Under the pieces are notes generated by a model, which did no database searches, was not told where the DNA came from, and saw nothing but the letters and a program-made list of their open reading frames with translations. Of a DNA stretch of 64,000 bases, positions 1-64,000 are shown piece by piece. Both the position numbers and the translations under genes were made by a program. Within the stretch, counting starts at the first letter, position 1. Every line of letters begins with the position of its first letter. The stretch is from the IMG/VR virus record IMGVR_UViG_3300030419_008158, positions 1 through 64,000 of that record; one strand, given 5' to 3'.

Positions 1-111
1 GTGATCAAGCATCAAATACATCTCATCGAGAGGATTATATTCATATGCTTCTTGTAGCTTAGCTTTCTCTTCTTTAATGATTCGTCTGAGTTGTCTTTTT
101 GATATTTTCAT
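1..111 (-). CDS. Small protein with MKI(S/T)KRQL leader, partial (runs off window)
   Basis: Not in ORF track. Manual translation from ATG at 111: MKISKRQLRRIIKEEKAKLQEAYEYNPLDEMYLMLDH...; ATGA overlap with the stop of 108..338. Confidence 0.85.
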   Translation of the reverse strand, partial: MKISKRQLRRIIKEEKAKLQEAYEYNPLDEMYLMLDH

Positions 112-338
112 CTTGTCGGCCCCCGCAATTCGTCTTTAATGTCTCTGACCATTTTCTCCAAAGCAGCAAGGATATTGCGATTTGTTTCTGGATCTACTTC
201 ACCATAACCCACTTCGTCTTCAATGACATTGCCGAATGCAAGTTCCCACCAACCTGCGCCTGGCGGAAGCCTGGCTTCATGAAGTTTGGCCTTTTCTTCT
301 TTGATGATTCTTCTCAATTGCCTTTTAGTAATCTTCAC
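108..338 (-). CDS. Small protein with MKITKRQL leader (putative internal virion protein)
   Basis: MKITKRQLRRIIKEEKAKLHEA; GGAGG upstream of GTG. Confidence 0.85.
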   Translation of the reverse strand: MKITKRQLRRIIKEEKAKLHEARLPPGAGWWELAFGNVIEDEVGYGEVDPETNRNILAALEKMVRDIKDELRGPTR

Positions 339-340
339 TG

Positions 341-586
341 TTATCCTCCAAGCCGGCTATTCAAAATCTGAACTGCCTGAGCTAGTGTCTTGTTTTCATC
401 ATCTGTAAAGCGACCATAGTTCTGGTCGATAAGCATTTCCAAATCCAGGATAGTATCACCAGCAAATGAATCAAACTTTTTCGCCATGGCTTTTTCTTCA
501 CTAGAGTCCAAATATCTCTCTGAAACAAGCTTGGCCCTTTCTTCTTTGATGATTCTTTTTAGTTGTCGTTTGGTGATTTTCATCAT
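341..586 (-). CDS. Small protein with MKITKRQL leader (putative internal virion protein)
   Basis: MMKITKRQLKRIIKEERAKLVSE; TAATG coupling to upstream gene. Confidence 0.85.
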   Translation of the reverse strand: MMKITKRQLKRIIKEERAKLVSERYLDSSEEKAMAKKFDSFAGDTILDLEMLIDQNYGRFTDDENKTLAQAVQILNSRLGG

Positions 587-1155
587 TAGTTTTCCAGTTC
601 TGTTTTTACTCTCTGTTGCAAGAGATAGACATTTTCTTCGTGTGAATTAGCAGTCTGTGCAAGAAAATCATTTAATCCTAAAGACAAAGATCCTGCTGAC
701 TCAAGCTCATAAAACATTGTCTCCACAAGCTCTAGAAAATTCTTTTCCATTTCTAGGCCTACAGAAGCCATAGCTAAAGACGTTATAGCAGGTGGTGATG
801 GGTAATTTCCCATAGCTTGTACAGCAAGATTTGTAATATGCATCGGGCATGCAATTCCTTCATCTCCTGTAACTCCAACTGCTTTTTCAATTGCAGCGTC
901 CATCTCTTCTTGTATTTTTAGATAAATCACTCCGAACAGATTGACATGATCGCCTCCAAACCCAGCTCCCCGAGAAACATTATGAGCACCATGAAACCAA
1001 AGATGCATAGCACGAAGCATGCCCAAATACTGCGAAAGACGCGTCGACAGCAAGCTACTGTCTGCCTCTTCAGACGCAAGATTGTCAAGTGCTTTTGCAA
1101 CAAAGGAAGCTTCTACAGCGTCATCTGCCGGACATTCATTAATTTTACGATCCAT
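586..1155 (-). CDS. Dps/ferritin-like protein
   Basis: HLWFHGAHNVSRGAGFGGDH...IY...EMDAAIEK resembles the Dps HWNVxGxxFxxLH...DxxAER signature. Confidence 0.7.
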   Translation of the reverse strand: MDRKINECPADDAVEASFVAKALDNLASEEADSSLLSTRLSQYLGMLRAMHLWFHGAHNVSRGAGFGGDHVNLFGVIYLKIQEEMDAAIEKAVGVTGDEGIACPMHITNLAVQAMGNYPSPPAITSLAMASVGLEMEKNFLELVETMFYELESAGSLSLGLNDFLAQTANSHEENVYLLQQRVKTELEN

Positions 1156-1738
1156 GAAAATCCTCTTCTCCTAATTGAGCAAAGACTTCTGCTTCACCCG
1201 GAAGATCTTCACCTTGACGCTCAAGCTTATACTCTAGATACTCTCGAACTGAGTTCATCATCATTTTTGCTTGTGCAATTTTATATTCACACCACTGTGG
1301 AAGATCGTCTTCGTCATTGAGAAGCTGGTGTAAACGATAAGAATCTACAGCAATGTTTCTCAAAGCTCCGCGGGCCATTCTTCCCTCACGTGCGTCACTC
1401 ACAACGTTTCCGTGATCTAACATTCTGCCAGCATCATGGGTCTCATTGATCGGATTTGTTCGTGTGTATGGTTTTAGGGGATATAGTCCACCTGTCTCAT
1501 CCGCGGGTGTATATTGATTTTGAGCTCGCAGACGATACTGCTCTTGCTTGGCATGCTGTTTTACTTTTTCTGCCATGTAAAGGTCACAGCCATGATCTCT
1601 CATGAGATCAGCTTCGGATACGACCAAAAGCTCAGACAGCTCTGTCGGCCTGAGCTTGGCATGGCAAAGAGCTTTTACAACTCCAAGCTCGAGGTCCTTT
1701 TTTGCTTCTAAAAGCAGGCTTTTTTTAGTGTTTGGCAT
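1145..1738 (-). CDS. Hypothetical protein, likely virion head-associated
   Basis: GAGG before ATG 1738; EGRMARGAL...DDLPQWCEYKI helical domain; LLE/INE motifs; GATATTTA motif upstream. Confidence 0.6.
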   Translation of the reverse strand: MPNTKKSLLLEAKKDLELGVVKALCHAKLRPTELSELLVVSEADLMRDHGCDLYMAEKVKQHAKQEQYRLRAQNQYTPADETGGLYPLKPYTRTNPINETHDAGRMLDHGNVVSDAREGRMARGALRNIAVDSYRLHQLLNDEDDLPQWCEYKIAQAKMMMNSVREYLEYKLERQGEDLPGEAEVFAQLGEEDFHGS

Positions 1739-1760
1739 GTTTTTCCTCACTTTGTGAATC

Positions 1761-1768
1761 TAAATATC
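1761..1768 (-). promoter_or_regulatory. Putative phage late promoter GATATTTA
   Basis: Same 8-mer recurs upstream of five other structural-type genes. Confidence 0.55.
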
Positions 1769-1810
1769 ACGTAAGAGAAGAATGACACACTTTGTATACT
1801 TGAAAAAAGA

Positions 1811-2056
1811 CTAGTCTATATGATCAACAGAAAGAGCTGTCTCGAGAACATCGATCACTTGATCGTACTCGTTTGCTTCGTGCGTCTTAAGCTTCGCCTT
1901 GTTTTTTGCAGCAGAAAGCGCAGCTCTAAAAACTTTTGGCTCTACTCTATCTTTGAATTCAGCAAGAACTTGCTTCTTATCGTCTTGAAGCATCTTAATT
2001 TCATTCTCAATACTCATATAGCGCTCAAAGAGCTCTTTTACATCATTGTTGGTCAT
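1811..2056 (-). CDS. GapR/DUF2312 (T4 DsbA-like) dsDNA-binding protein
   Basis: VKELFERYMSIENEIKMLQDDKKQVLAEFK..PKVFRAAL matches the family pattern. Confidence 0.6.
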   Translation of the reverse strand: MTNNDVKELFERYMSIENEIKMLQDDKKQVLAEFKDRVEPKVFRAALSAAKNKAKLKTHEANEYDQVIDVLETALSVDHID

Positions 2057-2234
2057 TTTCACTTCTCCTATTTTCATAGCCAATAATCAAAAAAACACCA
2101 CTTAGAAAGTTGAGAGCAACCCACCCATAACTCTCTAATGTAATATTATGAAGCAGCACGATTGTGTTCAGGACAATCATGATTACTAAAAATATGTCAA
2201 AAAAATTATTTCGGCCGCTCACAATTCTTCTCAT
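2043..2234 (-). CDS. Small membrane protein
   Basis: Two hydrophobic segments in 63 aa. Confidence 0.45.
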   Translation of the reverse strand: MRRIVSGRNNFFDIFLVIMIVLNTIVLLHNITLESYGWVALNFLSGVFLIIGYENRRSENDQQ

Positions 2235-2355
2235 GTACTAAGACAATTTGATTTTCACCTACAACTACTTTTTTGTAAGCACCAAGATTGTCAATAATAA
2301 GACCGGGTGTTTCGCAATCAAGTCTAATTCTTTTTCCGCCGCCTACTGCATTCAT
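2206..2355 (-). CDS. Small hypothetical protein
   Basis: ATG at 2355 (MNAVGGGKR...) fills the gap in the operon. Confidence 0.35.
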   Translation of the reverse strand: MNAVGGGKRIRLDCETPGLIIDNLGAYKKVVVGENQIVLVHEKNCERPK

Positions 2356-2416
2356 ATAAATGCCTTTTTCAATCAAGACAAGCTCTGATGTGTTTTTGCA
2401 AGCGGATTCTGGCCGC

Positions 2417-2734
2417 TTATTGATCACTGGTCTTTTCTCTAATACCGAAGTCTTTGGCTGTCTTTTTCTTACCCGCTTCAGGATCACTAAGTGCTTCCTG
2501 TGTGGGCTCCTCTTCGAGGACATCTGTTTCAACCTCAGGAACATTCTCATGAGCAGCTGCAGAACTACTTTCATTTTTTGTATTTTTGAATAGATCTTGC
2601 AAGCTGCCATCTTGTGGTGGCTCTACTCGAGAATTTTCAAAAATTCTTAATGCTTCCGGATAATTTTTTGCCCCTTTGACGAAGTTAGATAGACTAACTT
2701 TTCGGCGCTTTGAATAAAATTCCCAGTTAATCAT
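2417..2734 (-). CDS. Hypothetical protein
   Basis: TAATG coupling with upstream gene. Confidence 0.6.
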   Translation of the reverse strand: MINWEFYSKRRKVSLSNFVKGAKNYPEALRIFENSRVEPPQDGSLQDLFKNTKNESSSAAAHENVPEVETDVLEEEPTQEALSDPEAGKKKTAKDFGIREKTSDQ

Positions 2735-3015
2735 TATTCTATCTCCTTGATTAGAGCGGCGACACTCATCTGAAATTGTGGGTTTTTTGCAATAGACATG
2801 ATCTCATCATCGGAAGATGCCAGATTGTTTTCCTCACAGATAGGCTTTGCAATCTTTTTCATAGCTGACAGCAGAACATTTCTTGCATTTGACGGACCAA
2901 TCTTGATTCCTCTTTCATTGCATGCTGCAGCAATCTGTTTGTAATTTTTTGCGTTTGGAATTGTTGCAATAGAACAATATCCATTATCAAATTTTTTTCC
3001 CTTGGGCATTGACAT
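2734..3015 (-). CDS. HTH protein resembling sigma-70 region 4.2
   Basis: KNYKQIA...IGPSNARNVLLSAMKKI; strong SD TAAGGAG; directly follows a sigma factor lacking region 4.2. Confidence 0.55.
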   Translation of the reverse strand: MSMPKGKKFDNGYCSIATIPNAKNYKQIAAACNERGIKIGPSNARNVLLSAMKKIAKPICEENNLASSDDEIMSIAKNPQFQMSVAALIKEIE

Positions 3016-3025
3016 ATTTTTCTCC

Positions 3026-3718
3026 TTAGTCTTCGATTCCGAAGCGCATTTTCACAATAAGTTTCTCTCTCTCAGTAAGCGAGGACAAAACTTCATTAAT
3101 TTTTGCTGAAAGTCTTTCTCGATCAATTCTTTCATCAGGGCTCGGCTCTCTGGCCGGAATAACATCGGCAAGAGTTCGATTTCCACCCTCAGAAGGAAAC
3201 ATTGGCTTATCGAGCGCAATAGTTCTAGATGCAGACTGTCGCAAAGATCGAAGTGTATCCGGTGTGGTACCGAATTTTTCTGCAGTCTCCAAATCTGTAG
3301 GTTTTCGACCCATTTGTGACTCAAATGCATTTTCAAACTCAGAAATTTTATAAAGCTTTGAAAATGCATTTGACGGTAAATCAATCGTACCGGAGTTAGC
3401 GGCGATGTAAGCTCTTACAGCTGCTTGTATCCACCAATACGCGTAAGTTGAAAACTTAAAGCCCTTTGACCAATCAAACTCATCTACTGCTCGAGTGAGA
3501 CCCAGAACAGATTCTTGAAAAAGATCATCAATATCTACACCGCGATTGGTGTATTTCTTGACAACACTTAGCGCAAGACGTAAGTTTGCCTGTATCATCT
3601 TTTCTCTTGCAGCATTGTCGCCTTTTTCAATACGCTTGGAAAGTTCGATCTCTTCCTCACGAGTCAACAACTTTGTGTCGCCTACGTGATCAAATAGTGA
3701 ATAAGATGTTGAGTTCAT
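3026..3718 (-). CDS. Sigma-70 family factor (RpoD/RpoS-like regions 1.2-4.1, no 4.2 HTH)
   Basis: LLTREEEIEL; ANLRLALSVVKKY; DLFQE; GFKFSTYAYWWIQ; ends LTEREKLIVKMRFGIED*. Confidence 0.92.
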   Translation of the reverse strand: MNSTSYSLFDHVGDTKLLTREEEIELSKRIEKGDNAAREKMIQANLRLALSVVKKYTNRGVDIDDLFQESVLGLTRAVDEFDWSKGFKFSTYAYWWIQAAVRAYIAANSGTIDLPSNAFSKLYKISEFENAFESQMGRKPTDLETAEKFGTTPDTLRSLRQSASRTIALDKPMFPSEGGNRTLADVIPAREPSPDERIDRERLSAKINEVLSSLTEREKLIVKMRFGIED

Positions 3719-3758
3719 ATTCTACTCCTGTGTGTGTTTATGTATTGTAACGAGCTCA

Positions 3759-3950
3759 CTAAACCTTGTGGCCTCGTTTTTGAGCCTCAGCTTGCAAATA
3801 ACAAATTTCCTCTTCAGCCCTATGTGTGTTTTGGCCGACCCTCCTCTTCTTGTGAACAATCCTCTTCATCTTTTTAAGTTCGGTAAAAAGCTCATCATCT
3901 GTCATTGCCAGAATCTGCTCATTGCTAAACTTTGGAACCGTGTACGACAT
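3759..3950 (-). CDS. Hypothetical protein
   Basis: AAGGAG SD before ATG 3950. Confidence 0.55.
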   Translation of the reverse strand: MSYTVPKFSNEQILAMTDDELFTELKKMKRIVHKKRRVGQNTHRAEEEICYLQAEAQKRGHKV

Positions 3951-3966
3951 TTTGGTCACTCCTTGA

Positions 3967-5580
3967 TTAGACACTGTCGAAATAAGCAACATTGGAATCG
4001 ACACCGTTGTCGTATTCCTCTGTTATTATACACCCAATAGACAACAAATTACACGCAACTGATAAACTATGTTCGACAGCAGAAACTACGACTGCGTGTG
4101 GATCGAGTATTCCTAAGTCAAACATGTCTCCATACTTATCGTTCTTGCCGTCATATCCGTATGTGTCGGCAGTTCTATTTACTTTTTGAACGACAAGATC
4201 TGCAGATACGTTACAGTTAGCGGCAATTTGTCGGAGCGGGGACTCCAATGCATCTAAAAATGCAACAGCACCTACATCAAAAGAGTCTCTTGCCTTGTAG
4301 CGCTTTCTAACTCTCTTTTTAGCCCTAGTCAATGCCACACCGCCTCCTGGCTGGACACCTTCTTTGAGGGCAGCTCGGCATGCATGAATCGCATCGTCGA
4401 CTCTATCACGCCTTTCTATCATCTCAGCTTCAGTTGCGCCGCCCACTTGAAGCACTGCGATACCATCGCTAAGCCTTTTTAGTCTTCGATCTGCTATTTT
4501 TTTATCATCTAAGCTGGCTGCTGGGTCGTTCATGACTGCCTTTGCCGAACTTTGTTTTTCCTTGACTTGCTCTGTGTGTTGCGTTCCAAAAAGAAGTGTT
4601 GTCTTATTTGTTACAGTCGCTTTTTTAACTCTTCCTAAAACTTCTTCTAGCTCATCTTTTTTTATAGGATGTTTTGCATCAGTAACAATTTTTGCGCCGA
4701 CTAATGCTGCAATATCTTGCAGTGCTGTAACTCTTGCAGAAGCAAACTCGGGTGACTTTATCACACAAACCTTTAGGCCCCCCTTTACTCTGTTCAAAAC
4801 CAAGGCCTGTAATGCTTCTCCTCCCACAGCATTGCAAATTATAAGAAGGCTTCCTCCAGATGCTGCTGTCTTTTCCAGCACCGGAATAATTGTCGAAACA
4901 GATGTAAGCTCGTCACTGATTATCAAAATGTCAGGGGACTCTAGTTCGGAAACTTGCTTTGATGTGTCGGTTACAAAATAAGGTGACTCAAAACCCCTGT
5001 CAATATAGGTGCCCTCAACCATGGTAAGTGTCGTATCATAGCCTTTTGCATCCTGAACTGAAACTGCTCCGTCGGCGCCGACTTTCTCAATCGCACTGCT
5101 TATTATTTCACCCAATTCCTTGTCGCCATTGGCCGAAATAACTGCTACATCACGAAGAGTATCAGGCGTGATGTCAACTTTTGTATTGTTGAGCTCTTCA
5201 ACAACTCTAGCAGCAGCTTCACGCATTCCTGACAGGACTTCGACAACTGAGTGGCCTGCAGAAATTACTTTTTCACCGTTGGCGACAATTTCCTGGGCGA
5301 GAACAGTTGAAGTTGTTGTTCCATCTCCTGCAACAGATGCACTTCTTTGTGCTGCTTCTCTTACAAGAGCAGCGCCTGCATTCTCATATGAATCTTTGAG
5401 CAAAATTGAATTTGCAACAGTTACACCATCTTTAGTAAGATGCGGAACATTGCCAGGTCTGCAAATGGCAACTGTTTTTCCCATGGGGCCTAATGTTATT
5501 CTTACTGCATCCGACAGTTTTTTAACACCAACTAAAAGCTTTTCTCTTGCTTCGGAGTCAAATAAAATTTCAGAATTCAT
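3967..5580 (-). CDS. groEL: GroEL-like chaperonin
   Basis: TLGPMG, TKDGVTVA, GDGTTT, VGGATEAEM, PGGG motifs. Confidence 0.95.
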   Translation of the reverse strand: MNSEILFDSEAREKLLVGVKKLSDAVRITLGPMGKTVAICRPGNVPHLTKDGVTVANSILLKDSYENAGAALVREAAQRSASVAGDGTTTSTVLAQEIVANGEKVISAGHSVVEVLSGMREAAARVVEELNNTKVDITPDTLRDVAVISANGDKELGEIISSAIEKVGADGAVSVQDAKGYDTTLTMVEGTYIDRGFESPYFVTDTSKQVSELESPDILIISDELTSVSTIIPVLEKTAASGGSLLIICNAVGGEALQALVLNRVKGGLKVCVIKSPEFASARVTALQDIAALVGAKIVTDAKHPIKKDELEEVLGRVKKATVTNKTTLLFGTQHTEQVKEKQSSAKAVMNDPAASLDDKKIADRRLKRLSDGIAVLQVGGATEAEMIERRDRVDDAIHACRAALKEGVQPGGGVALTRAKKRVRKRYKARDSFDVGAVAFLDALESPLRQIAANCNVSADLVVQKVNRTADTYGYDGKNDKYGDMFDLGILDPHAVVVSAVEHSLSVACNLLSIGCIITEEYDNGVDSNVAYFDSV

Positions 5581-5777
5581 CCCTTTAGAATCCTTTTTCT
5601 ACCTTCAGATAAAACTTCTGCAGCTGTTCCCAAAACTCTCTTTTCAGATGTTTTTATATTTTCAGCGACGAGAAGATCTCCAGCGATATAAGCAAACTCA
5701 TCGCCTGTGATCTTATTTAACTCTCGAAGAACTTTAGTCTGTTGCGGACTTAGTGTCTCTTTGTGATTGAATATCAT
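5577..5777 (-). CDS. Hypothetical protein
   Basis: GGAGG SD before ATG 5777; ATGA overlap with groEL start. Confidence 0.6.
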   Translation of the reverse strand: MIFNHKETLSPQQTKVLRELNKITGDEFAYIAGDLLVAENIKTSEKRVLGTAAEVLSEGRKRILKG

Positions 5778-6570
5778 GTATGCCTCCAGATTTAGCAAAT
5801 TGAGTCACCCATTTGGGCCACGCATTACCAATAATAGACTTACAGTGCCTTTGAGAAAACCCTTCATAGAAACTTTTTTCATTGAAATTGCTCTGTCTGA
5901 CAATTAGTTCATTTTCATTGACATTTTTTAGCTTTATTACATTGTATGCTACGATAAATTGCCGATTTCTTTCTGGGTCTTTTTCCAAGAATTCTTTTAG
6001 TACGCTCATATCTGCTGCCAACACATCTGCCCGCTTGGGGCCTATTCCTGCCACTCCGGGCACGTTATCTGTAACATCTCCTCGAAGTGCCTTCCAGGTC
6101 ACATAGTCACAATGCCACTCATTCACATAAGTCTTTTTCTTGGGATGCCAAAGTTTAGTATTCTTAGTGATCAATTGAATAAAATCACTATCGGTTGACA
6201 CAATTGTCACATTATCATTTTCATGAACATTAGACGCAAGATGCCCTATTACATCATCACACTCATGACGAGGATGCTTGATATAGACCAATCCGGTTTG
6301 CTCTTTTATCGCTTCAAACACTTCATCTTTTTCACGCCAGAACTGTGGATCTTCAAGTTTTACTCTATTACCCTTATAGTCCGGAAGCAACTCTTTTGAC
6401 TGTTCCGGGCGGCCTTCATCAACAATGTATACAATGTCGGGACTATGACGATTCATCTCTCCCTTTAACATTCTAAAAAAATTGAAATAAATTTTGTGAG
6501 GCCCTTCTCCAAATCCAAATCTTGCTCTATGAAGAAGATTGTGTGCATCTATTAAAAGTACATTTTTCAC
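5734..6570 (-). CDS. 5'-3' exonuclease / flap endonuclease (T4 RNase H-like)
   Basis: LLIDAHN, YKGNR, ECDDVI, STDSDF, GDVTDNVPGVAGIGPKRA. Confidence 0.92.
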   Translation of the reverse strand: MKNVLLIDAHNLLHRARFGFGEGPHKIYFNFFRMLKGEMNRHSPDIVYIVDEGRPEQSKELLPDYKGNRVKLEDPQFWREKDEVFEAIKEQTGLVYIKHPRHECDDVIGHLASNVHENDNVTIVSTDSDFIQLITKNTKLWHPKKKTYVNEWHCDYVTWKALRGDVTDNVPGVAGIGPKRADVLAADMSVLKEFLEKDPERNRQFIVAYNVIKLKNVNENELIVRQSNFNEKSFYEGFSQRHCKSIIGNAWPKWVTQFAKSGGIHDIQSQRDTKSATD

Positions 6571-6986
6571 AAAATCTCCTCAGGAAGATGCACTCTAGCT
6601 TGAGTTCCATCTTGCAATGTAATGGTCTGTATCTCGTTTGACAATAGTGAGCTATCAGGAGTCGATGGCTGTTCTTGTTTTCCTGCAGAAGACTCAAAAA
6701 GCTGTGCTTTTTCTCGGGCAGCAACTGATAGTTTTCGAACCATGTCAGTTGCCAAAATTAGCAAATGTGACTCTGCTTCGTCTACTGATTCAAAAACGCC
6801 TGCAAGACTTTGATTGTTCACGTGCTCTTCAAGCGCAAATGTCTTGCCTGATGTTCCGGCACACATGTGTTGAACTGTTGTTCCCGTAAGATCCTCAAGC
6901 GTTTGCTTCGAAGTTACTTGTATTGGCTCTATTGTCTTTGTTTTATTAGAGACAATGTAAAGAAGTTGTCCTATCCTGTAAGTCAT
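6567..6986 (-). CDS. Hypothetical protein
   Basis: Overlapping start/stop with both neighbours. Confidence 0.65.
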   Translation of the reverse strand: MTYRIGQLLYIVSNKTKTIEPIQVTSKQTLEDLTGTTVQHMCAGTSGKTFALEEHVNNQSLAGVFESVDEAESHLLILATDMVRKLSVAAREKAQLFESSAGKQEQPSTPDSSLLSNEIQTITLQDGTQARVHLPEEIL

Positions 6987-7642
6987 TCACACGCCTCAAA
7001 TTCGTATTTGAAGTTTGTAGGTGTATTTTTCCAATAATCGATTGAGCGCAGTATATTGGCTTTCTTTTTCACCGCTTTTCTACTGCATCCTTTGAGTTTT
7101 TCACTTAACTTTTGAAGCTCTATCTCATTTTTGCTCTTAACTTCGCCCCACAAAACTCTGCACTTCTTTTCTGCAAAGTGCTTTATCAGCTTAGCTTTAC
7201 CTCTTGATGATTTAGAAGGAGTAGAAAAATCTTCACTAGTCAATCCGACATAGTGAAGAACAACAAACTTTTCAAATGACCTATCTGCAATCACATACAG
7301 GTAGTCTAGACTTCCTTTTTTGACCAGTGTTGCATAGTCAGTCTGCAAATTAATTCCACCTGTAGGAGTAGGTGTAGTAATCTTGCACTCGAGCTCTTTT
7401 CCTAGCTCGCCGATCACAATGTCAGGCTCACCTGTCTTGCCATCGCTTACAACGTCTCTATACCTCTTGGAAAGCTCTTTAGCGAAAAATTCTTCTTGTG
7501 CAGAAGACATAAGAATATTTCTTCGGCCCGTATTTCCTAGAAACGGCATGCCGTGCCTGTTGTGAAGATGTAACAAATCACTGTGGAACATTCGCATGCC
7601 CATAAGGGCATTATGAACATGGGATCTTGTAACATAACTCAT
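6983..7642 (-). CDS. PD-(D/E)XK restriction-endonuclease-like protein
   Basis: QEEFF...GEPDIVI...ELECKIT; AGGAGG SD. Confidence 0.55.
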   Translation of the reverse strand: MSYVTRSHVHNALMGMRMFHSDLLHLHNRHGMPFLGNTGRRNILMSSAQEEFFAKELSKRYRDVVSDGKTGEPDIVIGELGKELECKITTPTPTGGINLQTDYATLVKKGSLDYLYVIADRSFEKFVVLHYVGLTSEDFSTPSKSSRGKAKLIKHFAEKKCRVLWGEVKSKNEIELQKLSEKLKGCSRKAVKKKANILRSIDYWKNTPTNFKYEFEACE

Positions 7643-7671
7643 ACAGCCTCCTAAGTTTATAAGACATCCTT

Positions 7672-7700
7672 ATTATATCATAGGTGGGTATAATTTACAA
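7672..7700 (-). promoter_or_regulatory. Sigma-70-type promoter
   Basis: TTGTAA-17 nt-TATAAT with extended TG. Confidence 0.75.
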
Positions 7701-7702
7701 GT

Positions 7703-8047
7703 TTATGACACTGAAGATCGAACTCTTTCTGATATTTTTTTGCCTGCTTCGATCGCCATACTCATAGGTTCAAGACCTAGTACTTCTCTAACTCTATCGT
7801 ATGTTTCAGCATCTAGACCATTTTTTAGGGCCAGCATATCTGCATATTGATGCAAATCTAACTGTGTCACGGGCAAATCTTCACCATCTGGGCCCGGCTC
7901 GAAATCTCCGGTCTCTCTAGACTCAAAGATAAAAAGCATTCTGGGCATTTCTTCTCCGTCTGGGACGGCGACAAACGGAATATGACTAGTCAAACCATTT
8001 TCATCAGCTTCTTCGTAGTATATTTCTGGGATCCATTGATTATTCAT
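7703..8047 (-). CDS. Hypothetical protein
   Basis: GAGG SD; acidic 114 aa. Confidence 0.65.
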   Translation of the reverse strand: MNNQWIPEIYYEEADENGLTSHIPFVAVPDGEEMPRMLFIFESRETGDFEPGPDGEDLPVTQLDLHQYADMLALKNGLDAETYDRVREVLGLEPMSMAIEAGKKISERVRSSVS

Positions 8048-8055
8048 AAATTCCT

Positions 8056-9396
8056 CTAAAGTCTCGCGCGCTTTTGTAAGTCGGCGAATTCTTTATAAGC
8101 ATCCATGTAAGTGTCGTAAACCTTCAAAAATTCTTCGCTAGAAAACAAATCAGAAGATCTCTGTCTAATCAAATTCATTGTTTCATTGTCGAGTGCTAAG
8201 AGCTTGTGATTCTCTTCTATTACAGATATAAATTTTTTCAAATCTGACGTATAATTTTCATCAAATTTTGCTTTTGATGTTTTGAAAACTGCCTGGATTG
8301 CTGTGTCCAAAAAATCTTCGTCAGATAAGCTCTCCACTGCGACTTGTTTTGCATCTGCTACCTGTTTTTTAAAGTCATCAGTTGCTGCTATTTTTTTTGC
8401 TTGTTGTTCAATTTGCGGGAGCATATCCCCAAAACCCTTTACAGACTCAGGGGGCATATCTGCACTCTTGACAATGTCAGCGACGGTTTTTTTGAATGCT
8501 GCCAAATCTCTAGTTCCAACCAACTTCATAATAGCTGTAGAGGATGTAATCGAATCTATCATTTCAGACATGAGCTCTGTTTTTTGCTCTAATGCTTCAG
8601 CTGCAGCATCTGTAAACTGCTCATCGATGCCTGTCATCTCAAAAAATGATGAAAGCCACTCCTCTGGGTTGGTTATTTTATCATCGCCGGGTGGTTCTTT
8701 CTTTTTTTCTTGTTCATCTTGTTCGTAAAGATCTGTTTCTGATAAGTCACCTCCGGCGACTTTCGCGGCTTGAACGTCGCTCGGGCCGCGGCCCATAAAG
8801 AGGTTGTTTAGCTGCATTAACAAGTTGTTTTGCTGTGCCATTTGATCGTGAATTGCACCAATTCCCATCTCGACGCCGGCTTGTGGGTTTTCTTCTGTTC
8901 CTGTTTGAAACTTGTTAATTTTTGCACGCATTGACTCCCAATCTTCGGCGACGATAATCTCAGTTGCTGTTTTGCCCGCTTTTATTCCAGCCTGCACGCC
9001 TTTAGTTGCCAAAAAGACTTGCGGTGCCAGCGCAACTGTCAAAAAAGGATCAGCATTATTGAGTGCGTCCATGCTGTTCTTTACAATTGGCTCCCATTCT
9101 TTGAGAATTTTATCTCTTTTTCTATTATAATTGTCACCCGCTTCTTTTAGCTTTGCAGGATTGTTTCTATAAAGAAACTTTTCACCCAAAAATCGAAGCT
9201 CGTTAGATATGTCCATCGCAGTTAGCTTCAAACTTTTAAAAATATCGCCCATTGCGTTTCCAATGGCAGCAAAAAGACCAGAGTCAGCGTAATAAGGATC
9301 AGAGACTTCTTGAATGTTCTTTTTATTTCTTAGAATTTCTCTATATTTTCTTCGCGACTCAAGATATCGAATTTGTTCATAAATATTTTTTGACAT
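8056..9396 (-). CDS. Hypothetical helical protein, putative virion component
   Basis: 446 aa ORF; multiple [LI]xE motifs. Confidence 0.65.
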   Translation of the reverse strand: MSKNIYEQIRYLESRRKYREILRNKKNIQEVSDPYYADSGLFAAIGNAMGDIFKSLKLTAMDISNELRFLGEKFLYRNNPAKLKEAGDNYNRKRDKILKEWEPIVKNSMDALNNADPFLTVALAPQVFLATKGVQAGIKAGKTATEIIVAEDWESMRAKINKFQTGTEENPQAGVEMGIGAIHDQMAQQNNLLMQLNNLFMGRGPSDVQAAKVAGGDLSETDLYEQDEQEKKKEPPGDDKITNPEEWLSSFFEMTGIDEQFTDAAAEALEQKTELMSEMIDSITSSTAIMKLVGTRDLAAFKKTVADIVKSADMPPESVKGFGDMLPQIEQQAKKIAATDDFKKQVADAKQVAVESLSDEDFLDTAIQAVFKTSKAKFDENYTSDLKKFISVIEENHKLLALDNETMNLIRQRSSDLFSSEEFLKVYDTYMDAYKEFADLQKRARL

Positions 9397-9405
9397 TATG
9401 AACCT

Positions 9406-9762
9406 CTATAAAATCCCAGCCAGTTTCATCATTCTTGAAGACTCTCTAATCGCTCGTCGAGATGATTTATTTTCTGCTTCTTGGATAACAGACGCTTCTT
9501 TTTGCAGATGTTTTTCTACTTCTCTAAGTCTGCGACGAAGAACTCTCAGTATGCCGTTATAGTAGCTTCTCTCATCCGATCTTGTACCTGATGAATCTCT
9601 TGTGTGAACAGCATCTCCAATTCTGTGTCGAAGGTCTTCAGCACACTCGTCACTTAGACATCCCACTAATGTTCCGTCCATTCTCATGTGAAGATTTTCT
9701 TTCTTTTCCTCACACAAAAGCAAAAGATCTAAATTACTAATATCATTATGCATTTTACTCAC
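9406..9762 (-). CDS. Hypothetical protein with C-terminal RxxKLAGI motif
   Basis: Ends IRESSRMMKLAGIL. Confidence 0.65.
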   Translation of the reverse strand: MSKMHNDISNLDLLLLCEEKKENLHMRMDGTLVGCLSDECAEDLRHRIGDAVHTRDSSGTRSDERSYYNGILRVLRRRLREVEKHLQKEASVIQEAENKSSRRAIRESSRMMKLAGIL

Positions 9763-10366
9763 CCACGATAATCACGTCAGTTTTTTCATCTTCTATTCCC
9801 ACCGTTTTTTGGGAATTTTTAGCTACATCGGCTTTTTTCTCCGCATGATCAGCGTCGACAGCAGCATCCGAACCAGCTTTGACACCTGCGAGCACTTGAG
9901 CAAGGCTATTAAGATAAACAAGAACTTGCCTTTTTTCATCAACTGACAGCTTCTCTAGATAGTCCTTCAGGCTCTTTCTAACTTCCGGGTCTTTGATGGA
10001 CTTTCCTCCACGCAGCAGATTTATATTGTTTGCTATTGCTTTAAATGTGGGCTTTGATAGCTGCTTTTTTGACGGGTCTTTTAGTTTTTTCGAAGCTGCT
10101 GTTCCTGTTTCTTCAGGTTTTGTCGCTACTTTTTTGTCCTTTGAACCACCTTGTTCTTCTGGGGCTCCTTTTAGCTTTACTTCATCCTCAGCGGCTTCTT
10201 CTTCGTCCTCTTCCTCTTCTCTTACTTCTTTTTGATTTTCATCAGATGCCCGCAAACCAAGCTTATCAACAGTTGCTGCTTGCTTTTTTTGCAATTTTTT
10301 CTCATCACTCATAGACTCTAGCACAGCTTTTGAAATTATGGCGTCTAACTCTTCAAAAAGATTCAT
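9755..10366 (-). CDS. Acidic hypothetical protein, putative virion component
   Basis: Poly-Glu tract; LFE/VLE motifs. Confidence 0.65.
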   Translation of the reverse strand: MNLFEELDAIISKAVLESMSDEKKLQKKQAATVDKLGLRASDENQKEVREEEEDEEEAAEDEVKLKGAPEEQGGSKDKKVATKPEETGTAASKKLKDPSKKQLSKPTFKAIANNINLLRGGKSIKDPEVRKSLKDYLEKLSVDEKRQVLVYLNSLAQVLAGVKAGSDAAVDADHAEKKADVAKNSQKTVGIEDEKTDVIIVGE

Positions 10367-10533
10367 TTTGTATACCTGATTCTTTGTGCTGTGTGTTCTC
10401 TATATCTCTGGTCCAATTGCATTCTTTTTTCCCACATTTCACGTGCTTTTTCAAGCTGCTCAAGCTGTTGGCGTCTAGCATCTTCTCGGACCTCTAAATC
10501 CTCAACAAATTTATCAAAATAATTCTTTTCCAT
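10363..10533 (-). CDS. Small coiled-coil hypothetical protein
   Basis: ATG 10533 lies 5 nt after GATATTTA; ATGA overlap downstream. Confidence 0.55.
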   Translation of the reverse strand: MEKNYFDKFVEDLEVREDARRQQLEQLEKAREMWEKRMQLDQRYREHTAQRIRYTK

Positions 10534-10537
10534 ACCG

Positions 10538-10951
10538 CTAAATATCCTCATATAACAAACTAACAACCCATTCTCCATCCTTTTTATCTCCGTGTGTCTC
10601 GGTTATCAAATAGGAAGTATCGTATATGGTAAAAGTTAAATCTTTTCCATGCAAATGAAATTGAGAAAGTTGTTCTGGTGGGACTGCTATCAATAGTGTA
10701 TTCGGGCTCCACCCTACGACATCATATTTTTTAGCAATCTTTTCTTTTTTCGAGTACACAGATATTTCTAGATCGTACCCAGTTCCGATTTCTTCTAAAG
10801 AAGTAATTTCATCGAAAGAATTGTTGTTTGATTCCTCAGAAAGCAAGCTCTCATCAAGTCTCGATCTAAGCTCATCACTTAAGAAAAGTCGTTCTTCATT
10901 CAGATTGTCTGGTGTCTTTGTAGATTTCATCAACTTTTTGTGCCCACTCAA
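10538..10951 (-). CDS. Hypothetical protein
   Basis: In-operon ORF; start uncertain; LNE/LDE/LSE motifs. Confidence 0.55.
   Translation of the reverse strand: MSGHKKLMKSTKTPDNLNEERLFLSDELRSRLDESLLSEESNNNSFDEITSLEEIGTGYDLEISVYSKKEKIAKKYDVVGWSPNTLLIAVPPEQLSQFHLHGKDLTFTIYDTSYLITETHGDKKDGEWVVSLLYEDI
10539..10546 (-). promoter_or_regulatory. Putative phage late promoter GATATTTA
   Basis: Recurrent 8-mer 5 nt before an SD-less ATG. Confidence 0.55.
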
Positions 10952-11249
10952 CGTCCAAGTCTGTTACTCTTTCGAGAGATTTTGTGTTTATCTGAACAAG
11001 CACACTCATGTGATCTATAAGAATTCTTCCATGGTGATTCATTGTGTCTTGTAGCTGTACTAAATCTTCTAAAAAATAAAGCAAACTAATCGTATTCTTG
11101 AACTCGAAAAGCCTCTGTAAAACTTCAGGGTCGTCAAGCATTGTCCACTTATTTTTTGTAGGTGTTACTGGAAGTGTGTCCCGAAATGACTCTCGTATCA
11201 TTTTTTTATCTTCTTTGAAATACGATGTCATCAAGCTTGAGACTTTCAT
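10896..11249 (-). CDS. Pterin-4a-carbinolamine dehydratase-like protein (degenerate)
   Basis: W...LQRLFEFKN...F...NHHGRI...V..NTK...VTDLD...A..VD. Confidence 0.7.
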   Translation of the reverse strand: MKVSSLMTSYFKEDKKMIRESFRDTLPVTPTKNKWTMLDDPEVLQRLFEFKNTISLLYFLEDLVQLQDTMNHHGRILIDHMSVLVQINTKSLERVTDLDVEWAQKVDEIYKDTRQSE

Positions 11250-11255
11250 TTTTTG

Positions 11256-12377
11256 CTATCCCTGTGTGACAAACGGATCTTCGCTTGCTTTTCTAACGAT
11301 ATCAAGAAGCTTTGATCTTGACATTTTTGAATATCTTCTTAGAGCGACATCAACAAAATCATCTCCGGACATCACAATCTTTTTCATTGCATCAAATCCT
11401 GCGCTTATTTTCTTCTTTGCATCATCCGCGCTATCTTGTGTCATATTTCCAGCAGCTACTTCAAGATCGATCTTCTTTGAAATTAGGCTATCGTTTCTAG
11501 GAACTTGTCCTGTAAGCTGGTTCATAAGTGTATTTTTTACCCCATCAGAAATGGCAAGCTTTTTAAGATAAACATCTGCTCTCTTTTTTCCCGCTCTTTC
11601 CATTTCTTTGAGCGCAGGAGACGCTATAGCGTTCCCAATAAAAAACTTGAAAGATGGTAAGTCGGAAACAATAGACTTGTTTGTGCGCATAAGCTCTGCA
11701 TCCTCATCATCTATAAGATCAGCCTGGTGTAAAACATCAACATATTCTCCGGCTGCAAAATCGACCAGAGCGTCAATTTCATCTCTCGGTACGTCTGTAT
11801 ATCTAGACATTCTCGAAAGAAGGCGGTATAAAAAGTTTTTGACACCTGATGGGCCTGAAAATCCCGTTTCAGACGCAATCTTCTCAAGAGAGGACTCATC
11901 AGGCACAGGCGGTGGTTTTTCTAGGTCATCTCCACTTCCAAACTCTTCTTCAAAATCTTGCTGCATTTGTGCAAGATCTTTATCGCTAAATGCCGCTTCT
12001 AGCATTTTTCTTATTTTAGACTCCATTACTTCTTCTCCTGCGACAGAATTATTTTTCATAAGCTCATCATCGACGAGCTCTTCCACTTTATCACGAACTA
12101 ATCGGTAAAAGCTTTGTACATCTTGATCGGGTACAGTTGATGCAATTGTAGAAAGTGCAAGTTCAAGCGAACGCCTGCTTGTTGGGACGTAGTCAGGATC
12201 CTCTACTGGCGGACGATCTGATGACAGCTGTGTAGAGACTTGTTCTTTAGGAATTATCGGCTCAAAATTTGGCAATTCATCATTAGAGCCTTGCATTCCT
12301 GGGCGGTCAAAAATACCGTATGCGACGTCTGTGTGACCGCCGGCGCTTGACTCCGAAACATGTCTTTTGTTTTTCAT
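11256..12377 (-). CDS. Hypothetical protein, putative virion component
   Basis: ~373 aa; GATATTTA 5 nt upstream of ATG 12377. Confidence 0.7.
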   Translation of the reverse strand: MKNKRHVSESSAGGHTDVAYGIFDRPGMQGSNDELPNFEPIIPKEQVSTQLSSDRPPVEDPDYVPTSRRSLELALSTIASTVPDQDVQSFYRLVRDKVEELVDDELMKNNSVAGEEVMESKIRKMLEAAFSDKDLAQMQQDFEEEFGSGDDLEKPPPVPDESSLEKIASETGFSGPSGVKNFLYRLLSRMSRYTDVPRDEIDALVDFAAGEYVDVLHQADLIDDEDAELMRTNKSIVSDLPSFKFFIGNAIASPALKEMERAGKKRADVYLKKLAISDGVKNTLMNQLTGQVPRNDSLISKKIDLEVAAGNMTQDSADDAKKKISAGFDAMKKIVMSGDDFVDVALRRYSKMSRSKLLDIVRKASEDPFVTQG

Positions 12378-12382
12378 AGTCA

Positions 12383-12390
12383 TAAATATC
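12383..12390 (-). promoter_or_regulatory. Putative phage late promoter GATATTTA
   Basis: Recurrent 8-mer. Confidence 0.55.
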
Positions 12391-12391
12391 G

Positions 12392-12883
12392 CTATTTGAC
12401 TGTTTTGACGATATGTGCAGCGCCTATTGTAAGACCTATTCCCGAGATTATGCCTATTGTGACTAAAAATGCTGGGTGTTCGTACCAGGGTGTTGGTAAA
12501 TACTGCTTTCTAAGAAAATCAATTTGCTCTTGATTAATTTGAACTATCTTAGTGTGTTTTTCTTCTAGCGCAGAATATCGACCGTTCAAAATATCAAGCT
12601 TAAGTTGCAACTTACTCGTCGCAAGAGTAACTGCCATGGCGGACTGTGCTTCTGACATTTTGAGTGTTATCATTGTCTTTCTCTCAGCTTCAAGTCTTGC
12701 AGCAAGTGATTTGCTGAAAAGTATTCCTTCGAAGGGAGCTTTTTGACCCTTACTCAAAGGAGAGATTGCCTCTATCGATTCTACTGGCTTTGTAGACTCT
12801 GCATATGATTTTGCCGGCAAAACTAGAACTAGAAAAAAGAAAATAGTAAAAACAGCAACAATCTTATTCTTCATTTTTTTCAC
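12392..12883 (-). CDS. Signal-peptide/membrane protein, spanin-like
   Basis: N-terminal hydrophobic signal, KGQKAPFEGILF, coiled coil, C-terminal TM. Confidence 0.5.
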   Translation of the reverse strand: MKKMKNKIVAVFTIFFFLVLVLPAKSYAESTKPVESIEAISPLSKGQKAPFEGILFSKSLAARLEAERKTMITLKMSEAQSAMAVTLATSKLQLKLDILNGRYSALEEKHTKIVQINQEQIDFLRKQYLPTPWYEHPAFLVTIGIISGIGLTIGAAHIVKTVK

Positions 12884-13268
12884 CCTCAGGAAGAACTATA
12901 TCTACACCAAATGTGTCAGCTACTTTGTGTGCAAGACTCTCATTGGAATCTTCCTTGTTCTCGGACAGTCTTTTGTTGAACTCTTCTTTTAGTTCAGTTG
13001 TGCTTTTATTGTGATTTTCACTTGCTGTAGCAACTCTTTCATCATGATTCTTCACAGCAGCATCTGTGGAAGTGCTTACTTTTTCTACAAATTCTTTTTC
13101 AACACTTCTTATCTTTTTTCCGGTTTCAATTTCATTTTTCAAGACCTTTTTTTGTGCTCTAAGTTGCCACCAGAATTTTAGTGCGGCACCTAAGCCTATG
13201 AACAAACCAAGAAAAATTTGCCAATACTTTTTGACTATTTTCCAAACTTTGATCCAAAATAACTTCAT
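12864..13268 (-). CDS. N-anchored coiled-coil membrane protein (i-spanin-like)
   Basis: WQIFLGLFIGLGAAL TM followed by coiled coil. Confidence 0.5.
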   Translation of the reverse strand: MKLFWIKVWKIVKKYWQIFLGLFIGLGAALKFWWQLRAQKKVLKNEIETGKKIRSVEKEFVEKVSTSTDAAVKNHDERVATASENHNKSTTELKEEFNKRLSENKEDSNESLAHKVADTFGVDIVLPEGEKNEE

Positions 13269-13269
13269 T

Positions 13270-13632
13270 TTACTCTCCAAATGGGTTGTCGTCGCCGATA
13301 GCGTCGTAAATATTTTCAGTGTATTTTTCCTCAAGAGCATGAATCAAATTTGCTTTTTTTGCTTCGCAGTATTCGTCAATTATTTTAACTAAAGCAGGAT
13401 GACCCTCAGCAAACTGGCAAGCCAAGTGTTCAAAGACTTCCTGCATCGACAAGTCTCGTGAAACAGTTGCCTGCTTAAAGTCTATGTGTGTCTTAGAAAA
13501 AAGAGAAATATGAACCGATTTTTTTCGGTTTGCGCCGAGGAGAGCCTTTACTCTAGCCTCCGCCCTCACTTCTTGCTCCGACCGCGACTGGCGGGCCCGG
13601 GGGTTCTTCTTTTGTTTCTTTTGCGATGCCAT
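13270..13632 (-). CDS. Putative ribbon-helix-helix DNA-binding protein
   Basis: KKSVHISLFSKTHIDFK...LSMQEVFE; basic N-terminus. Confidence 0.45.
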   Translation of the reverse strand: MASQKKQKKNPRARQSRSEQEVRAEARVKALLGANRKKSVHISLFSKTHIDFKQATVSRDLSMQEVFEHLACQFAEGHPALVKIIDEYCEAKKANLIHALEEKYTENIYDAIGDDNPFGE

Positions 13633-14173
13633 ATTCACCCTCAAGGATATCAAACAAAACCTTTGCTGTGTCTTCACCGTAATGATTATTGATAAATGTC
13701 GATGCTTTGTTTAATATAACAGCTTCCCAATCAATCAAATTCTGATAATTTTTTACAAGTCGGGCAATATTAGAGGCAAAGTTTCTAAGATCAATATCAT
13801 CAGCAGATGCTTCAAAAAGTCTTCTGTGGACGATCTCAGCGATACCAATTTCTTCTGTGTTTACTACGGCTGATTTTCGGGCTTCTTCTTCAAAGTCAAC
13901 AAAAAGACTGTCAAGTTCCTGGTCTATGGAGTCACTTAGCTTATATTGTTCAGACGGACTTACATCGACCTCTTCTTCTTCTTCTCCGGCTTCAGTGTCT
14001 TCAGCTTCTTCTGCACCTCCTCCACCCTCGGCGGCGCCGCCTTCATCTTCACCCCCAAAGATTTCTTCTTCAGCTCCTTCATCGCCGCCGGCGTCTTCTG
14101 CGGCCTCTTCGTCCTGTTCAAATAAGCGTCGATAAGCTGTCTCTTTCAGGCTGTGTCTTTTACTTTTTTTCAT
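13553..14173 (-). CDS. Acidic hypothetical protein, putative virion component
   Basis: E/G-rich linker; RRLFE occurs twice. Confidence 0.65.
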   Translation of the reverse strand: MKKSKRHSLKETAYRRLFEQDEEAAEDAGGDEGAEEEIFGGEDEGGAAEGGGGAEEAEDTEAGEEEEEVDVSPSEQYKLSDSIDQELDSLFVDFEEEARKSAVVNTEEIGIAEIVHRRLFEASADDIDLRNFASNIARLVKNYQNLIDWEAVILNKASTFINNHYGEDTAKVLFDILEGEYGIAKETKEEPPGPPVAVGARSEGGG

Positions 14174-14859
14174 TGAGAAACCCTCGCAATTTTTTCGCAC
14201 TTCTTGAAACGTTTTTCAATAATGTCCCAATTGAACTCTCTCATCATATTCTTGACGTATCCGTCAATATTGTCTAGATAATCACGATAATAGACACCCT
14301 CACTTACATCCAAGACAATTACCGGAATGGCTGAAAAAGGTACACCGGTATCAGCAGTGTCGACTACAAAATTGAGATATCGCTTAAGATACATGCTATA
14401 TGCACAAACAGCATAACCGTCTCGGGAGCTTTTTGCACAGGCAATGAAATCTTTTTGCCAAGCATCAAAAGTACCAAAATCTCTAGTTAGGCGCATATAA
14501 CAAAGCATGTCCATCGTGATTGTGCTGTTTAGATCACTAATGTTGTCTAAAAACTTTCCTTGCAAAAAAGCATCGTTGATAGCAAATGCCTCTGCGACTT
14601 TCTGATTTCTGTATGCACTTCCAACTTTATTTGCATTTTCAGGGTCAGCACCTTCAAGTTCAGCACTAATTTTATTCAAAGTTTCGACTGTGTTTTCAAA
14701 ATGCTTCAATCGAGCTGACTTTACCTTGGGGCTAAGTTTTTCTGTGTTTAGGACGAACTTTTTAGGCTCAACAACATAAGCCTCCGAAAGATTCTGTTTT
14801 CCTGGAAGTACATCATCAATTGCTTTGATTACTTCATTTTTAAGTTTTTTAGAATTCAT
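14170..14859 (-). CDS. Fe/Mn superoxide dismutase-fold protein, metal ligands degenerate
   Basis: RDFGTFDAWQKDF, PVIVLDVSEGVYYRDY (canonical DVWEHAYYxDY), NWDIIEKRF. Confidence 0.8.
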   Translation of the reverse strand: MNSKKLKNEVIKAIDDVLPGKQNLSEAYVVEPKKFVLNTEKLSPKVKSARLKHFENTVETLNKISAELEGADPENANKVGSAYRNQKVAEAFAINDAFLQGKFLDNISDLNSTITMDMLCYMRLTRDFGTFDAWQKDFIACAKSSRDGYAVCAYSMYLKRYLNFVVDTADTGVPFSAIPVIVLDVSEGVYYRDYLDNIDGYVKNMMREFNWDIIEKRFKKCEKIARVSQ

Positions 14860-15227
14860 TTGACTTCGTACTCCTTTTCGAACTCTTTGGAAGACACAGC
14901 TAAAAGATCTTCTTCTTCGGGATCCTCTTCAGATGGAATGTAAAACAAATCTGAAAGATTGCCTATGGGTTCTACTTCGTAAAGAATTTTTTCTTTACGA
15001 TTTTCATCCGATAAAATTCCCTCTTCGCCGGAAGGCTCAAAACGCGGAGCTTCTGGGGGCGATAGCATTATTGTAACTTCTCCGTTGGGCTCTTTTAAAA
15101 CTTGGTCGACTGTGTACTCGAACTGTGAGTCTTTATGCTTTACTTTCAAACCAGGAGAAATCACTATATTTCCGTGACTATCTTTTATGTCTGTTTCATT
15201 CATTTGATTCCTGCTAATTTTTGCCAT
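14856..15227 (-). CDS. Hypothetical protein
   Basis: In-operon ORF, start uncertain. Confidence 0.6.
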   Translation of the reverse strand: MAKISRNQMNETDIKDSHGNIVISPGLKVKHKDSQFEYTVDQVLKEPNGEVTIMLSPPEAPRFEPSGEEGILSDENRKEKILYEVEPIGNLSDLFYIPSEEDPEEEDLLAVSSKEFEKEYEVK

Positions 15228-16561
15228 CTAAAAAGTTGGCTATTTTCATTTAGTGTACTTGACTTAAAGTTTTTATCCATATACGCAAAAACAAACTTTC
15301 TTACCTGCCCTTGTGTGAGATGAAATTGTCCCTCACTAGTCTGTTTGAGCATATGTCCTGCAAGCTTAGGGATTAGTGATTTCAAAGAATCAAAATTCTT
15401 TTTTGAGAATTTTTTACCCTTTATGAGTGTTTCTTGATGTTCATCAACCCATGCTGAAACTGCACTCGCAACATTTGCCTCTATGTTTTCAGCAGAATTT
15501 TCAAGAGATGTCTTAATTCCGTCCTTGAGGCTGTCTAGGCGACCTGCCCCTCTGATCGCGCCTTGAGAACTTTTACTGAGTGAATCAACCCACGAATCAA
15601 GAGCGCCATGTGTACTATCCAAAGGTGAAGACACGTCGTCTGCTTCATCACTTACTGCATTTTCAAGATTCTGTCCTGCCTCTTCAGTGTCAGCAGGCTC
15701 CTGGTCGCCCTCTTCACCCTCTGCGCCTTCTGCGCCTTCTGCGCCTTCTGTTTCAGCAGCGTCAGCTGCATCTTGCATTTCATCTGATAGGCTTGTCACT
15801 ATATCTTCATCGGGTGGTGCGGGTGGAGCTTCACCCAATAAATTAGAAATCTTGGCGCCCATAAGCTCATCTGCTATATCTTTTGCCAAAACATCCATAT
15901 CGACATTAAGCCCGGGAGCTGACATTATTTCTGCTTCTTTCCCTATTCTTGCCTTCTTGAAAAAACTCGAAACCTTTTGAAACATAGTTCCTCCAAGTCC
16001 TTTCTTGAGAATATCGTAAACGCCTGTCGATATTTTTTCTAAATCCAGGTCGGGATCAGCGGCGATAGCATCAGAAAGTGTCGTCTCTTTGTCGACATCT
16101 TTCATTATCGGAAGAAGCTCTTTTCTTATTTTGGTCATTGACTCTAAGAACCCTCTACCAAAATCAACAGCTCGGGTTCCTAGTTTAACAGAAGCACTGG
16201 TAATTTCTGGTAGCGATATTTTTTTACCAAAAAATCCTGATAATTTTCCTGTGTCAAAGCTAACATCTGCCAGCTGCTTTGTTGCTTTATCGAGTGCTTC
16301 TTCTAGCGCATCAATATAATCATACATTAGCTGCAACTCTGTCTTCATTTGCAACTGATCTGCATATGTTCTTAGCTTAGTGAGAGAGTTTCTTGTTTTT
16401 TCTAGAGAGTTTGTAACTTCTTTTACATCCGCAGCATCAAGCTTTTCTGTAAGAAGATATTTTATGCTTTTTTGCTCAAGAAGTGTGTCAGTGCTTTCTA
16501 CAGAAGCAGCACACTTCTTCAGGACATCATAATAAACGGCATCTAGATTTTTCTGCACCAT
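15200..16561 (-). CDS. Hypothetical protein with C-terminal RWQKLAGIK, putative virion component
   Basis: GAGG SD before ATG 16561; LLE/LTE motifs; ends LNENSQLFRWQKLAGIK. Confidence 0.7.
   Translation of the reverse strand: MVQKNLDAVYYDVLKKCAASVESTDTLLEQKSIKYLLTEKLDAADVKEVTNSLEKTRNSLTKLRTYADQLQMKTELQLMYDYIDALEEALDKATKQLADVSFDTGKLSGFFGKKISLPEITSASVKLGTRAVDFGRGFLESMTKIRKELLPIMKDVDKETTLSDAIAADPDLDLEKISTGVYDILKKGLGGTMFQKVSSFFKKARIGKEAEIMSAPGLNVDMDVLAKDIADELMGAKISNLLGEAPPAPPDEDIVTSLSDEMQDAADAAETEGAEGAEGAEGEEGDQEPADTEEAGQNLENAVSDEADDVSSPLDSTHGALDSWVDSLSKSSQGAIRGAGRLDSLKDGIKTSLENSAENIEANVASAVSAWVDEHQETLIKGKKFSKKNFDSLKSLIPKLAGHMLKQTSEGQFHLTQGQVRKFVFAYMDKNFKSSTLNENSQLFRWQKLAGIK
15720..15750. repeat. 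9-bp coding tandem repeat (EGA)x3
   Basis: ctgcgcctt x3. Confidence 0.8.
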
Positions 16562-16585
16562 CTCTAACCTCACGCTACTCTTTGG

Positions 16586-16593
16586 TAAATATC
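16586..16593 (-). promoter_or_regulatory. Putative phage late promoter GATATTTA
   Basis: Intergenic, at the boundary between nucleotide cluster and virion block. Confidence 0.6.
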
Positions 16594-16618
16594 CTCAAAG
16601 TCGAAAATAGGTGCTTAA

Positions 16619-17047
16619 TCATTTTTTTGGACTAAACTGTCGAACTTTTTTTTGTGATTCCGCTAGTAGATCAAGGCCTGCTGTATCTCTATATGTTTCA
16701 TCAAATACAATCTCATCAATGTTGCCGTTGACGAGTGCTTTGGCACACATTTTGCAGGGTGATAGCGTGACATACATTTTCTTTTTCTTAGGGTTGTTGT
16801 AGTCAAGCTTTATAAGCGCATTAATTTCTGCATGAATACATCCACTTTGTCCAGGCTCTAAAGAATCAACTGTATTTGATCCACCTGATTGATCTCCGTT
16901 ATACCCAACTGAAAGAACTTGAGTATTGTCATCTGAAACTATCACAGCCCCTACTTTATAGCGAGGATCTATACTTCTTTCAGATATTGCATGTGCTACT
17001 TTCATCCATATGTCATCCCACTCAGGTCTATTTTTCTTTTTTGTCAC
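16619..17047 (-). CDS. dCMP deaminase
   Basis: RPEWDD, VGAVIV, GYNG, HAEINA, PCKMC. Confidence 0.92.
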   Translation of the reverse strand: MTKKKNRPEWDDIWMKVAHAISERSIDPRYKVGAVIVSDDNTQVLSVGYNGDQSGGSNTVDSLEPGQSGCIHAEINALIKLDYNNPKKKKMYVTLSPCKMCAKALVNGNIDEIVFDETYRDTAGLDLLAESQKKVRQFSPKK

Positions 17048-17942
17048 TAGGGCCCTCCGCAACTAAATTAGGAATTATGCTGGCATCGTCTGGTGTCACA
17101 TGCGCATCGTTCTGGAATACATCATCTACGTGAACGGTACTTGGAAGCGAAAATCCTGCTGCTTTTTTGTGTCCTCCTCCTCCAAATTTTTTAGCAATTT
17201 CACTTACATCTACGTCATCATGAAAACTTCTCAAGCTCACTCGATATTCGTGTCTATCATGATCATAATACCAGACTACAGCGTAGTCACAATCGGGTGA
17301 TAGTTTTGCTCCAATTTCACTCATCCAATGTGAGCTATTGACAACATAGACTTTCTTTCTATTGCATGTACGTAAAGTAGCTCTATCAGCTATTTTTTTT
17401 ATAACTGTTTTTGAATAGGCAAGTATGTAAGAACCTCTTTTGCATGCTTCTTGAAAAACACTGTCATCCTCGTATTCTGTAAATGCTTCAAATTCAAAGG
17501 GGACCATTGCAAAAGCTGCAGAAAATTCTTTGCTGTATTCTAATTCCCATTTCCAAAGATCACGATCTTCGATGTAGTCTATGAACTTAGGCGGTTTTTT
17601 GTTTGGATGGAAAAAGTCCCATGATAATCGTGCTCCCGATTTACTCATATCAAAAATTGTGTCTGTTATGTCATGAAGTTCTACAAGCGCAGATTTATGA
17701 TGATCTATCACAATAAGACTTTTTGATTTTTCAATCATTGCTTTTGTAGTAGAGTTGTCATAAGAAAAGTCTAAGATTGCAACATTTTTTCCTGTCACAT
17801 CGGGTGGGGGATCACCGTGTGTTGCTGCGTGATATTCAGCTTTATTTCCTAAAAGCTTCCATGCAGCCCACGCTGCACCAAAGCCATCGCTACAATTGGC
17901 GTGATATATTACAAAATCTATCTTGGCGGGATCATGACTCAT
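17028..17942 (-). CDS. DHH/DHHA1 phosphoesterase (NrnB-like)
   Basis: YHANCSDG, LDFS, IDHH, DRDLW, SLRS, GGGGHKKAAGF. Confidence 0.9.
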   Translation of the reverse strand: MSHDPAKIDFVIYHANCSDGFGAAWAAWKLLGNKAEYHAATHGDPPPDVTGKNVAILDFSYDNSTTKAMIEKSKSLIVIDHHKSALVELHDITDTIFDMSKSGARLSWDFFHPNKKPPKFIDYIEDRDLWKWELEYSKEFSAAFAMVPFEFEAFTEYEDDSVFQEACKRGSYILAYSKTVIKKIADRATLRTCNRKKVYVVNSSHWMSEIGAKLSPDCDYAVVWYYDHDRHEYRVSLRSFHDDVDVSEIAKKFGGGGHKKAAGFSLPSTVHVDDVFQNDAHVTPDDASIIPNLVAEGPSDKKEK

Positions 17943-17952
17943 ATTTCTCCGT

Positions 17953-18504
17953 TTATCTCAAAAACCCTGTGTGATCATGACATCTTGGTTCATACTTCTC
18001 AGAGCCTCCGACATCAATTTGACTCAATCCTTCCACTTTTGGAACAGTGTAGAAAGCATCTTTGCCGCATATGGGACAAACAGCAGGGCATACTTCTATT
18101 CTGGTAGCCCATGGAAACATTTTTTGAACTTCTGCAAACGTTTCTCCCCTAGCAGATAACTGAATTGTGGAAACAAAAACTGTCTTGCCTTTTGAGAACA
18201 AATCTATTAGCACATCAGACACACCGTCTATCATAAAAGCTTCATCAACTGCAATAATATCACAATCACGTGATGTGTCTAGTATATCGCTCCCAGAAGA
18301 GACACACTTTGCATCCCACTTATATCCTGCATGTGTGACAATGGAGTCAACTAAATATCTATGGTCCATTTTGGGCTTGTAAGCTGCTATCTTTTTAGAC
18401 TGGTATTTTGCTCTGTCGAGTGCTGCTAACATTCTACTGGTTTTTCCGCCAAACATCGGGCCCGTAAACAAGACAAACTCAGGATCAGTCTTGACGCTAC
18501 TCAT
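17953..18504 (-). CDS. tdk: Thymidine kinase
   Basis: GPMFGGKT, AVDEAF, CPICG, YEPRC. Confidence 0.92.
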   Translation of the reverse strand: MSSVKTDPEFVLFTGPMFGGKTSRMLAALDRAKYQSKKIAAYKPKMDHRYLVDSIVTHAGYKWDAKCVSSGSDILDTSRDCDIIAVDEAFMIDGVSDVLIDLFSKGKTVFVSTIQLSARGETFAEVQKMFPWATRIEVCPAVCPICGKDAFYTVPKVEGLSQIDVGGSEKYEPRCHDHTGFLR

Positions 18505-19513
18505 TCGTAAGTTCCCACCATGCAAGAGTTTTGTTCATACCTGACTCGAAGGATTCCTGAGGTGACCATCCCGTGTCAAATCCAATTTTCTGAACTGATG
18601 CGAGTGTGTGCTTTACATCCCCAGGACGCTCTGGGGCATTTTTAACTCCAAACCCTCCTACTTTTTCATCGAGCATTTTTAGAATTTCATTGTTTGAGAC
18701 TGCGCTTTCTGTGCCGACGTTATAATAGCGAAAACCTGAAAGGTTTTTGTGAGAAGCACATGTATACATCGCACTGGCAACATCTGTCACGTAGACCATA
18801 TCTCTAGTTTGCTCGCCATCACCATCTGACCGGAGCATCTCTTTGCTTTTAAGTTTGTCACACCATGCAGCAACAGCAGTTGCATACGGATTATCTCCAG
18901 TGCAACCCGGACCATATACATTAAAAAATCTTAGTGCAACACTATCAACATCATAGAGGTCACTAAACTGCTTCATGAAAAGCTCGCACACAAATTTTTG
19001 AAGCCCGTATGGACTGTTAGGGTTGCATTCAGTATCTTCGTGTGTAGCTGACACTTTTTTACCACCGGAAACATCTCCGTATACAGAAGACGACGATGCA
19101 AATACGAAACGATCAATATTTGCTTTGCGACAAGCGCTTAAAAGCTCAACAGTTTTCATCAAGTTCACTTCAGTTGAAATTGCTGGAAATTCAACACTAA
19201 AGCCCACCCTAGGGTTTGCTGCTAGATGAAAGACATGCGTATATCCGCCACTTACAAAGTGGCTCAAAACTTCAGAATCAACAAAGTCACCGGTAATAAC
19301 AACGGCATCTTTTTTAGATGTTGCCTCGTTCTTGTCAAGCGCTGCCACCAAGCTAGGAATTACTACACGCACCTCCAAACCCTTGTCTGTCAAATTAGAA
19401 ATATCCCCAGAGGATAAATCATCCACAACAGTTACGCTGGCACCCTCATCCACCAATTTTTTTACTAAGTGTGCACCAATAAATCCACACCCGCCTGTCA
19501 CTAACGCCTTCAT
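18497..19513 (-). CDS. NAD-dependent nucleotide-sugar epimerase/dehydratase (extended SDR)
   Basis: TGGCGFIG, HLAA, SSSSVYG, YGLQK, RFFNVYGP, GDGEQTRD. Confidence 0.93.
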   Translation of the reverse strand: MKALVTGGCGFIGAHLVKKLVDEGASVTVVDDLSSGDISNLTDKGLEVRVVIPSLVAALDKNEATSKKDAVVITGDFVDSEVLSHFVSGGYTHVFHLAANPRVGFSVEFPAISTEVNLMKTVELLSACRKANIDRFVFASSSSVYGDVSGGKKVSATHEDTECNPNSPYGLQKFVCELFMKQFSDLYDVDSVALRFFNVYGPGCTGDNPYATAVAAWCDKLKSKEMLRSDGDGEQTRDMVYVTDVASAMYTCASHKNLSGFRYYNVGTESAVSNNEILKMLDEKVGGFGVKNAPERPGDVKHTLASVQKIGFDTGWSPQESFESGMNKTLAWWELTNE

Positions 19514-20442
19514 TTTACCTCCTCATTGTCGTTCCATGATGGCAAATCATATCTAATGTGTGCACAATTTAGACGAACACTAATGTCTATTGCACTCACA
19601 GGTAATTTATAAACCTTCGCAACTTGCAAAGATAAATGACATAAAAATCTCAAATCAACAGAAGCATTTCTATGTACATCTGTGCTACGGAAGACCCCTA
19701 ACACCTTAAGCAACCCATTCCTTATGAGAAAATGTACAGAAGATATACAGGAGTCACTAGAATAGTAAAATCTACGACTGTCTAAGCCTTGCGGTTTGTT
19801 ATAAGGATTGTCGCCTGAAAATTCTTTTGCAAATATGTCTGTTGTTTTCTGCAAAATTTCGCGATAGTAATCCTTTTCACCCGGATGTTCCATTACTCTA
19901 GAAAAATCATTTTCAATTGACGGACTAAACTCTACGTTGATTGTTGCTTCTCCGTCACAAGCTTCAACTGCGTCAATTGTTGCTTTTCCAATAGAGTCGA
20001 TTCCGCCCTTGTCAAATGAGCACAGCCACTCTATGCATGTGTCTGCTAACTCATCTTGCGAAAGTACATCTTCTATCACTAAAACATTTGGAAAAGCTGC
20101 TATCTTTTTTGTTTCATCTTTGAAAATACTGTGCAATCTACAAAGGCTTTTTTTATCTTGAAATTCATCGCCCCGGACGTTCAGCCGCCTTATAAGCTCA
20201 TCTTTTGGCGGAATTACAATAATGACCCTATTGTTCAGATTTAAAAGTTCTCTTTTGAGACCCTGCCTATGACTTTTTGTATCTCTTCCAAACTGTCTTG
20301 CATAACAGATCATTGATAAAAAAGATCGATCTTGAATATTCCATAAAAAATTAGTCTTTTTATGAATTTTTTGATACAACGTTGTCTTGCCTGAAAGGTC
20401 AGGGCCTTCTATTGTCACTATTTGCGTTGGAAACTTTGTCAT
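19510..20442 (-). CDS. dNMP (thymidylate-kinase-like) kinase fused to truncated thymidylate-synthase-fold domain
   Basis: EGPDLSGKTT and QDRS; then SRR...SCISSVHF...FRSTDVHRNASVD...AHI; TAATG coupling to dnaE. Confidence 0.8.
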   Translation of the reverse strand: MTKFPTQIVTIEGPDLSGKTTLYQKIHKKTNFLWNIQDRSFLSMICYARQFGRDTKSHRQGLKRELLNLNNRVIIVIPPKDELIRRLNVRGDEFQDKKSLCRLHSIFKDETKKIAAFPNVLVIEDVLSQDELADTCIEWLCSFDKGGIDSIGKATIDAVEACDGEATINVEFSPSIENDFSRVMEHPGEKDYYREILQKTTDIFAKEFSGDNPYNKPQGLDSRRFYYSSDSCISSVHFLIRNGLLKVLGVFRSTDVHRNASVDLRFLCHLSLQVAKVYKLPVSAIDISVRLNCAHIRYDLPSWNDNEEVK

Positions 20443-23400
20443 TATGCAACTCTTCTTAGTTTGTATGCAGAAGTTGACATTCCCCAATTCGGATCATTAG
20501 AGACATGAGCCATCCAGAGCGTGTATTTGTCAATGTCAGAGTCAAGCTTGCCCCATACTCTCAACCATCCTGTCTTATGATTATTGTCTGTGACTCTGAG
20601 CCTATAAAAATCTTTTCCATTTTTTGTTTTCTTCTTGATCACATCAACAATAACAAACCAGCCGATACCCTTGCCTCCGGCGGGAACATCATGGACTGAG
20701 AGGACATTTTTATCTTTGAGGCGGTTCATCAAGCTTGTCGGAAACAAAAGGTCTCCATCAACTGTGGACGTCAAGTCATAAGAAAGTTCGACTTTTTCAA
20801 CACGACTCCAATCTTCCACATCAAAAAAATCAGATAAAATCTGGTCCAAAAATACTTTTGGTTCTTCGCCTGCCTTTTCGAGCTTTTTTATTTGTGTTTT
20901 AGTTAGGCCGTAAATACCTTTTCTGAGCTTTTCGTAATTTTTTTCATGAGTTAGTGCTTCTAGAAGCTGTCGATGACTCGAAACAGATCCGTTCGTAAAC
21001 TCTTCGAGAGACTGTAAAGCCTCAATTTTGCACAGTGATGAAAGACATGTCTTGTTCATTTTACTATGCTTCCACACGCCATTTTCATCATAAAACATGT
21101 CAACTAAAGACTTATACGGACGCATTTCCAAAATTTCTTTCATCGCGGTAGATCCAATACCTTTGACAGCTGAAAGTGGAGGTACAAATGCATTGATGTC
21201 TTTGGAAAATTCCCATTCTTCTCCCGAATAATTTACATCGATCTGTGCGAAATCAAATCCGTATGACTTTATCTCAGAAATTGCTTTTGACAAATTTGTA
21301 GGGCTATTATTTTCGGATTGAAGGATTGTAGCTAGCCACTCGTGCTCGTAATGGGTGTGCAGCCATGCTGCGTAATACGAATCAATGGCATAAGACACTG
21401 CGTGTGATTTATTGAAACCATACACAGAGAAAGCCTCGATAGTCTTCCAGAGAGCTTCTGTGATACTTCTATCAATGCCATGGAGACTGTAGGCACCTTC
21501 AACAAACTTTTTACGTGCAGCCTCTCGCTCCCCACCTTTTTTGCCCATTGTATCTAGTGACTTCTTAACCAGTGTCTTTCGAAGCTTATCAGACTCACCG
21601 GGCGAGAATCCAGCTAGTTCCACTGCCAGTGTCATAAACTGCTCTTGAAAAACAACAAAGTTAAATGTCGGCCCTAGCACTTTTTCGATCACAGGATGAT
21701 CATACTTGATCTCTGATGCATTCTTTTTAGCTTTTACATATTTCCTATGGACATTGGCTTTTAAGGGTCCTGGGCGGTAAATAGCTGTCAATGCAGCTAA
21801 CTCTGTAATGGTTGTCGGTTTGGCGGCTAGACAGAAACGTCTTGCACCTGTTGCTGTAAACTGAAACACGCCTGTAAATCTACCATCGTGATACACGTGC
21901 TTCCACACCTCAGGATCATCCTGCTGATTATACCGACAATTGAGATGCTCATCAAAGAACTTCTTGATATCAGCAAATGTCGGATTAGGATTTCCTTGCT
22001 TCTTGAGAATGCGACCGATGCAATTTTCAACATCTTTAAGCAGCGTCAATCCAAGAAAGTCAAACTTTAAAAATCCATTGTCTTCAAGATTTCTAAAGTT
22101 CATTCCTTCTGTCCAGGGGGTCTGGAGTTCGCCCCGAACACCGATGATGGGCATTGTAGATGCCAGCTCGTCTGGAGGCGCAATAATTACGCCGCCGGCG
22201 TGTCGACCAATGGATCGATTTTCCATAAATAGTGTTTCAACATGTTTTCCTACCTCTGGATACTTTTCCATAAAGTCGCGGTAGCCCTTAGAGTACTTCA
22301 GACAGTCCTCGTGCTTTAAGACGAAAACAGACTTTTCCTGATTTTCGTCTTTCGCATGTTTCATAACTTCATCTTGTAAAGGTCCTGTCATCTTATTGAC
22401 TTCTGCAAAGTCAATTCCATAAAATTTTGAAATATCTTTAATTAGTGACTTTAGCTTGAGTGTGTTAAAGTTAGATACAGGAATAACTGCGTCGTCGCCA
22501 AATAGTTCACGAGATGCATCAATCAAAGCATCACGATCGCCAGCATCAGTGTCGATATCAGGCCAAGATGTTCTGTGCCTCCCAAGAAATCGAGACCAGA
22601 GCAAACCGTGGGGCAAAGGATCAATTTGTGTAATCCCTAACAAGTAATTGACAAGTGATCCAGCACCTGATCCCCGACCCGGGCCGAAGAGAGTTCGCTT
22701 TTCAGCAAGATGGAAAATCTTGTACATTGCCAAAAAGTACGCTTCGTACCCGAGATACTTGATGTCAGACATCTCCTCCTTCATGCGTGCAACATATTCA
22801 GGTTTCGAAGCAAGACCCTCTCGAATCATAGCTTCTTTGACGAGATCAGCTAGCATTTTAAAAGCAGGCTTTTCAGGTGATCCAAACTTGGGCAGCTTTA
22901 CTGACGTGTCTATCCAAGTGTCTTCGCATTTTTGCCACGTGATGTCGTGAGTACGCTCAATTGCGTCTCGAACATTCTCTTCATGCCCCTTGTAGAAGTC
23001 GTATTCGTCATATCCCGCCTTGAACTCGTCCCACATCTGGTGAGCATTTTTAGGGTACAGCTTGCACTTCAAGTCTTCTTCCTTGGGAAGCATACTTTGA
23101 TCTAGCTTTGCGCCCATCCACCCAAGCTTTTTATAAAGTTCACGAGCCTGCCATTTTTGCGGATCAGGAAAATGAGAATCCGCAGTTGCAATGAGAGGGA
23201 TTCCTGTTTTTTGAGACAGATCCAGCAAGCATCTGTTTGTCAAATGCTGCGCTGGAAGATCGTTAAACTGCATTTCCAAGAAAAAATTGTCTTGTCCAAC
23301 ACAATCAACAAATCTATCTGTCATATTTTCAAGACGATTCATGATAGGATTGTAATCATCTAGATTGTTCATTAGGTCTGGATGAAGCTCATCAAATCTT

Positions 23401-24068
23401 AGACCTCCAAACTGTCGATAGATGAGGCCAGACGCGAGGCCGCCTACACACGCTGTAGAAACAATCAACCCTTCGCCGTGTTCCTTGAGCATTTTGTAGT
23501 CAATCCTAGGAAAACGATAAAAACCGTGCTTGTATGACTTTTTAACTAGTGTGAAAAGATTACCTAGACCTACTTGGTTTTTTGCAACCACGACAAGATG
23601 ATAATATCGCTTCCACTCAGGCTTATTCCCTCTGGAACGCTTTGTTTCCTCTTCGTCCTCAATAACATGGCCGCCTTGCTCGACCTCTTGGTCAGCAATA
23701 ATAACAGTGTTTTCTGTTGCAAGCTTTTCTTTTTGCTTTGAGGATTTGGCATCTTTGACAGCTTGTCGGTGCATGTCATAAGATTCTCGCCAATCTTCTA
23801 GTGACGGGACAAAGTAAAACTCGACGCCATAGATCTGTCGATACTTTCGGCCGGCCTTTTGCATTTTTACTGTGTGTGATCGGGCGTGAGCCAGGCCTGA
23901 GCCGTTACCGTGGTCTGTAAGTGCCCATGAGTCCATTCCTTGAGCTTCTGATAGAACAAAATCGATATGTTCTTTAGGATAACCCAATCCATCAAATGTG
24001 CTAAATGATGAGTGTGCGTGAAGGCCTGTAAAACGATTAGGTCTTCGAAACTTGCTAAATTGTGACAA
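20442..24068 (-). CDS. dnaE: DNA polymerase III alpha subunit (family C)
   Basis: PHP HAHSSFSTFDG/TDHG/DSH; GRGSGAGS; PDIDTD; GRHAGG; KFDFLGL; GFNKSHA; TTG start with AGGAG. Confidence 0.97.
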   Translation of the reverse strand: MSQFSKFRRPNRFTGLHAHSSFSTFDGLGYPKEHIDFVLSEAQGMDSWALTDHGNGSGLAHARSHTVKMQKAGRKYRQIYGVEFYFVPSLEDWRESYDMHRQAVKDAKSSKQKEKLATENTVIIADQEVEQGGHVIEDEEETKRSRGNKPEWKRYYHLVVVAKNQVGLGNLFTLVKKSYKHGFYRFPRIDYKMLKEHGEGLIVSTACVGGLASGLIYRQFGGLRFDELHPDLMNNLDDYNPIMNRLENMTDRFVDCVGQDNFFLEMQFNDLPAQHLTNRCLLDLSQKTGIPLIATADSHFPDPQKWQARELYKKLGWMGAKLDQSMLPKEEDLKCKLYPKNAHQMWDEFKAGYDEYDFYKGHEENVRDAIERTHDITWQKCEDTWIDTSVKLPKFGSPEKPAFKMLADLVKEAMIREGLASKPEYVARMKEEMSDIKYLGYEAYFLAMYKIFHLAEKRTLFGPGRGSGAGSLVNYLLGITQIDPLPHGLLWSRFLGRHRTSWPDIDTDAGDRDALIDASRELFGDDAVIPVSNFNTLKLKSLIKDISKFYGIDFAEVNKMTGPLQDEVMKHAKDENQEKSVFVLKHEDCLKYSKGYRDFMEKYPEVGKHVETLFMENRSIGRHAGGVIIAPPDELASTMPIIGVRGELQTPWTEGMNFRNLEDNGFLKFDFLGLTLLKDVENCIGRILKKQGNPNPTFADIKKFFDEHLNCRYNQQDDPEVWKHVYHDGRFTGVFQFTATGARRFCLAAKPTTITELAALTAIYRPGPLKANVHRKYVKAKKNASEIKYDHPVIEKVLGPTFNFVVFQEQFMTLAVELAGFSPGESDKLRKTLVKKSLDTMGKKGGEREAARKKFVEGAYSLHGIDRSITEALWKTIEAFSVYGFNKSHAVSYAIDSYYAAWLHTHYEHEWLATILQSENNSPTNLSKAISEIKSYGFDFAQIDVNYSGEEWEFSKDINAFVPPLSAVKGIGSTAMKEILEMRPYKSLVDMFYDENGVWKHSKMNKTCLSSLCKIEALQSLEEFTNGSVSSHRQLLEALTHEKNYEKLRKGIYGLTKTQIKKLEKAGEEPKVFLDQILSDFFDVEDWSRVEKVELSYDLTSTVDGDLLFPTSLMNRLKDKNVLSVHDVPAGGKGIGWFVIVDVIKKKTKNGKDFYRLRVTDNNHKTGWLRVWGKLDSDIDKYTLWMAHVSNDPNWGMSTSAYKLRRVA

Positions 24069-24081
24069 TGTTCTCTCCTAC

Positions 24082-24115
24082 AAAAATGCCCGCTTTTATT
24101 ATATCAAAGCGGGCA
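24082..24115 (-). terminator. Intrinsic terminator hairpin overlapping the dnaE promoter
   Basis: TGCCCGCTTT-GATATAATA-AAAGCGGGCA-TTTTT. Confidence 0.7.
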
Positions 24116-24126
24116 CAATCTTTACA
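24098..24126 (-). promoter_or_regulatory. Sigma-70-type promoter for dnaE
   Basis: TGTAAA-17 nt-TATAAT with extended TG. Confidence 0.65.
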
Positions 24127-24143
24127 CGTATTGAGTGACAGAA

Positions 24144-25106
24144 CTAATAAAATTCAGTCAAGTCGATATTGTTTTCTTTTGCCTGCTCAAGATATTTGAG
24201 TGGATTATAAGAACTGCATCCTTCGCGAATCGACTTCCATGCATCTTGAATTCCTTCGCTCAAGGTAAAATTTGGTTTCCAGCCATACTCCGTTCGAAAC
24301 TTTTCACTTGAAAGCCTGTGATTCCCTAGATAGTCTGTGTTAGGATACCAGTTGACACATCCAGCAAGATCAAATTCTGCCACGTCAGACATCAATTCTA
24401 TGATCGCACCTGTCTCCAGAGGAGTTTCGGCTGAAATATTAAAATCATCATTCCAGACGCTTCCGTGACACGCTACAGCAACTGCATCGCAAAAATCTTC
24501 GACATGCATATAATCTTTGTACTTCGCAGGATCCAAAAACATGTCAATTTTTTCATGTTTGTTTTTGAGATATGAATAAAAAGTCTTAGCGATCAAAGAG
24601 TTCATATCACCCACACCTCCGTAAGCAAATAGTGGGCGCACTATCAACCACTTGTCACAGTGTGTGGTTACGATATTTTCTGCTGCTAGCTTTTGTATCC
24701 CGTATAGTGTTCTTGGGTACTTTGTTGATTCTTCTGTGATCCAATCGTCCTGGTAATTTGGTGTATCATATATTACAGTAGTCCCAATATAACAAACAGG
24801 AATTTTGAGTCTTTTTGCTGCACGACAAATTGTATGTGTCCCTGTCACATTTGAAAGAGTCGATTCACCTGGATTTAATGCAACGACATCAGTCCCAACA
24901 ACAGCAGCATTGTGTATAATAAGGTCAACGCCATGTTTACGCAAGGCGTTGACCCACTCCTCAACTGTATTATTGTAGACGCATACTTCTGTGCCTCGCA
25001 TATTCATATCGTTGTTCAGCGTAACAGCTTCGCTGCCGAGCTTTAACAAAGACTTGGGCAAATTTTGTGCAATAAAGCCTTCTTCGCCTGTGATGAAAAT
25101 ACGCAT
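24144..25106 (-). CDS. NAD-dependent nucleotide-sugar epimerase/reductase (extended SDR)
   Basis: TGEEGFIA, HNAAVVG, YGIQK, KDYMHVED. Confidence 0.88.
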   Translation of the reverse strand: MRIFITGEEGFIAQNLPKSLLKLGSEAVTLNNDMNMRGTEVCVYNNTVEEWVNALRKHGVDLIIHNAAVVGTDVVALNPGESTLSNVTGTHTICRAAKRLKIPVCYIGTTVIYDTPNYQDDWITEESTKYPRTLYGIQKLAAENIVTTHCDKWLIVRPLFAYGGVGDMNSLIAKTFYSYLKNKHEKIDMFLDPAKYKDYMHVEDFCDAVAVACHGSVWNDDFNISAETPLETGAIIELMSDVAEFDLAGCVNWYPNTDYLGNHRLSSEKFRTEYGWKPNFTLSEGIQDAWKSIREGCSSYNPLKYLEQAKENNIDLTEFY

Positions 25107-25108
25107 TT

Positions 25109-25612
25109 TTACTCGATCGCGTCAGAATAGGGCTCAACAAGAAGCTGCTTTGCTTCGAAGCATCTGTTCAAATAGTCTTCGAGCTCCTCAATGCTGGTAC
25201 AAACCTTTACACCGCTTCTTGCAAGCATCAAGTTGAACTTAGCCCCCTCAGGCAACCCACCACAGTAATACACAATTGGCTTTTGATGTGCAAAGGCGAA
25301 GCCGGCTTCCCAAATAGTTCCAATATCCTTGTCTCTTGTATTGACAATAAGAAAGTTAGCTGCAGTAATTTCTCTGAGATTTCCTAAAAAGGTTTCATCT
25401 TGTGTTTCTTTGGGTGCATCAGGTGGACAGACAAAAATTCTTCTTGGACTTGCAAGATCGATCCAGTCTCTGTCATCACAAACTTTTTCTAGCTGGTCTA
25501 GTTCTTCAGCTTGTGTTGGATTGAACCATCCGGCTGCCAAATATACTTTTTGGGCAACAACTGGATTCTCTGTATTCTCTGTATTCTCTGTATTCTCTGT
25601 ATTCTCAGACAT
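25109..25612 (-). CDS. Nucleoside 2-deoxyribosyltransferase family protein
   Basis: VYLAAGWF, DIGTIWEAGFA, KPI, NLML; GGAGG before ATG 25612. Confidence 0.88.
   Translation of the reverse strand: MSENTENTENTENTENPVVAQKVYLAAGWFNPTQAEELDQLEKVCDDRDWIDLASPRRIFVCPPDAPKETQDETFLGNLREITAANFLIVNTRDKDIGTIWEAGFAFAHQKPIVYYCGGLPEGAKFNLMLARSGVKVCTSIEELEDYLNRCFEAKQLLVEPYSDAIE
25565..25606. repeat. 9-bp coding tandem repeat (ENT), about 4.7 copies
   Basis: attctctgt x4 + attctc. Confidence 0.9.
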
Positions 25613-25721
25613 TTCGCTTTCCTCCAAAATCTGTTATTTCGTTTTGCTTGTTGTTAGTAGTCATTTTTTCTCCTAAAGCTTATCCTTATAGCCTGGACTT
25701 GCTTGAATTTCATAATTTTCT

Positions 25722-26696
25722 TTAGACATTTTCTTCTTTTTTCCAAAAAATATTAGGAAGAGATGCATAAAAATCATGACGACGATCATGCTCCCACCCC
25801 CTTTTACAAACCGCTTTGTGAAAATTTCTTCCCCAACTCCCGGGTTTTTCAACAGGCCCTTCACCAAAGTCATACAGATTAAAGTGTCCGACCGATGTAT
25901 CATATTTTGTCCAGTAAGTACTATACACAAAATTATCACTAATTCTGTTTAGATAGCTGTCGAGCCACGGAAAAGGTGTGCCTGTCTCTTTACTGTCTTC
26001 AGCCTGTATGTGTTCGACAACTTCATAAAAAGTCCCCGCGTCATAAGCGTCTAGCTGGTCACCTATATGAAGATTCTTTAGGCCCATCTCTTTCTTGACT
26101 CTTTCAATTAGCCTTACACTCAGCCCGCTGACTTCACTAACGTATACGTCTGTTTCAGGTAAGTGATAGGCAAACCAAATAGAAGAAATTCCAATCCCTG
26201 CCCCCACATCCAATATTGTCTTGGGCACATAACCTAAGTGATCCCACCACATTAAAGTGTGAAATATCGGAGACGTATTTCTCATTTTGGCTTTGTCAAT
26301 CATCCCAGTCACATTTAAGCCGCACGATACAGTTTCAAACACATAATAGGGATCATCATAAATTGACACATCAAAATTTTGGCGCCAGCGCTGGAGCATG
26401 TCATTGATAATCTTGCTATCGCGATCACCCAGCTGGTCTAACTCTTCCTTGGAAAACTCTGACTTTAATTCATCTTTATAAATTTCTAGAAGTCGCTCAT
26501 AACTTAGGCCTGGGATTGATGGATCGTAGCCTCTTGTTTGTAAAAACTTTCCACCGTAATGATGCTCTTTATTGCCCCACTGGACATACTCGAATTTTTT
26601 AGTTCGCCTTCTTCCAGTGGGTGGCGTGTGCTGATAGTCGAAGTACTTTTTCTCTTTTCCTTCGACTTCCCAGGTTTTTAGAGCATTATCATCCAT
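25722..26696 (-). CDS. Class I SAM-dependent methyltransferase
   Basis: ILDVGAGIG, acidic residue after strand 2 (VSEVS), YEVVEHI. Confidence 0.8.
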   Translation of the reverse strand: MDDNALKTWEVEGKEKKYFDYQHTPPTGRRRTKKFEYVQWGNKEHHYGGKFLQTRGYDPSIPGLSYERLLEIYKDELKSEFSKEELDQLGDRDSKIINDMLQRWRQNFDVSIYDDPYYVFETVSCGLNVTGMIDKAKMRNTSPIFHTLMWWDHLGYVPKTILDVGAGIGISSIWFAYHLPETDVYVSEVSGLSVRLIERVKKEMGLKNLHIGDQLDAYDAGTFYEVVEHIQAEDSKETGTPFPWLDSYLNRISDNFVYSTYWTKYDTSVGHFNLYDFGEGPVEKPGSWGRNFHKAVCKRGWEHDRRHDFYASLPNIFWKKEENV

Positions 26697-27657
26697 TCTC
26701 GTAAGCTGCCTTCAATGCCTGGAACTCTTCCATTAAGTCACGCCACATAGTTGTAAAAACTTTCTCTCCAGTTCCATGTGTCCCGTTGAGCTCTTCACGT
26801 CGACAGGGATAAATTGTGTCGGCCTCATGATACTCAAACGTATCATTCTTTGGTTCAGGCTGGTACAAGTTTGTACCTCGGCTAATCCACTTATCACCTT
26901 CCTTTACGCGGAACGTATTGATATAATGGAAATCCGGTTTATCAAAATTGAACACTTGAGTCAGCTCAGGAATTGCCTTGCATGCGGCGATGGCCATCTC
27001 AGCAGCTAAAATATTGTCAGCTGCAGGCTGAATCTGCACGTCTTGTCTCTGACGGACGAATCCGATCAAATCTTTAAGATTAAGTCGCATATAGTAAAAA
27101 GAAGTCATGCATTTCGGCAAAATCATTCTTGCGTCCATCATAGAAATAACTTTAGAATCAGTCATATCTGCATACAGCTGCTTAGACTGTCTAACAATCT
27201 CCTTGTAGCGCTCCAGGTACTCGGGCGAGTTTTCGACAGACTCCGGAACAACGGCAGGATCATCTCTAAGATCGCGGTCGCCGGTACATTGGGCTGCAAA
27301 AGATCCTGCTCGATGTCGAATAATATGAGTTACTTCCTGAAAAGATAGGCCAGACAATCTAAACGTGAACCCCAGACATTCCATGGGAGTTGGAAGCGCA
27401 CGAAACTGCAAAACATCTAGAAGATTTTTACTCTTGATGCTATCCGGTACCTCGTCAGGCCTGATTTCACTAGGGTCGTCGGCCCAAGTAGCCTTTACGT
27501 AATGCCACGCGACATCTCGTGCTTGATTTGTTGTGGGGGCGTCAACCAATTCAACATTAAGAGCTTCTAAATTATTACAAAACTCTGTATCAAACGGTCT
27601 ACCAAATTTTAGATCCATCGGAAGTTCGATAGGCTCTAGATCATTATTTAACGGCAT
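26689..27657 (-). CDS. ThyX-like flavin-dependent enzyme (non-canonical motif)
   Basis: FTFRLSG, HIIRHRAGSFAAQCTGDR, DARMILP, NLKDLIGFVRQR. Confidence 0.82.
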   Translation of the reverse strand: MPLNNDLEPIELPMDLKFGRPFDTEFCNNLEALNVELVDAPTTNQARDVAWHYVKATWADDPSEIRPDEVPDSIKSKNLLDVLQFRALPTPMECLGFTFRLSGLSFQEVTHIIRHRAGSFAAQCTGDRDLRDDPAVVPESVENSPEYLERYKEIVRQSKQLYADMTDSKVISMMDARMILPKCMTSFYYMRLNLKDLIGFVRQRQDVQIQPAADNILAAEMAIAACKAIPELTQVFNFDKPDFHYINTFRVKEGDKWISRGTNLYQPEPKNDTFEYHEADTIYPCRREELNGTHGTGEKVFTTMWRDLMEEFQALKAAYENG

Positions 27658-27953
27658 TATTCTGCTCCTTTGTTGTTGGGCCGATTTGGATAGTATTCTT
27701 TTTTGGTCAAAAAATCAATCAAAATATCAGTTGCATTACGAAGACCACTTCTGTTGAATTCCGTATCTCCTACGCGAAGCCACGTCTCCTCTAAAAACTC
27801 ATCAAGCTCTTGACCGCACATCTTCAAGACAGGATCACTTAGAGCAGACAGATCATATTCTGGATTTTCCATCAACTCAAGAACGTAATGCGATACTCTC
27901 GACGAGTGATGCAACGTCGCCTTCTTCCCAATCGAATGCATAGATTCCATCAT
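27657..27953 (-). CDS. Hypothetical protein (start uncertain)
   Basis: TAATG coupling to ThyX-like gene. Confidence 0.5.
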   Translation of the reverse strand: MMESMHSIGKKATLHHSSRVSHYVLELMENPEYDLSALSDPVLKMCGQELDEFLEETWLRVGDTEFNRSGLRNATDILIDFLTKKEYYPNRPNNKGAE

Positions 27954-28818
27954 GATTCATAACTCCCATGTTGTAATTTCTTTTCGGCACAAGACACGGC
28001 ACACCGTGCATAACATACTCAGAGGCATGTTTAGGTGAGTCATCAATTGCACACACAACTTTTCCCTGCTTGTATGCTTCGAGCGAAGATACTGCAATAT
28101 ACTTTTCTGAACTTAGCTGCACAGAGTCAAATTCTTTTACATACTTGTCAAGCCATTCATATGTCTCGTGCATACACTTTAGCTCGGTTTCTGGGCGTGC
28201 TGTCAAAATATGAATCCAATACCCTTTTTTTCTGAGGGTTTTTAGACTTTTGATCACGTTATCACAAGTATCTATTTTTCTTAGACTTCCAGAATCAATA
28301 AACTCAATAAGCAGCTGGTCGCCTGACTTTCCTTCTACTGGTTTGCTTAGAAAATATTCATTTGATCTATGATCGACATTGCATCCCGGGTATGTTTCAT
28401 TTACCCAATCATAGAAATTTTGTCTAAATCTGGCAATTACGTCATCAACATCAACAACGACAACTTTTTGTCCGCTCCACTTTGATAGATTTTTTTCTGT
28501 TCGGACTCTTAGATTAGCATCTCTAGACTCAAACGCACTAATTGCATCATTTTCGTCATAGTCCCATAAATTTAGTATAGACAAGCAGTATCGATAAACA
28601 TCCATCGTTTCAAATAGAATATTCTGCATATGTGTAGGAGTGATGTTCGGCCTGTGCTCTCGATAGTGGACTGAATCTGCCAGCTGCGTGAGCTCGCTTT
28701 GCATCGCAAGACAAAGTGTCTTGTGCTTCTCAATTTTCTCCTGCTCAGACATTTTGTCTGAATTGTAGAAATTTCTAGAAAAATTCTTTTGCTTGTCAAG
28801 CATTTTCTTTAAGTCCAC
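27877..28818 (-). CDS. All-alpha NTP pyrophosphatase-like domain fused to HAD 5'(3')-deoxyribonucleotidase-like domain
   Basis: SELTQL...FETMDV; VVDVDDV, LTAR, IDDSP. Confidence 0.78.
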   Translation of the reverse strand: MDLKKMLDKQKNFSRNFYNSDKMSEQEKIEKHKTLCLAMQSELTQLADSVHYREHRPNITPTHMQNILFETMDVYRYCLSILNLWDYDENDAISAFESRDANLRVRTEKNLSKWSGQKVVVVDVDDVIARFRQNFYDWVNETYPGCNVDHRSNEYFLSKPVEGKSGDQLLIEFIDSGSLRKIDTCDNVIKSLKTLRKKGYWIHILTARPETELKCMHETYEWLDKYVKEFDSVQLSSEKYIAVSSLEAYKQGKVVCAIDDSPKHASEYVMHGVPCLVPKRNYNMGVMNHDGIYAFDWEEGDVASLVESIALRS

Positions 28819-28830
28819 AGGTTTTCTCCT

Positions 28831-29061
28831 CTAAAAAGGATTGTTGACAAGATAAGCGACGTACTCTATAATCTCTTGTTCGTCGCTATCTTCGCAATCC
28901 TTGTAAGATTTACCCATCTTTGTCTTGATACAGCGCCAAATATGAGCGTATGGGTTTCTTGCAGAATGATTTGGACTATCAGGAAGATTTCCTTCTAATG
29001 CTTTTCCGCCAAGCGCAACTGCTTGTCGTATTCTTTCAGCAACTTCAGGAGACATCATCAA
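28831..29061 (-). CDS. Hypothetical protein
   Basis: In-operon; RNPYAHIW..IK..MG.SYKD. Confidence 0.6.
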   Translation of the reverse strand: MMMSPEVAERIRQAVALGGKALEGNLPDSPNHSARNPYAHIWRCIKTKMGKSYKDCEDSDEQEIIEYVAYLVNNPF

Positions 29062-29444
29062 TAGCCGCCATTAATTCTATCTAAATTTATTTGGCCTTTT
29101 TTCATGTACATTTTATACATTTCTTCATAAGAAATTCCTGAGTACAGGAGAATGCCTATTAGATAATGCAAAACATCGCTTAGCTCCTCTGTGTAAGCGT
29201 CTCGATCAAAATCACTTATTTCAGTGCTTCTATGACTTTTGGCGTTCTTAAGAAGCATATTAGATTCAAATAGCTCATGCATACATTCGTGTGCAAGAGA
29301 TTTTAGAAATTGTTGACTCTTTTTTTCAGAAAGATCGAGTGGAAAATCAGGAAAGTCTCTTTTGTCACGAAGCAGCTCAAGAAACTCTTTTTGCTGCTCA
29401 AACATAATTTCAAACTTTCCCATATCACTCATCAGAAGACTCAT
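29058..29444 (-). CDS. Dimeric dCTPase/dUTPase (T4 gp56-like, all-alpha NTP-PPase)
   Basis: HELFE, EELSDVLHY, YMKKGQINLDRINGGY C-terminus. Confidence 0.8.
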   Translation of the reverse strand: MSLLMSDMGKFEIMFEQQKEFLELLRDKRDFPDFPLDLSEKKSQQFLKSLAHECMHELFESNMLLKNAKSHRSTEISDFDRDAYTEELSDVLHYLIGILLYSGISYEEMYKMYMKKGQINLDRINGGY

Positions 29445-29640
29445 TCAATTTATTAGCTTCTTCTCGCAACTTCTCAAGATTATTTTCAAAGTTCTCAGAA
29501 TACTCAGGATCGGGATCCAGAATACCATCTTCGTCAACAAACCTCATTGTGCGAAGATTGTCAGTAATGTCTGTACCCGTAAGAAGGGCAAGCTGCAAAA
29601 CTCGTACGAGCTGTGAAATGCTGTTGTCAGAAAGACGCAT
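29425..29640 (-). CDS. Hypothetical protein
   Basis: GGAGG SD; first gene after promoter. Confidence 0.65.
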   Translation of the reverse strand: MRLSDNSISQLVRVLQLALLTGTDITDNLRTMRFVDEDGILDPDPEYSENFENNLEKLREEANKLNESSDE

Positions 29641-29661
29641 GTTATACCTCCATATTGAATA

Positions 29662-29690
29662 ATTCTAGTAAATTTCTTTTCGTTTTTCAA
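29662..29690 (-). promoter_or_regulatory. Sigma-70-type promoter heading the nucleotide cluster
   Basis: TTGAAA-17 nt-TAGAAT. Confidence 0.65.
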
Positions 29691-30512
29691 TCATTTTTGA
29701 ACATCTGGCACCCAGTGCGTAGTTCGTCCGTCGTCTGTCTTTTCTTTAATAACTTTATGACCGAACGGGTCTTTTTTCAAACCATACACCATAAATTCCA
29801 GTGACGCACTTCCCTCGAGCCCATCTGTGTCTTTGTAATCTTTCAAAGAAGCACCTCTAGAATTGTATGCTTGACGCAAAACATCTCTTACAGCAGTGTG
29901 CAAGTCAGATATTTCTTTCGTCGACAAAGAACCTACTAGCCTGTGAGGAGAAATTTTTGCACGATAAAGCGACTCTGCTTTTACGTAATTTCCCACCCCA
30001 GAAACAACAGACTGTGTCATTAAAGATTTAGCAACAGACCAGTGGGGCTTTTTGTCTAAAGATGATGAAAACTTTTCAAACGAGACAGAATCATTCAACA
30101 TATCAGGGCCCAAGCTTTGAAGCTTTTCCAAAAATTTTCTCTTGCCTTTTATGATCTTGATAGTTCCAAAGTTTCTCGTGTCAACAAAAAAAATAGGTTC
30201 GCCTTCATTGAAATCAAATCTAACTCTTGCATGTTTATGATTTCTATCTTTAGACCATGTTCCTGTCATTCCAAGCGTATTCAAGAGAAACATTTCGTTC
30301 GAAAGCATCCAAAAAATAAGCTTTCCTTTTACACCAATACCCGTTACTTTTACAGCGCCGTCTGATTGAATTTTTTCCCTGATCATTTCTAAGCCCGGAA
30401 TTTGACTTTTGGTGTATCTTCCGGAAATTGGCACAATATTCACAATTTTTCTTAGGCCTACTTTTTGTGAAAGACCCTCACTGATAATTCTAACTTCAGC
30501 ACCCTCTGGCAT
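29691..30512 (-). CDS. Fpg/Nei DNA glycosylase-AP lyase with zincless finger
   Basis: True start MPEGAEV (GAGGTG SD); KGK, LGMTG, DTRNFG, LGPD, GVGNY, GRTTHW; no Cys4 finger. Confidence 0.92.
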   Translation of the reverse strand: MPEGAEVRIISEGLSQKVGLRKIVNIVPISGRYTKSQIPGLEMIREKIQSDGAVKVTGIGVKGKLIFWMLSNEMFLLNTLGMTGTWSKDRNHKHARVRFDFNEGEPIFFVDTRNFGTIKIIKGKRKFLEKLQSLGPDMLNDSVSFEKFSSSLDKKPHWSVAKSLMTQSVVSGVGNYVKAESLYRAKISPHRLVGSLSTKEISDLHTAVRDVLRQAYNSRGASLKDYKDTDGLEGSASLEFMVYGLKKDPFGHKVIKEKTDDGRTTHWVPDVQK

Positions 30513-30528
30513 ATAACACCTCTGTTGT

Positions 30529-31764
30529 TTAGTCTCTATCGTTTCTAAAACAAACAAATGTAGGAAATCTAAGTGAGCCATCAGGAGTTTCTTCCTGGTA
30601 TCTTACTTCAATAGTTCTTCCTAAAAATGCTTCGGGTGTGTTCCAGATTTTTTCTCTAAGAATGTCAGAAAATCCGGATCCTACCTGAACTTTTACACCT
30701 TTGAAGTTGACAACTACAGACCCTAATTTGCCTGCATGTTTTCCAGTTCCCTCAAGAAGATTTTCAATCTCTAGGTCCACATCATGAAATGCTTTGAGTT
30801 TCATAACTTCAGGACCTCTTCCAAATTTGTAAGGTGCATCCAAATCCTTGACCATCGCACCTTCGTATCCTTGCCCTACATACTCATCATGCAAAACTTT
30901 GATCGCAGAATAGTTGGCATCAACAATAACACGAGGAACTATTTTCAAGTAATTTGCTGTCTTTTTTTGAACCTCAATTTTCAAAATATCGTATCTTTCT
31001 TTGCATGAAAGCTTAGAATTTCTTGACTTCCACTCACTCAAAGGAACATAGTCAAAAATTGAAAGATATGTCCCGTCAGTGACAACATTTTCTTTTCGAT
31101 ATGCTTGGCGCATCAAAGCAATAAAGTCTTCTCCCATAATTTCCCCATCATAGCAACCACTAGGTAACTGTGACAGCTCTGCGCCAATAGTAGTATCGAA
31201 ATTAGTAATCAGCTTGCCTGACCTCGCATACAAAAGGGCTTCTCCATTTTCCACAATTGCGAAACACCTAATTCCGTCAAGCTTGGGTTCAACAGCAACT
31301 TTTGCTTTTCCCAAAAGTCTTTTTTCTTCAAATTTCTGTGCAAGAGCTACATCAAAAGTAGGAACTAATCCTGGAAAAACCTTGTTGACTGTCTTGATTG
31401 ATGCTCCAATGGCCAAATGTTTTTTAAGCACTTTTCTCATCCATTTTTCATCTTCTTTTTGAACGCTGGAAAAGCATGTATAGACACGTTCAATTGCAGC
31501 ATTTCCTGTGACTTTTCTTGAAGCGCACTCGTCCAAGACAGTAAAAAATTCACTCCAGGCACGGTCTTCAGAAAGAGGAAATTGAAGCCTAGATTTTACT
31601 TTAGGAATCTTAACAACATTGAAAGGAGTGAATGGGTCTAAACCATATTTTAGAGCTTTTCTTAGCAAAATACTCTCTTTGTTTTCCTCTAAGATGTCTT
31701 TTTTGTCATTTGTGCCTGAAGTTTCTTTTATTTTCTGCAATATTTCCGTTATTGACATTTTCAC
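30529..31764 (-). CDS. ATP-dependent DNA ligase
   Basis: EPKLDGIR, DGEI, EGAMVK, KLK, VGSGF, SLRFP. Confidence 0.94.
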   Translation of the reverse strand: MKMSITEILQKIKETSGTNDKKDILEENKESILLRKALKYGLDPFTPFNVVKIPKVKSRLQFPLSEDRAWSEFFTVLDECASRKVTGNAAIERVYTCFSSVQKEDEKWMRKVLKKHLAIGASIKTVNKVFPGLVPTFDVALAQKFEEKRLLGKAKVAVEPKLDGIRCFAIVENGEALLYARSGKLITNFDTTIGAELSQLPSGCYDGEIMGEDFIALMRQAYRKENVVTDGTYLSIFDYVPLSEWKSRNSKLSCKERYDILKIEVQKKTANYLKIVPRVIVDANYSAIKVLHDEYVGQGYEGAMVKDLDAPYKFGRGPEVMKLKAFHDVDLEIENLLEGTGKHAGKLGSVVVNFKGVKVQVGSGFSDILREKIWNTPEAFLGRTIEVRYQEETPDGSLRFPTFVCFRNDRD

Positions 31765-31774
31765 CCTTACAAAA

Positions 31775-33124
31775 TCAGTTAATTTTTTTCAAAAGTTGGC
31801 GCAAGTCTTTTTCATACATAGCATGTGAATCTGTATCTCGTGTCTTAGTCAGCTCTTGTAATTTTAGTTCATAGAGATTTTTCAAACCCAAGGCTTTTTC
31901 TTTAGTCAAGGAATGAATTGGCATGCCCAAAAGATAGTCATACGATCCACTGACTTTTTTATATTCTTTTTTTACCAGTGTATTTTCAATTGATTTCTTT
32001 TCTTGATTGTTGATGACAATCGTTCCTGCCAAAATTTCTTCGATGAACTTCTTTCTAAAGTTAGCAACTATAAGCTCTTTTTCTATTTGCTGAATCATTC
32101 TCTTTTTGCGAATGCTATAATACTTTAGGCGAAACTTAACAAAGTACTCTACGATCTGCTCTGGACTGTCAAAAATTCTAAGACTTCCTGATTCGTCGAG
32201 TGTCGTATAGTTTTCTCCTACGCGTTCTTGCATTTTCAGAAGCTTTGAAAGCCTTTTTCTTTTTATAAGCTGAGAAAGCGTCGCCCTTCTAAATTTTAGA
32301 ATATAGTGGGCAGTTTCAGCTGAATGGTCGTCATAGCTTACCAACGTCCCTTTTTGAATTAATCCCTCTAGGTAAGATTCGTATTTTTCATAAGTAAAGC
32401 TCGGCGGAATTTCTGTTATCTCCACAGTCGATGTATTTTTTACATTGAACTTTCCGTGGATAGTCCAAGACTTGGGTGCATCAGGGACTCTTAAAAATTC
32501 ACCTGAGAATCCGTGAATCCATGGCTTAATTTCAGGACACTTCTTTCCTTTGAGAACTGCCAAGCATGCTTTGATAAGGTCTGTTGGGTGTCGATTGAGA
32601 ATGTTAGTCGCAAACCCTACAGCAATTCCGCTACCACCGTTTAGAAGGACAGTTGGAATAATAGGCAAGAAAAACTTTGGTTCAATTTTTTCTCCTTCCT
32701 CCTCCTGCTCTTTTACTAAATCAAAATCTTTGTAAAGAAGTCTAAAGTTTTCATTAAACTTGACGCCTACATAACGAGGTGCACCAGCTTCTGGTGATCT
32801 AAGTGAACCGAACTGACCTACACCTTGAAAGATCGGCATAGAATTCTTAAAATCCTGGGTCATGCCGATGATAGTACCATCCAAAGACCCGTGATGAAAC
32901 ATTGTCATAGAAGCTGCTAGTCCGCCCAACTGAAAGACTTTCATGGGTTTTTCTTTACCCGTCTTCCACACTTGATTTGCTGTGTGTGCGATCTTTCTTT
33001 GCGAAGGCTTAAATCCGTCTATTAGGGATGGGATCGCTCTATTTTCAATGGTGTAAATTGCATAATTTCTTAGTTCGTTGTCAAAAAAATTCTCAACAGA
33101 TCTTTCTTCATTTTTTAGTGTCAT
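31775..33124 (-). CDS. Type IIA topoisomerase breakage-reunion subunit (T4 gp52-like)
   Basis: RAIPSLIDGFKPSQRK, HHG, GQFG, APRY; no GyrA CTD. Confidence 0.94.
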   Translation of the reverse strand: MTLKNEERSVENFFDNELRNYAIYTIENRAIPSLIDGFKPSQRKIAHTANQVWKTGKEKPMKVFQLGGLAASMTMFHHGSLDGTIIGMTQDFKNSMPIFQGVGQFGSLRSPEAGAPRYVGVKFNENFRLLYKDFDLVKEQEEEGEKIEPKFFLPIIPTVLLNGGSGIAVGFATNILNRHPTDLIKACLAVLKGKKCPEIKPWIHGFSGEFLRVPDAPKSWTIHGKFNVKNTSTVEITEIPPSFTYEKYESYLEGLIQKGTLVSYDDHSAETAHYILKFRRATLSQLIKRKRLSKLLKMQERVGENYTTLDESGSLRIFDSPEQIVEYFVKFRLKYYSIRKKRMIQQIEKELIVANFRKKFIEEILAGTIVINNQEKKSIENTLVKKEYKKVSGSYDYLLGMPIHSLTKEKALGLKNLYELKLQELTKTRDTDSHAMYEKDLRQLLKKIN

Positions 33125-34962
33125 TCTCCACCCTCACCTAGAATTTTTTGCTTTCTAATCGAAGAATCATCTCCAAACCAATCATCGAGTGCTTGTCTTA
33201 GGTTTTCTCCGGGAGTCAGTGCAAACATCTTGGGGTTTCTAATGATGTCACGATACTCAGGGTCTTCAAGGGCTGCTAATCCCTTCTTGTAGGAGATGTT
33301 CCAACCAGATGACTTTTCTGCCTTCTTCCACAATTCAAACTCGTCATTCGTATAAAACATTATTCGATCATTTTTCTTTTCAGCTACTACGAGAGGCGTC
33401 ATGACCCTGTAAAGCATTCTTTTTTCTAAAAGTTCAGGCCAGTATCTACCAAAAAAGTTTGTCAATAGCCCAGCAATTGAGTCACCATCAGGATCAGCAT
33501 CTGAATATATCAAAATTTTGCCATAGCGAAGCTTTTCAGGCTCTTCACCCAGCCTCAATCCAATTGCATTCAAAAGAGCTTGAACTTCTTTGTTTTGGAT
33601 CACCTTTGAGGGTGGCATGCCAGCTACATTAAGAAACTTTCCTCGCAAAGGAAACGCCCCTTGAGTCATTGGATCTCGATATTTTCGAAAAGCACTTGAC
33701 GCAGAGTCACCCTCAAAAAGTGAAAGTGTGCATTTCTCTCTTTTTCGCCCCTTAGCATCGATGAGCTTAAGAACTTTTTCTTTGTCCAGCTTTTTATTGA
33801 GCTGTCGCAGTGCCTTTCTTTCATCAGCCTTCTTTTTCTGTTGTGCCCAGTCCAAAATCCTCTGTATCATCTCAGAAGAGCAAACAGATTTCAAAAACTT
33901 TTCACTTAGATCATGTTTCGATCCAAAATCTCGAGCATCAGTAATTAGTTTTTCTTTAGTCTGGGATGAGAAAGAAGAATTAACAATGTCTGTACTAACA
34001 AACACGAACATATGATTTTTAATTTCTGATGGCTTGAGGACTACTTTATGTCGCTTTCGAAGCCTCTCTCTGACTGCTGCTACTATTTGATTTGCAACAA
34101 AATCAACGTGTGTGCCTCCATCAGATGTCGCTACGCCGTTTACAAATGATACTTGTTGCATACTTCCAGACGAAGGGCCTACAGCAATTCTCCACCTTTC
34201 TGAGCCTTCATAGATCACATCATCTACATAGAGTCTGCAATATGATGAAAAAGACGGATAGCTAAATCTCTCTTTGTTGAAATACACTTTGAGCAAAGGA
34301 TTACATGCTGCCAAATCAGCACACCTCTTTCTCATTAGCTGAATGTGATCTTTACCTACTCCGTCTAAGCCAAACTGCGAGTAGTCGGGCAAGTAAGAAA
34401 TTTCTGTAAATCCCTTTCCTCTTTTTGATTTGACTTTAGGTTCTTGGCGGTCTCTCATGTTGTTGCGAAAGACTTGTAAAAATTCTTTTTTTCCATCACA
34501 CGTGTTTACTTGAAACTCTAGAGAAAAAATATTGGTTAGAGTAGCTCCGACACCGTTTGTTCCTGCGACTAATCGATCTTCGCTATCGTCAAAATTAGAA
34601 CCTGCCTTGAGATTACTAAAAATCATCTCTGGAACCCACTCGTCGTGAATAGCATGTTTGACGACTGGAATTCCTCCATTATCACGAATTGTAATTCTAC
34701 CAGAAACAGAGTCGACTGTGATATCAATTCGATTAAGCTTGGAGTTTCGTCGGTGCTCGTCTGCTGAGTTGGATATAATTTCGTCAAAAACTTTGAGAAA
34801 TCCAGGGTTTTGATTGACAGTTTGTACAGTAAACTTTTTGTCTTTATCTAAAATATAGCACTGATCTTCTCTTGTCTTTGTAGACCCAATATACATTCCC
34901 GGCCTGAGCAGGCAATGCTCAATATCATCAAGTTTTCTATATTTTTGCTCAATGGGTTTCAT
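33121..34962 (-). CDS. Type IIA topoisomerase ATPase/TOPRIM subunit (T4 gp39+60-like)
   Basis: LRPGMYIGS, EIISNSAD, GTNGVGA, EGDSA, PLRGK, DADPDG, KGLA. Confidence 0.95.
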   Translation of the reverse strand: MKPIEQKYRKLDDIEHCLLRPGMYIGSTKTREDQCYILDKDKKFTVQTVNQNPGFLKVFDEIISNSADEHRRNSKLNRIDITVDSVSGRITIRDNGGIPVVKHAIHDEWVPEMIFSNLKAGSNFDDSEDRLVAGTNGVGATLTNIFSLEFQVNTCDGKKEFLQVFRNNMRDRQEPKVKSKRGKGFTEISYLPDYSQFGLDGVGKDHIQLMRKRCADLAACNPLLKVYFNKERFSYPSFSSYCRLYVDDVIYEGSERWRIAVGPSSGSMQQVSFVNGVATSDGGTHVDFVANQIVAAVRERLRKRHKVVLKPSEIKNHMFVFVSTDIVNSSFSSQTKEKLITDARDFGSKHDLSEKFLKSVCSSEMIQRILDWAQQKKKADERKALRQLNKKLDKEKVLKLIDAKGRKREKCTLSLFEGDSASSAFRKYRDPMTQGAFPLRGKFLNVAGMPPSKVIQNKEVQALLNAIGLRLGEEPEKLRYGKILIYSDADPDGDSIAGLLTNFFGRYWPELLEKRMLYRVMTPLVVAEKKNDRIMFYTNDEFELWKKAEKSSGWNISYKKGLAALEDPEYRDIIRNPKMFALTPGENLRQALDDWFGDDSSIRKQKILGEGGE

Positions 34963-35374
34963 TTAGTTCCTCGAGCCACGTGTGATATTTATTAAGCGCA
35001 TGATCTTGAGGTTCTACTAACCTCCAGTCACCTATGCAAAATATTTTCCATGCATCGTTTCCATACTTTCCAATGCCGTGCAGTTCAATGGGTTCTTTCC
35101 AGTCATTGCCAACATATTCTTTAGTAAATCTACGCATGGTTCTAGGCCGCTTATTGTAGAATCCAAGCGGTCGTAAAAGATCAGACACTTCAGAAAATTT
35201 TGATCCCAAGAACACATCAGGAGTGGGCCACTTGTCAAAAAACTGCCATATTACTTTGTCAACTTGCTTTCTCGTAGTTTGATTTAGCATCAGACAAGAC
35301 ATTAAAATTTTCCACTCGTCAGGCCAAAGATCTTCCTGAATGAGTCCATGAGGAGACTTCGGGGGTTTCCACAT
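34949..35374 (-). CDS. MBD4-like HhH DNA glycosylase (stand-alone catalytic domain)
   Basis: WKPPKSPHGLIQE, LLRPLG, PIELHGIGKYGND, PQDHALNKYHTWL. Confidence 0.9.
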   Translation of the reverse strand: MWKPPKSPHGLIQEDLWPDEWKILMSCLMLNQTTRKQVDKVIWQFFDKWPTPDVFLGSKFSEVSDLLRPLGFYNKRPRTMRRFTKEYVGNDWKEPIELHGIGKYGNDAWKIFCIGDWRLVEPQDHALNKYHTWLEELNETH

Positions 35375-35393
35375 ATTTACCTCCTGTGATAAT

Positions 35394-35422
35394 ATTTTAT
35401 CACGCTTTTTAGAAGGTTACAC
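35394..35422 (-). promoter_or_regulatory. Sigma-70-type promoter with overlapping inverted repeat
   Basis: GTGTAA-17 nt-TAAAAT with extended TG; GTGATAA-N4-TTATCAC at 35386-35403. Confidence 0.6.
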
Positions 35423-35427
35423 GAATT

Positions 35428-36495
35428 TTACGCTGTCTGGATCATCATATTTTTTAGCTCAGGAATAAACTTCTTTCCATGCAATGCTTTGTTGCCGTGA
35501 ACACCGTACAAGCATGCTGCCACTGATGTCATCAAAGAGTTGCCATCCTGAGGTGTAAAAGCAACCCCGGTAATTTTAGTATTTCCGGAACTTGTCTTTA
35601 CAATCAAAGAGGGTTCGCATACGACAACTTGAGAATAAATTCTACCGTAAAAACCATGGTCTCGGCCAAAGGAAAAAATTGAGTTTGCTGACATTCTATC
35701 AGTCATGCAAACAAATTCATCTGTGGAGAATCTGTCGAGGACTTCGTCATGTGTCAAAGCCTCTGGAAGTTCGATTGAGAATCTAATACTGTGCATATAT
35801 TGTGTGTTAGTCTTGAGCGCGCTAGAAAACACTGGCAAGGGAATGGCTAGATCAAATAAATCACTTACATCTCTTGCATGATGTGTTCCAAAAACTGGAT
35901 CTGTATGCTTACCCGCCGTTGTAGATGGAGAGAATCCTTTATCCTGACTTACATCGTTTGCCCTTCTGATGCATGTAAAGTCACCATCAATAATACTTTG
36001 AGGTTTTCCTTGAGAGACTGCCTCTATGATTCTTGCAATTGCGTGCGTGTTACAGCTCACTACTTGAACATAGCCTTTTTCTTCTTCAATAACTTTCTTA
36101 TCTGTCAACCCCAGCGCGTAAGGAACTCCAAACCCTTTTTCGCTTCCCTGTGCTATAAAAAGCTTTCCCTTGTGTTTGCTGTACCACTTTTCCTTATTTT
36201 CATTTCCGGCGGGTGTACAGTCAATCACAACCTTTGACTTTTTGAGGGCTTGTGCCCATGTATATTTTGGATTGTGACCCAGAGCTTTGAAATCTTCTAC
36301 TTTGTCTTTGTCGACTGCAAGATTCGCTCCCATAGAAACAAGACTGTTTACTTTTGCTTTTTCATATTCCAATGGTGTTCTCTTATGAAAGATTACTTCG
36401 CCAACATCAAACTTGTCTTTTAATCTACAGAGAAGAGCAATTAGAGGCTCACCAATTGTACCGGTACCTACAACAAGAACGCTTTTTTGAATCAA
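35428..36495 (-). CDS. Archaeal-type (class II) glyceraldehyde-3-phosphate dehydrogenase-like protein
   Basis: GTGTIG, DCTPAG, AQGSEK, VVSCNTH, RRAND, THHARDV. Confidence 0.82.
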   Translation of the reverse strand: MIQKSVLVVGTGTIGEPLIALLCRLKDKFDVGEVIFHKRTPLEYEKAKVNSLVSMGANLAVDKDKVEDFKALGHNPKYTWAQALKKSKVVIDCTPAGNENKEKWYSKHKGKLFIAQGSEKGFGVPYALGLTDKKVIEEEKGYVQVVSCNTHAIARIIEAVSQGKPQSIIDGDFTCIRRANDVSQDKGFSPSTTAGKHTDPVFGTHHARDVSDLFDLAIPLPVFSSALKTNTQYMHSIRFSIELPEALTHDEVLDRFSTDEFVCMTDRMSANSIFSFGRDHGFYGRIYSQVVVCEPSLIVKTSSGNTKITGVAFTPQDGNSLMTSVAACLYGVHGNKALHGKKFIPELKNMMIQTA

Positions 36496-36504
36496 TGTTA
36501 TCTC

Positions 36505-37107
36505 CTATTCGAATTCAATGTCTACATTTACGTCGATGCGCATCTTTGGAACTCTAAGATGATTTACAAGATTGTGCTTTTTAGCCTGTTTTGAGTCTAA
36601 AAACCAGTCTGCATGTTTTTTCTTATCAACAATTTTGAGAAAGTAATCATCTGCTTTGCCACAGTTTTGTGCCATCATTGTGTAGATCTTATCATTCAGA
36701 CGATCTGCCTCTTTAGCGCCAGCCTTTAATTCCTCAACTTTACCCCAATCCATCGAGCTTACGTCGTGTATCATTATGGTCGCTTCAGGGTCTGCAAAGC
36801 GTCGACCCTCATCACCAAATGTGGTCAAAACTGCACCGCAAGACATTGCTTTTCCTGTCACAATTGTTGCAATCGGAAGCTCAGCATTTTTGATGGCAGC
36901 AATCATAGCCATAAGAGAATAGACTTGCCCTCCGTAAGAATCAATGACTATTGGCACTACAGGCTGGCCTGTGTTGTGTGCTTGGCTCATCAACTTTGTA
37001 AATTTTTCTGCACTTTCTTCATCAAACTTATTTACCCGTATCACAACTGGATTCTTTCTAAGCTCGACCTCTTTTATGAGCGGACTCACGCCTATTTTAG
37101 TCAACAT
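36505..37107 (-). CDS. clpP: ClpP-like protease
   Basis: IDSYGG, AMSCG (Ser), MIHD (His), DWFL (Asp). Confidence 0.88.
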   Translation of the reverse strand: MLTKIGVSPLIKEVELRKNPVVIRVNKFDEESAEKFTKLMSQAHNTGQPVVPIVIDSYGGQVYSLMAMIAAIKNAELPIATIVTGKAMSCGAVLTTFGDEGRRFADPEATIMIHDVSSMDWGKVEELKAGAKEADRLNDKIYTMMAQNCGKADDYFLKIVDKKKHADWFLDSKQAKKHNLVNHLRVPKMRIDVNVDIEFE

Positions 37108-37378
37108 AAACTTTCTCCTCTAACCATGTTTCAAATTCATTTACAGTTCTAAAGCCGTGTAGTGTTTCATAAAACCAATGAGATCCAAAAATTTCACAGA
37201 CCTCTTCTTCCTGGGGCATGCAGCTTCTAACATACCACATTTGTGTATTTTTATTTTCTGGGCTTCTGCGGAGCTGCAGCACTTCTTTAACAATAGGCCA
37301 TCTGTAGACTGAGAGAATGTCATCTTCTCTTCTATCTTCTTTTTTATGCCACAATAATTTCACTCTTATGTTCTTCAT
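37097..37378 (-). CDS. Hypothetical protein
   Basis: TAATG coupling with RNR stop; MKNIRVK start. Confidence 0.55.
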   Translation of the reverse strand: MKNIRVKLLWHKKEDRREDDILSVYRWPIVKEVLQLRRSPENKNTQMWYVRSCMPQEEEVCEIFGSHWFYETLHGFRTVNEFETWLEEKVYVD

Positions 37379-39867
37379 TAGCTGCACTTGCTGGATCCGC
37401 ACGCTGTGCATGTGACACAACCTTCTTGATACATTAGTGTGTCTTCCGCTCCGCAATTTTCACAAACCGTCTTTCCAGGAACTGTTCCATCTTTAATGTA
37501 GTTTTTCAAAACTCTTGCAATCACCTTAGAGAATGAAAACATATCCATTTCTCGATCTTTTTGCAATTGCTCTACAACATAATTTATAGCAGCACCGTGT
37601 CTAAGAGCCAAAGAAATTGTTCTAGTAAAACCGGCATGATTAGGGTTGTCAAATACGTCAACCAAATCCTTTATTACGAGAGTATCACCATTTTTCCCAA
37701 TTACAAGGTCATATCTAGAGTTTTTGGTTTTATAATGATGCTTAATGATGCATCCTTTTTTATATTTCTTAGGAATTTCTATGTACTTCTGCAAGCCTCC
37801 CATGACTTCATATGGTCGGCCATCCAAGAGACCTACAAGAATTGTCCAAGCTTCACCCTTGATTGTTGCGTGATGTATGTGACACTTTAACTGCTCAGGT
37901 CTTGGAGGTGCTGTGTGCATTTTGAATTTTACTTCACTGTCTTTGTCTTTCGAAACTAAAACACCCGCTCTAGATCCGTCCCTGTAAACAGTCACACCCT
38001 TGCAGCCTAACTCCCATCCTTTCATATAGACATCTTTAACCGTCTCAACATCAATGTCAGCTGGAAGATTTGTCGTGTTTGAAATTGCATGACAAACCCA
38101 TTTTTGTGCTGCTGCTTGCATTTTAACTTTTTGCACCCAGTCAATCTCATTAGATGTGGCACCGTTATACGGACTCATCTCAACAAGCTTTTCATTGCTC
38201 ATCGTTTCGCCCTCATCGATTTCCAGGGTGTCCATCCACTGCTTAAATCCGTGGTGATACACGCTATACTCCTGCCATCGGTCACCACTATCGTCGACAA
38301 AATCAACGCGGCCTTCTGCGTCATTTTCTGTCAATTTTTTTCGTCGTGTATAGTGCAACATAAATGCCGGCTCGATACCAGACGTTGTTTGTGTCAGCAC
38401 AGAAACTGAGCCTGCCGGGGCAGTGGTCGTCAATGCTATATTTCTACGACCATACTTTTTGCTCATTTCATAAACATCAGGAGCAGCTTCCCAAATTCTT
38501 TCTAAAAATGGATGATTTCTTTCTTTGTCATGATCGTGCACTTCAAAAGAGCCTCTTTCTTTCGCCATAACACAAGATGATCTATACGCATTGACTGCAA
38601 GTGTCTTGTAAAAGCTTTCAACTAGATCAATTGACGGGTCTGATCCGTACGTTTCGCCCATGGCTGCTAGTGTGTCACCCACTGCTGTAACACCCAGACC
38701 GGTTCTACGTCCGAGCATTGCTCGTTCTCGTATACTTTCCCACAAGTCTCGCTCAATTTTCTTTACACAATCAGGCTCAGGATCACTTTGAATTTTTTCA
38801 AGTATTTTATCAACCTGCTCAATTTCAAGATCAATCATATTGTCCATAAGCCTCTGTGCTTTTTGGGTAACACTGGCAAATAAATCATAATCAAAAGAAG
38901 CCTCAGGTGTATATGGATTTTCAACAAATGAAGAAAGATTAATCAGAATAAGACGACAGCTATCATATGGGCTCAAAATAATCTCACCACACGGATTAGT
39001 AGATGAAGACCCAAACCCATCATCACTGTAAATGTCTGACGGGGTCATCTTTTTTGCTGTGTCCCAAAATAGTAAACCAGGTTCAGCTGATGCGTGTGCA
39101 CTTTCAATAATTTCTGCCCAAAGATCATTTGCATCTATTTCTTGAACTACTTTATGATCAGCTTCTTTTTCGACAGGAAATCTTAGTTGAAATTTTTCTT
39201 TTTCTCTGACGGCATTAAGAAACTCATCTGATAGGCGCACCGATATGTTTGCCCCTGTCACTCTAGTAAGATCTCTTTTTATCTTGATAAAGTCTCGAAC
39301 TTGTGGGTGATGCACAGAAATAGTAAGCATCAGTGCACCTCGGCGGCCGCCTTGTGCAACTTCGCGACATGAATTGGAAAATCGGTCCATGAAGACTTCA
39401 ATACCATCAGTAGTCCTTGCACAATTCCCAGTTGACAGTCCTTTGGGTCGTATCGTACTTAGGTCAAAACCAACACCGCCGCGGCGCTTAGCTATCTGAA
39501 CTAGTTCCTGATCAGACTTTAAAATTCCGCCGTAGGAATCATATGGTGACTCTATAACAAAACAATTTGAGAGAGACTGTATTTGATATGGATTGCCAAT
39601 TCCCGACATCGGTGATCCTTGCGGAACGATATATTGGAAATTTTCTAACAATCCAAAAATCTCTTCTTCAGACATGGGATTTGGATATTTTGACTCAATT
39701 CTAGCAAACTCTTTTGCCATGCGCGTGTGCATGTGAGCAGGTGTAAGTTCGTGCACCTCACCAGCTTTGTCAGTCAAAGCGTATTTTGTTACAAAAACAT
39801 TTGCGGCTAGCTCGTCCCCATCGAAATATTCTAAACTTTCTTCAAAAGCTTCTTTGTAAGATGCCAT
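37378..39867 (-). CDS. nrdJ: Class II (adenosylcobalamin) ribonucleotide reductase
   Basis: SNCFV, RRGGVG, RRGALM, NPCGE, APAGS, YRDGSR, C-terminal CxxC...EGCxxCxxCGxSKC; no beta subunit nearby. Confidence 0.9.
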   Translation of the reverse strand: MASYKEAFEESLEYFDGDELAANVFVTKYALTDKAGEVHELTPAHMHTRMAKEFARIESKYPNPMSEEEIFGLLENFQYIVPQGSPMSGIGNPYQIQSLSNCFVIESPYDSYGGILKSDQELVQIAKRRGGVGFDLSTIRPKGLSTGNCARTTDGIEVFMDRFSNSCREVAQGGRRGALMLTISVHHPQVRDFIKIKRDLTRVTGANISVRLSDEFLNAVREKEKFQLRFPVEKEADHKVVQEIDANDLWAEIIESAHASAEPGLLFWDTAKKMTPSDIYSDDGFGSSSTNPCGEIILSPYDSCRLILINLSSFVENPYTPEASFDYDLFASVTQKAQRLMDNMIDLEIEQVDKILEKIQSDPEPDCVKKIERDLWESIRERAMLGRRTGLGVTAVGDTLAAMGETYGSDPSIDLVESFYKTLAVNAYRSSCVMAKERGSFEVHDHDKERNHPFLERIWEAAPDVYEMSKKYGRRNIALTTTAPAGSVSVLTQTTSGIEPAFMLHYTRRKKLTENDAEGRVDFVDDSGDRWQEYSVYHHGFKQWMDTLEIDEGETMSNEKLVEMSPYNGATSNEIDWVQKVKMQAAAQKWVCHAISNTTNLPADIDVETVKDVYMKGWELGCKGVTVYRDGSRAGVLVSKDKDSEVKFKMHTAPPRPEQLKCHIHHATIKGEAWTILVGLLDGRPYEVMGGLQKYIEIPKKYKKGCIIKHHYKTKNSRYDLVIGKNGDTLVIKDLVDVFDNPNHAGFTRTISLALRHGAAINYVVEQLQKDREMDMFSFSKVIARVLKNYIKDGTVPGKTVCENCGAEDTLMYQEGCVTCTACGSSKCS

Positions 39868-39964
39868 CTACTACCTCAATATGCGTATCTAGTTTTCTAT
39901 TTTTGATTCTAGTCAACACAAAGCAAATCGTATTCATAATAACGATCATTTCTTTGTGAATTTT

Positions 39965-41392
39965 TTACAGCTCGTCTTCCTCACTACCTTTTACTTCTCG
40001 CCACTTTTTCAAAAGTGCTGCTTTAGCTTCGCTATTAGAAGCTGCAACAGCTTCATTTAGAGACATTGAATTTTCGTCAAGTATGCTAAATAAAGACATC
40101 GACGTATCAACTGTTATCGGGAATACGATTCCATCTCGACCCGCTCTATTTTTTGCGATAAAAAGCCTCCCTACACCAGAAGACTTTTCTGCTGCTTTTC
40201 TAGAAAGGCTAATAACCACATCTGCGACCATTGCTTTGCCATATGCTTCTGACATGTTTTCTAAGCCGACAATGTCAGATTGAGCACTGTCTCTATTTGC
40301 CTGTGATGCAGTCCAAACAGGAATATCTAACTCCATTGCTAAGTTGCGAAGCTCTTCATATATTAATTTAAGTTCGTGTCGCAAACTATCATATGCTCTT
40401 GTTGATTTCATAATATCGGCGTAGTCGACAATGATTACATTTGGTTTGAACCCTTTTAGAGTTAGTTTTTCGATATGATTTCGAATTGTAACGACTGAAG
40501 CGCTTCCTGTAGGGTATTCTTTAATTATTAGGCGCCCCAAATCTTTGTCTTTGTAGACATTTTGCACTATCTCTTTGTTGTCCTGAACATCATTACTCGG
40601 AATGCCGCAGAGATTGCTGTCATATCGAATTCCTACAGCTGTCTCAGTTAGCTCAAAAGTATAGTGTAAAACATTTTTTCCGGCGCGCATTGCATTTGCA
40701 CCAATTGCAACAAGCCAGTGTGATTTTCCAACGCCAGTATTAGCTGTAACTACACCGATTTCGCCACGGCCTAGACCCCCTTTGAAAATATCTTTCTTGT
40801 CAAGTCGATCAAACCCTGTGGGAACGGCGTGTCTATTGATTTTTACAAATCTTGCTTCGATGTCTTCAAAAAAATCATGACCGCTTGAATTTTTCATACC
40901 AATAGAAACAGCATTTTTCATGAGATCAATAACTTCTTCGAAATTTTCTCCCTGAATGAGATCTACAGACTTTTCAAGGGCACCTTTGAAAGCTTGTCGT
41001 TTAGAAAAGTCAAGGGTTTTATCTTTGACGTATCCAATATCACCAGGATTGGGATTTGCTTTTACGCGAAGTAAAAATTCAATAATCTGGTCTCTCAGCA
41101 CATCGTCAGCCCCGTCAGAAAGCTCTTCTTTGATGACTTGAACAAGTAGCCCTAAGGTCGGAAAACATCGATACTTCTCGTAATAAGCAAAATATTTCTC
41201 AGTTAGAAATCGAAGATAGTCTACGTCAAAAAAATTAGGACGCATAACTTCAACCATCTGACTGGCCCATTGATTGTCTGTTACCAGACCTTGAAATATT
41301 TTTTCCTGAAAATTCTTTCCGTACTGAGAAAAATGATGTACTTCACTTGCATTCTCAATGATCTCACGCATAAAATCGTTCTTAATGGTCAC
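39965..41392 (-). CDS. Replicative SF4 helicase (DnaB/T4 gp41-like)
   Basis: ANTGVGKS, TFE, VDYAD, TASQANR, KNRAG. Confidence 0.93.
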   Translation of the reverse strand: MTIKNDFMREIIENASEVHHFSQYGKNFQEKIFQGLVTDNQWASQMVEVMRPNFFDVDYLRFLTEKYFAYYEKYRCFPTLGLLVQVIKEELSDGADDVLRDQIIEFLLRVKANPNPGDIGYVKDKTLDFSKRQAFKGALEKSVDLIQGENFEEVIDLMKNAVSIGMKNSSGHDFFEDIEARFVKINRHAVPTGFDRLDKKDIFKGGLGRGEIGVVTANTGVGKSHWLVAIGANAMRAGKNVLHYTFELTETAVGIRYDSNLCGIPSNDVQDNKEIVQNVYKDKDLGRLIIKEYPTGSASVVTIRNHIEKLTLKGFKPNVIIVDYADIMKSTRAYDSLRHELKLIYEELRNLAMELDIPVWTASQANRDSAQSDIVGLENMSEAYGKAMVADVVISLSRKAAEKSSGVGRLFIAKNRAGRDGIVFPITVDTSMSLFSILDENSMSLNEAVAASNSEAKAALLKKWREVKGSEEDEL

Positions 41393-42338
41393 GATACCTC
41401 ACAGAATTTATTGCGACAAAGTGTCGGTTGATGTCAAAGTTTTGCATTCCATTGTGCGTCATAAGACGAAGCAATGACATTTTATTCGATTTTCCCTGGT
41501 TTTCAATTTGTCCGACAATTTTTTGAATTTGGTCTGCAGCGAGGCGTGATGTGTCTAAATTCATCAGATTCCAATTTCTATGTGCAACCTCCAAAGATTC
41601 AGAAATAAGGCGAATTGTCTTTCCCTTCTTTTTTTTCAAAATTTCATGTGCTTCATCAACAATTTCAGTGTGTGACACAAACTTGTCTTCTCTAAGAACG
41701 GGAAACCACTTTGACAACGTCTTGAAACCCGCACCTTTGATGCCGTCTATGTTATCACTCGGATCACCGACAAAACACCTTGCTGTAACAAAATTTGTAG
41801 ATGAAATTCCAAATTTTTCTAGTACAGCTTTTTTATCAATAACTTTTTTCTGTCCCGGAGACCACTGTATGACCCTGTCATCAATTAACTGGTGGAGATC
41901 TTTGTCTGATGAAGCTATTACGACATCAGCTTTCTTGAAGGAGTATTTTACCAGATAACCTATTACATCATCTGCTTCGCATCCCCTTACATATATTTGT
42001 GTTACAGGTAGATCACTAAATGCCTTTACTAGGAGTGAAACTTGATCCATGTGATTTGATGACGTGGCGGGTAAATCATCGTCATAATATCTATTCAAAG
42101 ATGCAGGTCTTCGACCCGACTTGTATGTACTCAGTGTTGCTCTTTTTCTCAAGCTGCCGCCGGATTCCCACACGACAACTACTTTTGATGGTGAAAATTT
42201 TTCGCACAGTGCGCCTACGCCGCCTAAAAAACCGACAAATCCACCTACATGGTCTCCATTCGTAGAGAGCGACGGATTTGCACAAAAATGTCGCATAAAT
42301 ACGTTAAGGCCGTCAACAATGAGAATCGGATTTTTCAT
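41382..42338 (-). CDS. 5'-3' exonuclease / RNase H-like nuclease
   Basis: IVDGLN, YKSGR, EADD, SSDKD, GDPSDNIDGIKGAG. Confidence 0.92.
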   Translation of the reverse strand: MKNPILIVDGLNVFMRHFCANPSLSTNGDHVGGFVGFLGGVGALCEKFSPSKVVVVWESGGSLRKRATLSTYKSGRRPASLNRYYDDDLPATSSNHMDQVSLLVKAFSDLPVTQIYVRGCEADDVIGYLVKYSFKKADVVIASSDKDLHQLIDDRVIQWSPGQKKVIDKKAVLEKFGISSTNFVTARCFVGDPSDNIDGIKGAGFKTLSKWFPVLREDKFVSHTEIVDEAHEILKKKKGKTIRLISESLEVAHRNWNLMNLDTSRLAADQIQKIVGQIENQGKSNKMSLLRLMTHNGMQNFDINRHFVAINSVRYRDH

Positions 42339-43534
42339 TATTGTTGCTCGAGATCAGCAAGTGATTCCTCTAAGTCTAAAGAGATTGCACGAACTTCTTC
42401 ATAAGACTCTTCGTCAACATCTATGTCATCAGCACTAGACATCTTTTTAACAAATGCCGCCTCTATCAAGTCTTCAAGATAAGTGCGATACAGCTCATCC
42501 TTCAATAAATCACCAAAGTCAGACTTATAAAACTTCTTTTCATGAATCACTTCGCCCGTACTTGAATCAGAAACTGTAAGATGTTTCCACGCACCTGTAC
42601 CCGAAACGCATATGTCTTTTCCTGCGACTGATGCTTGTCCGTGTTTTCTGAGAACGTCAAACAGTTGCTCGTGTTCTACAATGCCTTTCCCGAAATGAAT
42701 TTCAAAATTACAAGTTCTGAAAGGTGCAGACACCTTATTTTTGATGGTTTTGGCAGAAACATTAATACCGATGATATTCTTGTCCTTATCTTGAATTGGT
42801 TGGCCCGCTCCAAGCTTAATTCTTACAGAAGAATGAAATGGAATTGCCTTTCCTCCGGGTGTTGTTGTTGGATCTCCGTACATTACACCAATTTTTGTCC
42901 TGATCTGATTAAGACAAATCAAAAGAACACTTTGATTCGCAATGACGCCTGTAATTTTTCTCATTCCTTTTGAAATTGCTCTTGCTTGTAGCCCGATGGA
43001 TTCCTTGTCATAATCTCCAATAAGCTCTGCTTTTGGAGAAGTCGCAGCAACTGAGTCCCATATAATGGTTATTGGGACATCTTTGTCCATCGCTTTTGCC
43101 TTCATTATCGTTGATTCAGCGATAGACAAAACTTCTTCTGTACAATGTGTGTCGACGTAGACAAACCTCTTGCTGATGTCGACACCTAATAGCGCTAAGT
43201 TTTCAACTGAAGTTGCATTTTCTGTATCAATATAGACAATGATTCCTCCCATCTGCTGGGTGGATCTTGCAATTTGAATTGCGATATGTGACTTGCCAAT
43301 CGAAGGCGGACCAAAAATTTCAACAATTCGACCTTCTGGAAGTCCGCCATTACGTCTATTAGCACAAATATAATCAAGCTGCCTAGATCCCGTACTTATC
43401 CATCTTTTGACATGAGTGGGTGACTCATCATGATCCAGATTGTATGCAATCTTAGAGCCGTGATCTTTATTGATGGAGCTAATAAGGTCAGCAGTAAATT
43501 CATCCATTGGGTTGTCTGTTTTCTTTTTTGCCAT
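42338..43534 (-). CDS. recA: RecA/UvsX recombinase
   Basis: GLPEGRIVEIFGPPSIGKS, IDTE, DSVAA, NQIR, TTPGGKA, KNK. Confidence 0.95.
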   Translation of the reverse strand: MAKKKTDNPMDEFTADLISSINKDHGSKIAYNLDHDESPTHVKRWISTGSRQLDYICANRRNGGLPEGRIVEIFGPPSIGKSHIAIQIARSTQQMGGIIVYIDTENATSVENLALLGVDISKRFVYVDTHCTEEVLSIAESTIMKAKAMDKDVPITIIWDSVAATSPKAELIGDYDKESIGLQARAISKGMRKITGVIANQSVLLICLNQIRTKIGVMYGDPTTTPGGKAIPFHSSVRIKLGAGQPIQDKDKNIIGINVSAKTIKNKVSAPFRTCNFEIHFGKGIVEHEQLFDVLRKHGQASVAGKDICVSGTGAWKHLTVSDSSTGEVIHEKKFYKSDFGDLLKDELYRTYLEDLIEAAFVKKMSSADDIDVDEESYEEVRAISLDLEESLADLEQQ

Positions 43535-43584
43535 TCTAGCCTCCGTGTATTGAATTATAGGATTTTACCTCTCATTAAACAAAC

Positions 43585-43624
43585 AAAAACGGGGCAGTGA
43601 CATAAAGATCACTGCCCCGTTTTT
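43585..43624. terminator. Intrinsic (potentially bidirectional) terminator after ssb
   Basis: AAAAACGGGGCAGTGA-N8-TCACTGCCCCGTTTTT. Confidence 0.85.
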
Positions 43625-43643
43625 CATTCTTCTAAGACAACTT

Positions 43644-44435
43644 CTAGAGATTCTCCAGGTCAGCAAATGCTTCGTCTAAATCTTTCATAGTGTTTGATCC
43701 AGAAGAGCTATTTGATGAAGCCTCAGAGGAACTTGATGAAGACGATTCTCCTGATGATCTATAGGATCCATCCGAATCATTGGGGCCCTCGAGCCAGCCA
43801 TTGATAATCTTTTCAAGCTCTTCGTATGTTTTGCACGCATACATTTCATCGAGATCGGGAATTGAGTTGTTCCACTCCTTGATCTGTCCTTTGTCATCTG
43901 AAAGAGATGTTGCTTTGGGCCTGGGTCGAACAGATGTTTCTGCCCACATTCTTCCAGGTTGCTTAGTACAGCTGACTTTGATATCAAACCCCTCTTTGAT
44001 ATCAGTAATATCGCCGTAGTCTGAGTCTAGCATGATCTTTAGCAGATCCTGGTAAACCATCTTGCCAAAAGACCAAAGCCGAACACCTTTATCTTCTTCT
44101 CCTCGAACAATTACTGCTGCATAAGAGCGCATCTTCGGATAAAGCTTCTTAGCCAGCTCATACGACTCCTTAGTGTCATCACTTCGAAGCTTAGTAATTA
44201 GTTCTTGAAATGGGTCAGGCTTGCCAAATTGATATGGTGCCAACAAACCGGGATTGTTCCCAATATTATAGTAAAAATACCGCTCCTTGAACGGTTGCCC
44301 ATCGTTATCAGGAAAGGCGATGATTCGGATTGTGGTTTCTTCTCCCTCTGGGGGACGCCACATTGTGTTCTTGCGAGAATTTTGCCCGCTCAGTTGATTC
44401 AGCTTCTTTTGAAGCGCTTCAAGATTGACTGCCAT
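43644..44435 (-). CDS. Single-stranded DNA-binding protein (T4 gp32-like)
   Basis: IRII..P, GVRLWSFGK, YGDITD..GFD; Ser-rich linker; acidic tail DLDEAFADLENL; next to recA. Confidence 0.85.
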   Translation of the reverse strand: MAVNLEALQKKLNQLSGQNSRKNTMWRPPEGEETTIRIIAFPDNDGQPFKERYFYYNIGNNPGLLAPYQFGKPDPFQELITKLRSDDTKESYELAKKLYPKMRSYAAVIVRGEEDKGVRLWSFGKMVYQDLLKIMLDSDYGDITDIKEGFDIKVSCTKQPGRMWAETSVRPRPKATSLSDDKGQIKEWNNSIPDLDEMYACKTYEELEKIINGWLEGPNDSDGSYRSSGESSSSSSSEASSNSSSGSNTMKDLDEAFADLENL

Positions 44436-44542
44436 TTTCTAACCTCCATAATTGTCTAAATTGGCAATGTGCAAATTTTACAAATTGTTTTTTGTTTTTG
44501 CTAACAGACTAATACTAATAAACTAATAATCAATAATCAATT

Positions 44543-44857
44543 TTACTTCGATTTTTTAAGTGGTCGAGCCCCACCGAAAGAATCACCTGCTGCTTGAGCC
44601 GGAGATTTTCTCTTGCTAACTTTCTTAGATTTGTTTGGATACTCAGGACCGGCCCCTAAAGGAGTAGTCACCCCTCGAATTGCCCCGGTGCTTTGCAAAG
44701 AAGCTCCACCCGTACTAATTGCACTCACTTCTTCTTGCTCCTCTTCTTCTTCATCAGGAAGGTCAGGTTCAGTCAAAAGATCATCAGGTTCAGGGGTGTC
44801 AGCCGCTTCGTTCAGCATCCAATTAACATATTTCCAAAGTTGTTTTTGCATGTTCAT
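44543..44857 (-). CDS. Acidic/basic small hypothetical protein
   Basis: LNE motif; GATACTTA upstream. Confidence 0.6.
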   Translation of the reverse strand: MNMQKQLWKYVNWMLNEAADTPEPDDLLTEPDLPDEEEEEQEEVSAISTGGASLQSTGAIRGVTTPLGAGPEYPNKSKKVSKRKSPAQAAGDSFGGARPLKKSK

Positions 44858-44864
44858 AAGTATC
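44857..44864 (-). promoter_or_regulatory. Putative late promoter variant GATACTTA
   Basis: One mismatch to GATATTTA; 5 nt before ATG 44851. Confidence 0.45.
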
Positions 44865-44870
44865 TAGCAT

Positions 44871-45443
44871 TTACTTTAACATGTCAGACAATGCAAATGT
44901 TCTTGCTGTGTGAAGTGCTTGTGCCAAAGGCAAAATTTCATTTGCATAAAATCTATTTTCATCATATTGAAACCCAGCAGATGTTGCAATTGCAATCCAC
45001 TCGTCCCTAGTTACATTGAACCCATACTTTGCAACATAATACAAAGTTCTGTGCGCTACAGACATTTTTGGACAGTCTTCATTGTACTTGTAATGCCTGC
45101 CAAGCTTTTCTCGATGCCAATCAGACGTCTCTGGTAGATAAAGATCCATACCTTCGGGCGGATCCCCTAGTCGTCCGAGCTCATGAATAAGTGCAACTCT
45201 TGCCAAAGATTTAGGATTGACATTTTTGCTAAATGCCTTACAGTGCATTGCTGTAGAAATTGCAAAAGAAACCAATCCGCCAGGCGTTCCACCTTTTTCT
45301 GGGTGTGTATCTCTCGGAGCCAAAAAAATTCGATCCCCTAAGTCTTTTTCTAGGGCATCTACTGCTGTATCATTAAAGAACTTTCTAAGTAGAGAGACAT
45401 ACTTTTCATATGATGCTTTTATTTCTTCAAAATTTGTTTCCAT
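44871..45443 (-). CDS. HD-domain-like protein (degenerate)
   Basis: AP...GGLV, ALIHELGR, MSVAHRT, EWIAI. Confidence 0.6.
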   Translation of the reverse strand: METNFEEIKASYEKYVSLLRKFFNDTAVDALEKDLGDRIFLAPRDTHPEKGGTPGGLVSFAISTAMHCKAFSKNVNPKSLARVALIHELGRLGDPPEGMDLYLPETSDWHREKLGRHYKYNEDCPKMSVAHRTLYYVAKYGFNVTRDEWIAIATSAGFQYDENRFYANEILPLAQALHTARTFALSDMLK

Positions 45444-45449
45444 ATAGAT

Positions 45450-45478
45450 AATATAGAAAATTTTATTAGAATTTACAA
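45450..45478 (-). promoter_or_regulatory. Sigma-70-type promoter, leaderless arrangement
   Basis: TTGTAA-17 nt-TATATT, 6 nt before SD-less ATG. Confidence 0.6.
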
Positions 45479-46042
45479 ACCGACAATTGTAGGTGTGCTG
45501 ACTGAGTTTCTAGAAAGAAACTTTATTCCCTCTTTTAGCTTTAGAGACCCAGCATTTTCAGCTGCAGCTAGCGTCAAATAGATATATTTTGTAGCATCTC
45601 GAATGCTTAGATCATTAGATGCTCTGATGAACTGAACAGCTTCTTCACCTTTTACTTTTGCGGATTTTGGCTCTTTGAAGGCTCTTGCAAGAATTTCATT
45701 AGAATCTACAGCTTGTGAAACAATGCTCTCAGCTTTTTCTATATCTGTCGCACCGGAAGCATTTTTTACTCCTAAGTCTCTTAAAAGACCTTTTGGGTCC
45801 TTGAAGGCACGAGTTTCAGTTGCACTAAACATTTCCTTGAATCTTCCGCCACCGAAAGCGCCCTTTGTTATGATCTTTGATCTACCTTCAGATTCTGGTT
45901 TTTCCTTTTTAGGCTCAGGAGGTTTTTCAGGGCTCTCATCTGTTTCCGGTTTATTGTCCTTGGGGGAATTTTGGGATCCTGCTTGTTCAAGAACTAAACT
46001 GATAATTGCATCGTGAATTTGTTTGTCAAGTGATGATTTCAT
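45473..46042 (-). CDS. Hypothetical protein, putative virion component
   Basis: AGGAGG SD; VLE motif then Pro/Lys/Glu linker. Confidence 0.65.
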   Translation of the reverse strand: MKSSLDKQIHDAIISLVLEQAGSQNSPKDNKPETDESPEKPPEPKKEKPESEGRSKIITKGAFGGGRFKEMFSATETRAFKDPKGLLRDLGVKNASGATDIEKAESIVSQAVDSNEILARAFKEPKSAKVKGEEAVQFIRASNDLSIRDATKYIYLTLAAAENAGSLKLKEGIKFLSRNSVSTPTIVGL

Positions 46043-46057
46043 TTTGCCTCCTACGCT

Positions 46058-47176
46058 TTAATTATTCATCTTTTCACTTTTTGTCGGAAACCAAACACTG
46101 TCGTAGTAAATTGATTCACAGTCGCTAAAAAAATCTTTTTCATTCGCTGGAGGAACTTCTACGATCAAAGCATCGTGTATAACTAAAAGAGGCTTTACAG
46201 CTGGATTTTTCTTGCAAAGACGTGAAAAAAGCAAATTCGCCAAATCTGCAGCAGTTGATTGAATAAAGTGATTGACTCTAACTCTTGGTTGCTTCGTAGC
46301 TTCGTAAAGAGGACGGCCGAACATGTTGGTAATTGTTCCAGCAGCTGCCTGATTTTCGAGCATTTTTTCAAGATTCGAAACTTCAAAAAAATTTGATACG
46401 CGCTCTATGAGCCCTTTAGCTTGTGTTCGATTACCAACTGTAGCTGCAAGCCTATTGACGCTAGCGCCATACAAAGCAGATAAAGTTGCCTGTTTTGCAA
46501 CTTCTCTTTTGTCAATGTCACACATCTTCATAACAGTACTATATATGTCTTCACCAAATTCGTTTGCAGAAGACACCCAGAGGGCTACTCTGGGTTCCAA
46601 AGAAGTGAAATCGATAGAATATATGGACGAGCCCTTTTGAGTAGCACAGAGAGCATTTCTGGATTCTCTAGGAAGCACTAAAAAGTTGGGCCCACGTGTA
46701 ACTGTTAGACGACCAGTTGATGATCCTGCTGTCGAATAAGATATTTTGGAATTTGGATCTTTACAAACAGCAGAAACTGCTCTTGCATTAGAGGGACAGG
46801 ACTTAGAAAACTTGGCAGGATCTATCTTTACATGTCCTAAATTATGTAAGAACTGTCTAATTTCTTTCCACACATAAAAATAGTCAAAAAACTTTTTGTC
46901 CAGAAGTGTCAACTCATCTATTTTTTGTCTGACAGTTTCTTCTCTGTCTGTTGAACTTAATAGCAGCGGCCATAGACTTTCATCAACACCCAAAGCGTCA
47001 CACATAGAAAGTACAGCATCCGAAACAGAAGAAACATTTTCTCCTTTGCATATTGTCAAAAATTCGCAGAGATCTTTCCACGATATTTGGGCTTTTGAAA
47101 AGTCTGCTGTGGACGTATCAATGTCAATCTCTTTCAATCTAACATTCTTCTCGAGTACACGCTCATAGATTATCAT
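46058..47176 (-). CDS. Minimal family A DNA polymerase domain
   Basis: TGRL, motif A DFTSLEPR, motif B REVAKQATLSALYG, NHFIQSTAAD, motif C IHDA. Confidence 0.85.
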   Translation of the reverse strand: MIIYERVLEKNVRLKEIDIDTSTADFSKAQISWKDLCEFLTICKGENVSSVSDAVLSMCDALGVDESLWPLLLSSTDREETVRQKIDELTLLDKKFFDYFYVWKEIRQFLHNLGHVKIDPAKFSKSCPSNARAVSAVCKDPNSKISYSTAGSSTGRLTVTRGPNFLVLPRESRNALCATQKGSSIYSIDFTSLEPRVALWVSSANEFGEDIYSTVMKMCDIDKREVAKQATLSALYGASVNRLAATVGNRTQAKGLIERVSNFFEVSNLEKMLENQAAAGTITNMFGRPLYEATKQPRVRVNHFIQSTAADLANLLFSRLCKKNPAVKPLLVIHDALIVEVPPANEKDFFSDCESIYYDSVWFPTKSEKMNN

Positions 47177-47182
47177 TTTTAT

Positions 47183-47212
47183 ATTTTAGCTCATAGATAA
47201 ATCAATTTTCAA
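47183..47212 (-). promoter_or_regulatory. Sigma-70-type promoter, leaderless arrangement
   Basis: TTGAAA-18 nt-TAAAAT, 6 nt before SD-less ATG. Confidence 0.55.
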
Positions 47213-47228
47213 GCATAATATCTTCAGT

Positions 47229-50200
47229 CTATTCTGTGACTTTCTTTTGAGCCGCGGCTTTTCTTGCTGCAGCTGCTTTTGCGTTTATCTCTGCAATCTT
47301 TTCATCAGAACAAATTCCTGTTGTTGCTACACCGCTTTTAGCACTTACGCCGATCAGAGCTGCAATTGTAGATGCTAAAAGATCAAGTGCACTAGATTTG
47401 ATGTTCGCAAAGCGTCCGTAGACATCATATGGTCTCAGGTTCAGCTCTGTGCTAAAATTTCCTGGTCCTAAAGTGTGCTGAACAGATGTGACAACATAAT
47501 AGTTATCAAGAGTTGTGTTTGTGCCGAAATCAACAAAGTATTTCTGAAATAGACGAAGGTTCGGACAACCAAGTGTCTTAGCTGACAGGGTTGCGGGGTG
47601 AACCATCAAGGGGGTGTCGACAGTAGCATCTTTGTTCCCCTTTTTTCCTCCGGCTTTTGCAAAACGTTTTGAAATTGCAATTGAGCTCAAAGCATCGTTT
47701 GTCTCAGACGCCAGAGTTGCCTCAACCACACCAGAACCCTCTATTCCGTGTGCGATATAGGGAGTATTATCAAAAAAGAATCTTCTTATTTGGCTCCCTG
47801 TGGTCTTAGAATGGTCAAGAATGTACACGCCTTTGAAGAAATCTTCAATTATTTTTGCGTAGTTTTTGCTTGCCTTCTTTCCAGCATTTTCCACCTGTTT
47901 CCGAGCCTCGGCGAGGACTTTGGTTTGCTCATCATCCGTTAATTTACGAATCATGCCTTTACCGTCAGGCCCTAAATCTTTTAGAACCTTTGTGTAAACA
48001 GCGTTATGATCGGGGCTTCGATTTTTTGATGCCGTAGAGTAATCGTTTTCAACAAAATAGCTTTTTTTCACCATGCTCATAAGAGCGTCAGCTGCTGTCC
48101 CAAATCTTCCTGATGTCATGTCTGAAAAGTGAACTCTGACGATGTCCGCCTTGGTCTGGAAGACTCCGCCCGGTCGCTTTTTTGTTTTGGACTTTTTTGT
48201 AGTTACGCGAACATTGACACGGGGTTTCTGAAATCTGGGATTTGTTCGCTTCTTGGCGCCATAAATCTTGTCGAGCATAGCAGTTGTCTTTTCTTGTAGA
48301 TGAATTGCTGAACCTGCGTCTTTTGATGATTTTTTAATGAGCTTTCTTGTGGCATCATCCTTTCCTTGAGCTCCTCCGCCCTTGGCTCGCTCGTTTTGAC
48401 CCAATATGTCTCCCAGACCGTATGCTCTTGCGCCGTCCCAGGTCAAAAACTTGTCATTTACGAACTTAATAAATTGCGTTGAAGACATAGTTGTCTGCTT
48501 TAAAAGCTGCGCTTCGAGCTCGCTTTGAAAATCTTCCAGCCAAATTGGAAATTGTGAAATATTGTGATCAAAAACATTTGCAGCATCTTGATTGAAAGAC
48601 CCGAAAACAAACTGGACTTCATTTTGGTCAGTGGAAAGAGCGGGCGCCAGCGCAGCCATCATAATCTTTCCATATGACGCATATGCCTGTACACGACGGC
48701 CCTTAGGCTCATCGTCACGCTTTTTGAGCTTTTCGCTGCCCAGGCTTGCCTTTCCCACACCAACATTTGCTGTGGAGGACATCCTCAAAAAAGGATCGGG
48801 CGTATTTTTCAGACTGTCAACAAATCTAGTAGCTGCACTAGTTCTTGCATTTCGAAGTTTTTCTCGCTTAGAGGGCGTTTTTCCCTGTGCCAGAAGAATT
48901 CCTGCAATTGAATAAGCTGCATCTCTAACTGCTGCCGACTTCTTTGTTTTCTTGACAATGTCCAAAAACTCTTTTAGCTTTTTCCACTCTTTGTCATTCA
49001 TCGAAATCAAGCTGTCAACACTAGGTGCCTGTATAAATTGAGGTACTGTCAAGCCCGTAGCGGTTCCCCCCAAGACTTCTCGAAATGTTCTTCTAATTTG
49101 GTCGAGATCCTGCAACAAACTTGTAACTTTCACACCTGCAACTTTGTCAGTCGGCAAAAGGCTAAAGGCGTCAAGCTGTGTATTGTCCAGCTCAGAAGAA
49201 CCCACCATGGTCAGAGATAACTGAATGTCAACTGTACCGTCGGCCTGAACTGTATAATTGCTATTGTAAACTGAGTATAGCTCAGACACACGCATAGAGT
49301 CTATAAGTTCACCGTATCTGGGTGAAAGCTGTGCATCGGAAGGCCTGGAAATATTTTTTCCTTCTGGGTGTGACCACCCATAGATGATTTCAAGCCTTAG
49401 GCTGGGATCACGCCTAGGTGCTACAAATTCAGCAACTTCGTTTAGCCTACCCTTATCAAATAATTTGAGATTCAAAGTGGCAGTTTTGTAGGATATTGTG
49501 CCGGCGCCGGAGGGTGTATCTGTCACTGTAAGGTCTTGAATTCCCATGAACGGTCTAAAGGCATCAATTCTATCGTAACCTTGAAATCGGTCATACGCGG
49601 GGTGGCGGGCATCGACCAAAGTCTGAGGAGTGGTAAAAACTTCCATGCCGGCGACCATTCCAGTGGTCGGCTTATTTGGTTGATCTGCGTCTGGTTCAAA
49701 ATCATTTGCTGGGCTGTCAAACTGTGCTGTCAGCGTGATGGGATGCTCCCCATCATCCGACCTTAAGAATTTCCCCAGGGACATGTCAGGGACTCCGATA
49801 TTCCCATCCTCGTAGTCAACTGATTTTATAATTCTCACTTCTAGGTACGGGACGGCTCGGGTGATGTCCAGTGTTCTAGTGGCATTTAAAAATAGGCTGG
49901 CAATGTCGGCATCACCGACATCAAGGCCCATCTTTACTGGGAAAATTTGAAATGCGCACACGTTGCTTTGATCGTTTCCACCGGGAAGAATTTTTGTGAT
50001 ATCGAATTTTCCCTTCTTTGTGCCCCAACCCTGATCGTCTTCTTTGGCACGATCATATTCGAGACCAGATAGCTTTGAATAGTGGGCCGAATGGGCTGGA
50101 TTGCCTAAGAAACACACGCTCTTTCGGTCATCTTCAGTAAACTGATCTTTTCCTAAAAGATCCATACCAGCATATTCTTTTCCATCGCTATAAAGCTCAT

Positions 50201-50357
50201 CAAGAAGATTGGCCAGCGCTGTTTTATCTCCCTGGGAATTGGCATTACTATCTGTCGAAATTGTTGATTTAGCCAGCGGGTTTAAAAATGCATCTCTGGC
50301 GCGCAAACCAAAGTACTTCGCAAGTGCGTTGTATGCTTGACGACTATCAGCTGCCAT
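47229..50357 (-). CDS. Putative baseplate hub / late-control (gp27/GpD-like) tail protein
   Basis: Follows LysM gene; YGWSHP; C-terminal GCP...YVVTSVQHTLGPGNFST typical of hub beta-barrels. Confidence 0.55.
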   Translation of the reverse strand: MAADSRQAYNALAKYFGLRARDAFLNPLAKSTISTDSNANSQGDKTALANLLDELYSDGKEYAGMDLLGKDQFTEDDRKSVCFLGNPAHSAHYSKLSGLEYDRAKEDDQGWGTKKGKFDITKILPGGNDQSNVCAFQIFPVKMGLDVGDADIASLFLNATRTLDITRAVPYLEVRIIKSVDYEDGNIGVPDMSLGKFLRSDDGEHPITLTAQFDSPANDFEPDADQPNKPTTGMVAGMEVFTTPQTLVDARHPAYDRFQGYDRIDAFRPFMGIQDLTVTDTPSGAGTISYKTATLNLKLFDKGRLNEVAEFVAPRRDPSLRLEIIYGWSHPEGKNISRPSDAQLSPRYGELIDSMRVSELYSVYNSNYTVQADGTVDIQLSLTMVGSSELDNTQLDAFSLLPTDKVAGVKVTSLLQDLDQIRRTFREVLGGTATGLTVPQFIQAPSVDSLISMNDKEWKKLKEFLDIVKKTKKSAAVRDAAYSIAGILLAQGKTPSKREKLRNARTSAATRFVDSLKNTPDPFLRMSSTANVGVGKASLGSEKLKKRDDEPKGRRVQAYASYGKIMMAALAPALSTDQNEVQFVFGSFNQDAANVFDHNISQFPIWLEDFQSELEAQLLKQTTMSSTQFIKFVNDKFLTWDGARAYGLGDILGQNERAKGGGAQGKDDATRKLIKKSSKDAGSAIHLQEKTTAMLDKIYGAKKRTNPRFQKPRVNVRVTTKKSKTKKRPGGVFQTKADIVRVHFSDMTSGRFGTAADALMSMVKKSYFVENDYSTASKNRSPDHNAVYTKVLKDLGPDGKGMIRKLTDDEQTKVLAEARKQVENAGKKASKNYAKIIEDFFKGVYILDHSKTTGSQIRRFFFDNTPYIAHGIEGSGVVEATLASETNDALSSIAISKRFAKAGGKKGNKDATVDTPLMVHPATLSAKTLGCPNLRLFQKYFVDFGTNTTLDNYYVVTSVQHTLGPGNFSTELNLRPYDVYGRFANIKSSALDLLASTIAALIGVSAKSGVATTGICSDEKIAEINAKAAAARKAAAQKKVTE

Positions 50358-50659
50358 TAGATGAAATTCTCCACATCAGAAAAGTTAACAGGTATCAAGA
50401 GGCTTGTTCCCGCCGGTGCCTGCAACCACCAGCCAATTCCGCTTGCAGCTGCGATTACCCACCAAAGTCTTCCATCTCCGTACTGTTGATGTGCAAGTAT
50501 GTCTAGACGAGTAGTTGCTGTCAAAACTTTTGTTTGAGTGGGAATAAGCCCAGACACAACACCCTCCCTAACTCTGACTATTGCATTGTTTGTTCCGAGA
50601 ATAGTGTATCCTCTCTGGTTTTGCAGTGTAGAGTCATTTGCATATCTGCTAATAGCCAT
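50357..50659 (-). CDS. LysM-like baseplate wedge protein (gp53/tail X-like)
   Basis: RLDILAHQQYGDGRLWWVIAAASGI...GTSLLIP. Confidence 0.8.
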   Translation of the reverse strand: MAISRYANDSTLQNQRGYTILGTNNAIVRVREGVVSGLIPTQTKVLTATTRLDILAHQQYGDGRLWWVIAAASGIGWWLQAPAGTSLLIPVNFSDVENFI

Positions 50660-50675
50660 TAATCATTCTCCTATG

Positions 50676-53600
50676 CTAAAATCCGGGAATTCCCGGGCCT
50701 TCCTTGGGTCCGGCGCCTCTTCGAGATGCTTGCTCGACGACCTTGATAGCCTCACTGTAGGCTTCCTCGTTAGCAGTGACTTCTAATTCTTTTTCATCAT
50801 AAACACCGCCGAACGAGGTCTGGTGCGGATCATTTCTATCAGACACCAATTTTCCGGTTGGGTGTGATAGTGCTCTAGTTCTTCCCATGTAATCTAAACC
50901 AACTGGCAGGTCGTAAATTGGAGCAAATCCCATTGTAATAGAGACAGACTTGGGCGCTTTTCCAAGCTTAGAATCCACCTCCCATGTGCTTTCTGAGTAG
51001 TCCAGTGCCATGTTTGTTATGACACCCGCCAGACCTTTTCCTCTGGTCGAGTTAAACGACCTCACTATTGCGTTATTATTCTCATTAAAGAACTTCTGGG
51101 CATCTGTTACCCACGTTTCGGTATCAGTGTCCGCATCGAAACCGGATTTTTCTTCTGCAGCTTTTTGCACAGCAGTTTTTTTGTCACCTTCGAACTGTAT
51201 ACCATCTCTCAGCAGCAACCTATCGTGGACATTATTGAATCTAAGCACTGTGATATCTTTAAGTTTAACTTTGATGGCCTTGCTTTGTCGGGCGTTGTAG
51301 AGTTTGAATGTACCCTTTATCTTCCAGCTCAGCTTGCCCGTGTTGCCGAAGGCGTCGCCGAGTTTGCCAAACAAACCACCTTCCCTGTCTTCACCCGAAT
51401 CATACACTAAGTAAGAGTCGGATTTTAGCGTAACAGCACCGCTCTCGACGTAGTCGGTACCGGAAAAATTACCATATTTATTTGCTGTGTCTAAATCTTC
51501 TTGATATGCACCGTCGAGGTTGACTGTGACTGGACCGTTTGCATCAAAGCGATACTTTCCGGCTTTGACTTCATCGTAAAATTTTCCAAATGTCTTCGCG
51601 TCCGGATACCCTACTGAGGCGTCTAGTGCCAAATTCCTGAGTCTGTTAATTTCTTTGTTCAGCTCTTCTTTGTACGCCTTCAGGCCCCCCAACGCTTTTT
51701 TTGAATCCATTCCGTCGTACTTGAAAGTTCCAGCTTCCTCTGTATATCCAAAAAGAGACCGAAGTGCAGTAGTGCTGTAGTTAGATTTTAGCACATCGCC
51801 CAATCTAATTCTGATCACTGGAGAAGCTGCAGGAACTTGAGAAAAAGGTTGTATAAAGCTTACTTCTTTGTCGCCCTTGAGTGTTCTCTGTACGCCTTTT
51901 GAGTATTGTGGGTAAAGCATTGTCACGAGTTTATTCACTGTGTACCAGAGAGACGTGTAGTCCTCGGGGCCAAATGCTATCAGCTTGAAAGTCAAGTTTA
52001 TAGTTCTGTCTGTATTAGAGTGAATTCTCACGGGATCTTGACGACCGTAAGAATTGATCGAATTATAATTGACAGCGTACTGCTCGTCAAAAGATGTTAC
52101 AAATGCCGGCATTGAAATTATTTCGTATGTTCGAAGATCGTGAAAGTAGAAGGGCATATACTCAGCATCGAGTGCCATCTCCATTTTTCTCACATTGTCT
52201 TTTGTCGCCTCTAGCTTTCTTATGGGACTTAATCCTGTAAGCCTGGAGTCAGCAACAGAAGAGGCGGGAAAAGTGCTCAAAGACAGCGGGTTTTTTGCAT
52301 TTCCTCCAAAACGAGACACATTTTGTCTCATTCGGGCCACAGAAACCATGTTGGACACAGCTTTGCTGTCGCCACTAAGATCTTGTGCCCTTGGAATAAG
52401 AGGGACATTTAGTCCCTTGAGATCATACAGACCATCGTCTATTGAGACTCCTGGTGGCCCAAATAGCGATTTTATATTCGCGTCCCCTACCATTGCAGAA
52501 ATCATAATAAACTGATAAAGCTGAGAATTTACTAGCTCGTCTACAGCTGGAAAAAATGATTCTAGGGCACCTACACCTGTGGGTGCACCGCCTAAAACAG
52601 CAAATGCGCTGACCACTCGCTGGCCGCTCATTATTATCTGCCTCATAAAGTTAGCATAGTAAGCGGGTGACTTAAATAAATTGAAAGCAAAGTCTATAAG
52701 ACCCACACCTGTGGCCATTGATGCTTCAACATCATCACGAACAAAATTTCCAGGAAAACCGATCATTAGCAACATTCCTGAGCCCACACAGTCTCCAAAG
52801 TCATTGTCAGTGTTGGGTATTCTAAACATTGCGTACATTTCGTCAATAAACGTTTGGAGCGGTCCCGGTGCTTCAAATCCGCCGCCGCTTTCTTCGTCGC
52901 GCGGGAGCATTTGATATCGACCATATCTCATTTCCGCAGGGTTTCGACCGTCCTTAGGATACTTCTTTTCATTTTGAACATTAGAAGCAATCTCTTGTAT
53001 GACTAATCCTGCTATCATCATTGCCGCAATAGAGAGCACACCAATGTAAAGCATTCCAACTGAATCTAATAGAAGTCCGTTACCAAAAGGCTCCAAGTAA
53101 TTATTAAGTTGTGAGTGACTCACTCCGTTGTACGGTGAGTCATCGAGCCCAGAACCTCTTACTGCAAGCCGCGTACTAGTACTAGAATCGTCACCAAGCT
53201 GAAGTGACATAAAAGTATCGTTTCCTGTTGCACCTCTTAGTTTAGCCGCCATCGGGCCTGAGGCTCCATCACCGGTTGCCATAGACTTAAACCGAAGCGC
53301 AGCTAAATCAACACCGGCGAGACCCATCTGTTCGAGGGGGTTCGCCAAAACTGCCCCTGCCGAGGACAAATCTTCAAGAAGACCTAGTGAGCCCCCATAA
53401 TCTCCGGTCGCGCGGACTAGCGCAGCATTTGCCATGTGTGACATGTCGTCCGCGGTCACACGAGTTCCACTTATGTCACCTCCGCTCGCAATGGAGGGAT
53501 CGGGAGCTGTCAAAAATTTTCCTAGAACTCGTTGGAGCGTGAAGAGGCCCTGTGTCGCTGTACCCTCATCTTTAGACATTGAATCTCTGATAAAGGGAGA

Positions 53601-56600
53601 TTTCTCCGACGGAGAGTATAAATTTTCATTCTTGAGCATGTCAAGAACAGCTTGCATGACACCGGTGGGATCATCGTCCTCTTTGTAGGTGTCCAAATAA
53701 CTTGTAGGAACTCCTTTTCCCGGTGCAGGAACACCCGCGGGCAGATTTTTTGGATTCCCTAGTTCAACTAGTGATGAGCCTAAACGCCCGTCCTCTTCAG
53801 AATCGCTATTGTGCGTTCTAAGCTTGTCTTTGTTGATAAGCGCCGCGGCGCCGGCGAGACCTGTGCCGACAGAGCCGTCAATTGACCTGCCTTGGTCGTT
53901 TACAAAGAACCTGTCTTCATCTCCTGGAGTTATTGGTATTTCGGATCTTCTTTCTAGAGGCGTCTCAACAAGTGGCCCTGTTTCTATGCTAAGAGACGGT
54001 CCGTACTCGTTGGACTTGGCGCCGGCGAATGAATAAATTTCGGTATATGCCTCTATCCATTCATCGCCGTCATCAAGAAATTTTGCTTTTGACTTCTCAA
54101 ATTTACCTAGATCCTGTTGAGCTGTAAACACCGCTGCTAATTTTTCCGGCCCTGCAGCATTCTCATCTGTTGCTGCTGGAAAATCAAACGTTGCGACAGA
54201 CCCCACTGCGTCGCCTGTCAAGTAAGCATCGCCCGGGACATATGGATTTTGACTGTTATCTAAGCCGAGTTGAACTTTTTCGGCAAACGCAGAAGGATCA
54301 AAAGAGTCACTTGTGAGCGGTTTTGCCATCGGGACTTTAATGACAGCATCGTCCTCAGAAGACATAACCTTATCGATCTCATAGTCTCCATCGGTAAAAA
54401 AGTTAGGTCCGACGCCAGGAGAGGGAACCATCTCTGTATCTTGTGCAAAAGAAAGATCACTCTTGTCTGTAAATGAAGGTCCAGCTGACTTTGGAAGTGT
54501 TGGAGCATCATTCATCGAAGATTCTATTTCGGGTCTATGAGTGTTTAGAGATAGCTTGGCAGATCCTTCATCGCCCAACTGCAGTGTGGATATGCTGTCG
54601 GCGGAAAAAGAATGCCCTCCTTGATCATCATAGACACCTAGTCCACCCAAATCACCCGGAGGTAGTGTGACTTCTTGTTCGAGGCCAAAACTAGTCTTGC
54701 TAACGTCGTGAGGTACAAAATCTAAATTAGTAGTGTGTTTACTGGCAGGAGTGAATTTATTGCTTTGTCCGAGCTGAACTTGAACCTGTTCAGAAATCGA
54801 CTCTGCACTTTCTGGAAGCTTACTTCCTAATTTTTCAGGTGTACCTCCCGTCTTATCAATAAATTCTGTTACTTGATCTTGTGTAAAGAACGTCCCTAAT
54901 GTTTGCCCGTTATCGAAATCACTGCCCGGAGCGCTGTCAATGCTCGGCAGCCCTAGGCCGGACTCTTCTATGTTCGAAGTGTCTGCAGCAAAAAACGCGT
55001 CGCCTTCACCTGAAATTATTTTTGTGTCTGCAGACTTTTCCAGCTGTGCTTTCTTTACGTCCGGATCCAGCGCCGCGCCGTCCTGAAGCTCTTGTGGGTG
55101 GTATGGGTGGTGACCCAAATAGCCGGTCGTTGGTTTTCCTGCTATTTGTGTCTGTTGCAAATAAGCATTATGGACAGGAGATCGACCCGGAGATTCCTCA
55201 AAGACACCTGGTGTTGGCTGTCTTCCCGGATAGTTCACATCATTTGTATTGCTGGAAACAACAGATTTTGGCCAAATGAAGTCTCCTGCGACTGTTGCAC
55301 TTGGAACGTGCTCTTCACCTCCGGGTGTGTTTGGATTCGATGAGTCTGTGAGCTGGAGCGCTGTATGAAGGTTGTGTTCAATCACTCTAGTCTGACTGAA
55401 TATATCATGACCCTTTAACGCAGGAGATCCTCCAGTCTTGTCGAGAACGAGATTTAATTGAGCCTGGGTGAAGAACGTCCCTAGAATTTGTCCAGAATCT
55501 GATCCCGGAGGATTGGCTCCTGGTGTACCGGTAGACTTAGGAACCCCAAGCCCAGAACTCTGTAGCCCTTCCGGAGCTGTCTCCGCAGTTAATTCATCAT
55601 TGTCTGCGTCCACAGAAGACGCAAATACTTTTCCAAGGCCACTTGCAGTAGGTGCGATAGAGTCACCCACTTTATTTGAGTCAAAGTATGTATCTGCTGG
55701 GTCTGGATGGTATGTGTTGGAATGTGTAGCTTCTCGATTGTCCCCCAAGTAGTCGTCTGTAGGGCCGTCTGAGCTTGCATCATTTAACAGTTTTTGGACA
55801 GTTGCAGCATTAGATGTGTTAGTGACAGGATCAGTGCTGGCTTCTGCTTCAAATTTTCCAAGCGTGCTTTGATCTTTAACGTAAAGCTGGTCTGTGCTGT
55901 CTTTGTCAGCACCCGTATTCTTAGATGAGTATGGACTAGCTGCTTCTGATGGGTCGTAGGGATTGTTATCAGCAAGTTGTGTCTGTGTGTATTCTGTCAG
56001 CAGACCTTCAGCCTCACCTACTTTTTCTGCCTTAGACATAAGATCATTGGGTGCAGCAGTTATTTGCAGATCTGCTATTTGATCAACTGTATAAAAGCTG
56101 TTGCCCACACCGGGTGTCGATTCTCCGTCCCTATAAGCTCCACCTGTAAAAGTGAAGTCTGACACTTTTTTGAAAAAATTATCTAATTCGCCGGCTTGAA
56201 CGTGAGTATTTGGGTCTGTAAAATTCGGAGCATCGCCATGGTTTACCGGGTAATTTGTGTTTGTTCCCAGCCCAGGTGCACCCGAAGACCGATCATATGC
56301 CTCTTTAGCCAATTCTTCCGGCGTTCTTTTGTCGACTACATTGCTGTGTGCACCTCGAACATTTTGCTCTCCAGGAATTCCTATATCTTCCGCTGTAGAT
56401 TTGATTGTGTTACCTACAGCGTCTACAGACAATACGGACTCGTACTCACCTATGGTGTTGCCGACATCGGGCTTATAAATGTTGCCTACACCTAGCTGTG
56501 TCTGTACTGATGTTGCAGCTTTTCCCACTTTTATTGGAGCAAATAGATCGCTTCCCTTCTTATTAGAAACCCCTCCTGTTTTATCTAAAACTTCGTCTAT

Positions 56601-57584
56601 TTGATCTTGTTCGAAAAAAGTGCCTAATTTCTGCCCATTTTGTGAATAAGTTCCGGGAGTCGATGCAACATCAGGAACACCTAGGCCGGTCTCCTTTAGA
56701 GTTTCGGGCAAAACCTCAGGTGTCTCGGGATCATCGTCGTGATCGACAGTGGAGGCAAACACATTTCCAGTTCCGTTGGAAACTGGAGATATAGAATCAC
56801 CCACTTTGTGAGCATCAACTATTGTCCCTTCTGAAGCTGTGGGTTTGTATGTGTTTGTCGACCAACTATTATCCAACCCAGATGCTTTTGATATAATATT
56901 AGAGAGATGACCTGTAGCAGGTCCTCCGGGGTGACCTCCCTTGTAAAGCTCATCTGCAAGAGCGTCTGACGGCACTGTGGATTTGGGATTGAGCTCCTCA
57001 TACTGCCCGGGAGAAGCAGGACCAGAACCGTCCGGACTATAATCATTTCGATCAGAAAGTTGGGTAGAAGTTGCTGCTTTAAGTTTATCTTTTTTGCTCG
57101 AAAGATCACTTCCAAGTTTTCCCGAATCGGATCCTGTCTTATCGATAAGGTCAGATAACTTTTGACCATCAGCATCAGATGTAAAGAAATTAGGTGTTAC
57201 GCCGACCGCTGTATTTGTCTCCTGATACGTTCCCCCAGTAAAAGACAACTCCGGAGCTTCTTTGTAAATATTTCCATCGGCGCCTCCCGTAGGGACAGGC
57301 AAAGCATTACCCACAACTGAAGAGACTGGTGTAAAGTTGGCTGGATTTGGATAAAAATCGTTTCCAGTATTGCCTCCGCGGCGGCCTGTCTGCATCATAT
57401 CATCAGCAAAGTCAGACATCTGATTTTTTACAACAGGGCTTACATCATTGCGCCCGTCAGGCGCAGGCTCGGTAATGTCTACACCTTCGAAAGTCGGTGT
57501 GGCTTTGTTCGCTCCGTCCCACAGTGCGCCAGGATTTGCAAGCCCTAGCGAAAGCGATTTCTCTTCAAGAGTTTTCTCAGCCAT
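50676..57584 (-). CDS. Giant baseplate/tail-tube-initiator-like protein with N-terminal repeats
   Basis: C-terminal FHDLRT...YGRQDP...RTINLTF...LYPQY...PVIRIRLGD...GVIT; ~190-aa repeats (DKTGG) in N-terminal half. Confidence 0.65.
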   Translation of the reverse strand: MAEKTLEEKSLSLGLANPGALWDGANKATPTFEGVDITEPAPDGRNDVSPVVKNQMSDFADDMMQTGRRGGNTGNDFYPNPANFTPVSSVVGNALPVPTGGADGNIYKEAPELSFTGGTYQETNTAVGVTPNFFTSDADGQKLSDLIDKTGSDSGKLGSDLSSKKDKLKAATSTQLSDRNDYSPDGSGPASPGQYEELNPKSTVPSDALADELYKGGHPGGPATGHLSNIISKASGLDNSWSTNTYKPTASEGTIVDAHKVGDSISPVSNGTGNVFASTVDHDDDPETPEVLPETLKETGLGVPDVASTPGTYSQNGQKLGTFFEQDQIDEVLDKTGGVSNKKGSDLFAPIKVGKAATSVQTQLGVGNIYKPDVGNTIGEYESVLSVDAVGNTIKSTAEDIGIPGEQNVRGAHSNVVDKRTPEELAKEAYDRSSGAPGLGTNTNYPVNHGDAPNFTDPNTHVQAGELDNFFKKVSDFTFTGGAYRDGESTPGVGNSFYTVDQIADLQITAAPNDLMSKAEKVGEAEGLLTEYTQTQLADNNPYDPSEAASPYSSKNTGADKDSTDQLYVKDQSTLGKFEAEASTDPVTNTSNAATVQKLLNDASSDGPTDDYLGDNREATHSNTYHPDPADTYFDSNKVGDSIAPTASGLGKVFASSVDADNDELTAETAPEGLQSSGLGVPKSTGTPGANPPGSDSGQILGTFFTQAQLNLVLDKTGGSPALKGHDIFSQTRVIEHNLHTALQLTDSSNPNTPGGEEHVPSATVAGDFIWPKSVVSSNTNDVNYPGRQPTPGVFEESPGRSPVHNAYLQQTQIAGKPTTGYLGHHPYHPQELQDGAALDPDVKKAQLEKSADTKIISGEGDAFFAADTSNIEESGLGLPSIDSAPGSDFDNGQTLGTFFTQDQVTEFIDKTGGTPEKLGSKLPESAESISEQVQVQLGQSNKFTPASKHTTNLDFVPHDVSKTSFGLEQEVTLPPGDLGGLGVYDDQGGHSFSADSISTLQLGDEGSAKLSLNTHRPEIESSMNDAPTLPKSAGPSFTDKSDLSFAQDTEMVPSPGVGPNFFTDGDYEIDKVMSSEDDAVIKVPMAKPLTSDSFDPSAFAEKVQLGLDNSQNPYVPGDAYLTGDAVGSVATFDFPAATDENAAGPEKLAAVFTAQQDLGKFEKSKAKFLDDGDEWIEAYTEIYSFAGAKSNEYGPSLSIETGPLVETPLERRSEIPITPGDEDRFFVNDQGRSIDGSVGTGLAGAAALINKDKLRTHNSDSEEDGRLGSSLVELGNPKNLPAGVPAPGKGVPTSYLDTYKEDDDPTGVMQAVLDMLKNENLYSPSEKSPFIRDSMSKDEGTATQGLFTLQRVLGKFLTAPDPSIASGGDISGTRVTADDMSHMANAALVRATGDYGGSLGLLEDLSSAGAVLANPLEQMGLAGVDLAALRFKSMATGDGASGPMAAKLRGATGNDTFMSLQLGDDSSTSTRLAVRGSGLDDSPYNGVSHSQLNNYLEPFGNGLLLDSVGMLYIGVLSIAAMMIAGLVIQEIASNVQNEKKYPKDGRNPAEMRYGRYQMLPRDEESGGGFEAPGPLQTFIDEMYAMFRIPNTDNDFGDCVGSGMLLMIGFPGNFVRDDVEASMATGVGLIDFAFNLFKSPAYYANFMRQIIMSGQRVVSAFAVLGGAPTGVGALESFFPAVDELVNSQLYQFIMISAMVGDANIKSLFGPPGVSIDDGLYDLKGLNVPLIPRAQDLSGDSKAVSNMVSVARMRQNVSRFGGNAKNPLSLSTFPASSVADSRLTGLSPIRKLEATKDNVRKMEMALDAEYMPFYFHDLRTYEIISMPAFVTSFDEQYAVNYNSINSYGRQDPVRIHSNTDRTINLTFKLIAFGPEDYTSLWYTVNKLVTMLYPQYSKGVQRTLKGDKEVSFIQPFSQVPAASPVIRIRLGDVLKSNYSTTALRSLFGYTEEAGTFKYDGMDSKKALGGLKAYKEELNKEINRLRNLALDASVGYPDAKTFGKFYDEVKAGKYRFDANGPVTVNLDGAYQEDLDTANKYGNFSGTDYVESGAVTLKSDSYLVYDSGEDREGGLFGKLGDAFGNTGKLSWKIKGTFKLYNARQSKAIKVKLKDITVLRFNNVHDRLLLRDGIQFEGDKKTAVQKAAEEKSGFDADTDTETWVTDAQKFFNENNNAIVRSFNSTRGKGLAGVITNMALDYSESTWEVDSKLGKAPKSVSITMGFAPIYDLPVGLDYMGRTRALSHPTGKLVSDRNDPHQTSFGGVYDEKELEVTANEEAYSEAIKVVEQASRRGAGPKEGPGIPGF

Positions 57585-57804
57585 TTCTTTCTCTTCTACT
57601 GACGACTTCTTTGGCAAACTCGGGATTTTTCATATTTTCTTTGAACATATCTAAAAAATTAAAATGATGCGAAAGGTCTGCCAAAAGCTTTTCTTTTACT
57701 GTAGGAGTCATATTTGTCATGAGTGCCTCAATGTACCCAGCAAGAGGATTTCCCTCTTCTTTCAACTGCTTTAACCGATTTTCGACGTTCTCTTTCTTAC
57801 TCAT
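57577..57804 (-). CDS. Small hypothetical protein
   Basis: AAGGAG SD before ATG 57804. Confidence 0.6.
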   Translation of the reverse strand: MSKKENVENRLKQLKEEGNPLAGYIEALMTNMTPTVKEKLLADLSHHFNFLDMFKENMKNPEFAKEVVSRRERNG

Positions 57805-57817
57805 ATTCTTCTCCTTA

Positions 57818-60800
57818 TTACGGTGCTTTTTCTTCCTTCTTGATTCCAGCCTCAGCGCCGACTTCCATGTACTTCGCATCCTTACCAGCTGTGAGAGGAA
57901 CTTTGCCGATTGCATTTCCGAGCTTGCCAGCGTCGATGGTGACGTAGACCTTCATGTTAATTCCGTCCATGTAATGTTTAATGTTCACAGTTCCGCCATT
58001 TTTGGCGGCGGATATTGATTCGACGACAGCCGTTCCCTTTCCAGATAGTCTTCGACCTGCCGATGCTATTTGGTTAATAGCTTTCGCGTAATCTGATGCT
58101 GTTGATTTGAACTTTTTAATGTCTGCTTGAGAAACTTTTGCTTCTCTTATTGTCGATTTAGCTGTCTTGAAGAATTTTTTGACCTTTTCCATATTTTTTA
58201 TTGCGCCGTCGAGCTTTTTACCCGTAGCTTCGGTATCTATTTTCTTTTCATTGAATATCGCGACCATTTTTGTCAAGAGAGTACTACCACCATCAGCAAA
58301 AGACTTAATTTGGGACAGCTTCTTTTTGCCTATAATAGTAAGCTTCATGCCATTGATATCTTTTATCTCTGACTGTAAAAGTGAAAGATGTGTAGTTATT
58401 TTTCCAACTGCATGTGTTATGTTCGACAGATTGTCCATTGCCTTGTCGATCCAGGCGATTGCTTCCGACATCTTCATGGGAGGCAGCTTCTGTGCCTCAT
58501 CTTGCGTGGGAACTGTGGTGTTCATCTCAGCTGCAGCAGCAGCTTCTGCTTCAGTTGTGAGAGGCATAACGCCCTTTGCTAGTGCAGCCGGAATTTTGGC
58601 TATCTTTGACGTCATGTCGTAGAGGTCACACATCAAACATGCCAGATCAAGCCTTCGAAAAAATTTCAGATTCTTATCAATAACTGATTTTAGTTTTCTA
58701 ACACTGGAGGCAATGTTCTCCAGCGCGTTGGCCGCCGGTGTAATCACATTGTTTACGGCTTGAACACCTTTTAGACCGGCGCCCTCATCTAGTTTTTTAG
58801 TGGCAAATTCGCCAATTTCGGATGCGTCTATGGCTTTGCCGATTGCTTCCCCAATGCCCAGTGCTTTTTTGAAGAGCTCTGTTGCTTGCTTTTCTACAAT
58901 TGCAGGTTTCATTCTGCTAAGAGCCTTCTGGGCGCGCTTTAGCTGATTCGGAATGTCGGAAAGCTGTTCAATTCTAAGGACTGTCTGTCTCTGCTGCTCC
59001 AGCTTTGTAAGTTTTGCCTTTTGAGCCTGCTCCGGCGTAACTTTATCCTGCTCACCCAGCAGTTCTTTGTATTCTTTGATTCGGCCCTGCACCCACAAAT
59101 TCTTCAGCCTACCCTTTACTGACGGGGGAATGTCAGATTCCAATGAAATCATCCACATTCCAAGGGCGGAGTCCATGTCCTCGACGCCATAGAGGCGCTT
59201 TGTTTCCTTTTCAACAGCTTTTTTTGCATTTGTAGTCACTTCTGTGGTGATTCTGTTTCTTTCAGTTTCGATGCTCTTTGTGAGTGTGCCGGCAAATTCT
59301 TTGTACTTTGCGAGCTGATATTGTACTCTTTTCCGCATCTTGACATTTGTTTTTAGGTTGAAGCGTTGGCCTCTGCGCAGTCCTAACGCATCTTTCCCCG
59401 TCCCAACGTATTCTCCCGTCGATAGCGCATCGGTTAGGTGCTTAATGACGTCCTTCGATTTCTTCAGCATCTCGCCGGCTTTGCCCTCCCACCGAGCCCC
59501 ACCGCGCCCTTCGGCGACGAAGGTTGCTTCTTCCGCATTTTGCACAACTTGATCGATAATATGCTGTTGCGATTTGACTTTTGCCTTCACTTTTTTCGCG
59601 ATCTCCGATTCGAAAAGCTTCGAGAACTTCATGAAATCGGGATCGCCGGGCGTTTGAATTCCCGCATATTTCAACCAGAAATCAACATCTCGCTGTGTTG
59701 TACCGTAGGCTTTTATCTCTTCTGGGGTGGGAGCTGACGCAGCAAACCGAATCATTTCGTACATCTTTTGCGGCAAACCAGCAAGTGTATAGCTTTTTAT
59801 TGTATCTTCCAGTCGCTTCTCCATGGCACTTACGTTAACACCAGTCTTTTTGCCGGTGATAATAGCCTCTGCCAGCTGCTCTACAGTCCAACCGTCCTTC
59901 AACGCTTGATTGTGTGCATCTTTAGCGTTGTGCTCCATTTCTTTCTTGAGAGACTCTACACCATTTTCGCTTAAAATAGCGTCAGCAATAATTTTATAGA
60001 TCTTGTGGAACTTTTTGCCCGGGCCCATCTCCTCAACCACGGCCTCGGGTATGGTGATGATGTCCCCGATGAACTGGACACCTGCTCTCTGAAGTGTTCT
60101 AATTTGGGTTAGTCCCAAATAATCTTTAATCTTTTTGGCGCCAAAACCGGCGACCTGGTCGGTGTCCCACTCACCAAGTTCTCTATCTATATCCTCTTTT
60201 AGCTTAAAAAGGAAGCCTGATGCTTCTGTGGCGAGCTTGATGCGATCGTCCTGATTCTTTTTGAGCGATCTGACAGTGGAATCAGCCACATCAGCGCTAG
60301 CTGACATCATCCCAAAGATTTTTTTCTGTTGTTCTGTCATATTGTCGCCGAGGATGGCAGATACTTGTGCGATACCAGTCGCCAATTCATTTGACTCTGC
60401 AATCAACCCTCTATACACGTTGTTGTGATTACGAGCTAGGCCAGCAAAGTGTTTATACATCCGATTTTGATACTTTTCAATGCTCCCGTGAGTGTCTCTT
60501 GCCAGTTTCTCAACAACCTTGTTTGTGCTAAAGAATGCATCCTGAACTTCGTCTGTTGACCACGCGCCGAACGTCAAAGAGCTCACAACACCCGACAAGA
60601 AACGCTGACCGCCCTCTCCTTTTTTGGCATTATAGGCTTCATAGAGGCCGTAGCCAATATCAAACAAAAACGGTATGCCTTTGGAAAGGGCACCCTTGAG
60701 AATTTTGCTCCCAACTGACAGAGTTCTGGTGACCATTCCTGTGGCTGTTCTAGTTGCTTGGCCCGTCACTGATTTCGTCAGCTTTTTTGCTGATTCTGTC

Positions 60801-63349
60801 GCGACTTTTTGTGCTGTCTGATTTATTTGCTTGTCTACTTTTTTATAGACATCCTGATACACCCTGTTTGCAGCTTTTTGCATCTGCTTGGTTGTCATGG
60901 TCCCATCTTTGACCATTCTCTGCATCGCCATCGTGCGCGCGCTCTTAGCAGCTTCGACTGCTGTTTTTCCGGCATATGGGTTTTTAGGGCCCATAATTCT
61001 ACTCATTGTTCCGGCCCAGGCCATCTGCGCGCCTCGATAGAGGGTGGGTGTTCCCTTAGTAAAAGCCCATGCCGTTGCCTTGAAAGCGCCCTTTGCAATG
61101 TGCTTGCCTAAAAATAACATTGATCTAGGCGCCAGCAGTGTCAGTCCCAGGGCACCCCATCCTAGCTTCTCCCAAAAGCTCGTGTCGTTCCAGACTTTTG
61201 TAATCCCCTCCCATATACCACAACCTATAACTACACCTAAGTTGTATGCGTCTTCACCCAACATTCCAAAAAGCTTCTTTGTGGGATCAGACATTGCTTC
61301 AATCATTTGCATGAAAGAACCATCAGGTCCAAAAACACTTGTTATTGGTTCAAGAATGCTTAGAAATCTTTTGCCTGCTCCGGAAGCATCAATATTTTTA
61401 AAGAGAGCTTTAAAGAGAGCTCCAACATTTGTTTTAGCTTCGCCAGTTTTGAGGTATCCTTCAGCTTCGAGAATCAGACTATTCATAAAAGGAGCAACTT
61501 TGTCTTTGATCGTATCAAAGACGTACTCAAGAACGCCTCCTATGAATTTTGCAACTGCTGTCGCGAAATCACCAAAACCTTTAACAATCTTACCAACACC
61601 AGTTCCCCCGAGACCGAATTGATCATCTAGGCTACCTGTAATGGTGTTCATTAACTGCTTGAATGTCATTTCGCCCTTGAAGAATGCCTCAAAAATAGGC
61701 TTTACAGCTCTTTCAAATTGCCGAAATTTTTGGGGCTCAAAAAATTCTGCTATTCCGTCAAGCATCGTCTTGATGCCTGGGAAGAATTTCACGAACATTC
61801 GGCCAACTTTTTCTCCAAATCTGAACATCATCTGGAGACCTCGTCGAATCGATCGAAGAACCTTTCTAAACTCCTGTGAGCGCATAATTCCTCGCTCAAA
61901 CCCCTTTACAAACGCATCAAAGAAACCTTTGACCTTGGGCATGTCCAGAACTTCAATCAACCGCTTGATTCCCTTTTGAAGCTCCTTGAGAACTTCTTTT
62001 TGGGACATTTGCTTCTTTTCAGCATCTTCAGCTTCAGCAGCTATTTGTGAGTAGCTAATTCCTTGTTTATCCAGCGCAAAGGCAGCATCGAGACTTTTTG
62101 CCGGCATTCTTGTAATCTGAGCCAAGTACATTCTCTGCTGGTAGTTAAAGTCTTTCAAGTTGTGTCCAGCTCTAAAGAATGATTTTCTAATAATGTCTAT
62201 TTTTTCAGCCGGATTTTGGGCTGACATTAGCTCGACAGCATCAACATTCATTTGGAATTGCTGAGCCATCTGAGAGGCTGCCTCTACTGTGTCTGAGAAA
62301 CCCGCAAAAGACTGCATGATGTTTGCCATGTCTTTTATCTCGAGTCCCAATTTCCTTGCATAAGCTGTAATAGGCGCAAATGCTTTTGGTCCCAAATGAC
62401 CGAAGTTCTCAACGTCTTGCGTGAGCTCTTTCATTCCTTTGGCCATGTCCTTGACACCCATGCCAAATCGCTTAGCGGTTCTTACTGCAGTCTTGCTAAA
62501 GCGAGTTAGAAATTTCTCAGGATCTTCGCCACGGGCCTCAGCAATTCCCATAAGTTCAGAAAATTCTTCTTTAGAAACCCCCAAACCTCTCTGAAAAATG
62601 ATAGCCTTATCACCCATTGTCTCGAAATGTTTTTGCAGTCGATAAAAATTGTCTCCTGCAGCTGCTGCAAGCTCTGTGAGATCTTTAAGAAGAGCAGCAA
62701 TACCATCACGACCATACCCATAAACATTTCTAATTGTAAGTCCGGTACCGGCTAAACTTTTACCGCTATGTCTTATTTTGTTAAAGGTGTCACGAACGGA
62801 CTTTCCTGGTCCTGATGCTAAATCGCCCATAACATCTCTAAGCTCTTCCATCGCTTCAGCTATGGGACGTCCAGCAGAGCCCTCTTGAGACATTTCAACT
62901 AGACTGCCAAAAAGTTTAAAAGGAAACGTAAAGAGAGCAAATGCTGTTTTAGCCAAAGAAGCCGCGATGCTCAAAACCGCACTAGCAACATTTTTAATGA
63001 TGCTGATTCCACCACTAAAAATACTCCCCAAAGAGCCGAATACTTCTCCCAGTACACTAAATCCGCTGCTAGCTTCTTCTGCAGCATCAGCTGCTTCGTT
63101 GAGAGAATCTTCCAGCTCTTTGGCAGCATCGTTGCTGTCTTTTAGCGCATCTGAGCTGTTTCGAAGTGCACTCGTCATGCTGCGAACATTTCTTGTGGAT
63201 CTACTCGAGCCAAGACTAGACGCTAAATTAGATGCTAAGTTACTTTGCGTGGAAAGAGTCTTATTTTGCTCTGCTAATAGCTTGTTTCGTTCAACTAAAG
63301 CAGCATTGATATCTCTTTCAAGCTGTAGCTGTTGTGTTAGATCCGCCAT
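57818..63349 (-). CDS. Tail tape measure protein
   Basis: ~1843 aa, helical, A/G/K-rich with hydrophobic stretches; between chaperone pair and baseplate genes. Confidence 0.8.
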   Translation of the reverse strand: MADLTQQLQLERDINAALVERNKLLAEQNKTLSTQSNLASNLASSLGSSRSTRNVRSMTSALRNSSDALKDSNDAAKELEDSLNEAADAAEEASSGFSVLGEVFGSLGSIFSGGISIIKNVASAVLSIAASLAKTAFALFTFPFKLFGSLVEMSQEGSAGRPIAEAMEELRDVMGDLASGPGKSVRDTFNKIRHSGKSLAGTGLTIRNVYGYGRDGIAALLKDLTELAAAAGDNFYRLQKHFETMGDKAIIFQRGLGVSKEEFSELMGIAEARGEDPEKFLTRFSKTAVRTAKRFGMGVKDMAKGMKELTQDVENFGHLGPKAFAPITAYARKLGLEIKDMANIMQSFAGFSDTVEAASQMAQQFQMNVDAVELMSAQNPAEKIDIIRKSFFRAGHNLKDFNYQQRMYLAQITRMPAKSLDAAFALDKQGISYSQIAAEAEDAEKKQMSQKEVLKELQKGIKRLIEVLDMPKVKGFFDAFVKGFERGIMRSQEFRKVLRSIRRGLQMMFRFGEKVGRMFVKFFPGIKTMLDGIAEFFEPQKFRQFERAVKPIFEAFFKGEMTFKQLMNTITGSLDDQFGLGGTGVGKIVKGFGDFATAVAKFIGGVLEYVFDTIKDKVAPFMNSLILEAEGYLKTGEAKTNVGALFKALFKNIDASGAGKRFLSILEPITSVFGPDGSFMQMIEAMSDPTKKLFGMLGEDAYNLGVVIGCGIWEGITKVWNDTSFWEKLGWGALGLTLLAPRSMLFLGKHIAKGAFKATAWAFTKGTPTLYRGAQMAWAGTMSRIMGPKNPYAGKTAVEAAKSARTMAMQRMVKDGTMTTKQMQKAANRVYQDVYKKVDKQINQTAQKVATESAKKLTKSVTGQATRTATGMVTRTLSVGSKILKGALSKGIPFLFDIGYGLYEAYNAKKGEGGQRFLSGVVSSLTFGAWSTDEVQDAFFSTNKVVEKLARDTHGSIEKYQNRMYKHFAGLARNHNNVYRGLIAESNELATGIAQVSAILGDNMTEQQKKIFGMMSASADVADSTVRSLKKNQDDRIKLATEASGFLFKLKEDIDRELGEWDTDQVAGFGAKKIKDYLGLTQIRTLQRAGVQFIGDIITIPEAVVEEMGPGKKFHKIYKIIADAILSENGVESLKKEMEHNAKDAHNQALKDGWTVEQLAEAIITGKKTGVNVSAMEKRLEDTIKSYTLAGLPQKMYEMIRFAASAPTPEEIKAYGTTQRDVDFWLKYAGIQTPGDPDFMKFSKLFESEIAKKVKAKVKSQQHIIDQVVQNAEEATFVAEGRGGARWEGKAGEMLKKSKDVIKHLTDALSTGEYVGTGKDALGLRRGQRFNLKTNVKMRKRVQYQLAKYKEFAGTLTKSIETERNRITTEVTTNAKKAVEKETKRLYGVEDMDSALGMWMISLESDIPPSVKGRLKNLWVQGRIKEYKELLGEQDKVTPEQAQKAKLTKLEQQRQTVLRIEQLSDIPNQLKRAQKALSRMKPAIVEKQATELFKKALGIGEAIGKAIDASEIGEFATKKLDEGAGLKGVQAVNNVITPAANALENIASSVRKLKSVIDKNLKFFRRLDLACLMCDLYDMTSKIAKIPAALAKGVMPLTTEAEAAAAAEMNTTVPTQDEAQKLPPMKMSEAIAWIDKAMDNLSNITHAVGKITTHLSLLQSEIKDINGMKLTIIGKKKLSQIKSFADGGSTLLTKMVAIFNEKKIDTEATGKKLDGAIKNMEKVKKFFKTAKSTIREAKVSQADIKKFKSTASDYAKAINQIASAGRRLSGKGTAVVESISAAKNGGTVNIKHYMDGINMKVYVTIDAGKLGNAIGKVPLTAGKDAKYMEVGAEAGIKKEEKAP

Positions 63350-63355
63350 GTTCAC

Positions 63356-63363
63356 TAAATATC
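63356..63363 (-). promoter_or_regulatory. Putative phage late promoter GATATTTA
   Basis: 6 nt before SD-less ATG of the tape measure gene. Confidence 0.6.
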
Positions 63364-63374
63364 TTAAAGTGAAA

Positions 63375-63633
63375 CTAGGTGAAACGTCTTAGTTTGGCAG
63401 GTACCTGGTCTCTTTGGAACCCGGACATGGCTCTTGAAGCTGAATCGTTGGAGTGGGCTGCTCTAGACTGTCCCCTAGCTGAGTCCATTTCTTTTACGAG
63501 GCGCTCTATAAACCACTCTCTTTGCCAGACTGGTAAATTCATGCACTCTGAGTATGTAAAGCCCATATAGTACATGAGTGTAAAAGTGGGCTCAAGAATA
63601 AATTGTTTGTCGTTAGGCGTCAGGCCAAAAAAA
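63375..63633 (-). CDS. Tail assembly chaperone C-terminal part (T / gp51-like), probably reached by frameshift
   Basis: FTLMYYMGFTYSECMNLPVWQREWFIERL; no SD-led start; overlaps upstream gene at a T7 run. Confidence 0.65.
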
Positions 63634-64000
63634 GCTAGCGCCAATAGGCAAACTCACCTCCGATTGCTCGTAACAGTGATCACATGTCATCCATGCCTTC
63701 ATTTCAATGCCTGGCTCGTTATCATCCATAAACTTTCTAAGAGAACGGCTATCTTTAGCAGGCATATTTCTAACAAACAAAGAAATTTTATTTTTATCTT
63801 CGATTCCATCGATTGAAATGATTGAATGCAAGAGACGACTAGTAACAATATTGTCCACATCTCCACCGAGCTTCTTTTTCTTTCGTCGGTCTGACTCAGT
63901 GCTCATATTGGTCTCGTCTTTGCCTGTTAAGAATCTAAAAACAACTTTCTTTTTTGAAATTGGAAGTTCATACTCGAAAGCATTTTCTCCCGGACTTATT
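63613..64000 (-). CDS. Baseplate hub assembly / tail chaperone (T4 gp26-like), 5' partial
   Basis: Frame open to window end: FEYELPISKKKVVFRFLTGKDE...PGI...CDHC...PIGASFFWPDA. Confidence 0.75.
   Translation of the reverse strand, partial: ISPGENAFEYELPISKKKVVFRFLTGKDETNMSTESDRRKKKKLGGDVDNIVTSRLLHSIISIDGIEDKNKISLFVRNMPAKDSRSLRKFMDDNEPGIEMKAWMTCDHCYEQSEVSLPIGASFFWPDA

What the first reader, a model, noticed from the sequence alone, without database searches (positions are those of the whole stretch)
1..586. Tandem small proteins sharing a ~22-aa N-terminal leader on unrelated bodies
Seen: three consecutive genes start MKI(T/S)KRQL(R/K)RIIKEE(K/R)AKL followed by xE or xxE, then diverge completely; the third is missed by the ORF track. 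Known: T4 internal proteins carry a short capsid-targeting leader removed by the prohead protease after [LI]xE. Inference: a modular address tag for loading diverse cargo, such as anti-defence effectors, into the head. The conserved DNA could also promote cassette shuffling.
Basis: partly seen in the sequence, partly recalled or inferred. Interest (0 to 1): 0.6.

Follow-up and report, generated by a model that had tools for sequence, protein, structure and literature searches.

The report
Shared head-targeting leader on phage proteins
An uncultured marine giant phage puts the same 14-22-residue N-terminal tag, ending in the cut site of its T4-type head protease, on about 40 otherwise unrelated small proteins. 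This is most likely a much expanded version of the T4 system that loads internal proteins into the capsid.

Summary
The window is the first 64 kb of a 284-kb marine virus contig. Three minus-strand genes (341-586, 108-338, 1-111, the last cut by the contig start) begin MK(I)(T/S)KRQL(R/K)RIIKEE, and their bodies show no detectable homology.

About 40 copies occur genome-wide, all on the coding strand. The same leader heads hundreds of different bodies in related uncultured phages.

- **Cut sites.** The near-invariant core (Leu8, Ile11, Ile12, Glu14) gives an I-x-E site. Nearly half the proteins carry a second L-x-E at residue 21/22, exactly where conservation ends.
- **Head machinery.** The genome encodes a T4 gp21-family prohead protease with its catalytic His and Ser, and a gp23-like capsid protein with a matching L-K-E|A site. 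Two head-core genes beside the protease have leader-like N-termini.
- **Selection.** Synonymous codons vary freely, so selection acts on the peptide.
- **Cassette exchange.** The two contig ends show one body swapped between conserved leaders.

Best reading: a capsid-targeting propeptide removed by the prohead protease (confidence about 0.6). This is an analogue of the T4 CTS, not a homologue. Packaging, cleavage and cargo function are untested, and the bodies are acidic, unlike the basic T4 internal proteins. I rate it a new variant of a known kind.

The parts
341..586 (-). Leader gene A (80 aa from the ATG at 583, 81 aa from the ATG at 586). The leader is residues 1-22 (518-583). The body is predicted as a helical hairpin.
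   Evidence: ORF. Fifteen metagenomic orthologues at 56-89% identity in alignment A2. AF2 model: helix 5-20, low-confidence linker 23-30, helices 29-54 and 61-78, mean pLDDT 66.
108..338 (-). Leader gene B (76 aa, GTG start, GGAGGA ribosome-binding site). The leader is residues 1-21 (276-338) and ends L-H-E.
   Evidence: One orthologue in a related contig has a conserved body end. Its body is replaced by an unrelated one in the homologous locus at the other contig end.
1..111 (-). Leader gene C: only the first 37 codons, cut by the start of the contig. The leader is residues 1-21 (49-111) and ends L-Q-E.
   Evidence: It is 91% identical in DNA to the start of a complete 91-aa gene at G000 283844-284119. 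A 3,079-base Logan contig of the probable source run ends on window 1-60 and so extends past the window start.
542..583 (-). Leader core of gene A (residues 1-14, ending I-K-E): the predicted first prohead-protease site.
   Evidence: Column counts over 432 leader proteins: Leu8 429, Ile11 403, Ile12 417, Glu14 428.
297..338 (-). Leader core of gene B (residues 1-14).
70..111 (-). Leader core of gene C (residues 1-14).
586..1155 (-). 189-aa gene directly upstream. Its stop overlaps the start of gene A, so it is probably in the same transcript. It has no leader.
   Evidence: No Pfam hit. Weak PHROG 'DNA binding protein' match, E 1.3e-3.
1145..1750 (-). 201-aa gene, the first of the tightly packed run 1750 -> 1. 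It has no leader and no family match.
1761..1768 (-). Promoter-like motif GATATTTA(G), 17 nt upstream of the gene at 1750. The same motif precedes the portal, a head-core gene, a baseplate-wedge gene, a tail-sheath gene and two other leader arrays.
   Evidence: Its function as a late promoter is inferred, not shown. The exact motif has no coding-strand bias in the leader-array loci of relatives (30 vs 24), though it does precede the scaffold-like gene in two of nine head modules.

Best explanation
The shared N-terminus is a capsid-targeting propeptide.

Proposed mechanism, all steps inferred:
1. Late in infection, about 40 small proteins are made together with the head genes.
2. Their common leader (residues 1-14, often extended to about 22) docks them to the scaffolding core of the prohead.
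3. The T4 gp21-family prohead protease cuts after Glu14 (I-x-E), and in many proteins again after the Glu at 21/22 (L-x-E).
4. This frees the diverse bodies inside the head, from where they would enter the host cell with the DNA.

Because the address is a short self-contained module, any ORF placed behind it becomes cargo. The leader together with the neighbouring gene's start also marks the boundaries at which bodies are exchanged between genomes.

Shown here:
- the tag and its strictly N-terminal position;
- protein-level selection on it;
- the placement of the cut-site motifs;
- the protease and capsid homologues;
- leader-like N-termini on head-core genes;
- the clade-wide spread;
- one cassette swap.

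Not shown: docking, cleavage, packaging, ejection and what the cargo does.
For: 1. **Scale and position.** There are 40 copies at E <= 0.01 in this genome, all on the coding strand. In 80 loci of related IMG/VR contigs there are 456 copies, and 445 of them have ATG/GTG/TTG exactly at leader position 1.
2. **Cut-site logic.** [LI]xE ends at residue 14 in 413/432 proteins. A second site ends at residue 21/22 in 199/432, against 1.3% per residue in the bodies. Conservation collapses right after residue 22. Orthologues of gene A keep an I/L-x-E (V-S-E in some) at the leader/body junction even where the rest of the leader decays, as in P0015. Glu14 is invariant across 22 orthologues of a 206-aa member down to 48% identity.
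3. **Matching enzyme.** A Pfam Peptidase_S77 / PHROG head maturation protease is present. It is 34% identical to T4 gp21, with the His85 and Ser140 equivalents aligned. T4 gp21 cuts after L/I-x-E, and the first 10 residues of IPIII suffice for packaging (PMC9026906).
4. **Capsid protein.** The gp23-like capsid protein has V-L-K-E|A at residue 60. That is 27 residues before the block that aligns with T4 gp23 residue 98. T4 is cut 33 residues before that block.
5. **Link to the head core.** The two genes downstream of the protease begin with leader-like sequences (HMM E 3.5e-6 for the first). Their orthologues in nine related genomes keep them.
6. **Co-occurrence.** All 17 large related records carry 1-26 copies (reversed-pattern control 0), and 15 of 17 have the S77 protease.
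7. **Selection on the peptide.** Leu8 uses six codons, and a median 46% of identical-residue codons differ synonymously between copies.
8. **Accessible tag.** AF2 places the leader as a separate helix joined to the body by a low-confidence linker.
9. **Possible co-expression with structural genes.** A GATATTTA(G) motif 6-45 nt before start codons precedes the portal, a head-core gene, a baseplate wedge, a tail sheath and three leader arrays.
10. **Size.** Median protein length is 104 aa. T4 IPI, IPII and IPIII are 95, 100 and 193 aa.
Against: - There are no proteomic, expression or biochemical data. Everything is inferred from sequence.
- [LI]xE is a three-residue motif that arises easily in K/E/L/I-rich helices. 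The IIKEE core could be conserved for binding something else.
- 31 of 37 bodies are acidic (median pI 5.0, against a genome median of 5.9). T4 IPII and IPIII bodies have pI about 9.6.
- The leader has no sequence similarity to the T4 CTS.
- The promoter-like motif is well placed in this genome only. The exact motif shows no coding-strand bias in the relatives' array loci, 30 vs 24.
- No cultured phage with virion proteomics carries the family. tblastn against 50,697 phage records found nothing, possibly because of low-complexity masking.
- Three ORFs carry a second in-frame leader in mid-protein. The model accommodates this only by assuming internal cleavage.
Confidence: 0.6

Rival explanations
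1. The proteins are packaged but are not cargo. They are accessory prohead-core or scaffold components, like T4 gp67, gp68 and gp22. They use the leader to co-assemble into the core of a very large head, are then cut up by the protease and expelled, and nothing is delivered to the host.
For: - The bodies are mostly acidic, like T4 core proteins and unlike T4 internal proteins.
- Conserved head-core genes beside the protease share the leader style.
- T4 gp67 contains L-I-K-E-E-K-I-A, close to I-I-K-E-E-K-A-K of the leader.
Against: - About 229 unrelated body clusters occur among 429 proteins, and copy number is very variable (1-26 per record). Neither is expected of structural fillers.
- Beyond the leader, [LI]xE density in the bodies is only 1.3% per residue, so the bodies are not built for shredding. 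The scaffold-like 543-aa protein has 16 such sites.
- Individual bodies are under ordinary purifying selection across orthologues.
Confidence: 0.15
2. The leader is an address or docking helix for something other than the capsid. It could be a common partner such as a phage or host complex (chaperonin, polymerase, nucleoid, ribosome), or a shared oligomerisation or regulatory handle. The I-x-E and L-x-E matches would then be incidental to a charged helix.
For: - The motif is short and K/R/E/I-rich, and no direct link to virions exists.
- The genome encodes its own GroEL-like chaperonin and a sigma factor a few kb away.
- Some members have only the first site and no extension.
Against: - This does not explain why the only other genes with this N-terminus are the conserved head-core genes next to the protease.
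- It does not explain why the second L-x-E sits exactly at the conservation boundary.
- It does not explain why Glu14 is the most invariant residue (428/432; invariant in alignment A4).
- There is no hydrophobic signal segment: only 1 of 39 proteins has a TM-like stretch, so export is unlikely.
Confidence: 0.15
3. The three genes, and the wider family, are ordinary paralogues that diverged beyond recognition except at a constrained N-terminus. On this view there is no modular tag on unrelated bodies.
For: Tandem arrays of small genes are the usual product of duplication. A few members share extended similarity after the leader, for example the three genes at G000 186966, 187371 and 187784.
Against: - Body lengths run from about 40 to 260 aa with different predicted folds.
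- hhalign probabilities between body profiles are below 1%.
- Orthologues of single members are well conserved along the body, so fast decay is not the rule.
- The contig-end comparison shows an abrupt switch from 96% identity to no similarity at the leader/body boundary, then back at the next gene's start. That is the signature of replacement, not drift.
Confidence: 0.05
4. The conserved element works at the nucleic-acid level. It could be a shared translation-initiation or regulatory RNA site, or simply a recombination hotspot, with the peptide secondary.
For: The element sits at the start codon. One cassette exchange has its boundaries in or near it.
Against: - Median DNA identity over the first 45 nt is 73%, and the median longest exact run is only 9 nt.
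- Synonymous sites vary freely while the residues are kept.
- The variant leader of the 484-kb phage LR756508 keeps the residue pattern, not the bases.
Confidence: 0.03

Closest known systems
Phage T4 internal proteins IPI, IPII, IPIII (and Alt) with their capsid targeting sequence (CTS)
   Same: - A 10-20-residue N-terminal propeptide is shared by otherwise unrelated small proteins.
- It ends in the L/I-x-E site of the gp21 prohead protease.
- In T4 it targets the proteins to the scaffolding core, and the genes lie in variable regions.
- A gp21 homologue and a gp23-like capsid protein are present here.
   Different: - There is no sequence similarity between the leaders (MKTYQEFIAE in T4, against MKITKRQLRRIIKE here).
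- About 40 genes per genome here, against 3-4 in T4.
- There are often two nested sites.
- The bodies are mostly acidic instead of basic.
- Head-core genes carry a related N-terminus.
- Nothing has been shown experimentally.
T4 prohead core proteins gp67, gp68 and gp22
   Same: They are acidic head-core proteins encoded beside the protease and cut at L/I-x-E. T4 gp67 contains L-I-K-E-E-K-I-A, resembling the I-I-K-E-E-K-A-K of the leader. The genes after this phage's protease have leader-like starts.
   Different: The T4 core proteins are single conserved genes and are shredded at many sites. The family here is large and diverse, with few sites beyond the leader. The gp67 resemblance covers 6-8 residues and may be chance.
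Ejection and inner-body proteins of phiKZ-like giant phages (phiKZ, 201phi2-1, SPN3US), including SPN3US head paralog family B with 20 members
   Same: Many head-internal proteins are processed by a diverged gp21 homologue C-terminal to Glu. The head protein families are large and variable in number (PMC5694885; PMC9026906).
   Different: - Their cleavage motif is S/A-x-E.
- Their propeptides are mostly over 100 residues.
- Their family members are true paralogues along their length, not one tag on unrelated bodies.
- This phage has a T4-type capsid protein and is not phiKZ-like.
Leader-plus-variable-core gene families, such as RiPP precursors like prochlorosins, and polymorphic toxin cassettes
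   Same: They follow the same design principle: a conserved N-terminal recognition or trafficking module, a hypervariable C-terminal payload, many copies per genome, and exchange of payloads.
   Different: The bodies here are 40-260 aa folded or charged proteins, not short core peptides. No body matched a known enzyme or toxin family in Pfam or PHROGs. The setting is a phage head module with a prohead protease.

Membership tests
T4-type CTS-tagged internal head proteins | A short (10-20 aa) N-terminal propeptide is shared by proteins whose mature parts are unrelated. | tested here: met
   Leader residues 1-15(22) are conserved. Bodies are unrelated by BLASTP and hhalign.
T4-type CTS-tagged internal head proteins | The propeptide ends in the prohead-protease site L/I-x-E. 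| tested here: met
   [LI]xE ends at residue 14 in 413/432 proteins, and a second site ends at residue 21/22 in 199/432.
T4-type CTS-tagged internal head proteins | The genome encodes a gp21-family serine prohead protease. | tested here: met
   Pfam S77 at 91.8 bits and phrog_207 at E 9.8e-51. It is 34% identical to T4 gp21 with the His85 and Ser140 equivalents aligned.
T4-type CTS-tagged internal head proteins | The leader is homologous in sequence to the T4 CTS (MKTYQEFIAE / MKTFKEF...ITE). | tested here: not met
   The T4 ipI, ipII and ipIII N-termini read from NC_000866 share only the initial M-K with this leader. The leader profile finds nothing in T4.
T4-type CTS-tagged internal head proteins | The proteins are present in proheads and virions and are N-terminally processed. 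| not testable with these tools
   The phage is uncultured and no proteome is available. The complex prediction of protease with leader gave no answer.
T4-type CTS-tagged internal head proteins | The leader alone is sufficient to package a foreign protein. | not testable with these tools
   This needs an experiment.
T4-type CTS-tagged internal head proteins | The mature parts are basic and DNA-associated. | tested here: not met
   31 of 37 bodies have pI < 6 and only 4 have pI > 8. T4 IPII and IPIII are at 9.6-9.7.
T4-type CTS-tagged internal head proteins | The genes are expressed late, together with the head genes. | tested here: inconclusive
   A GATATTTA(G) motif is shared with structural genes in this genome. 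The exact motif shows no strand bias in relatives' array loci. No RNA run holds the region.
phiKZ-type ejection-protein propeptides | Long (over 100 aa) propeptides cut at S/A-x-E. | tested here: not met
   The leader is 14-22 aa and its sites are I/L-x-E. The phiKZ motif is taken from PMC9026906.
Sec/Tat or lipoprotein signal peptides | A hydrophobic h-region follows a short charged n-region. | tested here: not met
   Mean hydropathy of the leader is -1.03 and its net charge is +5. Only 1 of 39 proteins has any TM-like segment.
RiPP precursor families with a shared leader | Short core peptides with an adjacent modifying enzyme. | tested here: not met
   The proteins are 43-258 aa long (median body about 80 aa), and no enzyme family was found among members or the neighbours scanned. 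Neighbouring genes were only partly scanned.

The most novel reading that the evidence does not exclude
A whole clade of uncultured marine and environmental T4-related giant phages (160 to 484 kb) may run an open 'plug-in' protein-delivery system. A universal 14-22-residue tag, derived from or shared with the prohead-core proteins, would load dozens of interchangeable cargo proteins per virion, drawn from a pool of at least a few hundred families. The tag would also mark the boundaries at which cargo cassettes are swapped between strains. If so, roughly a tenth of the gene content of these phages is an injected, rapidly reshuffled effector arsenal whose functions are entirely unknown.
Probability: 0.4. 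Interest if true: 0.8.

Novelty: new variant of a known kind. Interest (0 to 1): 0.68.

Why it matters
- **Function for dark matter.** If correct, about 10% of the ORFs of an abundant class of marine giant phages get a location (inside the head) and a time of action (first seconds of infection), using only a sequence rule. Pfam and PHROGs currently say nothing about these ORFs.
- **A directly testable list.** It gives candidate injected proteins, possibly counter-defence or host-takeover factors, together with a precise proteomic prediction: N-termini starting after Glu14 or after the Glu at residue 21/22.
- **Generality of the T4 CTS principle.** It would show that the principle is general and scalable, from 3-4 proteins in T4 to about 40 here.
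- **How cargo sets evolve.** The leader-bounded cassette swap suggests a mechanism.
- **A possible tool.** A short portable packaging tag from a different phage lineage could also be useful for protein delivery.

Tried and rejected
- **Complex prediction** of the prohead protease with residues 1-40 of gene A: 'no answer', score 0.01. This is evidence neither for nor against.
- **Pfam and PHROGs on 36 family members:** only one marginal DUF5824 hit and a few chance-level hits. The atlas search agrees on DUF5824, of unknown function.
- **Foldseek against the PDB** with the 206-aa member's model (pLDDT 78): no match at E <= 0.001. The 80-aa model of gene A is a helical hairpin at pLDDT 66, and I did not search with it.
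- **tblastn of two members against 50,697 phage records:** no match even at E <= 10. The low-complexity filter may hide the leader, because a profile search did find one copy in Flavobacterium phage immuto.
- **Amphipathic helix:** the helical hydrophobic moment (0.78) is no higher than for shuffled leaders (0.70 +/- 0.35), so I do not claim amphipathicity.
- **T4 late promoter TATAAATA:** only 4 copies on the coding strand, so it is not used.
- **The GATATTTA motif in relatives:** no coding-strand bias in the array loci, so I treat promoter sharing as weak evidence.
- **Host clue from the scan of 185,579 species genomes:** only 4 MAGs from four different phyla, on contigs of 2 to 306 kb that look like misbinned phage. 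No host can be named.
- **Literature search** for the motif strings and for descriptions of such a family: nothing.
- **Body clustering:** a 51-member cluster in the single-linkage clustering is an artefact of ORFs with a second internal leader. Cluster counts are therefore approximate.

Full report
**What is there.** The window is the first 64 kb of a 284,429-bp IMG/VR virus record (41.7% G+C, CheckV-complete, marine metagenome). At its very start lie three consecutive minus-strand genes:
- 341-586: 80 aa from the ATG at 583. A second ATG at 586 overlaps the upstream stop as TAATG.
- 108-338: 76 aa, GTG start behind a GGAGGA ribosome-binding site.
- 1-111: 37 codons, cut by the contig start.

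All three start MK-I-(T/S)-K-R-Q-L-(R/K)-R-I-I-K-E-E-(K/R)-A-K-L, followed by VSE, HE or QE, and then diverge. BLASTP finds no similarity between the bodies. Profile-profile comparison of the bodies, using their orthologues from other contigs, gives probabilities below 1%.

**It is far bigger than three genes.** A degenerate DNA pattern for the core hits 24 times on the minus strand. It hits 0 times on the plus strand and 0 times for the reversed control. A 16-residue HMM finds 40 copies at E <= 0.01. They are placed as follows:
- an array at 271-284.4 kb, which continues into window 1-586;
- an array at 184.5-189.2 kb;
- singles at 226.9 kb and 82.0 kb.

Three of the copies are second, in-frame copies inside longer ORFs. 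Almost the whole genome is transcribed from the minus strand. None of 36 members matches a Pfam or PHROG family of known function. One carries DUF5824.

**Anatomy of the leader.** I pooled 432 leader proteins from this genome and 80 related loci.
- Leu8 (429), Ile11 (403), Ile12 (417) and Glu14 (428) are nearly invariant.
- [LI]-x-E ends at residue 14 in 413 proteins.
- A second [LI]-x-E ends at residue 21 or 22 in 199 proteins, against a 1.3% per-residue background.
- Conservation collapses right after residue 22.
- The start codon sits exactly at leader position 1 in 445 of 456 copies.

Selection acts on the peptide and not on the DNA. Leu8 uses six codons. A median 46% of identical-residue codons differ synonymously between copies. 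The median longest exact DNA run between two leaders is 9 nt.

AF2 models of two members show the leader as a separate N-terminal helix ahead of the folded body. It is joined by a low-confidence linker in one model and is itself low-confidence in the other. The leader is very hydrophilic (net charge +5) and is not a signal peptide. It is not significantly amphipathic either.

**The head machinery fits.** The genome encodes a Peptidase_S77 / PHROG 'head maturation protease' at 82430-83035. It is 34% identical to T4 gp21, and the catalytic His85 and Ser140 positions align. It sits in a T4-like head module:

large terminase - portal - p274 - protease - p134 - p153 - p97 - p190 - p209 - acidic coiled-coil 543-aa scaffold-like protein - gp23-like capsid protein.

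T4 gp21 cuts after L/I-x-E, and the first 10 residues of IPIII suffice to load proteins into the head (PMC9026906; PMC3012670; PMC5694885). The capsid protein here has V-L-K-E|A at residue 60. That is 27 residues before the block that aligns with T4 gp23 residue 98, whereas T4 is cut 33 residues before it.

Strikingly, the only other genes with a leader-like start are p153 (MAKITKRMLKGIVKE..., HMM E 3.5e-6) and, more weakly, p97. Both lie just downstream of the protease. Their orthologues in nine related genomes keep these N-termini, with stacked V/L-x-E sites.

**Spread.**
- The exact DNA pattern occurs in at least 80 stretches of IMG/VR contigs.
- All 17 large related records examined carry 1-26 copies on one strand (control 0), and 15 of 17 have the S77 protease.
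- The 429 leader proteins in those loci fall into about 229 body clusters, 162 of them singletons (approximate).
- Individual bodies are conserved among orthologues (alignment A2 at 56-89%, A4 at 48-90% identity). Paralogues sharing only the leader therefore reflect modularity, not rapid decay.
- Orthologues of gene A keep an I/L-x-E (V-S-E in some) at the junction even where the rest of the leader degenerates.
- A variant of the leader, M(R/K)L(S/T)E(R/K)KLR(R/K)IVKEE...LxE, heads at least a dozen genes in the 484-kb uncultured phage LR756508.
- One copy (MKKSQLRQIIKEA) heads gene 190 of the cultured Flavobacterium phage immuto.
- T4, Microcystis phage Mel-JY01 and RM378 have none.
- Among 185,579 species genomes, only four MAGs carry the leader, on contigs that look like misbinned phage.
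- I found no paper that describes the motif.

**Cassette exchange.** The two contig ends are homologous. Window 281-392 matches G000 284318-284429 at 96% identity. This stretch covers the end of gene A, the spacer and the leader of the next gene. Window 1-114 matches 284009-284122 at 91%, covering the start, leader and first body codons of the following gene. The roughly 170-200 nt between the two matches, which is the body of the middle gene, is unrelated in the two versions.

In the probable source run, both versions exist as short alternative contigs between two long contigs. Either the genome is circularly permuted and the ends are two strain alleles of one locus, or they are tandem copies. 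In both cases one body was replaced, with the boundaries at the end of its own leader and the start of the next gene. This is one example. The short exact DNA runs between most leaders mean that homologous recombination at the leader is not obviously efficient.

**Expression hint.** In this genome a motif GATATTTA(G) lies 6-45 nt upstream of start codons. The core ATATTTA is present in 12 of 101 upstream spacers against 1.2 expected, and the full motif occurs 24 times on the coding strand against 5 on the other. It precedes:
- the portal, the head-core gene p97, a baseplate-wedge gene and a tail-sheath gene;
- the operon 1750 -> 1 that contains the window's three genes (motif at 1761-1768);
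- the leader arrays at 187953 and 276948.

A different, sigma-70-like class (TTGTGTAA-N17-TATAATA) precedes the DNA polymerase gene and a block of genes at 190-216 kb. This suggests late co-expression. However, the exact motif shows no coding-strand bias in the leader-array loci of relatives, 30 vs 24, and no RNA data exist, so I weigh it lightly.

**Interpretation.** The most economical reading is a capsid-targeting propeptide system of the T4 kind, greatly expanded. The leader would dock the proteins to the prohead core, whose own components carry a related N-terminus. The gp21-type protease would remove it at Glu14 and/or the Glu at 21/22, and the bodies would stay in the head.

The in-frame double-leader ORFs fit a protease-processed design. 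Because the leader alone does the addressing, any ORF placed behind it would become cargo, which would explain the diversity.

It is an analogue of the T4 CTS, not a homologue, because the two leader sequences are unrelated. It also differs from T4 in three ways: the bodies are mostly acidic, there are about 40 members, and there are two nested sites. T4 gp67 contains L-I-K-E-E-K-I-A, close to the leader's I-I-K-E-E-K-A-K. This may hint at a common origin in core proteins, or it may be chance.

**Rivals.**
- Packaged core or filler proteins that are degraded rather than delivered (0.15).
- A docking helix for a non-capsid partner (0.15).
- Fully diverged paralogues (0.05).
- A nucleic-acid-level element (0.03).

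The evidence for and against each is given in the Rival explanations section. What the cargo does is unknown, and 'anti-defence' remains a guess.

**Limits.**
- There is no virion proteome, no expression data and no biochemistry.
- The complex prediction gave no answer.
- The count of about 40 may include two genes counted twice if the contig ends are alleles.
- Cluster counts are approximate.

Noticed in passing
window 1-392 versus G000 284009-284429 (L012 13510-13930): The two ends of the contig are homologous except for one gene body, which differs completely. The boundaries lie at the end of that gene's leader and at the next gene's start. Logan contigs of the source run show both versions as alternative short contigs. 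Either the genome is circular with a strain-variable cassette, or the two versions are tandem copies.
   Followed up: partly
G000 185415-186140, 273550-274326, 274326-275030 (L013, L012): Three ORFs carry a second leader copy in frame in mid-protein, two of them without a start codon in front of it. They look like two cargo genes fused into one precursor.
   Followed up: partly
window 3026-3718 and 3967-5580 (minus strand): The phage encodes a sigma-70-family factor (regions 1.2, 2, 3 and part of 4) and a full-length GroEL/Cpn60-type chaperonin a few kb from the leader genes.
   Followed up: no
window 7677 and 24103; G000 190-216 kb: A second promoter-like class, TTGTGTAA-N17-TATAATA, precedes the DnaE-like polymerase gene and a block of genes at 190-216 kb. 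It is distinct from the GATATTTA(G) motif found before structural genes.
   Followed up: partly
window 50676-57617 and 57818-63355 (minus strand): Two giant ORFs of 2,313 and 1,845 aa have essentially no PHROG match. The second is preceded by the GATATTTAG motif, so it may be structural.
   Followed up: no
window 586-1155 (minus strand): The 189-aa protein just upstream of the leader genes has only a weak match to a PHROG 'DNA binding protein' family (E 1.3e-3). By eye its central helices resemble Dps/ferritin-like proteins, which I did not test.
   Followed up: no
G000 65116-68643, 68673-71822 and 262399-265743: There appear to be three tail-sheath-like genes of about 1,050-1,175 aa. Two are adjacent with similar N-termini, and the third, far away, matches PHROG tail sheath.
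   Followed up: no
L104, L105, L106, L107 (head modules of related records); Microcystis phage Mel-JY01 (L123 3146-3373): Several relatives have a small, very basic gene inside the head module just before the scaffold-like gene. A gene at the corresponding position in Mel-JY01 is annotated as ribosomal protein S21. This genome lacks it at that position.
   Followed up: no
L112 2782-3024 (T4 gene 67): The T4 prohead-core protein gp67 contains ...D-L-I-K-E-E-K-I-A-I..., a 6-8-residue resemblance to the leader's I-I-K-E-E-K-A-K-L. It may be chance or a trace of common origin.
   Followed up: partly
LR756508.1 (L127-L131) and Flavobacterium phage immuto MW353176.1 113144-113902 (L126): A sequence variant of the leader heads at least a dozen genes in a 484-kb uncultured phage. 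A shortened form heads one 252-aa protein of a cultured Baltic Flavobacterium phage, which could serve as an experimental handle.
   Followed up: partly
L114-L121 (genome contigs): Contigs bearing the leader are filed in MAGs of four different phyla (Methylococcaceae TMED69, 305,838 bp; Halobacteriovorax SP2999, 101,404 bp; and others). They are almost certainly misbinned phage contigs. The 101,404-bp contig has the same length as an IMG/VR record.
   Followed up: no
G000 283159-283842 (L012 12660-13343): This is the one strongly basic member (227 aa, body pI 10.2, net charge +29). It carries DUF5824, a phage-only domain that is elsewhere fused to cytidylyltransferase-like or zeta-toxin/AAA kinase domains.
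   Followed up: partly

What the first reader, a model, noticed from the sequence alone, without database searches (positions are those of the whole stretch)
1761..63363. Recurrent GATA(T/C)TTA motif: candidate late promoter often driving leaderless mRNAs
Seen on the minus strand at 1761-1768, 10539-10546, 12383-12390, 16586-16593, 44857-44864 (variant) and 63356-63363. It precedes virion-type or unknown genes and was not noticed before replication genes, which have sigma-70-like promoters. In four cases an SD-less ATG follows 5-6 nt later; the other two have SD-led starts ~22-24 nt away. Inference: a -10-only late promoter distinct from T4 TATAAATA, a natural target for the region-4.2-less sigma.
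Basis: partly seen in the sequence, partly recalled or inferred. Interest (0 to 1): 0.6.

Follow-up and report, generated by a model that had tools for sequence, protein, structure and literature searches.

The report
Variant T4-type late promoter, partly leaderless

Summary
The window is the first 64 kb of a 284-kb phage with nearly all genes on the minus strand. Genome-wide, GATATTTA occurs 21 times on the coding strand and 2 on the other. Fifteen of the 21 lie within 50 nt upstream of a predicted start, making it the most enriched upstream 8-mer (p about 1.6e-15). The consensus is G-A-T-A-N-T-T-A, with no conserved -35 region. The same pipeline recovers TATAAATA as the top word in T4. The core ATATTTA is also the top upstream word in four relatives. 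It sits before orthologous portal genes while the flanks diverge. Annotated genes behind it are tail sheath, portal, baseplate, adaptor and the capsid operon, all outside the window. An ATG follows at a fixed 5 nt (24 cases in one relative, p about 4e-13), which fits leaderless mRNAs under T4 late-promoter geometry. Two relatives have the motif and a gp55-like sigma but no RpoD-like sigma. So the likely reader is the gp55-like sigma, whose model's best structural match is T4 gp55 (Z 10.3). No RNA data exist, so start sites remain inferred.

The parts
63356..63363 (-). GATATTTA, candidate late promoter. An ATG at 63349 follows after 6 nt with no SD (leaderless candidate). It opens a 1843-aa ORF of unknown family, followed by ORFs of 2302 aa and 1042 aa.
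   Evidence: Orthologues in G001 and G003 carry CATATTTA upstream but with an SD-led leader. The N-terminus M-A-D is shared with the G001 orthologue. No Pfam or PHROG family was found. The Atlas gives only a weak lead to tape-measure-like clusters.
44857..44864 (-). GATACTTA variant. An ATG at 44851 follows after 5 nt with no SD (leaderless candidate). It opens a 102-aa ORF.
   Evidence: Orthologues keep the leaderless layout: G001 has GATATTTA-N5-ATG and G003 has GATAATTA-N6-ATG, at 28-38% protein identity.
16586..16593 (-). GATATTTA, 24 nt before the SD-led ATG at 16561. It heads an operon with a 453-aa unknown protein and, further on, a SOD-like protein (14170-14859).
12383..12390 (-). GATATTTA. 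An ATG at 12377 follows after 5 nt (leaderless candidate) and opens a 373-aa ORF. The operon continues with a pterin-4a-carbinolamine dehydratase (10896-11249).
   Evidence: The G001 orthologue has a near-match followed by N5-ATG. The G003 orthologue has GATACTTA with an SD leader.
10539..10546 (-). GATATTTA. An ATG at 10533 follows after 5 nt and opens a short 56-aa ORF. The motif's TAG is the stop codon of the upstream gene. This is the least certain of the leaderless candidates.
1761..1768 (-). GATATTTA, 22 nt before the SD-led ATG at 1738 (197-aa unknown protein).
   Evidence: The G001 orthologue has the near-match GATATGTA at the same distance.
46059..46066 (-). AATAATTA, a weaker variant 16 nt before the SD-led ATG at 46042. 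Possible extra site.
   Evidence: Variants at positions 1 and 5 are tolerated genome-wide.
13307..13314 (-). AATATTTA, a weaker variant 38 nt before the predicted start at 13268. Possible extra site.
18352..18359 (-). GATATTTA inside the thymidine kinase gene, 409 nt from the next start. Probably a chance copy or an internal site.
34984..34991 (+). GATATTTA on the non-coding strand. Probably chance.
   Evidence: Only 2 plus-strand copies exist in 284 kb.
3026..3718 (-). RpoD-like sigma (230 aa) with regions 1.2, 2, 3 and 4.1, ending where region 4.2 would begin. This is the rival reader of the motif and is judged unlikely.
   Evidence: it aligns to E. coli sigma70 residues 352-566 of 613. The same truncation is present in four relatives.
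24098..24127 (-). The contrasting promoter class, GTGTAA-N15-TGATATAAT, 29 nt before the DnaE polymerase gene. Further copies lie at 7672-7700 and 35394-35422.

Best explanation
GATANTTA (core ATATTTA) is the late promoter of this phage, a diverged form of the T4 late promoter TATAAATA. It is an 8-bp, -10-type element with no -35 partner.

Inferred mechanism: a phage-encoded, gp55-like sigma (247 aa, genome 124278-125021, outside the window) binds host core RNA polymerase. It recognises the element at about -13 to -6, and transcription starts 6 nt after the last A.

At most genes this gives a 10-35 nt leader that carries a Shine-Dalgarno sequence. Where an ATG lies exactly 5 nt (sometimes 6 nt) after the motif, the A of the ATG is at or next to +1. 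The mRNA is then leaderless and would be translated without a Shine-Dalgarno sequence.

Shown here: the motif is real, position-specific, conserved across a large phage clade and linked to virion genes. It co-occurs with the gp55-like sigma and not with the RpoD-like sigma.

Inferred: the start sites, the late timing and which sigma binds.
For: 1. Enrichment. GATATTTA is the top upstream 8-mer: 15 of 21 coding-strand copies lie within 50 nt of a start (p 1.6e-15). Strand bias is 21 to 2. Only position 5 tolerates change.
2. Positive control. The same pipeline on 100 kb of T4 puts TATAAATA first (14 of 21, p 3e-17), with similar distances to the starts.
3. No information upstream of the motif in any of four genomes, so there is no -35 element.
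4. Conservation.
- ATATTTA is the top upstream 7-mer in G001 (40/77, p 3e-40), G003 (18/45, p 2e-18) and phage immuto (39/106, p 3.5e-32).
- ATATTTAT is the top upstream 8-mer in Mel-JY01 (18/90, p 8e-12).
- 37 of 80 portal orthologues carry NATANTTA 9-33 nt upstream. The closest relatives keep it at 15-16 nt while the flanks diverge.
- Orthologues of window genes keep it.
5. Gene class. It precedes two tail-sheath genes, the portal, a baseplate wedge protein, a head-tail adaptor and the operon that holds the gp23-like capsid gene. Replication genes carry another promoter type.
6. Reader.
- The 247-aa protein hits PHROG 234 'late sigma transcription factor' (E 1.3e-5).
- Profile alignment to T4 gp55 gives E 0.006 over residues 19-122 against 9-116.
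- In an exhaustive search of 48,161 chains, the best match of its AlphaFold model (pLDDT 78.8) is T4 gp55, chain 7d7d_F: Z 10.3, rmsd 2.8 A, 97 residues.
- Immuto and Mel-JY01 have this sigma and the motif but no RpoD-like sigma.
7. Geometry. In the T4 structure the adenines at -12, -9 and -8 are flipped into gp55 pockets, which places TATAAATA at -13 to -6 (PMC7892883). With the same placement, motif-N5-ATG puts the A of the ATG at +1.
8. Leaderless class. An ATG lies exactly 5 nt after ATANTTA 24 times in G001, against a mean of 3.4 at other offsets (p 3.5e-13), and 21 of these open ORFs of 50 aa or more. In this genome 5 such ORF-opening ATGs lie at offsets 5-6 (p 0.006). T4 shows no such spike.
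Against: - No transcript data exist. No RNA run holds this sequence, so neither the start sites nor late timing are shown.
- Sequence-level support for gp55 membership is weak. PDB sequence searches with two profiles did not find gp55, hhalign probability was low, and Foldseek gave only weak hits, all to sigma factors in general.
- The protein is larger than gp55. Its C-terminal part resembles sigma region 4, which gp55 lacks.
- No gp45-type or DnaN-type clamp was detected in the genome. The T4 activation mechanism may therefore not apply.
- In the window itself the genes behind the motif are unknown or metabolic, not demonstrably virion genes.
- The RpoD-like sigma appears, by eye and against my memory of E. 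coli sigma70 (not a tool result), to differ at residues that read -12 and the TG of an extended -10. An altered -10 specificity for that sigma cannot be excluded.
Confidence: 0.65

Rival explanations
1. The motif is a -10-only promoter read by the RpoD-like sigma that lacks region 4.2 (window 3026-3718). Without region 4.2 this sigma cannot use a -35 element.
For: - The sigma is real, and its truncation after region 4.1 is conserved in four relatives.
- The motif has no -35 partner.
- GATATT can be read as a -10 hexamer that keeps A at -11 and T at -7. The start-site geometry is compatible with this.
- By eye, the sigma differs from E. coli sigma70 at the residues that read -12. That comparison rests on memory and is not tool-verified.
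Against: - Immuto and Mel-JY01 have ATATTTA as the top upstream word but no RpoD-like sigma, with no tblastn hit at E up to 1 and up to 10 respectively.
- Genomes that do have this sigma also have a second abundant promoter class, CGTGTAA-N12-TGnTATAAT: 15 copies here, more than 40 in G001 and a GTGCAA variant in G003. Mel-JY01 lacks that class.
- The missing region 4.2 is encoded as a separate, conserved 65-aa ORF. The sigma may therefore not be without region 4.2 in practice.
Confidence: 0.15
2. The motif acts at the RNA or regulator level. It could be a processing site, a translation signal for starts without a Shine-Dalgarno sequence, or the operator of a DNA-binding regulator, rather than a promoter.
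For: - Its place just upstream of starts, and the fixed 5-nt spacing, could also suit a translation or cleavage signal.
- No transcript data exist to exclude this.
Against: - At most sites it lies 15-38 nt upstream, beyond a normal Shine-Dalgarno sequence. That position does not suit a translation signal.
- Its statistics match those of the proven T4 late promoter under the same test.
- It shares the xATAxxTA frame and the 8-bp length with TATAAATA, in phages that carry a gp55-like sigma.
- It is not palindromic.
Confidence: 0.08
3. The motif is a promoter element for the host's own housekeeping sigma, for example a relative of the Bacteroidota -7 element TAnnTTTG (recalled from memory). The genes behind it would then simply be host-transcribed.
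For: - TATATTTA in the Flavobacterium phage resembles TAnnTTTG at 5 of its 6 specified positions.
- Canonical TTGACA-N17-TATAAT promoters are almost absent from this genome.
Against: - The same core is used by phages of Flavobacterium and Microcystis, and by this phage, whose genes carry strong Shine-Dalgarno sequences unlike immuto's. One host sigma cannot explain this.
- The final base is A. GATATTTG is never upstream of a start (0 of 8).
- Positions 3-4, which are free in the Bacteroidota element, are strict here, while position 5 is free.
Confidence: 0.05

Closest known systems
Bacteriophage T4 late promoter (TATAAATA) read by gp55, with gp33 and the gp45 sliding clamp
   Same: - An 8-bp AT-rich element of the -10 type with no conserved -35 region.
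- It shares the frame xATAxxTA.
- It precedes virion genes.
- It gives the same enrichment statistics and distances to the starts under the same test.
- The genome encodes a sigma whose best structural match is gp55.
- The portal, capsid and sheath proteins are T4-like.
   Different: - The consensus is GATANTTA: positions 5-6 are T/N-T instead of A-A, and position 1 is G.
- The sigma has 247 aa against 185 in gp55, and carries a C-terminal part that resembles sigma region 4.
- No gp45-type or DnaN-type clamp was found, and no gp33 homologue was identified.
- A class with an ATG exactly 5 nt downstream exists here and is absent from T4.
Promoters with a -10 element adjacent to the ORF that give leaderless mRNAs, as described in Deinococcus-Thermus (PMC12340547)
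   Same: A -10-type element ends a fixed few bases before the start codon (about 6-7 bp for a hexamer there, 5 nt for this 8-mer). There is no Shine-Dalgarno sequence and no -35 region, and the arrangement is conserved at orthologues.
   Different: There the element is the host TATAAT-like box read by the housekeeping sigma, and the start sites are shown by RNA data. Here it is a phage-specific box, probably read by a phage sigma, and the start sites are inferred.
Extended -10 promoters used by sigma70 lacking region 4.2 (established E. coli biochemistry, recalled from memory)
   Same: The idea that a sigma without region 4.2 must use promoters that do not depend on a -35 element.
   Different: - The motif has no TGn extension and is not TATAAT.
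- A separate class in this genome does match TGnTATAAT, but it also carries a conserved upstream box, CGTGTAA.
- The motif occurs in relatives that lack that sigma.

Membership tests
T4-type (gp55-dependent) late promoter | A single short AT-rich element at the -10 position, with no conserved -35 element | tested here: met
   Aligned sites in four genomes show no information content upstream of the 8-mer. The position relative to +1 is inferred, not measured.
T4-type (gp55-dependent) late promoter | Consensus TATAAATA | tested here: not met
   The consensus here is GATANTTA. Five of 8 positions are shared with TATAAATA.
T4-type (gp55-dependent) late promoter | Precedes late (virion and assembly) genes and not replication genes | tested here: met
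   It precedes sheath (two genes), portal, baseplate wedge, adaptor and the capsid operon. DnaE and the topoisomerase II operon use another promoter class, and no GATANTTA copy precedes RNR or DnaB. Within the window the downstream genes are of unknown function.
T4-type (gp55-dependent) late promoter | The phage encodes a gp55-family sigma | tested here: met
   PHROG 234 at E 1.3e-5. hhalign to T4 gp55 at E 0.006. VIA-align top hit 7d7d_F with Z 10.3. Sequence-only PDB searches missed gp55.
T4-type (gp55-dependent) late promoter | Activation through a phage sliding clamp (gp45) and a co-activator (gp33) | tested here: not met
   No match to PF09116 (gp45 C-terminal domain) or PF02768 (DnaN domain 3) in the genome. 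gp33 was not searched. The 95-aa ORF upstream of the sigma gene has no PHROG hit.
T4-type (gp55-dependent) late promoter | Transcripts start about 6 nt after the box, late in infection and dependent on replication | not testable with these tools
   No RNA run holds this sequence.
Promoter of the region-4.2-less RpoD-like sigma | The motif and the sigma occur together across related genomes | tested here: not met
   Mel-JY01 and immuto have the motif but not the sigma.
Leaderless-mRNA promoter (-10 element adjacent to the ORF) | The -10-type element ends a fixed 5-7 nt before the start codon, with no Shine-Dalgarno sequence | tested here: met
   There is a spike of ATG at exactly +5: 24 in G001 (p 3.5e-13) and 5 ORF-opening ATGs at +5/+6 here (p 0.006). 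The layout is conserved at the 102-aa gene in three genomes.
Leaderless-mRNA promoter (-10 element adjacent to the ORF) | The primary 5' end lies at the A of the AUG | not testable with these tools
   No RNA data.

The most novel reading that the evidence does not exclude
ATATTTA plus its gp55-like sigma form a self-contained late-expression module. A large clade of phages carries it across hosts of different phyla (Flavobacterium, Microcystis and the unknown marine host of this phage).

The sigma would be a new two-domain subfamily: a gp55-type region 2 joined to a region-4-like domain. It would work without the T4 clamp and gp33 machinery.

In the jumbo members, a fifth or more of the late promoters are placed exactly so as to produce leaderless mRNAs. 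Late translation would then be independent of Shine-Dalgarno pairing. Together with the split RpoD-like sigma and its CGTGTAA-TGnTATAAT promoters, this would make a phage-encoded two-sigma cascade.
Probability: 0.3. Interest if true: 0.7.

Novelty: new variant of a known kind. Interest (0 to 1): 0.55.

Why it matters
- It gives a testable late-promoter consensus for a large, mostly uncultured clade of T4-related marine and freshwater phages. The clade has more than 570 portal relatives in IMG/VR and 654 homologues of the sigma, every one either unnamed or called hypothetical by its source.
- It allows late genes and true start codons to be annotated in these genomes. This includes several starts without a Shine-Dalgarno sequence that gene callers would misplace.
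- It shows how the T4 late box and its sigma have drifted together.
- It suggests that systematic leaderless late mRNAs exist in a T4-type lineage, which is not a feature of T4 itself.
- Two cultured relatives (Flavobacterium phage immuto and Microcystis phage Mel-JY01) make this directly testable.

Tried and rejected
- Megablast of 10 kb of the window against cultured phages found nothing.
- The search for related loci with two window proteins behind the motif found no relative. The portal protein did.
- RNA evidence: no run on record as RNA holds the sequence, only marine DNA metagenomes. Read laying was therefore not used, because contigs cannot show starts.
- PDB sequence searches with two profiles of the gp55-like sigma gave no significant hit. 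Foldseek gave only weak hits to sigma factors in general. The exhaustive structural search settled it.
- I looked for terminators just upstream of the motif as a mark of new transcription units. The result was 2 of 25 sites against 5 of 311 control upstream regions, too few to use.
- Canonical TTGACA-N16-18-TATAAT promoters: 12 near-matches, with no sign that they form a promoter class.
The control genomes do not contain PF00940, so that negative is weak.
- Literature: no paper in the held library describes this motif, or promoters of Mel-JY01 or Immutovirus.
- Chance or composition artefact was rejected on the strand bias, the positional enrichment and the conservation.
- SPO1 late promoters (-10 GATATT, recalled from memory) were considered. 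CGTTAGA appeared among the G003 upstream words, but no -35 partner is seen with the motif, so I did not pursue this.

Full report
**Setting.** The window is the first 64 kb of a 284,429-bp virus record, about 40% G+C and estimated complete. A crude ORF caller gives 345 genes, 336 of them on the minus strand. The minus strand is therefore the coding strand almost everywhere. DNA runs that hold the sequence are marine metagenomes.

**The observation.** GATAYTTA occurs 8 times in the window. Two more were not listed:
- 18352-18359 (-) lies inside the thymidine kinase gene.
- 34984-34991 (+) is antisense to coding sequence.

In the window alone the excess is modest: 8 against 3.5 expected, and 2 of 100 shuffles reach 8. 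An ATG follows 5 nt after the motif at 10533, 12377 and 44851, and 6 nt after it at 63349, with no room for a Shine-Dalgarno sequence. At 1738 and 16561 the start is led by a Shine-Dalgarno sequence and lies 22 and 24 nt downstream.

**More than chance.**
- Genome-wide there are 21 copies of GATATTTA on the coding strand and 2 on the other. The reversed-word control gives 4 and 4.
- Among all 8-mers, GATATTTA is the most enriched within 50 nt upstream of predicted starts: 15 of 21 copies, binomial p 1.6e-15. It ranks ahead of the Shine-Dalgarno words.
- Single-base variants show that only position 5 tolerates change (T > C > A > G), and position 1 weakly. Changes at positions 3, 4, 6, 7 and 8 almost abolish the upstream association, and position 2 is less strict (GCTATTTA, 2 of 6 upstream). 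The element is G-A-T-A-N-T-T-A.
- Aligned sites carry no information upstream of the 8-mer, so there is no -35 element.
- As a positive control I ran the same pipeline on 100 kb of phage T4. It ranks the experimentally established late promoter TATAAATA first (14 of 21, p 3e-17), with distances of 14-29 nt to the starts. GATATTTA behaves the same way here.

**Conservation.** The portal protein has more than 570 relatives in IMG/VR.
- Upstream of the 80 best portal orthologues (61-84% identity), 37 carry NATANTTA 9-33 nt before the start.
- The closest four keep G/AATATTTA at 15-16 nt, as here (16 nt), while the surrounding intergenic sequence has diverged.
- Other subclades show related words in the same place, such as GATATTAT, CTAATTAG and TAGAATT.

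De novo upstream k-mer enrichment in whole relatives puts the same core first:

| Genome | Word | Upstream / total | p |
|---|---|---|---|
| G001 (318 kb) | GATATTTA | 25/36 | 1.5e-30 |
| G001 (318 kb) | ATATTTA | 40/77 | 3e-40 |
| G003 (255 kb) | ATATTTA | 18/45 | 1.7e-18 |
| Microcystis phage Mel-JY01 | ATATTTAT | 18/90 | 8e-12 |
| Flavobacterium phage immuto | ATATTTA | 39/106 | 3.5e-32 |

In Mel-JY01 an exact GATATTTA lies 35 nt before the portal gene. Orthologues of the window's own motif-led genes also keep the element.

**Gene class.** Outside the window the motif directly precedes:
- two tail-sheath genes;
- the gp20-like portal gene;
- a baseplate wedge protein;
- a head-tail adaptor;
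- the gene heading the operon that contains the gp23-like major capsid gene.

In the window, the DnaE polymerase, the topoisomerase II operon and the operon that holds GroEL and the sigma gene carry a different element, GTGTAA-N14/15-TGnTAnAAT. There are 15 copies of it genome-wide, all on the coding strand and clustered in a region of many small genes at 195-217 kb. The two classes do not mix. This supports a late-gene role.

The caveat is that the genes behind the six window sites have no recognisable family. Their operons include a superoxide-dismutase-like protein and a pterin-4a-carbinolamine dehydratase. The 1843-aa protein gave only a weak language-model lead to tape-measure-like clusters.

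**Which factor reads it.** The genome encodes two sigma-like proteins.

*The RpoD-like sigma.* This is the protein in the window (3026-3718, 230 aa).
- It has regions 1.2, 2, 3 and 4.1 and stops exactly where region 4.2 begins. It aligns to E. coli sigma70 residues 352-566 of 613.
- The truncation is conserved in four relatives.

*The gp55-like sigma.* This is a 247-aa protein at 124278-125021 (-), outside the window.
- It matches PHROG 234, 'late sigma transcription factor' (E 1.3e-5).
- It has 654 homologues in the large protein collection, each either unnamed or called hypothetical by its source, and none of those listed has a Pfam domain.
- A 36-sequence profile aligns to T4 gp55 over residues 19-122 against 9-116 (hhalign E 0.006, low probability).
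- An AlphaFold model (pLDDT 78.8) was searched against 48,161 PDB representatives. The best hit is T4 gp55 in the late transcription activation complex: 7d7d_F, Z 10.3, rmsd 2.8 A, 97 residues, in the same register. Region-2 domains of other sigmas follow at Z 8-9.
- Its C-terminal part (158-247) resembles sigma region 4 (Z 5-7), which gp55 lacks.

*The deciding evidence is co-occurrence.* Mel-JY01 and immuto have a homologue of the gp55-like sigma (tblastn E 8e-12 and 1.5e-18) and have the ATATTTA motif. They have no RpoD-like sigma and no region-4.2 fragment. Their hosts are a cyanobacterium and a flavobacterium. This phage uses strong Shine-Dalgarno sequences and immuto does not. No phage RNA polymerase was detected. 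By contrast, the RpoD-like sigma tracks the CGTGTAA-TGnTATAAT class: more than 40 copies in G001, a GTGCAA variant in G003, and none in Mel-JY01.

**Geometry and leaderless mRNAs.** In the cryo-EM structure of the gp55 open complex, the adenines at -12, -9 and -8 of the late promoter are flipped into pockets (PMC7892883). This places TATAAATA at -13 to -6. The review of T4 late transcription describes an 8-bp box about one helical turn upstream of the start, with no conserved -35 region (PMC2988020).

If GATATTTA sits at the same place, transcription starts 6 nt after its last A. A motif-N5-ATG arrangement then makes the A of the ATG the first base of the mRNA.

Independently of any gene call, ATG lies exactly 5 nt after ATANTTA 24 times in G001, against a mean of 3.4 at the other offsets from 0 to 15 (Poisson p 3.5e-13). 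Twenty-one of these open ORFs of at least 50 codons. In this genome five ORF-opening ATGs lie at offsets 5-6, against 0.6 per offset elsewhere (p 0.006). T4 has no such spike.

The 102-aa gene at 44543-44851 keeps the layout in three genomes (N5, N5 and N6) at 28-38% protein identity. The 1843-aa gene is leaderless here but carries a Shine-Dalgarno leader in G001 and G003, with the same M-A-D start in G001. This supports 63349 as the true start.

A -10 element set 6-7 bp before the ORF is an experimentally supported signature of leaderless mRNAs in Deinococcus-Thermus (PMC12340547).

In the weak gp55 alignment, the residue that stacks on A-12 (Y97) is an invariant tyrosine here (Y103), and A at that position of the motif is strict. 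The pocket residues for -9 and -8 (H95 and T99) are replaced by an invariant F101 and N105. These are the motif positions that differ from T4. This is suggestive only.

**What is shown and what is inferred.**
- Shown: the element, its strictness, its position, its conservation, its link to virion genes, the absence of a -35 partner, the fixed-spacing class, and the co-occurrence pattern of the two sigmas.
- Inferred: that it is a promoter, that it fires late, that the gp55-like sigma binds it, that +1 lies 6 nt downstream, and that the N5 genes are translated as leaderless mRNAs.
- Points against a simple copy of the T4 mechanism: no gp45-type or DnaN-type clamp was found, and the sigma has an extra region-4-like domain.

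**Comparison and novelty.** This works like the T4 late promoter and is best filed as a new variant of it. It passes the tests for architecture, gene class and the presence of a gp55-family sigma. It fails the consensus test (5 of 8 positions shared) and the clamp test.

I found no description of the motif, or of promoters in these phages, in the held literature. That library is incomplete.

The leaderless subclass is the less expected part. Phage transcripts have been called 'often leaderless' (PMC5312081), but I know of no such class at T4 late promoters, and the T4 control shows none.

**Verdict.** It is probably wrong about which sigma reads the motif.

Noticed in passing
window 3026-3718 (-) together with genome 164087-164284 (+), outside the window (L003:1426-1623:+): The RpoD-like sigma looks like a split gene. 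The window protein ends at RpoD_Cterm model position 193 of 238. A 65-aa ORF 160 kb away, on the opposite strand, matches positions 193-229, which is the region 4.2 helix-turn-helix. The small ORF is conserved in G001 (70% identity) and G003 (49%), each time on the strand opposite to the bulk of the genes. A TTGACA box lies upstream of it and there is no Shine-Dalgarno sequence.
   Followed up: partly
window 7672-7700, 24098-24127 and 35394-35422 (-), plus 12 more at genome 195-280 kb: A second promoter class has an unusual -35-like box: (C)GTGTAA, then 14-15 nt, then TGnTAnAAT. All copies lie on the coding strand, before replication genes and small early-type genes. It has more than 40 near-identical copies in G001 (CGTGTAAaA-N12-TGGTATAAT) and a GTGCAA variant in G003. 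It is absent from Mel-JY01, which lacks the RpoD-like sigma. What reads the CGTGTAA box is unknown.
   Followed up: partly
genome 124278-125021 (-), outside the window (L002:1111-1854:-): The gp55-like sigma belongs to a family of 654 proteins. Each is either unnamed or called hypothetical by its source, and none of those listed has a Pfam domain. Its model joins a gp55-like region 2 to a region-4-like C-terminal domain.
   Followed up: partly
window 10538-10546, and genome sites such as 268762 and 278339: The 3' end of the motif (TTAG or TTAA) often doubles as the stop codon of the upstream gene. Promoter and stop codon overlap in very short intergenic gaps.
   Followed up: no
window 47229-63349 (-): Three consecutive giant ORFs (1843, 2302 and 1042 aa) match no Pfam or PHROG family. 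They lie behind the leaderless candidate at 63356. The Atlas gives only a weak tape-measure-like lead for the first.
   Followed up: partly
window 10896-11249 and 14170-14859 (-): Auxiliary-metabolism-type genes, a pterin-4a-carbinolamine dehydratase and a superoxide-dismutase-like protein (Fe/Mn SOD C-terminal domain), sit in operons headed by the late-type motif.
   Followed up: no
window 3967-5580, 20442-24068, 43644-44435 and 46058-47176 (-): The phage combines T4-like virion genes with a bacterial-type replication set. This includes a DnaE-type Pol III alpha, a DnaB-like helicase, a family-A polymerase domain protein, a gp32-like protein and a GroEL-like chaperonin. No clamp gene was detected.
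   Followed up: no
genome 68673-71822 and 262399-265743 (-), outside the window: Two large tail-sheath paralogues (1049 and 1114 aa) lie about 190 kb apart. Each is preceded by the motif.
   Followed up: no
genome about 256.46-256.48 kb, outside the window: A run of 10 N (an assembly gap) lies just downstream of a GATATTTA copy.
   Followed up: no

What the first reader, a model, noticed from the sequence alone, without database searches (positions are those of the whole stretch)
16619..29690. DnaE-centred cluster resembling an undescribed pre-replicative DNA base-modification pathway
Seen: one co-oriented, mostly coupled run starting at a promoter at 29662-29690. It encodes a gp56-like dCTPase/dUTPase, an NTP-PPase-HAD fusion, a non-canonical ThyX, a SAM methyltransferase, a deoxyribosyltransferase, an SDR, DnaE, a kinase-TS-fold fusion, a second SDR, TK, a DHH phosphoesterase and dCMP deaminase. 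Known: T4 replaces cytosine using dCTPase (gp56), a TS-fold dCMP modifier (gp42), dNMP kinase (gp1) and dCMP deaminase. Inference: the same logic operates here with a family C polymerase, and extra sugar, flavin and methyl enzymes point to a different modified pyrimidine, possibly sugar-derived and built at the nucleotide level.
Basis: partly seen in the sequence, partly recalled or inferred. Interest (0 to 1): 0.92.

Follow-up and report, generated by a model that had tools for sequence, protein, structure and literature searches.

The report
Phage pyrimidine-rerouting gene module around DnaE
A marine jumbo phage carries, next to its DNA polymerase, a conserved set of nucleotide enzymes that includes two uncharacterised pyrimidine-modifying enzymes, so its DNA may hold a non-standard cytosine, though only chemistry on the DNA can show this.

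Summary
All 12 named functions sit at the stated coordinates on the minus strand, tightly packed. The window is part of a 284-kb IMG/VR phage contig.

The strongest signals:
- The gene after DnaE fuses a TMPK/dNK-like kinase to a roughly 150-aa "mini" thymidylate-synthase fold. Cys, Arg-Arg, Arg-Ser and His are invariant, and Asp sits at the E. coli ThyA N177 position, the known cytosine-specificity switch. Its best structural matches are phage dCMP hydroxylase and hydroxymethylase.
- The ThyX is a distinct clade (R-x-R-x7-C-[ST]-G-D-[KR]), about 100 aa longer than usual.
- Kinase, mini-TS, ThyX-like, deoxyribosyltransferase, a 5'-deoxynucleotidase, a dUTPase_2-type pyrophosphatase and DnaE recur in two unrelated Firmicutes-type phage groups. 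These include cultured Geobacillus phage GR1 and about 45-kb phages. The fusions differ: kinase with mini-TS in one group, kinase with deoxyribosyltransferase in another.

- The methyltransferase is a lineage-specific insert (1 of 75 loci).
- The second SDR is optional.
- No glycosyltransferase was found.
- Co-orientation and the promoter match are not special.

T4-like pre-replicative cytosine modification is the best reading (about 0.45). It is unproven, and the chemistry is unknown.

The parts
29662..29690 (-). Promoter-like site TTGAAA-17-TAGAAT in the 50-nt gap between the Fpg/Nei gene and the first small ORF
   Evidence: It is a 10/12 consensus match, but such sites are no more frequent here than in shuffles (37 vs 35.4), so it is unverified.
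29425..29640 (-). Small ORF (71 aa) of unknown function, conserved at the head of the cluster
   Evidence: No Pfam or PHROG hit. Homologue present in 52/61 related loci with enough upstream sequence.
29058..29444 (-). All-alpha NTP pyrophosphatase of the dUTPase_2 / T4 gp56 kind (128 aa)
   Evidence: PF08761 26.8 bits and phrog_12184. BLASTP to T4 gp56 gives 31% over 61 aa, E 7e-9. E57, E60, E86, E87 and D90 are invariant in 59/59. Present in 62/62 loci.
28831..29061 (-). Small ORF (76 aa), unknown, found only in the closest relatives
27877..28818 (-). Two-domain protein (313 aa): all-alpha dUTPase_2-like N-domain with a degenerate acidic motif, plus a HAD 5'-(deoxy)nucleotidase-like C-domain
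   Evidence: PF08761 on aa 2-98 and PF06941 NT5C on aa 118-227. HAD residues D123, D125, D126, T206 and D259 are invariant in 54/54, while the N-domain acidic residues vary. Present in 54/62 loci.
27657..27953 (-). ORF (98 aa) overlapping the previous gene; unknown, weakly conserved
26689..27657 (-). ThyX-like flavoenzyme (322 aa) of a distinct clade
   Evidence: PF02511 68 bits, but TIGR02170 42 bits against a cut-off of 88. Mapping to T. maritima ThyX: Ser88->Cys124, Arg90/Tyr91->Gly126/Asp127, His53->Leu88, with the phosphate arginines kept. C124, G126 and D127 are invariant or nearly so in 120 clade members. ThyX fold confirmed, top Foldseek hit PolB UMP/dUMP methylase.
25722..26696 (-). 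Probable class-I SAM methyltransferase (324 aa); an insert specific to this phage lineage
   Evidence: MTS 21.6 bits, below the cut-off. Motif I visible. No phage match. Present between ThyX-like and NDT in 1/75 loci.
25109..25627 (-). Nucleoside 2-deoxyribosyltransferase (172 aa)
   Evidence: PF05014 49.6 bits and phrog_7995. PDB 6evs E 3e-5. Y29, D101, E107, N132 and the C-terminal I-E are conserved. Present in 65/65 loci.
24144..25106 (-). Extended SDR (320 aa), epimerase/RmlD-like, substrate unknown
   Evidence: PF01370 91.6 bits. TGxxGxxG and Y135xxxK139 conserved. Present in 34/40 loci.
20442..24068 (-). DnaE-type replicative DNA polymerase (family C)
   Evidence: PHP, DNA_pol3_alpha, finger and HHH_6 domains. 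Best cultured-phage relatives are about 30% identical.
20008..20442 (-). Kinase domain of the fusion protein (TMPK / deoxynucleoside-kinase-like P-loop kinase)
   Evidence: phrog_761. Foldseek hit to YorR 3kb2, TMt 0.65. GxDxxGK[TS], DR and RxxxRGD invariant in 117 members. The start ATG overlaps the DnaE stop as TAATG.
19510..19965 (-). Mini thymidylate-synthase-fold domain of the fusion protein (about 150 aa)
   Evidence: AF2 pLDDT 90. Foldseek top hits: HY126 dCMP hydroxylase 9iqu, 9iqc, T4 dCMP hydroxymethylase, MilA. Profile vs PDB: T4 dCH E 8.8e-4. hhalign to T4 gp42 89.7%. C247, R238/R239, R267/S268, D278 and H310 are 117/117.
18497..19513 (-). GalE-type extended SDR (338 aa), NDP-sugar 4-epimerase-like; optional in relatives
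   Evidence: PF01370 174.6 bits. PDB 6dnt E 2.8e-47. Present in 8/11 loci and absent from L082.
17953..18525 (-). Thymidine kinase (TK1 type)
   Evidence: PF00265 112 bits.
17028..17942 (-). DHH/DHHA1 phosphoesterase (NrnA/RecJ-like)
   Evidence: PF02272 36.5 bits (above its cut-off); PF01368 only 19.7 bits against a cut-off of 28.1. NF053633 weak, 33 bits against a cut-off of 350.
16619..17062 (-). dCMP deaminase
   Evidence: PF00383 76 bits.
29691..30581 (-). Fpg/Nei DNA glycosylase immediately upstream; syntenic in many relatives but it moves within the cluster in others

Best explanation
This is the nucleotide-pool half of the replication module of a widespread family of uncultured marine jumbo phages. 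Its conserved core reroutes pyrimidine deoxynucleotides before replication.

Proposed mechanism. The gene functions rest on homology. The order of steps and the substrates are inferred.
1. The gp56-type pyrophosphatase turns dCTP and/or dUTP into monophosphates.
2. The mini-TS domain binds dCMP. Asp278 reads N3/N4, Cys247 adds to C6, and the domain installs a C5 substituent. Hydroxymethyl is the best guess; methyl or hydroxyl are possible.
3. The fused kinase phosphorylates that product, which the host Cmk might refuse. Host NDK then makes the triphosphate and the co-translated DnaE incorporates it.
4. The HAD 5'-nucleotidase, the deoxyribosyltransferase and TK form a nucleoside-level loop. 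The loop recycles deoxyribose from unwanted dNMPs.
5. dCMP deaminase and the ThyX-like flavoenzyme supply dTMP, or a second C5-modified pyrimidine.

The two SDRs and the methyltransferase are accessories, not core.
For: - **TS fold.** The fold and the cytosine-type active site are shown by structure, profile and conservation.
- **Specificity rules.** N177D as the dCMP switch and acidic or small residues at L143 for non-methyl products are published rules (PMC13326640). In this family the L143-equivalent is Ser in 115/117.
- **Gene coupling.** Kinase and TS are fused in about 300-aa proteins across hundreds of clusters. Where they are split, only a homing-endonuclease gene separates them. The DnaE and fusion genes overlap as TAATG.
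- **Recurrence.** The same set recurs in Geobacillus phage GR1 and relatives, and in about 45-kb phages: kinase, mini-TS, ThyX-like, NDT, 5'-deoxynucleotidase, dUTPase_2-type PPase and DnaE. In both groups the nucleotidase is a non-homologous HD/YfbR enzyme. In the 45-kb group the kinase is fused to NDT, and no PPase was detected in the stretch examined.
- **Pyrophosphatase.** The catalytic motif of the gp56-like enzyme is invariant.
- **Both TS superfamilies.** Jumbo phages normally carry either a TS or a ThyX, not both (PMC7824862). T4-type phages carry two TS-superfamily enzymes (td and gp42) because one of them makes a modified base (own knowledge).
- **Precedent.** Co-expressing a phage TS homologue with its dNMP kinase is enough to put a modified C into E. 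coli DNA.
Against: - No chemical data exist for any member.
- The mini-TS lacks about 100 aa of a normal TS, including the N- and C-terminal segments that close over folate. Its cofactor, and even whether it turns over, are unknown.
- Pfam's TS model does not detect it.
- Every other enzyme here (ThyX, dCMP deaminase, TK, kinase, NDT, nucleotidase, pyrophosphatase) also fits plain dTTP supply and salvage.
- No DNA glycosyltransferase, C-specific nuclease or other T4-style accessory was found in the 64 kb.
- Only 64 of 284 kb could be read, so a canonical ThyA elsewhere cannot be excluded.
- The kinase could be a nucleoside kinase rather than a dNMP kinase.
Confidence: 0.45

Rival explanations
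1. Ordinary precursor supply with canonical DNA. The module scavenges host DNA and dCTP and funnels deoxyribose into dTTP for a 41% GC genome.
- Pyrophosphatase and 5'-nucleotidase give deoxynucleosides.
- NDT swaps bases.
- TK and the kinase re-phosphorylate.
- dCMP deaminase plus an active, merely divergent ThyX make dTMP.
- The mini-TS is a dCMP-binding or regulatory domain, or a minor enzyme, and leaves no mark in DNA.
For: - All the enzymes except the mini-TS have textbook salvage roles.
- The ThyX-like keeps the RxR, R147 and R174 equivalents and the ThyX fold.
- GR1 has no other annotated thymidylate synthase, so the ThyX-like may be its dTMP source.
- From my own knowledge, E. coli has a comparable route to dUMP through dCTP, dCMP, deoxycytidine (YfbR) and thymidine kinase.
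- The contigs assemble readily from shotgun metagenomes.
Against: - It does not explain why the TS catalytic Cys, His, Arg set and Asp at the N177 position are 117/117 invariant.
- It does not explain why that domain is always tied to a kinase and to the ThyX-like gene in three lineages, including 45-kb genomes with little room for luxuries.
- It does not explain why the ThyX clade has fixed Cys and Asp in the substrate loop.
Confidence: 0.3
2. Thymine, not cytosine, is the replaced base. This is SPO1/PBS-style logic, with two variants.
- Shared steps: the PPase-HAD protein acts as a fused dTTPase/dTMPase and NDT disposes of the thymidine.
- Variant A: dCMP deaminase feeds dUMP, and the ThyX-like enzyme traps its exocyclic-methylene intermediate to give 5-hydroxymethyl-dUMP or another 5-substituted dUMP.
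- Variant B: the ThyX-like enzyme, with its natural Cys at the Ser88 site and Asp in the base-reading loop, is itself a flavin-dependent dCMP C5-modifier.
For: - The known 5hmdU pathway uses dTTPase, dTMPase, dCMP deaminase, a hydroxymethylase and a dNMP kinase (PMC8989533).
- The HAD domain belongs to the NT5C family, and its catalytic motifs are invariant.
- In the Firmicutes-type phages the nucleotidase function is kept through a non-homologous HD enzyme.
- The clade-defining substitutions in the ThyX-like substrate loop are fixed.
Against: - A phage TK would re-phosphorylate thymidine and work against a dTMPase.
- No ThyX homologue is known to make anything but a methyl group on (d)UMP.
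- The N-domain of the PPase-HAD protein lacks a complete catalytic acidic motif.
- The nucleotidase substrate is unknown.
Confidence: 0.15
3. One reading: a sugar-derived or methylated pyrimidine assembled at the nucleotide level. The two SDRs and the SAM methyltransferase would be integral steps.
For: SDR320 is co-conserved next to NDT and DnaE in 34/40 marine loci and keeps its catalytic motifs. SDR338 is a bona fide GalE-like enzyme.
Against: - The methyltransferase is in 1/75 loci.
- SDR338 is in 8/11 loci and absent from L082.
- No SDR was seen in the examined stretches of the GR1-like and 45-kb groups that share the core (GR1 record annotation; Pfam on L088 and L089).
- No nucleotidyltransferase, sugar kinase or glycosyltransferase was found in the window.
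- The inter-gene slots hold unrelated inserts.
Confidence: 0.05

Closest known systems
T4 hydroxymethylcytosine pathway (gp56 dCTPase, gp42 dCMP hydroxymethylase, gp1 dNMP kinase, Cd dCMP deaminase)
   Same: - It has a gp56-family pyrophosphatase.
- It has a TS-fold enzyme with the Cys nucleophile, the Arg/Ser phosphate cage and Asp at the specificity position, aligned to gp42 C148, R168/S169 and D179.
- It has a phage kinase and a dCMP deaminase.
   Different: - The TS fold is cut down to about 150 aa and fused to the kinase.
- The kinase is TMPK/dNK-like rather than demonstrably gp1-like.
- The polymerase is family C.
- A ThyX-like enzyme, NDT and a 5'-nucleotidase are core members.
- No glucosyltransferase was found.
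- The product is unknown.
5-hydroxycytosine pathway of RB69, DLP3 and HY126 (flavin-using TS homologue AfhB / 5hodCMP synthase plus dNMP kinase)
   Same: The best structural matches of the mini-TS are 9iqu and 9iqc. A flavoenzyme gene is tightly linked to it. The D169N signature of 5hodCMP synthases occurs in 16/117 family members and in GR1.
   Different: - The window protein has Asp, not Asn, at the D169 position.
- The domain is smaller than AfhB.
- No arabinose-nucleotide genes or arabinosyltransferases are present.
- The linked flavoenzyme has the ThyX fold and is a separate protein.
SPO1-type 5-hydroxymethyluracil pathway (dTTPase, dTMPase, dCMP deaminase, dUMP hydroxymethylase, dNMP kinase)
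   Same: It combines a pyrophosphatase, a 5'-nucleotidase, a dCMP deaminase, a C5-modifying enzyme and a kinase (PMC8989533).
   Different: The TS-fold domain carries Asp, not Asn, so uracil is an unlikely substrate for it. A TK is present.
Atypical ThyX enzymes (PolB UMP/dUMP methylase of polyoxin biosynthesis; Corynebacterium glutamicum ThyX)
   Same: Same fold. They are the top Foldseek hits, with TM about 0.73.
   Different: They share only 16-20% identity. The clade here has Cys for Ser88, Gly-Asp for Arg90-Tyr91, Leu for His53, and about 100 extra conserved residues.
Lactobacillus-type nucleoside 2-deoxyribosyltransferase salvage
   Same: The catalytic Glu, the Tyr/Asp/Asn contacts and the conserved C-terminus are kept.
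   Different: Here the enzyme is phage-encoded and locked to DnaE, ThyX-like and a nucleotidase. In one lineage it is fused to the kinase.

Membership tests
T4-type pre-replicative cytosine replacement | dCTP/dUTP pyrophosphatase of the gp56 (all-alpha NTP-PPase) family | tested here: met
   PF08761. BLASTP to T4 gp56 E 7e-9. Catalytic acidic residues 59/59. Substrate not tested.
T4-type pre-replicative cytosine replacement | TS-fold enzyme with a Cys nucleophile and Asp at the ThyA N177 position | tested here: met
   C247 and D278 are invariant in 117 members.
T4-type pre-replicative cytosine replacement | Full-length TS fold with folate-closing N- and C-terminal segments | tested here: not met
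   The domain is about 150 aa against 246 aa in T4 gp42. Only gp42 residues 147-218 align. No PF00303 hit.
T4-type pre-replicative cytosine replacement | Phage kinase for the modified dNMP | tested here: inconclusive
   The P-loop, DR and lid motifs are invariant and the kinase is fused to the TS domain. Whether it acts on a nucleoside or a dNMP is unknown.
T4-type pre-replicative cytosine replacement | Non-canonical cytosine in virion DNA | not testable with these tools
   Needs LC-MS/MS or raw long-read signal.
Flavin-dependent thymidylate synthase ThyX | Thy1 domain and ThyX fold | tested here: met
   PF02511 68 bits. Foldseek TM about 0.73 to ThyX and PolB.
Flavin-dependent thymidylate synthase ThyX | Equivalog-level score (TIGR02170) | tested here: not met
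   42.3 bits against a cut-off of 87.9.
Flavin-dependent thymidylate synthase ThyX | ThyX motif RHR-x7-S followed by G-R-Y | tested here: not met
   The motif here is R-[HY]-R-x7-C-[ST]-G-D-[KR]. C, G and D are 119-120 of 120.
Classical thymidylate synthase ThyA (PF00303) | Pfam model match | tested here: not met
   No Pfam family at E<=0.01. No classical ThyA-length (about 264 aa or longer, non-fusion) protein among the 150 best profile hits in 1.84 billion proteins.
5hodCMP synthase (RB69 gp48 / AfhB type) | Asn at the ThyA D169 position | tested here: not met
   The window has D270. Asn occurs in 16/117 relatives and in GR1.
Nucleoside 2-deoxyribosyltransferase | Pfam domain plus the catalytic Glu and the 5'-OH-binding Asp/Asn | tested here: met
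   PF05014 49.6 bits. E107, D101, N132 and Y29 are invariant. The mapping to the Lactobacillus enzyme residues is from my own knowledge.
HAD 5'(3')-deoxyribonucleotidase (NT5C) | DxDx[TV] nucleophile motif, Thr/Ser motif II and Asp motif IV | tested here: met
   D123-V-D125-D-V, T206 and D259 are 54/54. The Pfam score is 25.8 against 24.8, only just above the cut-off.
Class I SAM methyltransferase | Pfam match above the cut-off, and motif I | tested here: inconclusive
   Best hit is 21.6 bits against 23. Motif I (ILDVGAGIG) is present.
SPO1-type thymine replacement | TS-fold dUMP hydroxymethylase with Asn at the specificity position | tested here: not met
   Asp in 117/117.

The most novel reading that the evidence does not exclude
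The ThyX-like flavoenzyme (natural Cys and Asp in the substrate loop) and the mini-TS act together, sequentially or as a complex. They make a pyrimidine deoxynucleotide not yet described in DNA. A deoxyribosyltransferase, nucleotidase and kinase loop works at the nucleoside level as an obligatory part of the route. This pathway would mark the genomes of a very abundant group of marine jumbo phages and of Bacillus/Geobacillus phages.
Probability: 0.2. Interest if true: 0.9.

Novelty: new variant of a known kind. Interest (0 to 1): 0.74.

Why it matters
- **Reach beyond T4-like phages.** If these phages replace a pyrimidine, pre-replicative DNA modification would extend to family-C-polymerase phages. 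These are abundant in the ocean: 111 IMG/VR loci, 368 mini-TS clusters at 50% identity and 969 ThyX-like clusters at 90% identity. It would also extend to Firmicutes phages.
- **New enzyme types.** It would add a minimal TS fold fused to a kinase and a Cys/Asp ThyX clade. Both would be useful for enzymology and for making modified DNA.
- **Practical consequences.** It would bear on how such phages evade restriction and CRISPR, and on biases in marine viromics.
- **A route to a test.** Geobacillus phage GR1 is a cultured, harmless system in which the question can be settled quickly.

Tried and rejected
- **Megablast of the cluster against GenBank phages:** no match.
- **tblastn of the kinase-TS fusion and of the GR1 mini-TS against cultured phages:** nothing beyond GR1 itself.
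- **Scan of 185,579 species genomes for the ThyX-like clade:** none found, so no host could be assigned. The window has no tRNAs.
- **The conserved 457-aa protein downstream (15200-16573) as a hidden glycosyltransferase:** it has no Pfam or PHROG hit, only hypothetical homologues, and a charged, hydrophobic conservation pattern that does not look enzymatic to me (no secondary-structure prediction was run). I dropped it.
- **Other unknown ORFs and the two giant ORFs:** no informative domains.
- **PDB sequence search with the PPase-HAD protein:** uninformative.
- **Literature searches for AfhB, a GR1 DNA modification, ThyX homologues acting on dCMP, and marine DnaE jumbo phages:** no description of this module.
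- **Palindrome avoidance:** none (median O/E about 1.0). This does not discriminate between the readings.
- **The idea that the cluster is one tight operon:** rejected, because the variable slots between core genes hold unrelated inserts.

Full report
**Source and setting.** The window matches IMG/VR contig IMGVR_UViG_3300030419_008158 (284,429 bp) at 100% over the ThyX-like gene. Every ORF of 100 aa or more that looks like a gene lies on the minus strand. GC is 41%. Around the finding lies a large replication module:
- Upstream: Fpg/Nei, ATP-dependent ligase, topoisomerase II A and B, a short HhH-GPD protein, ClpP, ribonucleotide reductase, DnaB, FEN, RecA, gp32-like SSB and a PolA-like fragment.
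- Downstream: a SOD-like protein, a second FEN, GroEL and a sigma-70 factor.

No cultured phage resembles it at the DNA level. The DnaE is at most about 30% identical to those of cultured phages.

**The observation.** Pfam, PHROGs and NCBIfam confirm the listed functions at the listed coordinates.
- The 128-aa protein is a dUTPase_2/MazG-type pyrophosphatase. It resembles the C-terminal part of T4 gp56 and has an invariant EExxE...EExxD motif.
- The 313-aa protein joins a dUTPase_2-like N-domain to a HAD NT5C-like domain. The HAD motifs are invariant, but the N-domain's acidic motif is degenerate. It may bind rather than cleave a triphosphate.
- The methyltransferase call is weak but plausible.
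- The genes are packed. DnaE and the next gene overlap as TAATG.
- The promoter-like site exists but is statistically unremarkable. Co-orientation is a property of the whole window.

**The kinase/TS-fold fusion.** Pfam sees nothing in this protein.
- *Structure.* An AlphaFold model built on 16 homologues is confident (pLDDT 90). Foldseek splits it into a YorR-like nucleoside/nucleotide kinase and a TS fold. The best TS-fold matches are all cytosine-nucleotide enzymes: HY126 dCMP hydroxylase AfhB, a flavin dCMP monooxygenase, T4 dCMP hydroxymethylase and MilA.
- *Profile searches.* A profile of the C-terminal domain finds T4 dCMP hydroxymethylase first in the PDB. It aligns to T4 gp42 so that C247, R267/S268, D278 and H310 match gp42 C148, R168/S169, D179 and H216.
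- *Conservation.* In 117 family members these residues, the Arg-Arg pair and the kinase motifs are all invariant. The D169 equivalent is Asp in 101 and Asn in 16. The L143 equivalent is Ser in 115.
- *What the residues mean.* Published work ties N177D to dCMP specificity, a non-bulky or acidic L143 to non-methyl products, and D169N to 5-hydroxy-dCMP synthesis (PMC13326640).
- *Size.* The domain is only about 150 aa. It lacks the segments that close over folate in ThyA.
- *Distribution.* A search of 1.84 billion representative proteins found 368 clusters. Nearly all full-length ones are about 300-aa fusions, and the top hits include no protein of classical ThyA length and architecture. In one contig the two halves are separate genes with a homing-endonuclease-like gene between them.

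**The ThyX-like protein.** It has the ThyX fold but fails the equivalog threshold. By sequence it hits only T. maritima ThyX in the PDB.
- Mapped to that enzyme it keeps R78, R80, R147 and R174.
- It has Cys for Ser88, Gly-Asp for Arg90-Tyr91, Leu for His53 and His for Gln75.
- It carries conserved N- and C-terminal extensions of about 100 aa in all.
- Cys124, Gly126 and Asp127 are fixed in 119-120 of 120 members of the wider clade. That clade holds at least 969 protein clusters.
- It is the most conserved protein of the cluster, at 57-89% identity across 80 loci.

**Conservation of the neighbourhood.** In 80 IMG/VR loci and one NCBI metagenome contig, most gene pairs follow one shared order, although no single locus carries the complete run: HhH-GPD, Fpg, small ORF, pyrophosphatase, PPase-HAD, ThyX-like, NDT, SDR320, DnaE, kinase/mini-TS, (SDR338), TK, DHH, dCMP deaminase. 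Counting only loci where the position is covered gives:

| Gene | Present / covered |
|---|---|
| NDT | 65/65 |
| Pyrophosphatase | 62/62 |
| PPase-HAD | 54/62 |
| SDR320 | 34/40 |
| Kinase/mini-TS | 8/8 |
| SDR338 | 8/11 |
| Methyltransferase | 1/75 |

The gaps between core genes hold varied inserts: a relocated Fpg, VWA, endonuclease-I-like and DUF7487 proteins.

**The same core in unrelated phages.**
- *GR1 group.* The only cultured phage with a full-length ThyX-like protein is Geobacillus phage GR1, at 46% identity.
  - There the ThyX-like gene overlaps (TAATG) a 151-aa "hypothetical" gene that is a stand-alone mini-TS (hhalign 96.5%).
  - A 145-aa P-loop protein matches the kinase half (96.2%), and DnaE follows.
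  - The same region holds NDT, an HD protein, DHH, a dUTPase_2-type enzyme and TK. No ThyA is annotated anywhere in GR1.
  - An 84.6-kb IMG/VR relative shows the same order. Its HD protein is a YfbR-like 5'-deoxynucleotidase.
- *45-kb group.* A third group of about 45-kb contigs, with a CHAP endolysin, has overlapping genes for a kinase-NDT fusion, a YfbR-like nucleotidase, ThyX-like, a 189-aa mini-TS (95.9%; RSCD, Asp at the N177 position, GSLHVY) and DnaE. dCMP deaminase lies nearby.
- *What this shows.* The kinase is fused to the mini-TS in one lineage and to NDT in another. The nucleotidase function is kept by two unrelated folds. Together these argue that kinase, mini-TS, ThyX-like, NDT, nucleotidase and DnaE work together.

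**Interpretation.** A TS-superfamily and a ThyX-superfamily enzyme in one phage is unusual, since the two are anticorrelated in jumbo phages (PMC7824862). It is the pattern expected when one of them makes something other than dTMP. The fixed Cys and Asp of the mini-TS, its fusion to a kinase and its coupling to the polymerase gene fit the T4, RB69 and SPO1 paradigm of making a modified dNMP and phosphorylating it with a dedicated phage kinase. The nucleoside-level loop (nucleotidase, NDT, TK) has no counterpart in those paradigms and is the least understood part. Every enzyme except the mini-TS is equally at home in plain dTTP supply. The mini-TS is so reduced that its cofactor is unknown.

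**Limits.**
- Only 64 of 284 kb could be read.
- Hosts are unknown.
- No sequence test can show what is in the DNA.
- Residue mapping to the Lactobacillus NDT and the E. coli deoxycytidine route rests on my own knowledge, not on a tool result.

Noticed in passing
window 46058-47176 (-): A 372-aa ORF matches only part of the family A DNA polymerase domain (PF00476, profile positions 110-348 of 381). It sits in a phage whose replicase is DnaE. It could be a split or truncated second polymerase.
   Followed up: no
window 50676-57617 and 57818-63355 (-): Two giant ORFs (2313 and 1845 aa) sit in a higher-GC stretch (about 45-47% against about 40%). They have no significant Pfam domains.
   Followed up: partly
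window 29691-30581 and 34949-35374 (-); L079:11981-12796: Fpg/Nei and a short HhH-GPD glycosylase are syntenic with the head of the cluster in many relatives. In other relatives the Fpg gene sits between NDT and SDR320. Glycosylases kept beside a possible base-modification module may be worth testing on modified and unmodified DNA.
   Followed up: partly
L084:2499-3990: The kinase and the mini-TS are separate genes here. A NUMOD3 (homing-endonuclease-like) gene lies between them and an HNH gene is nearby. It looks like a fusion gene split by a mobile element.
   Followed up: partly
L089:8561-9478: A 306-aa protein fuses a thymidylate-kinase-like P-loop domain to a nucleoside 2-deoxyribosyltransferase in phages of about 45 kb. 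I did not find this architecture described.
   Followed up: partly
L081 (Geobacillus phage GR1, OK896991.1) 7977-9931, 11286-11885, 23306-24538: Near its ThyX-like/mini-TS pair, GR1 also carries an HD protein, a 460-aa glycosyltransferase, a nitroreductase-type flavin reductase, an amidoligase and a gamma-glutamylcyclotransferase. This set makes GR1 a candidate for hypermodified DNA.
   Followed up: no
window 3026-3718, 3967-5580, 14170-14859, 36505-37107 (-): The phage encodes its own sigma-70 factor, a GroEL-type chaperonin, a protein with only the C-terminal domain of Fe/Mn superoxide dismutase, and ClpP.
   Followed up: no
P0314: A ThyX-like protein 83% identical to the IMG/VR relative L088 of the GR1 group is annotated in Bacillus wiedmannii on an 84-kb contig. 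GR1-type elements therefore seem to occur in the Bacillus cereus group.
   Followed up: no
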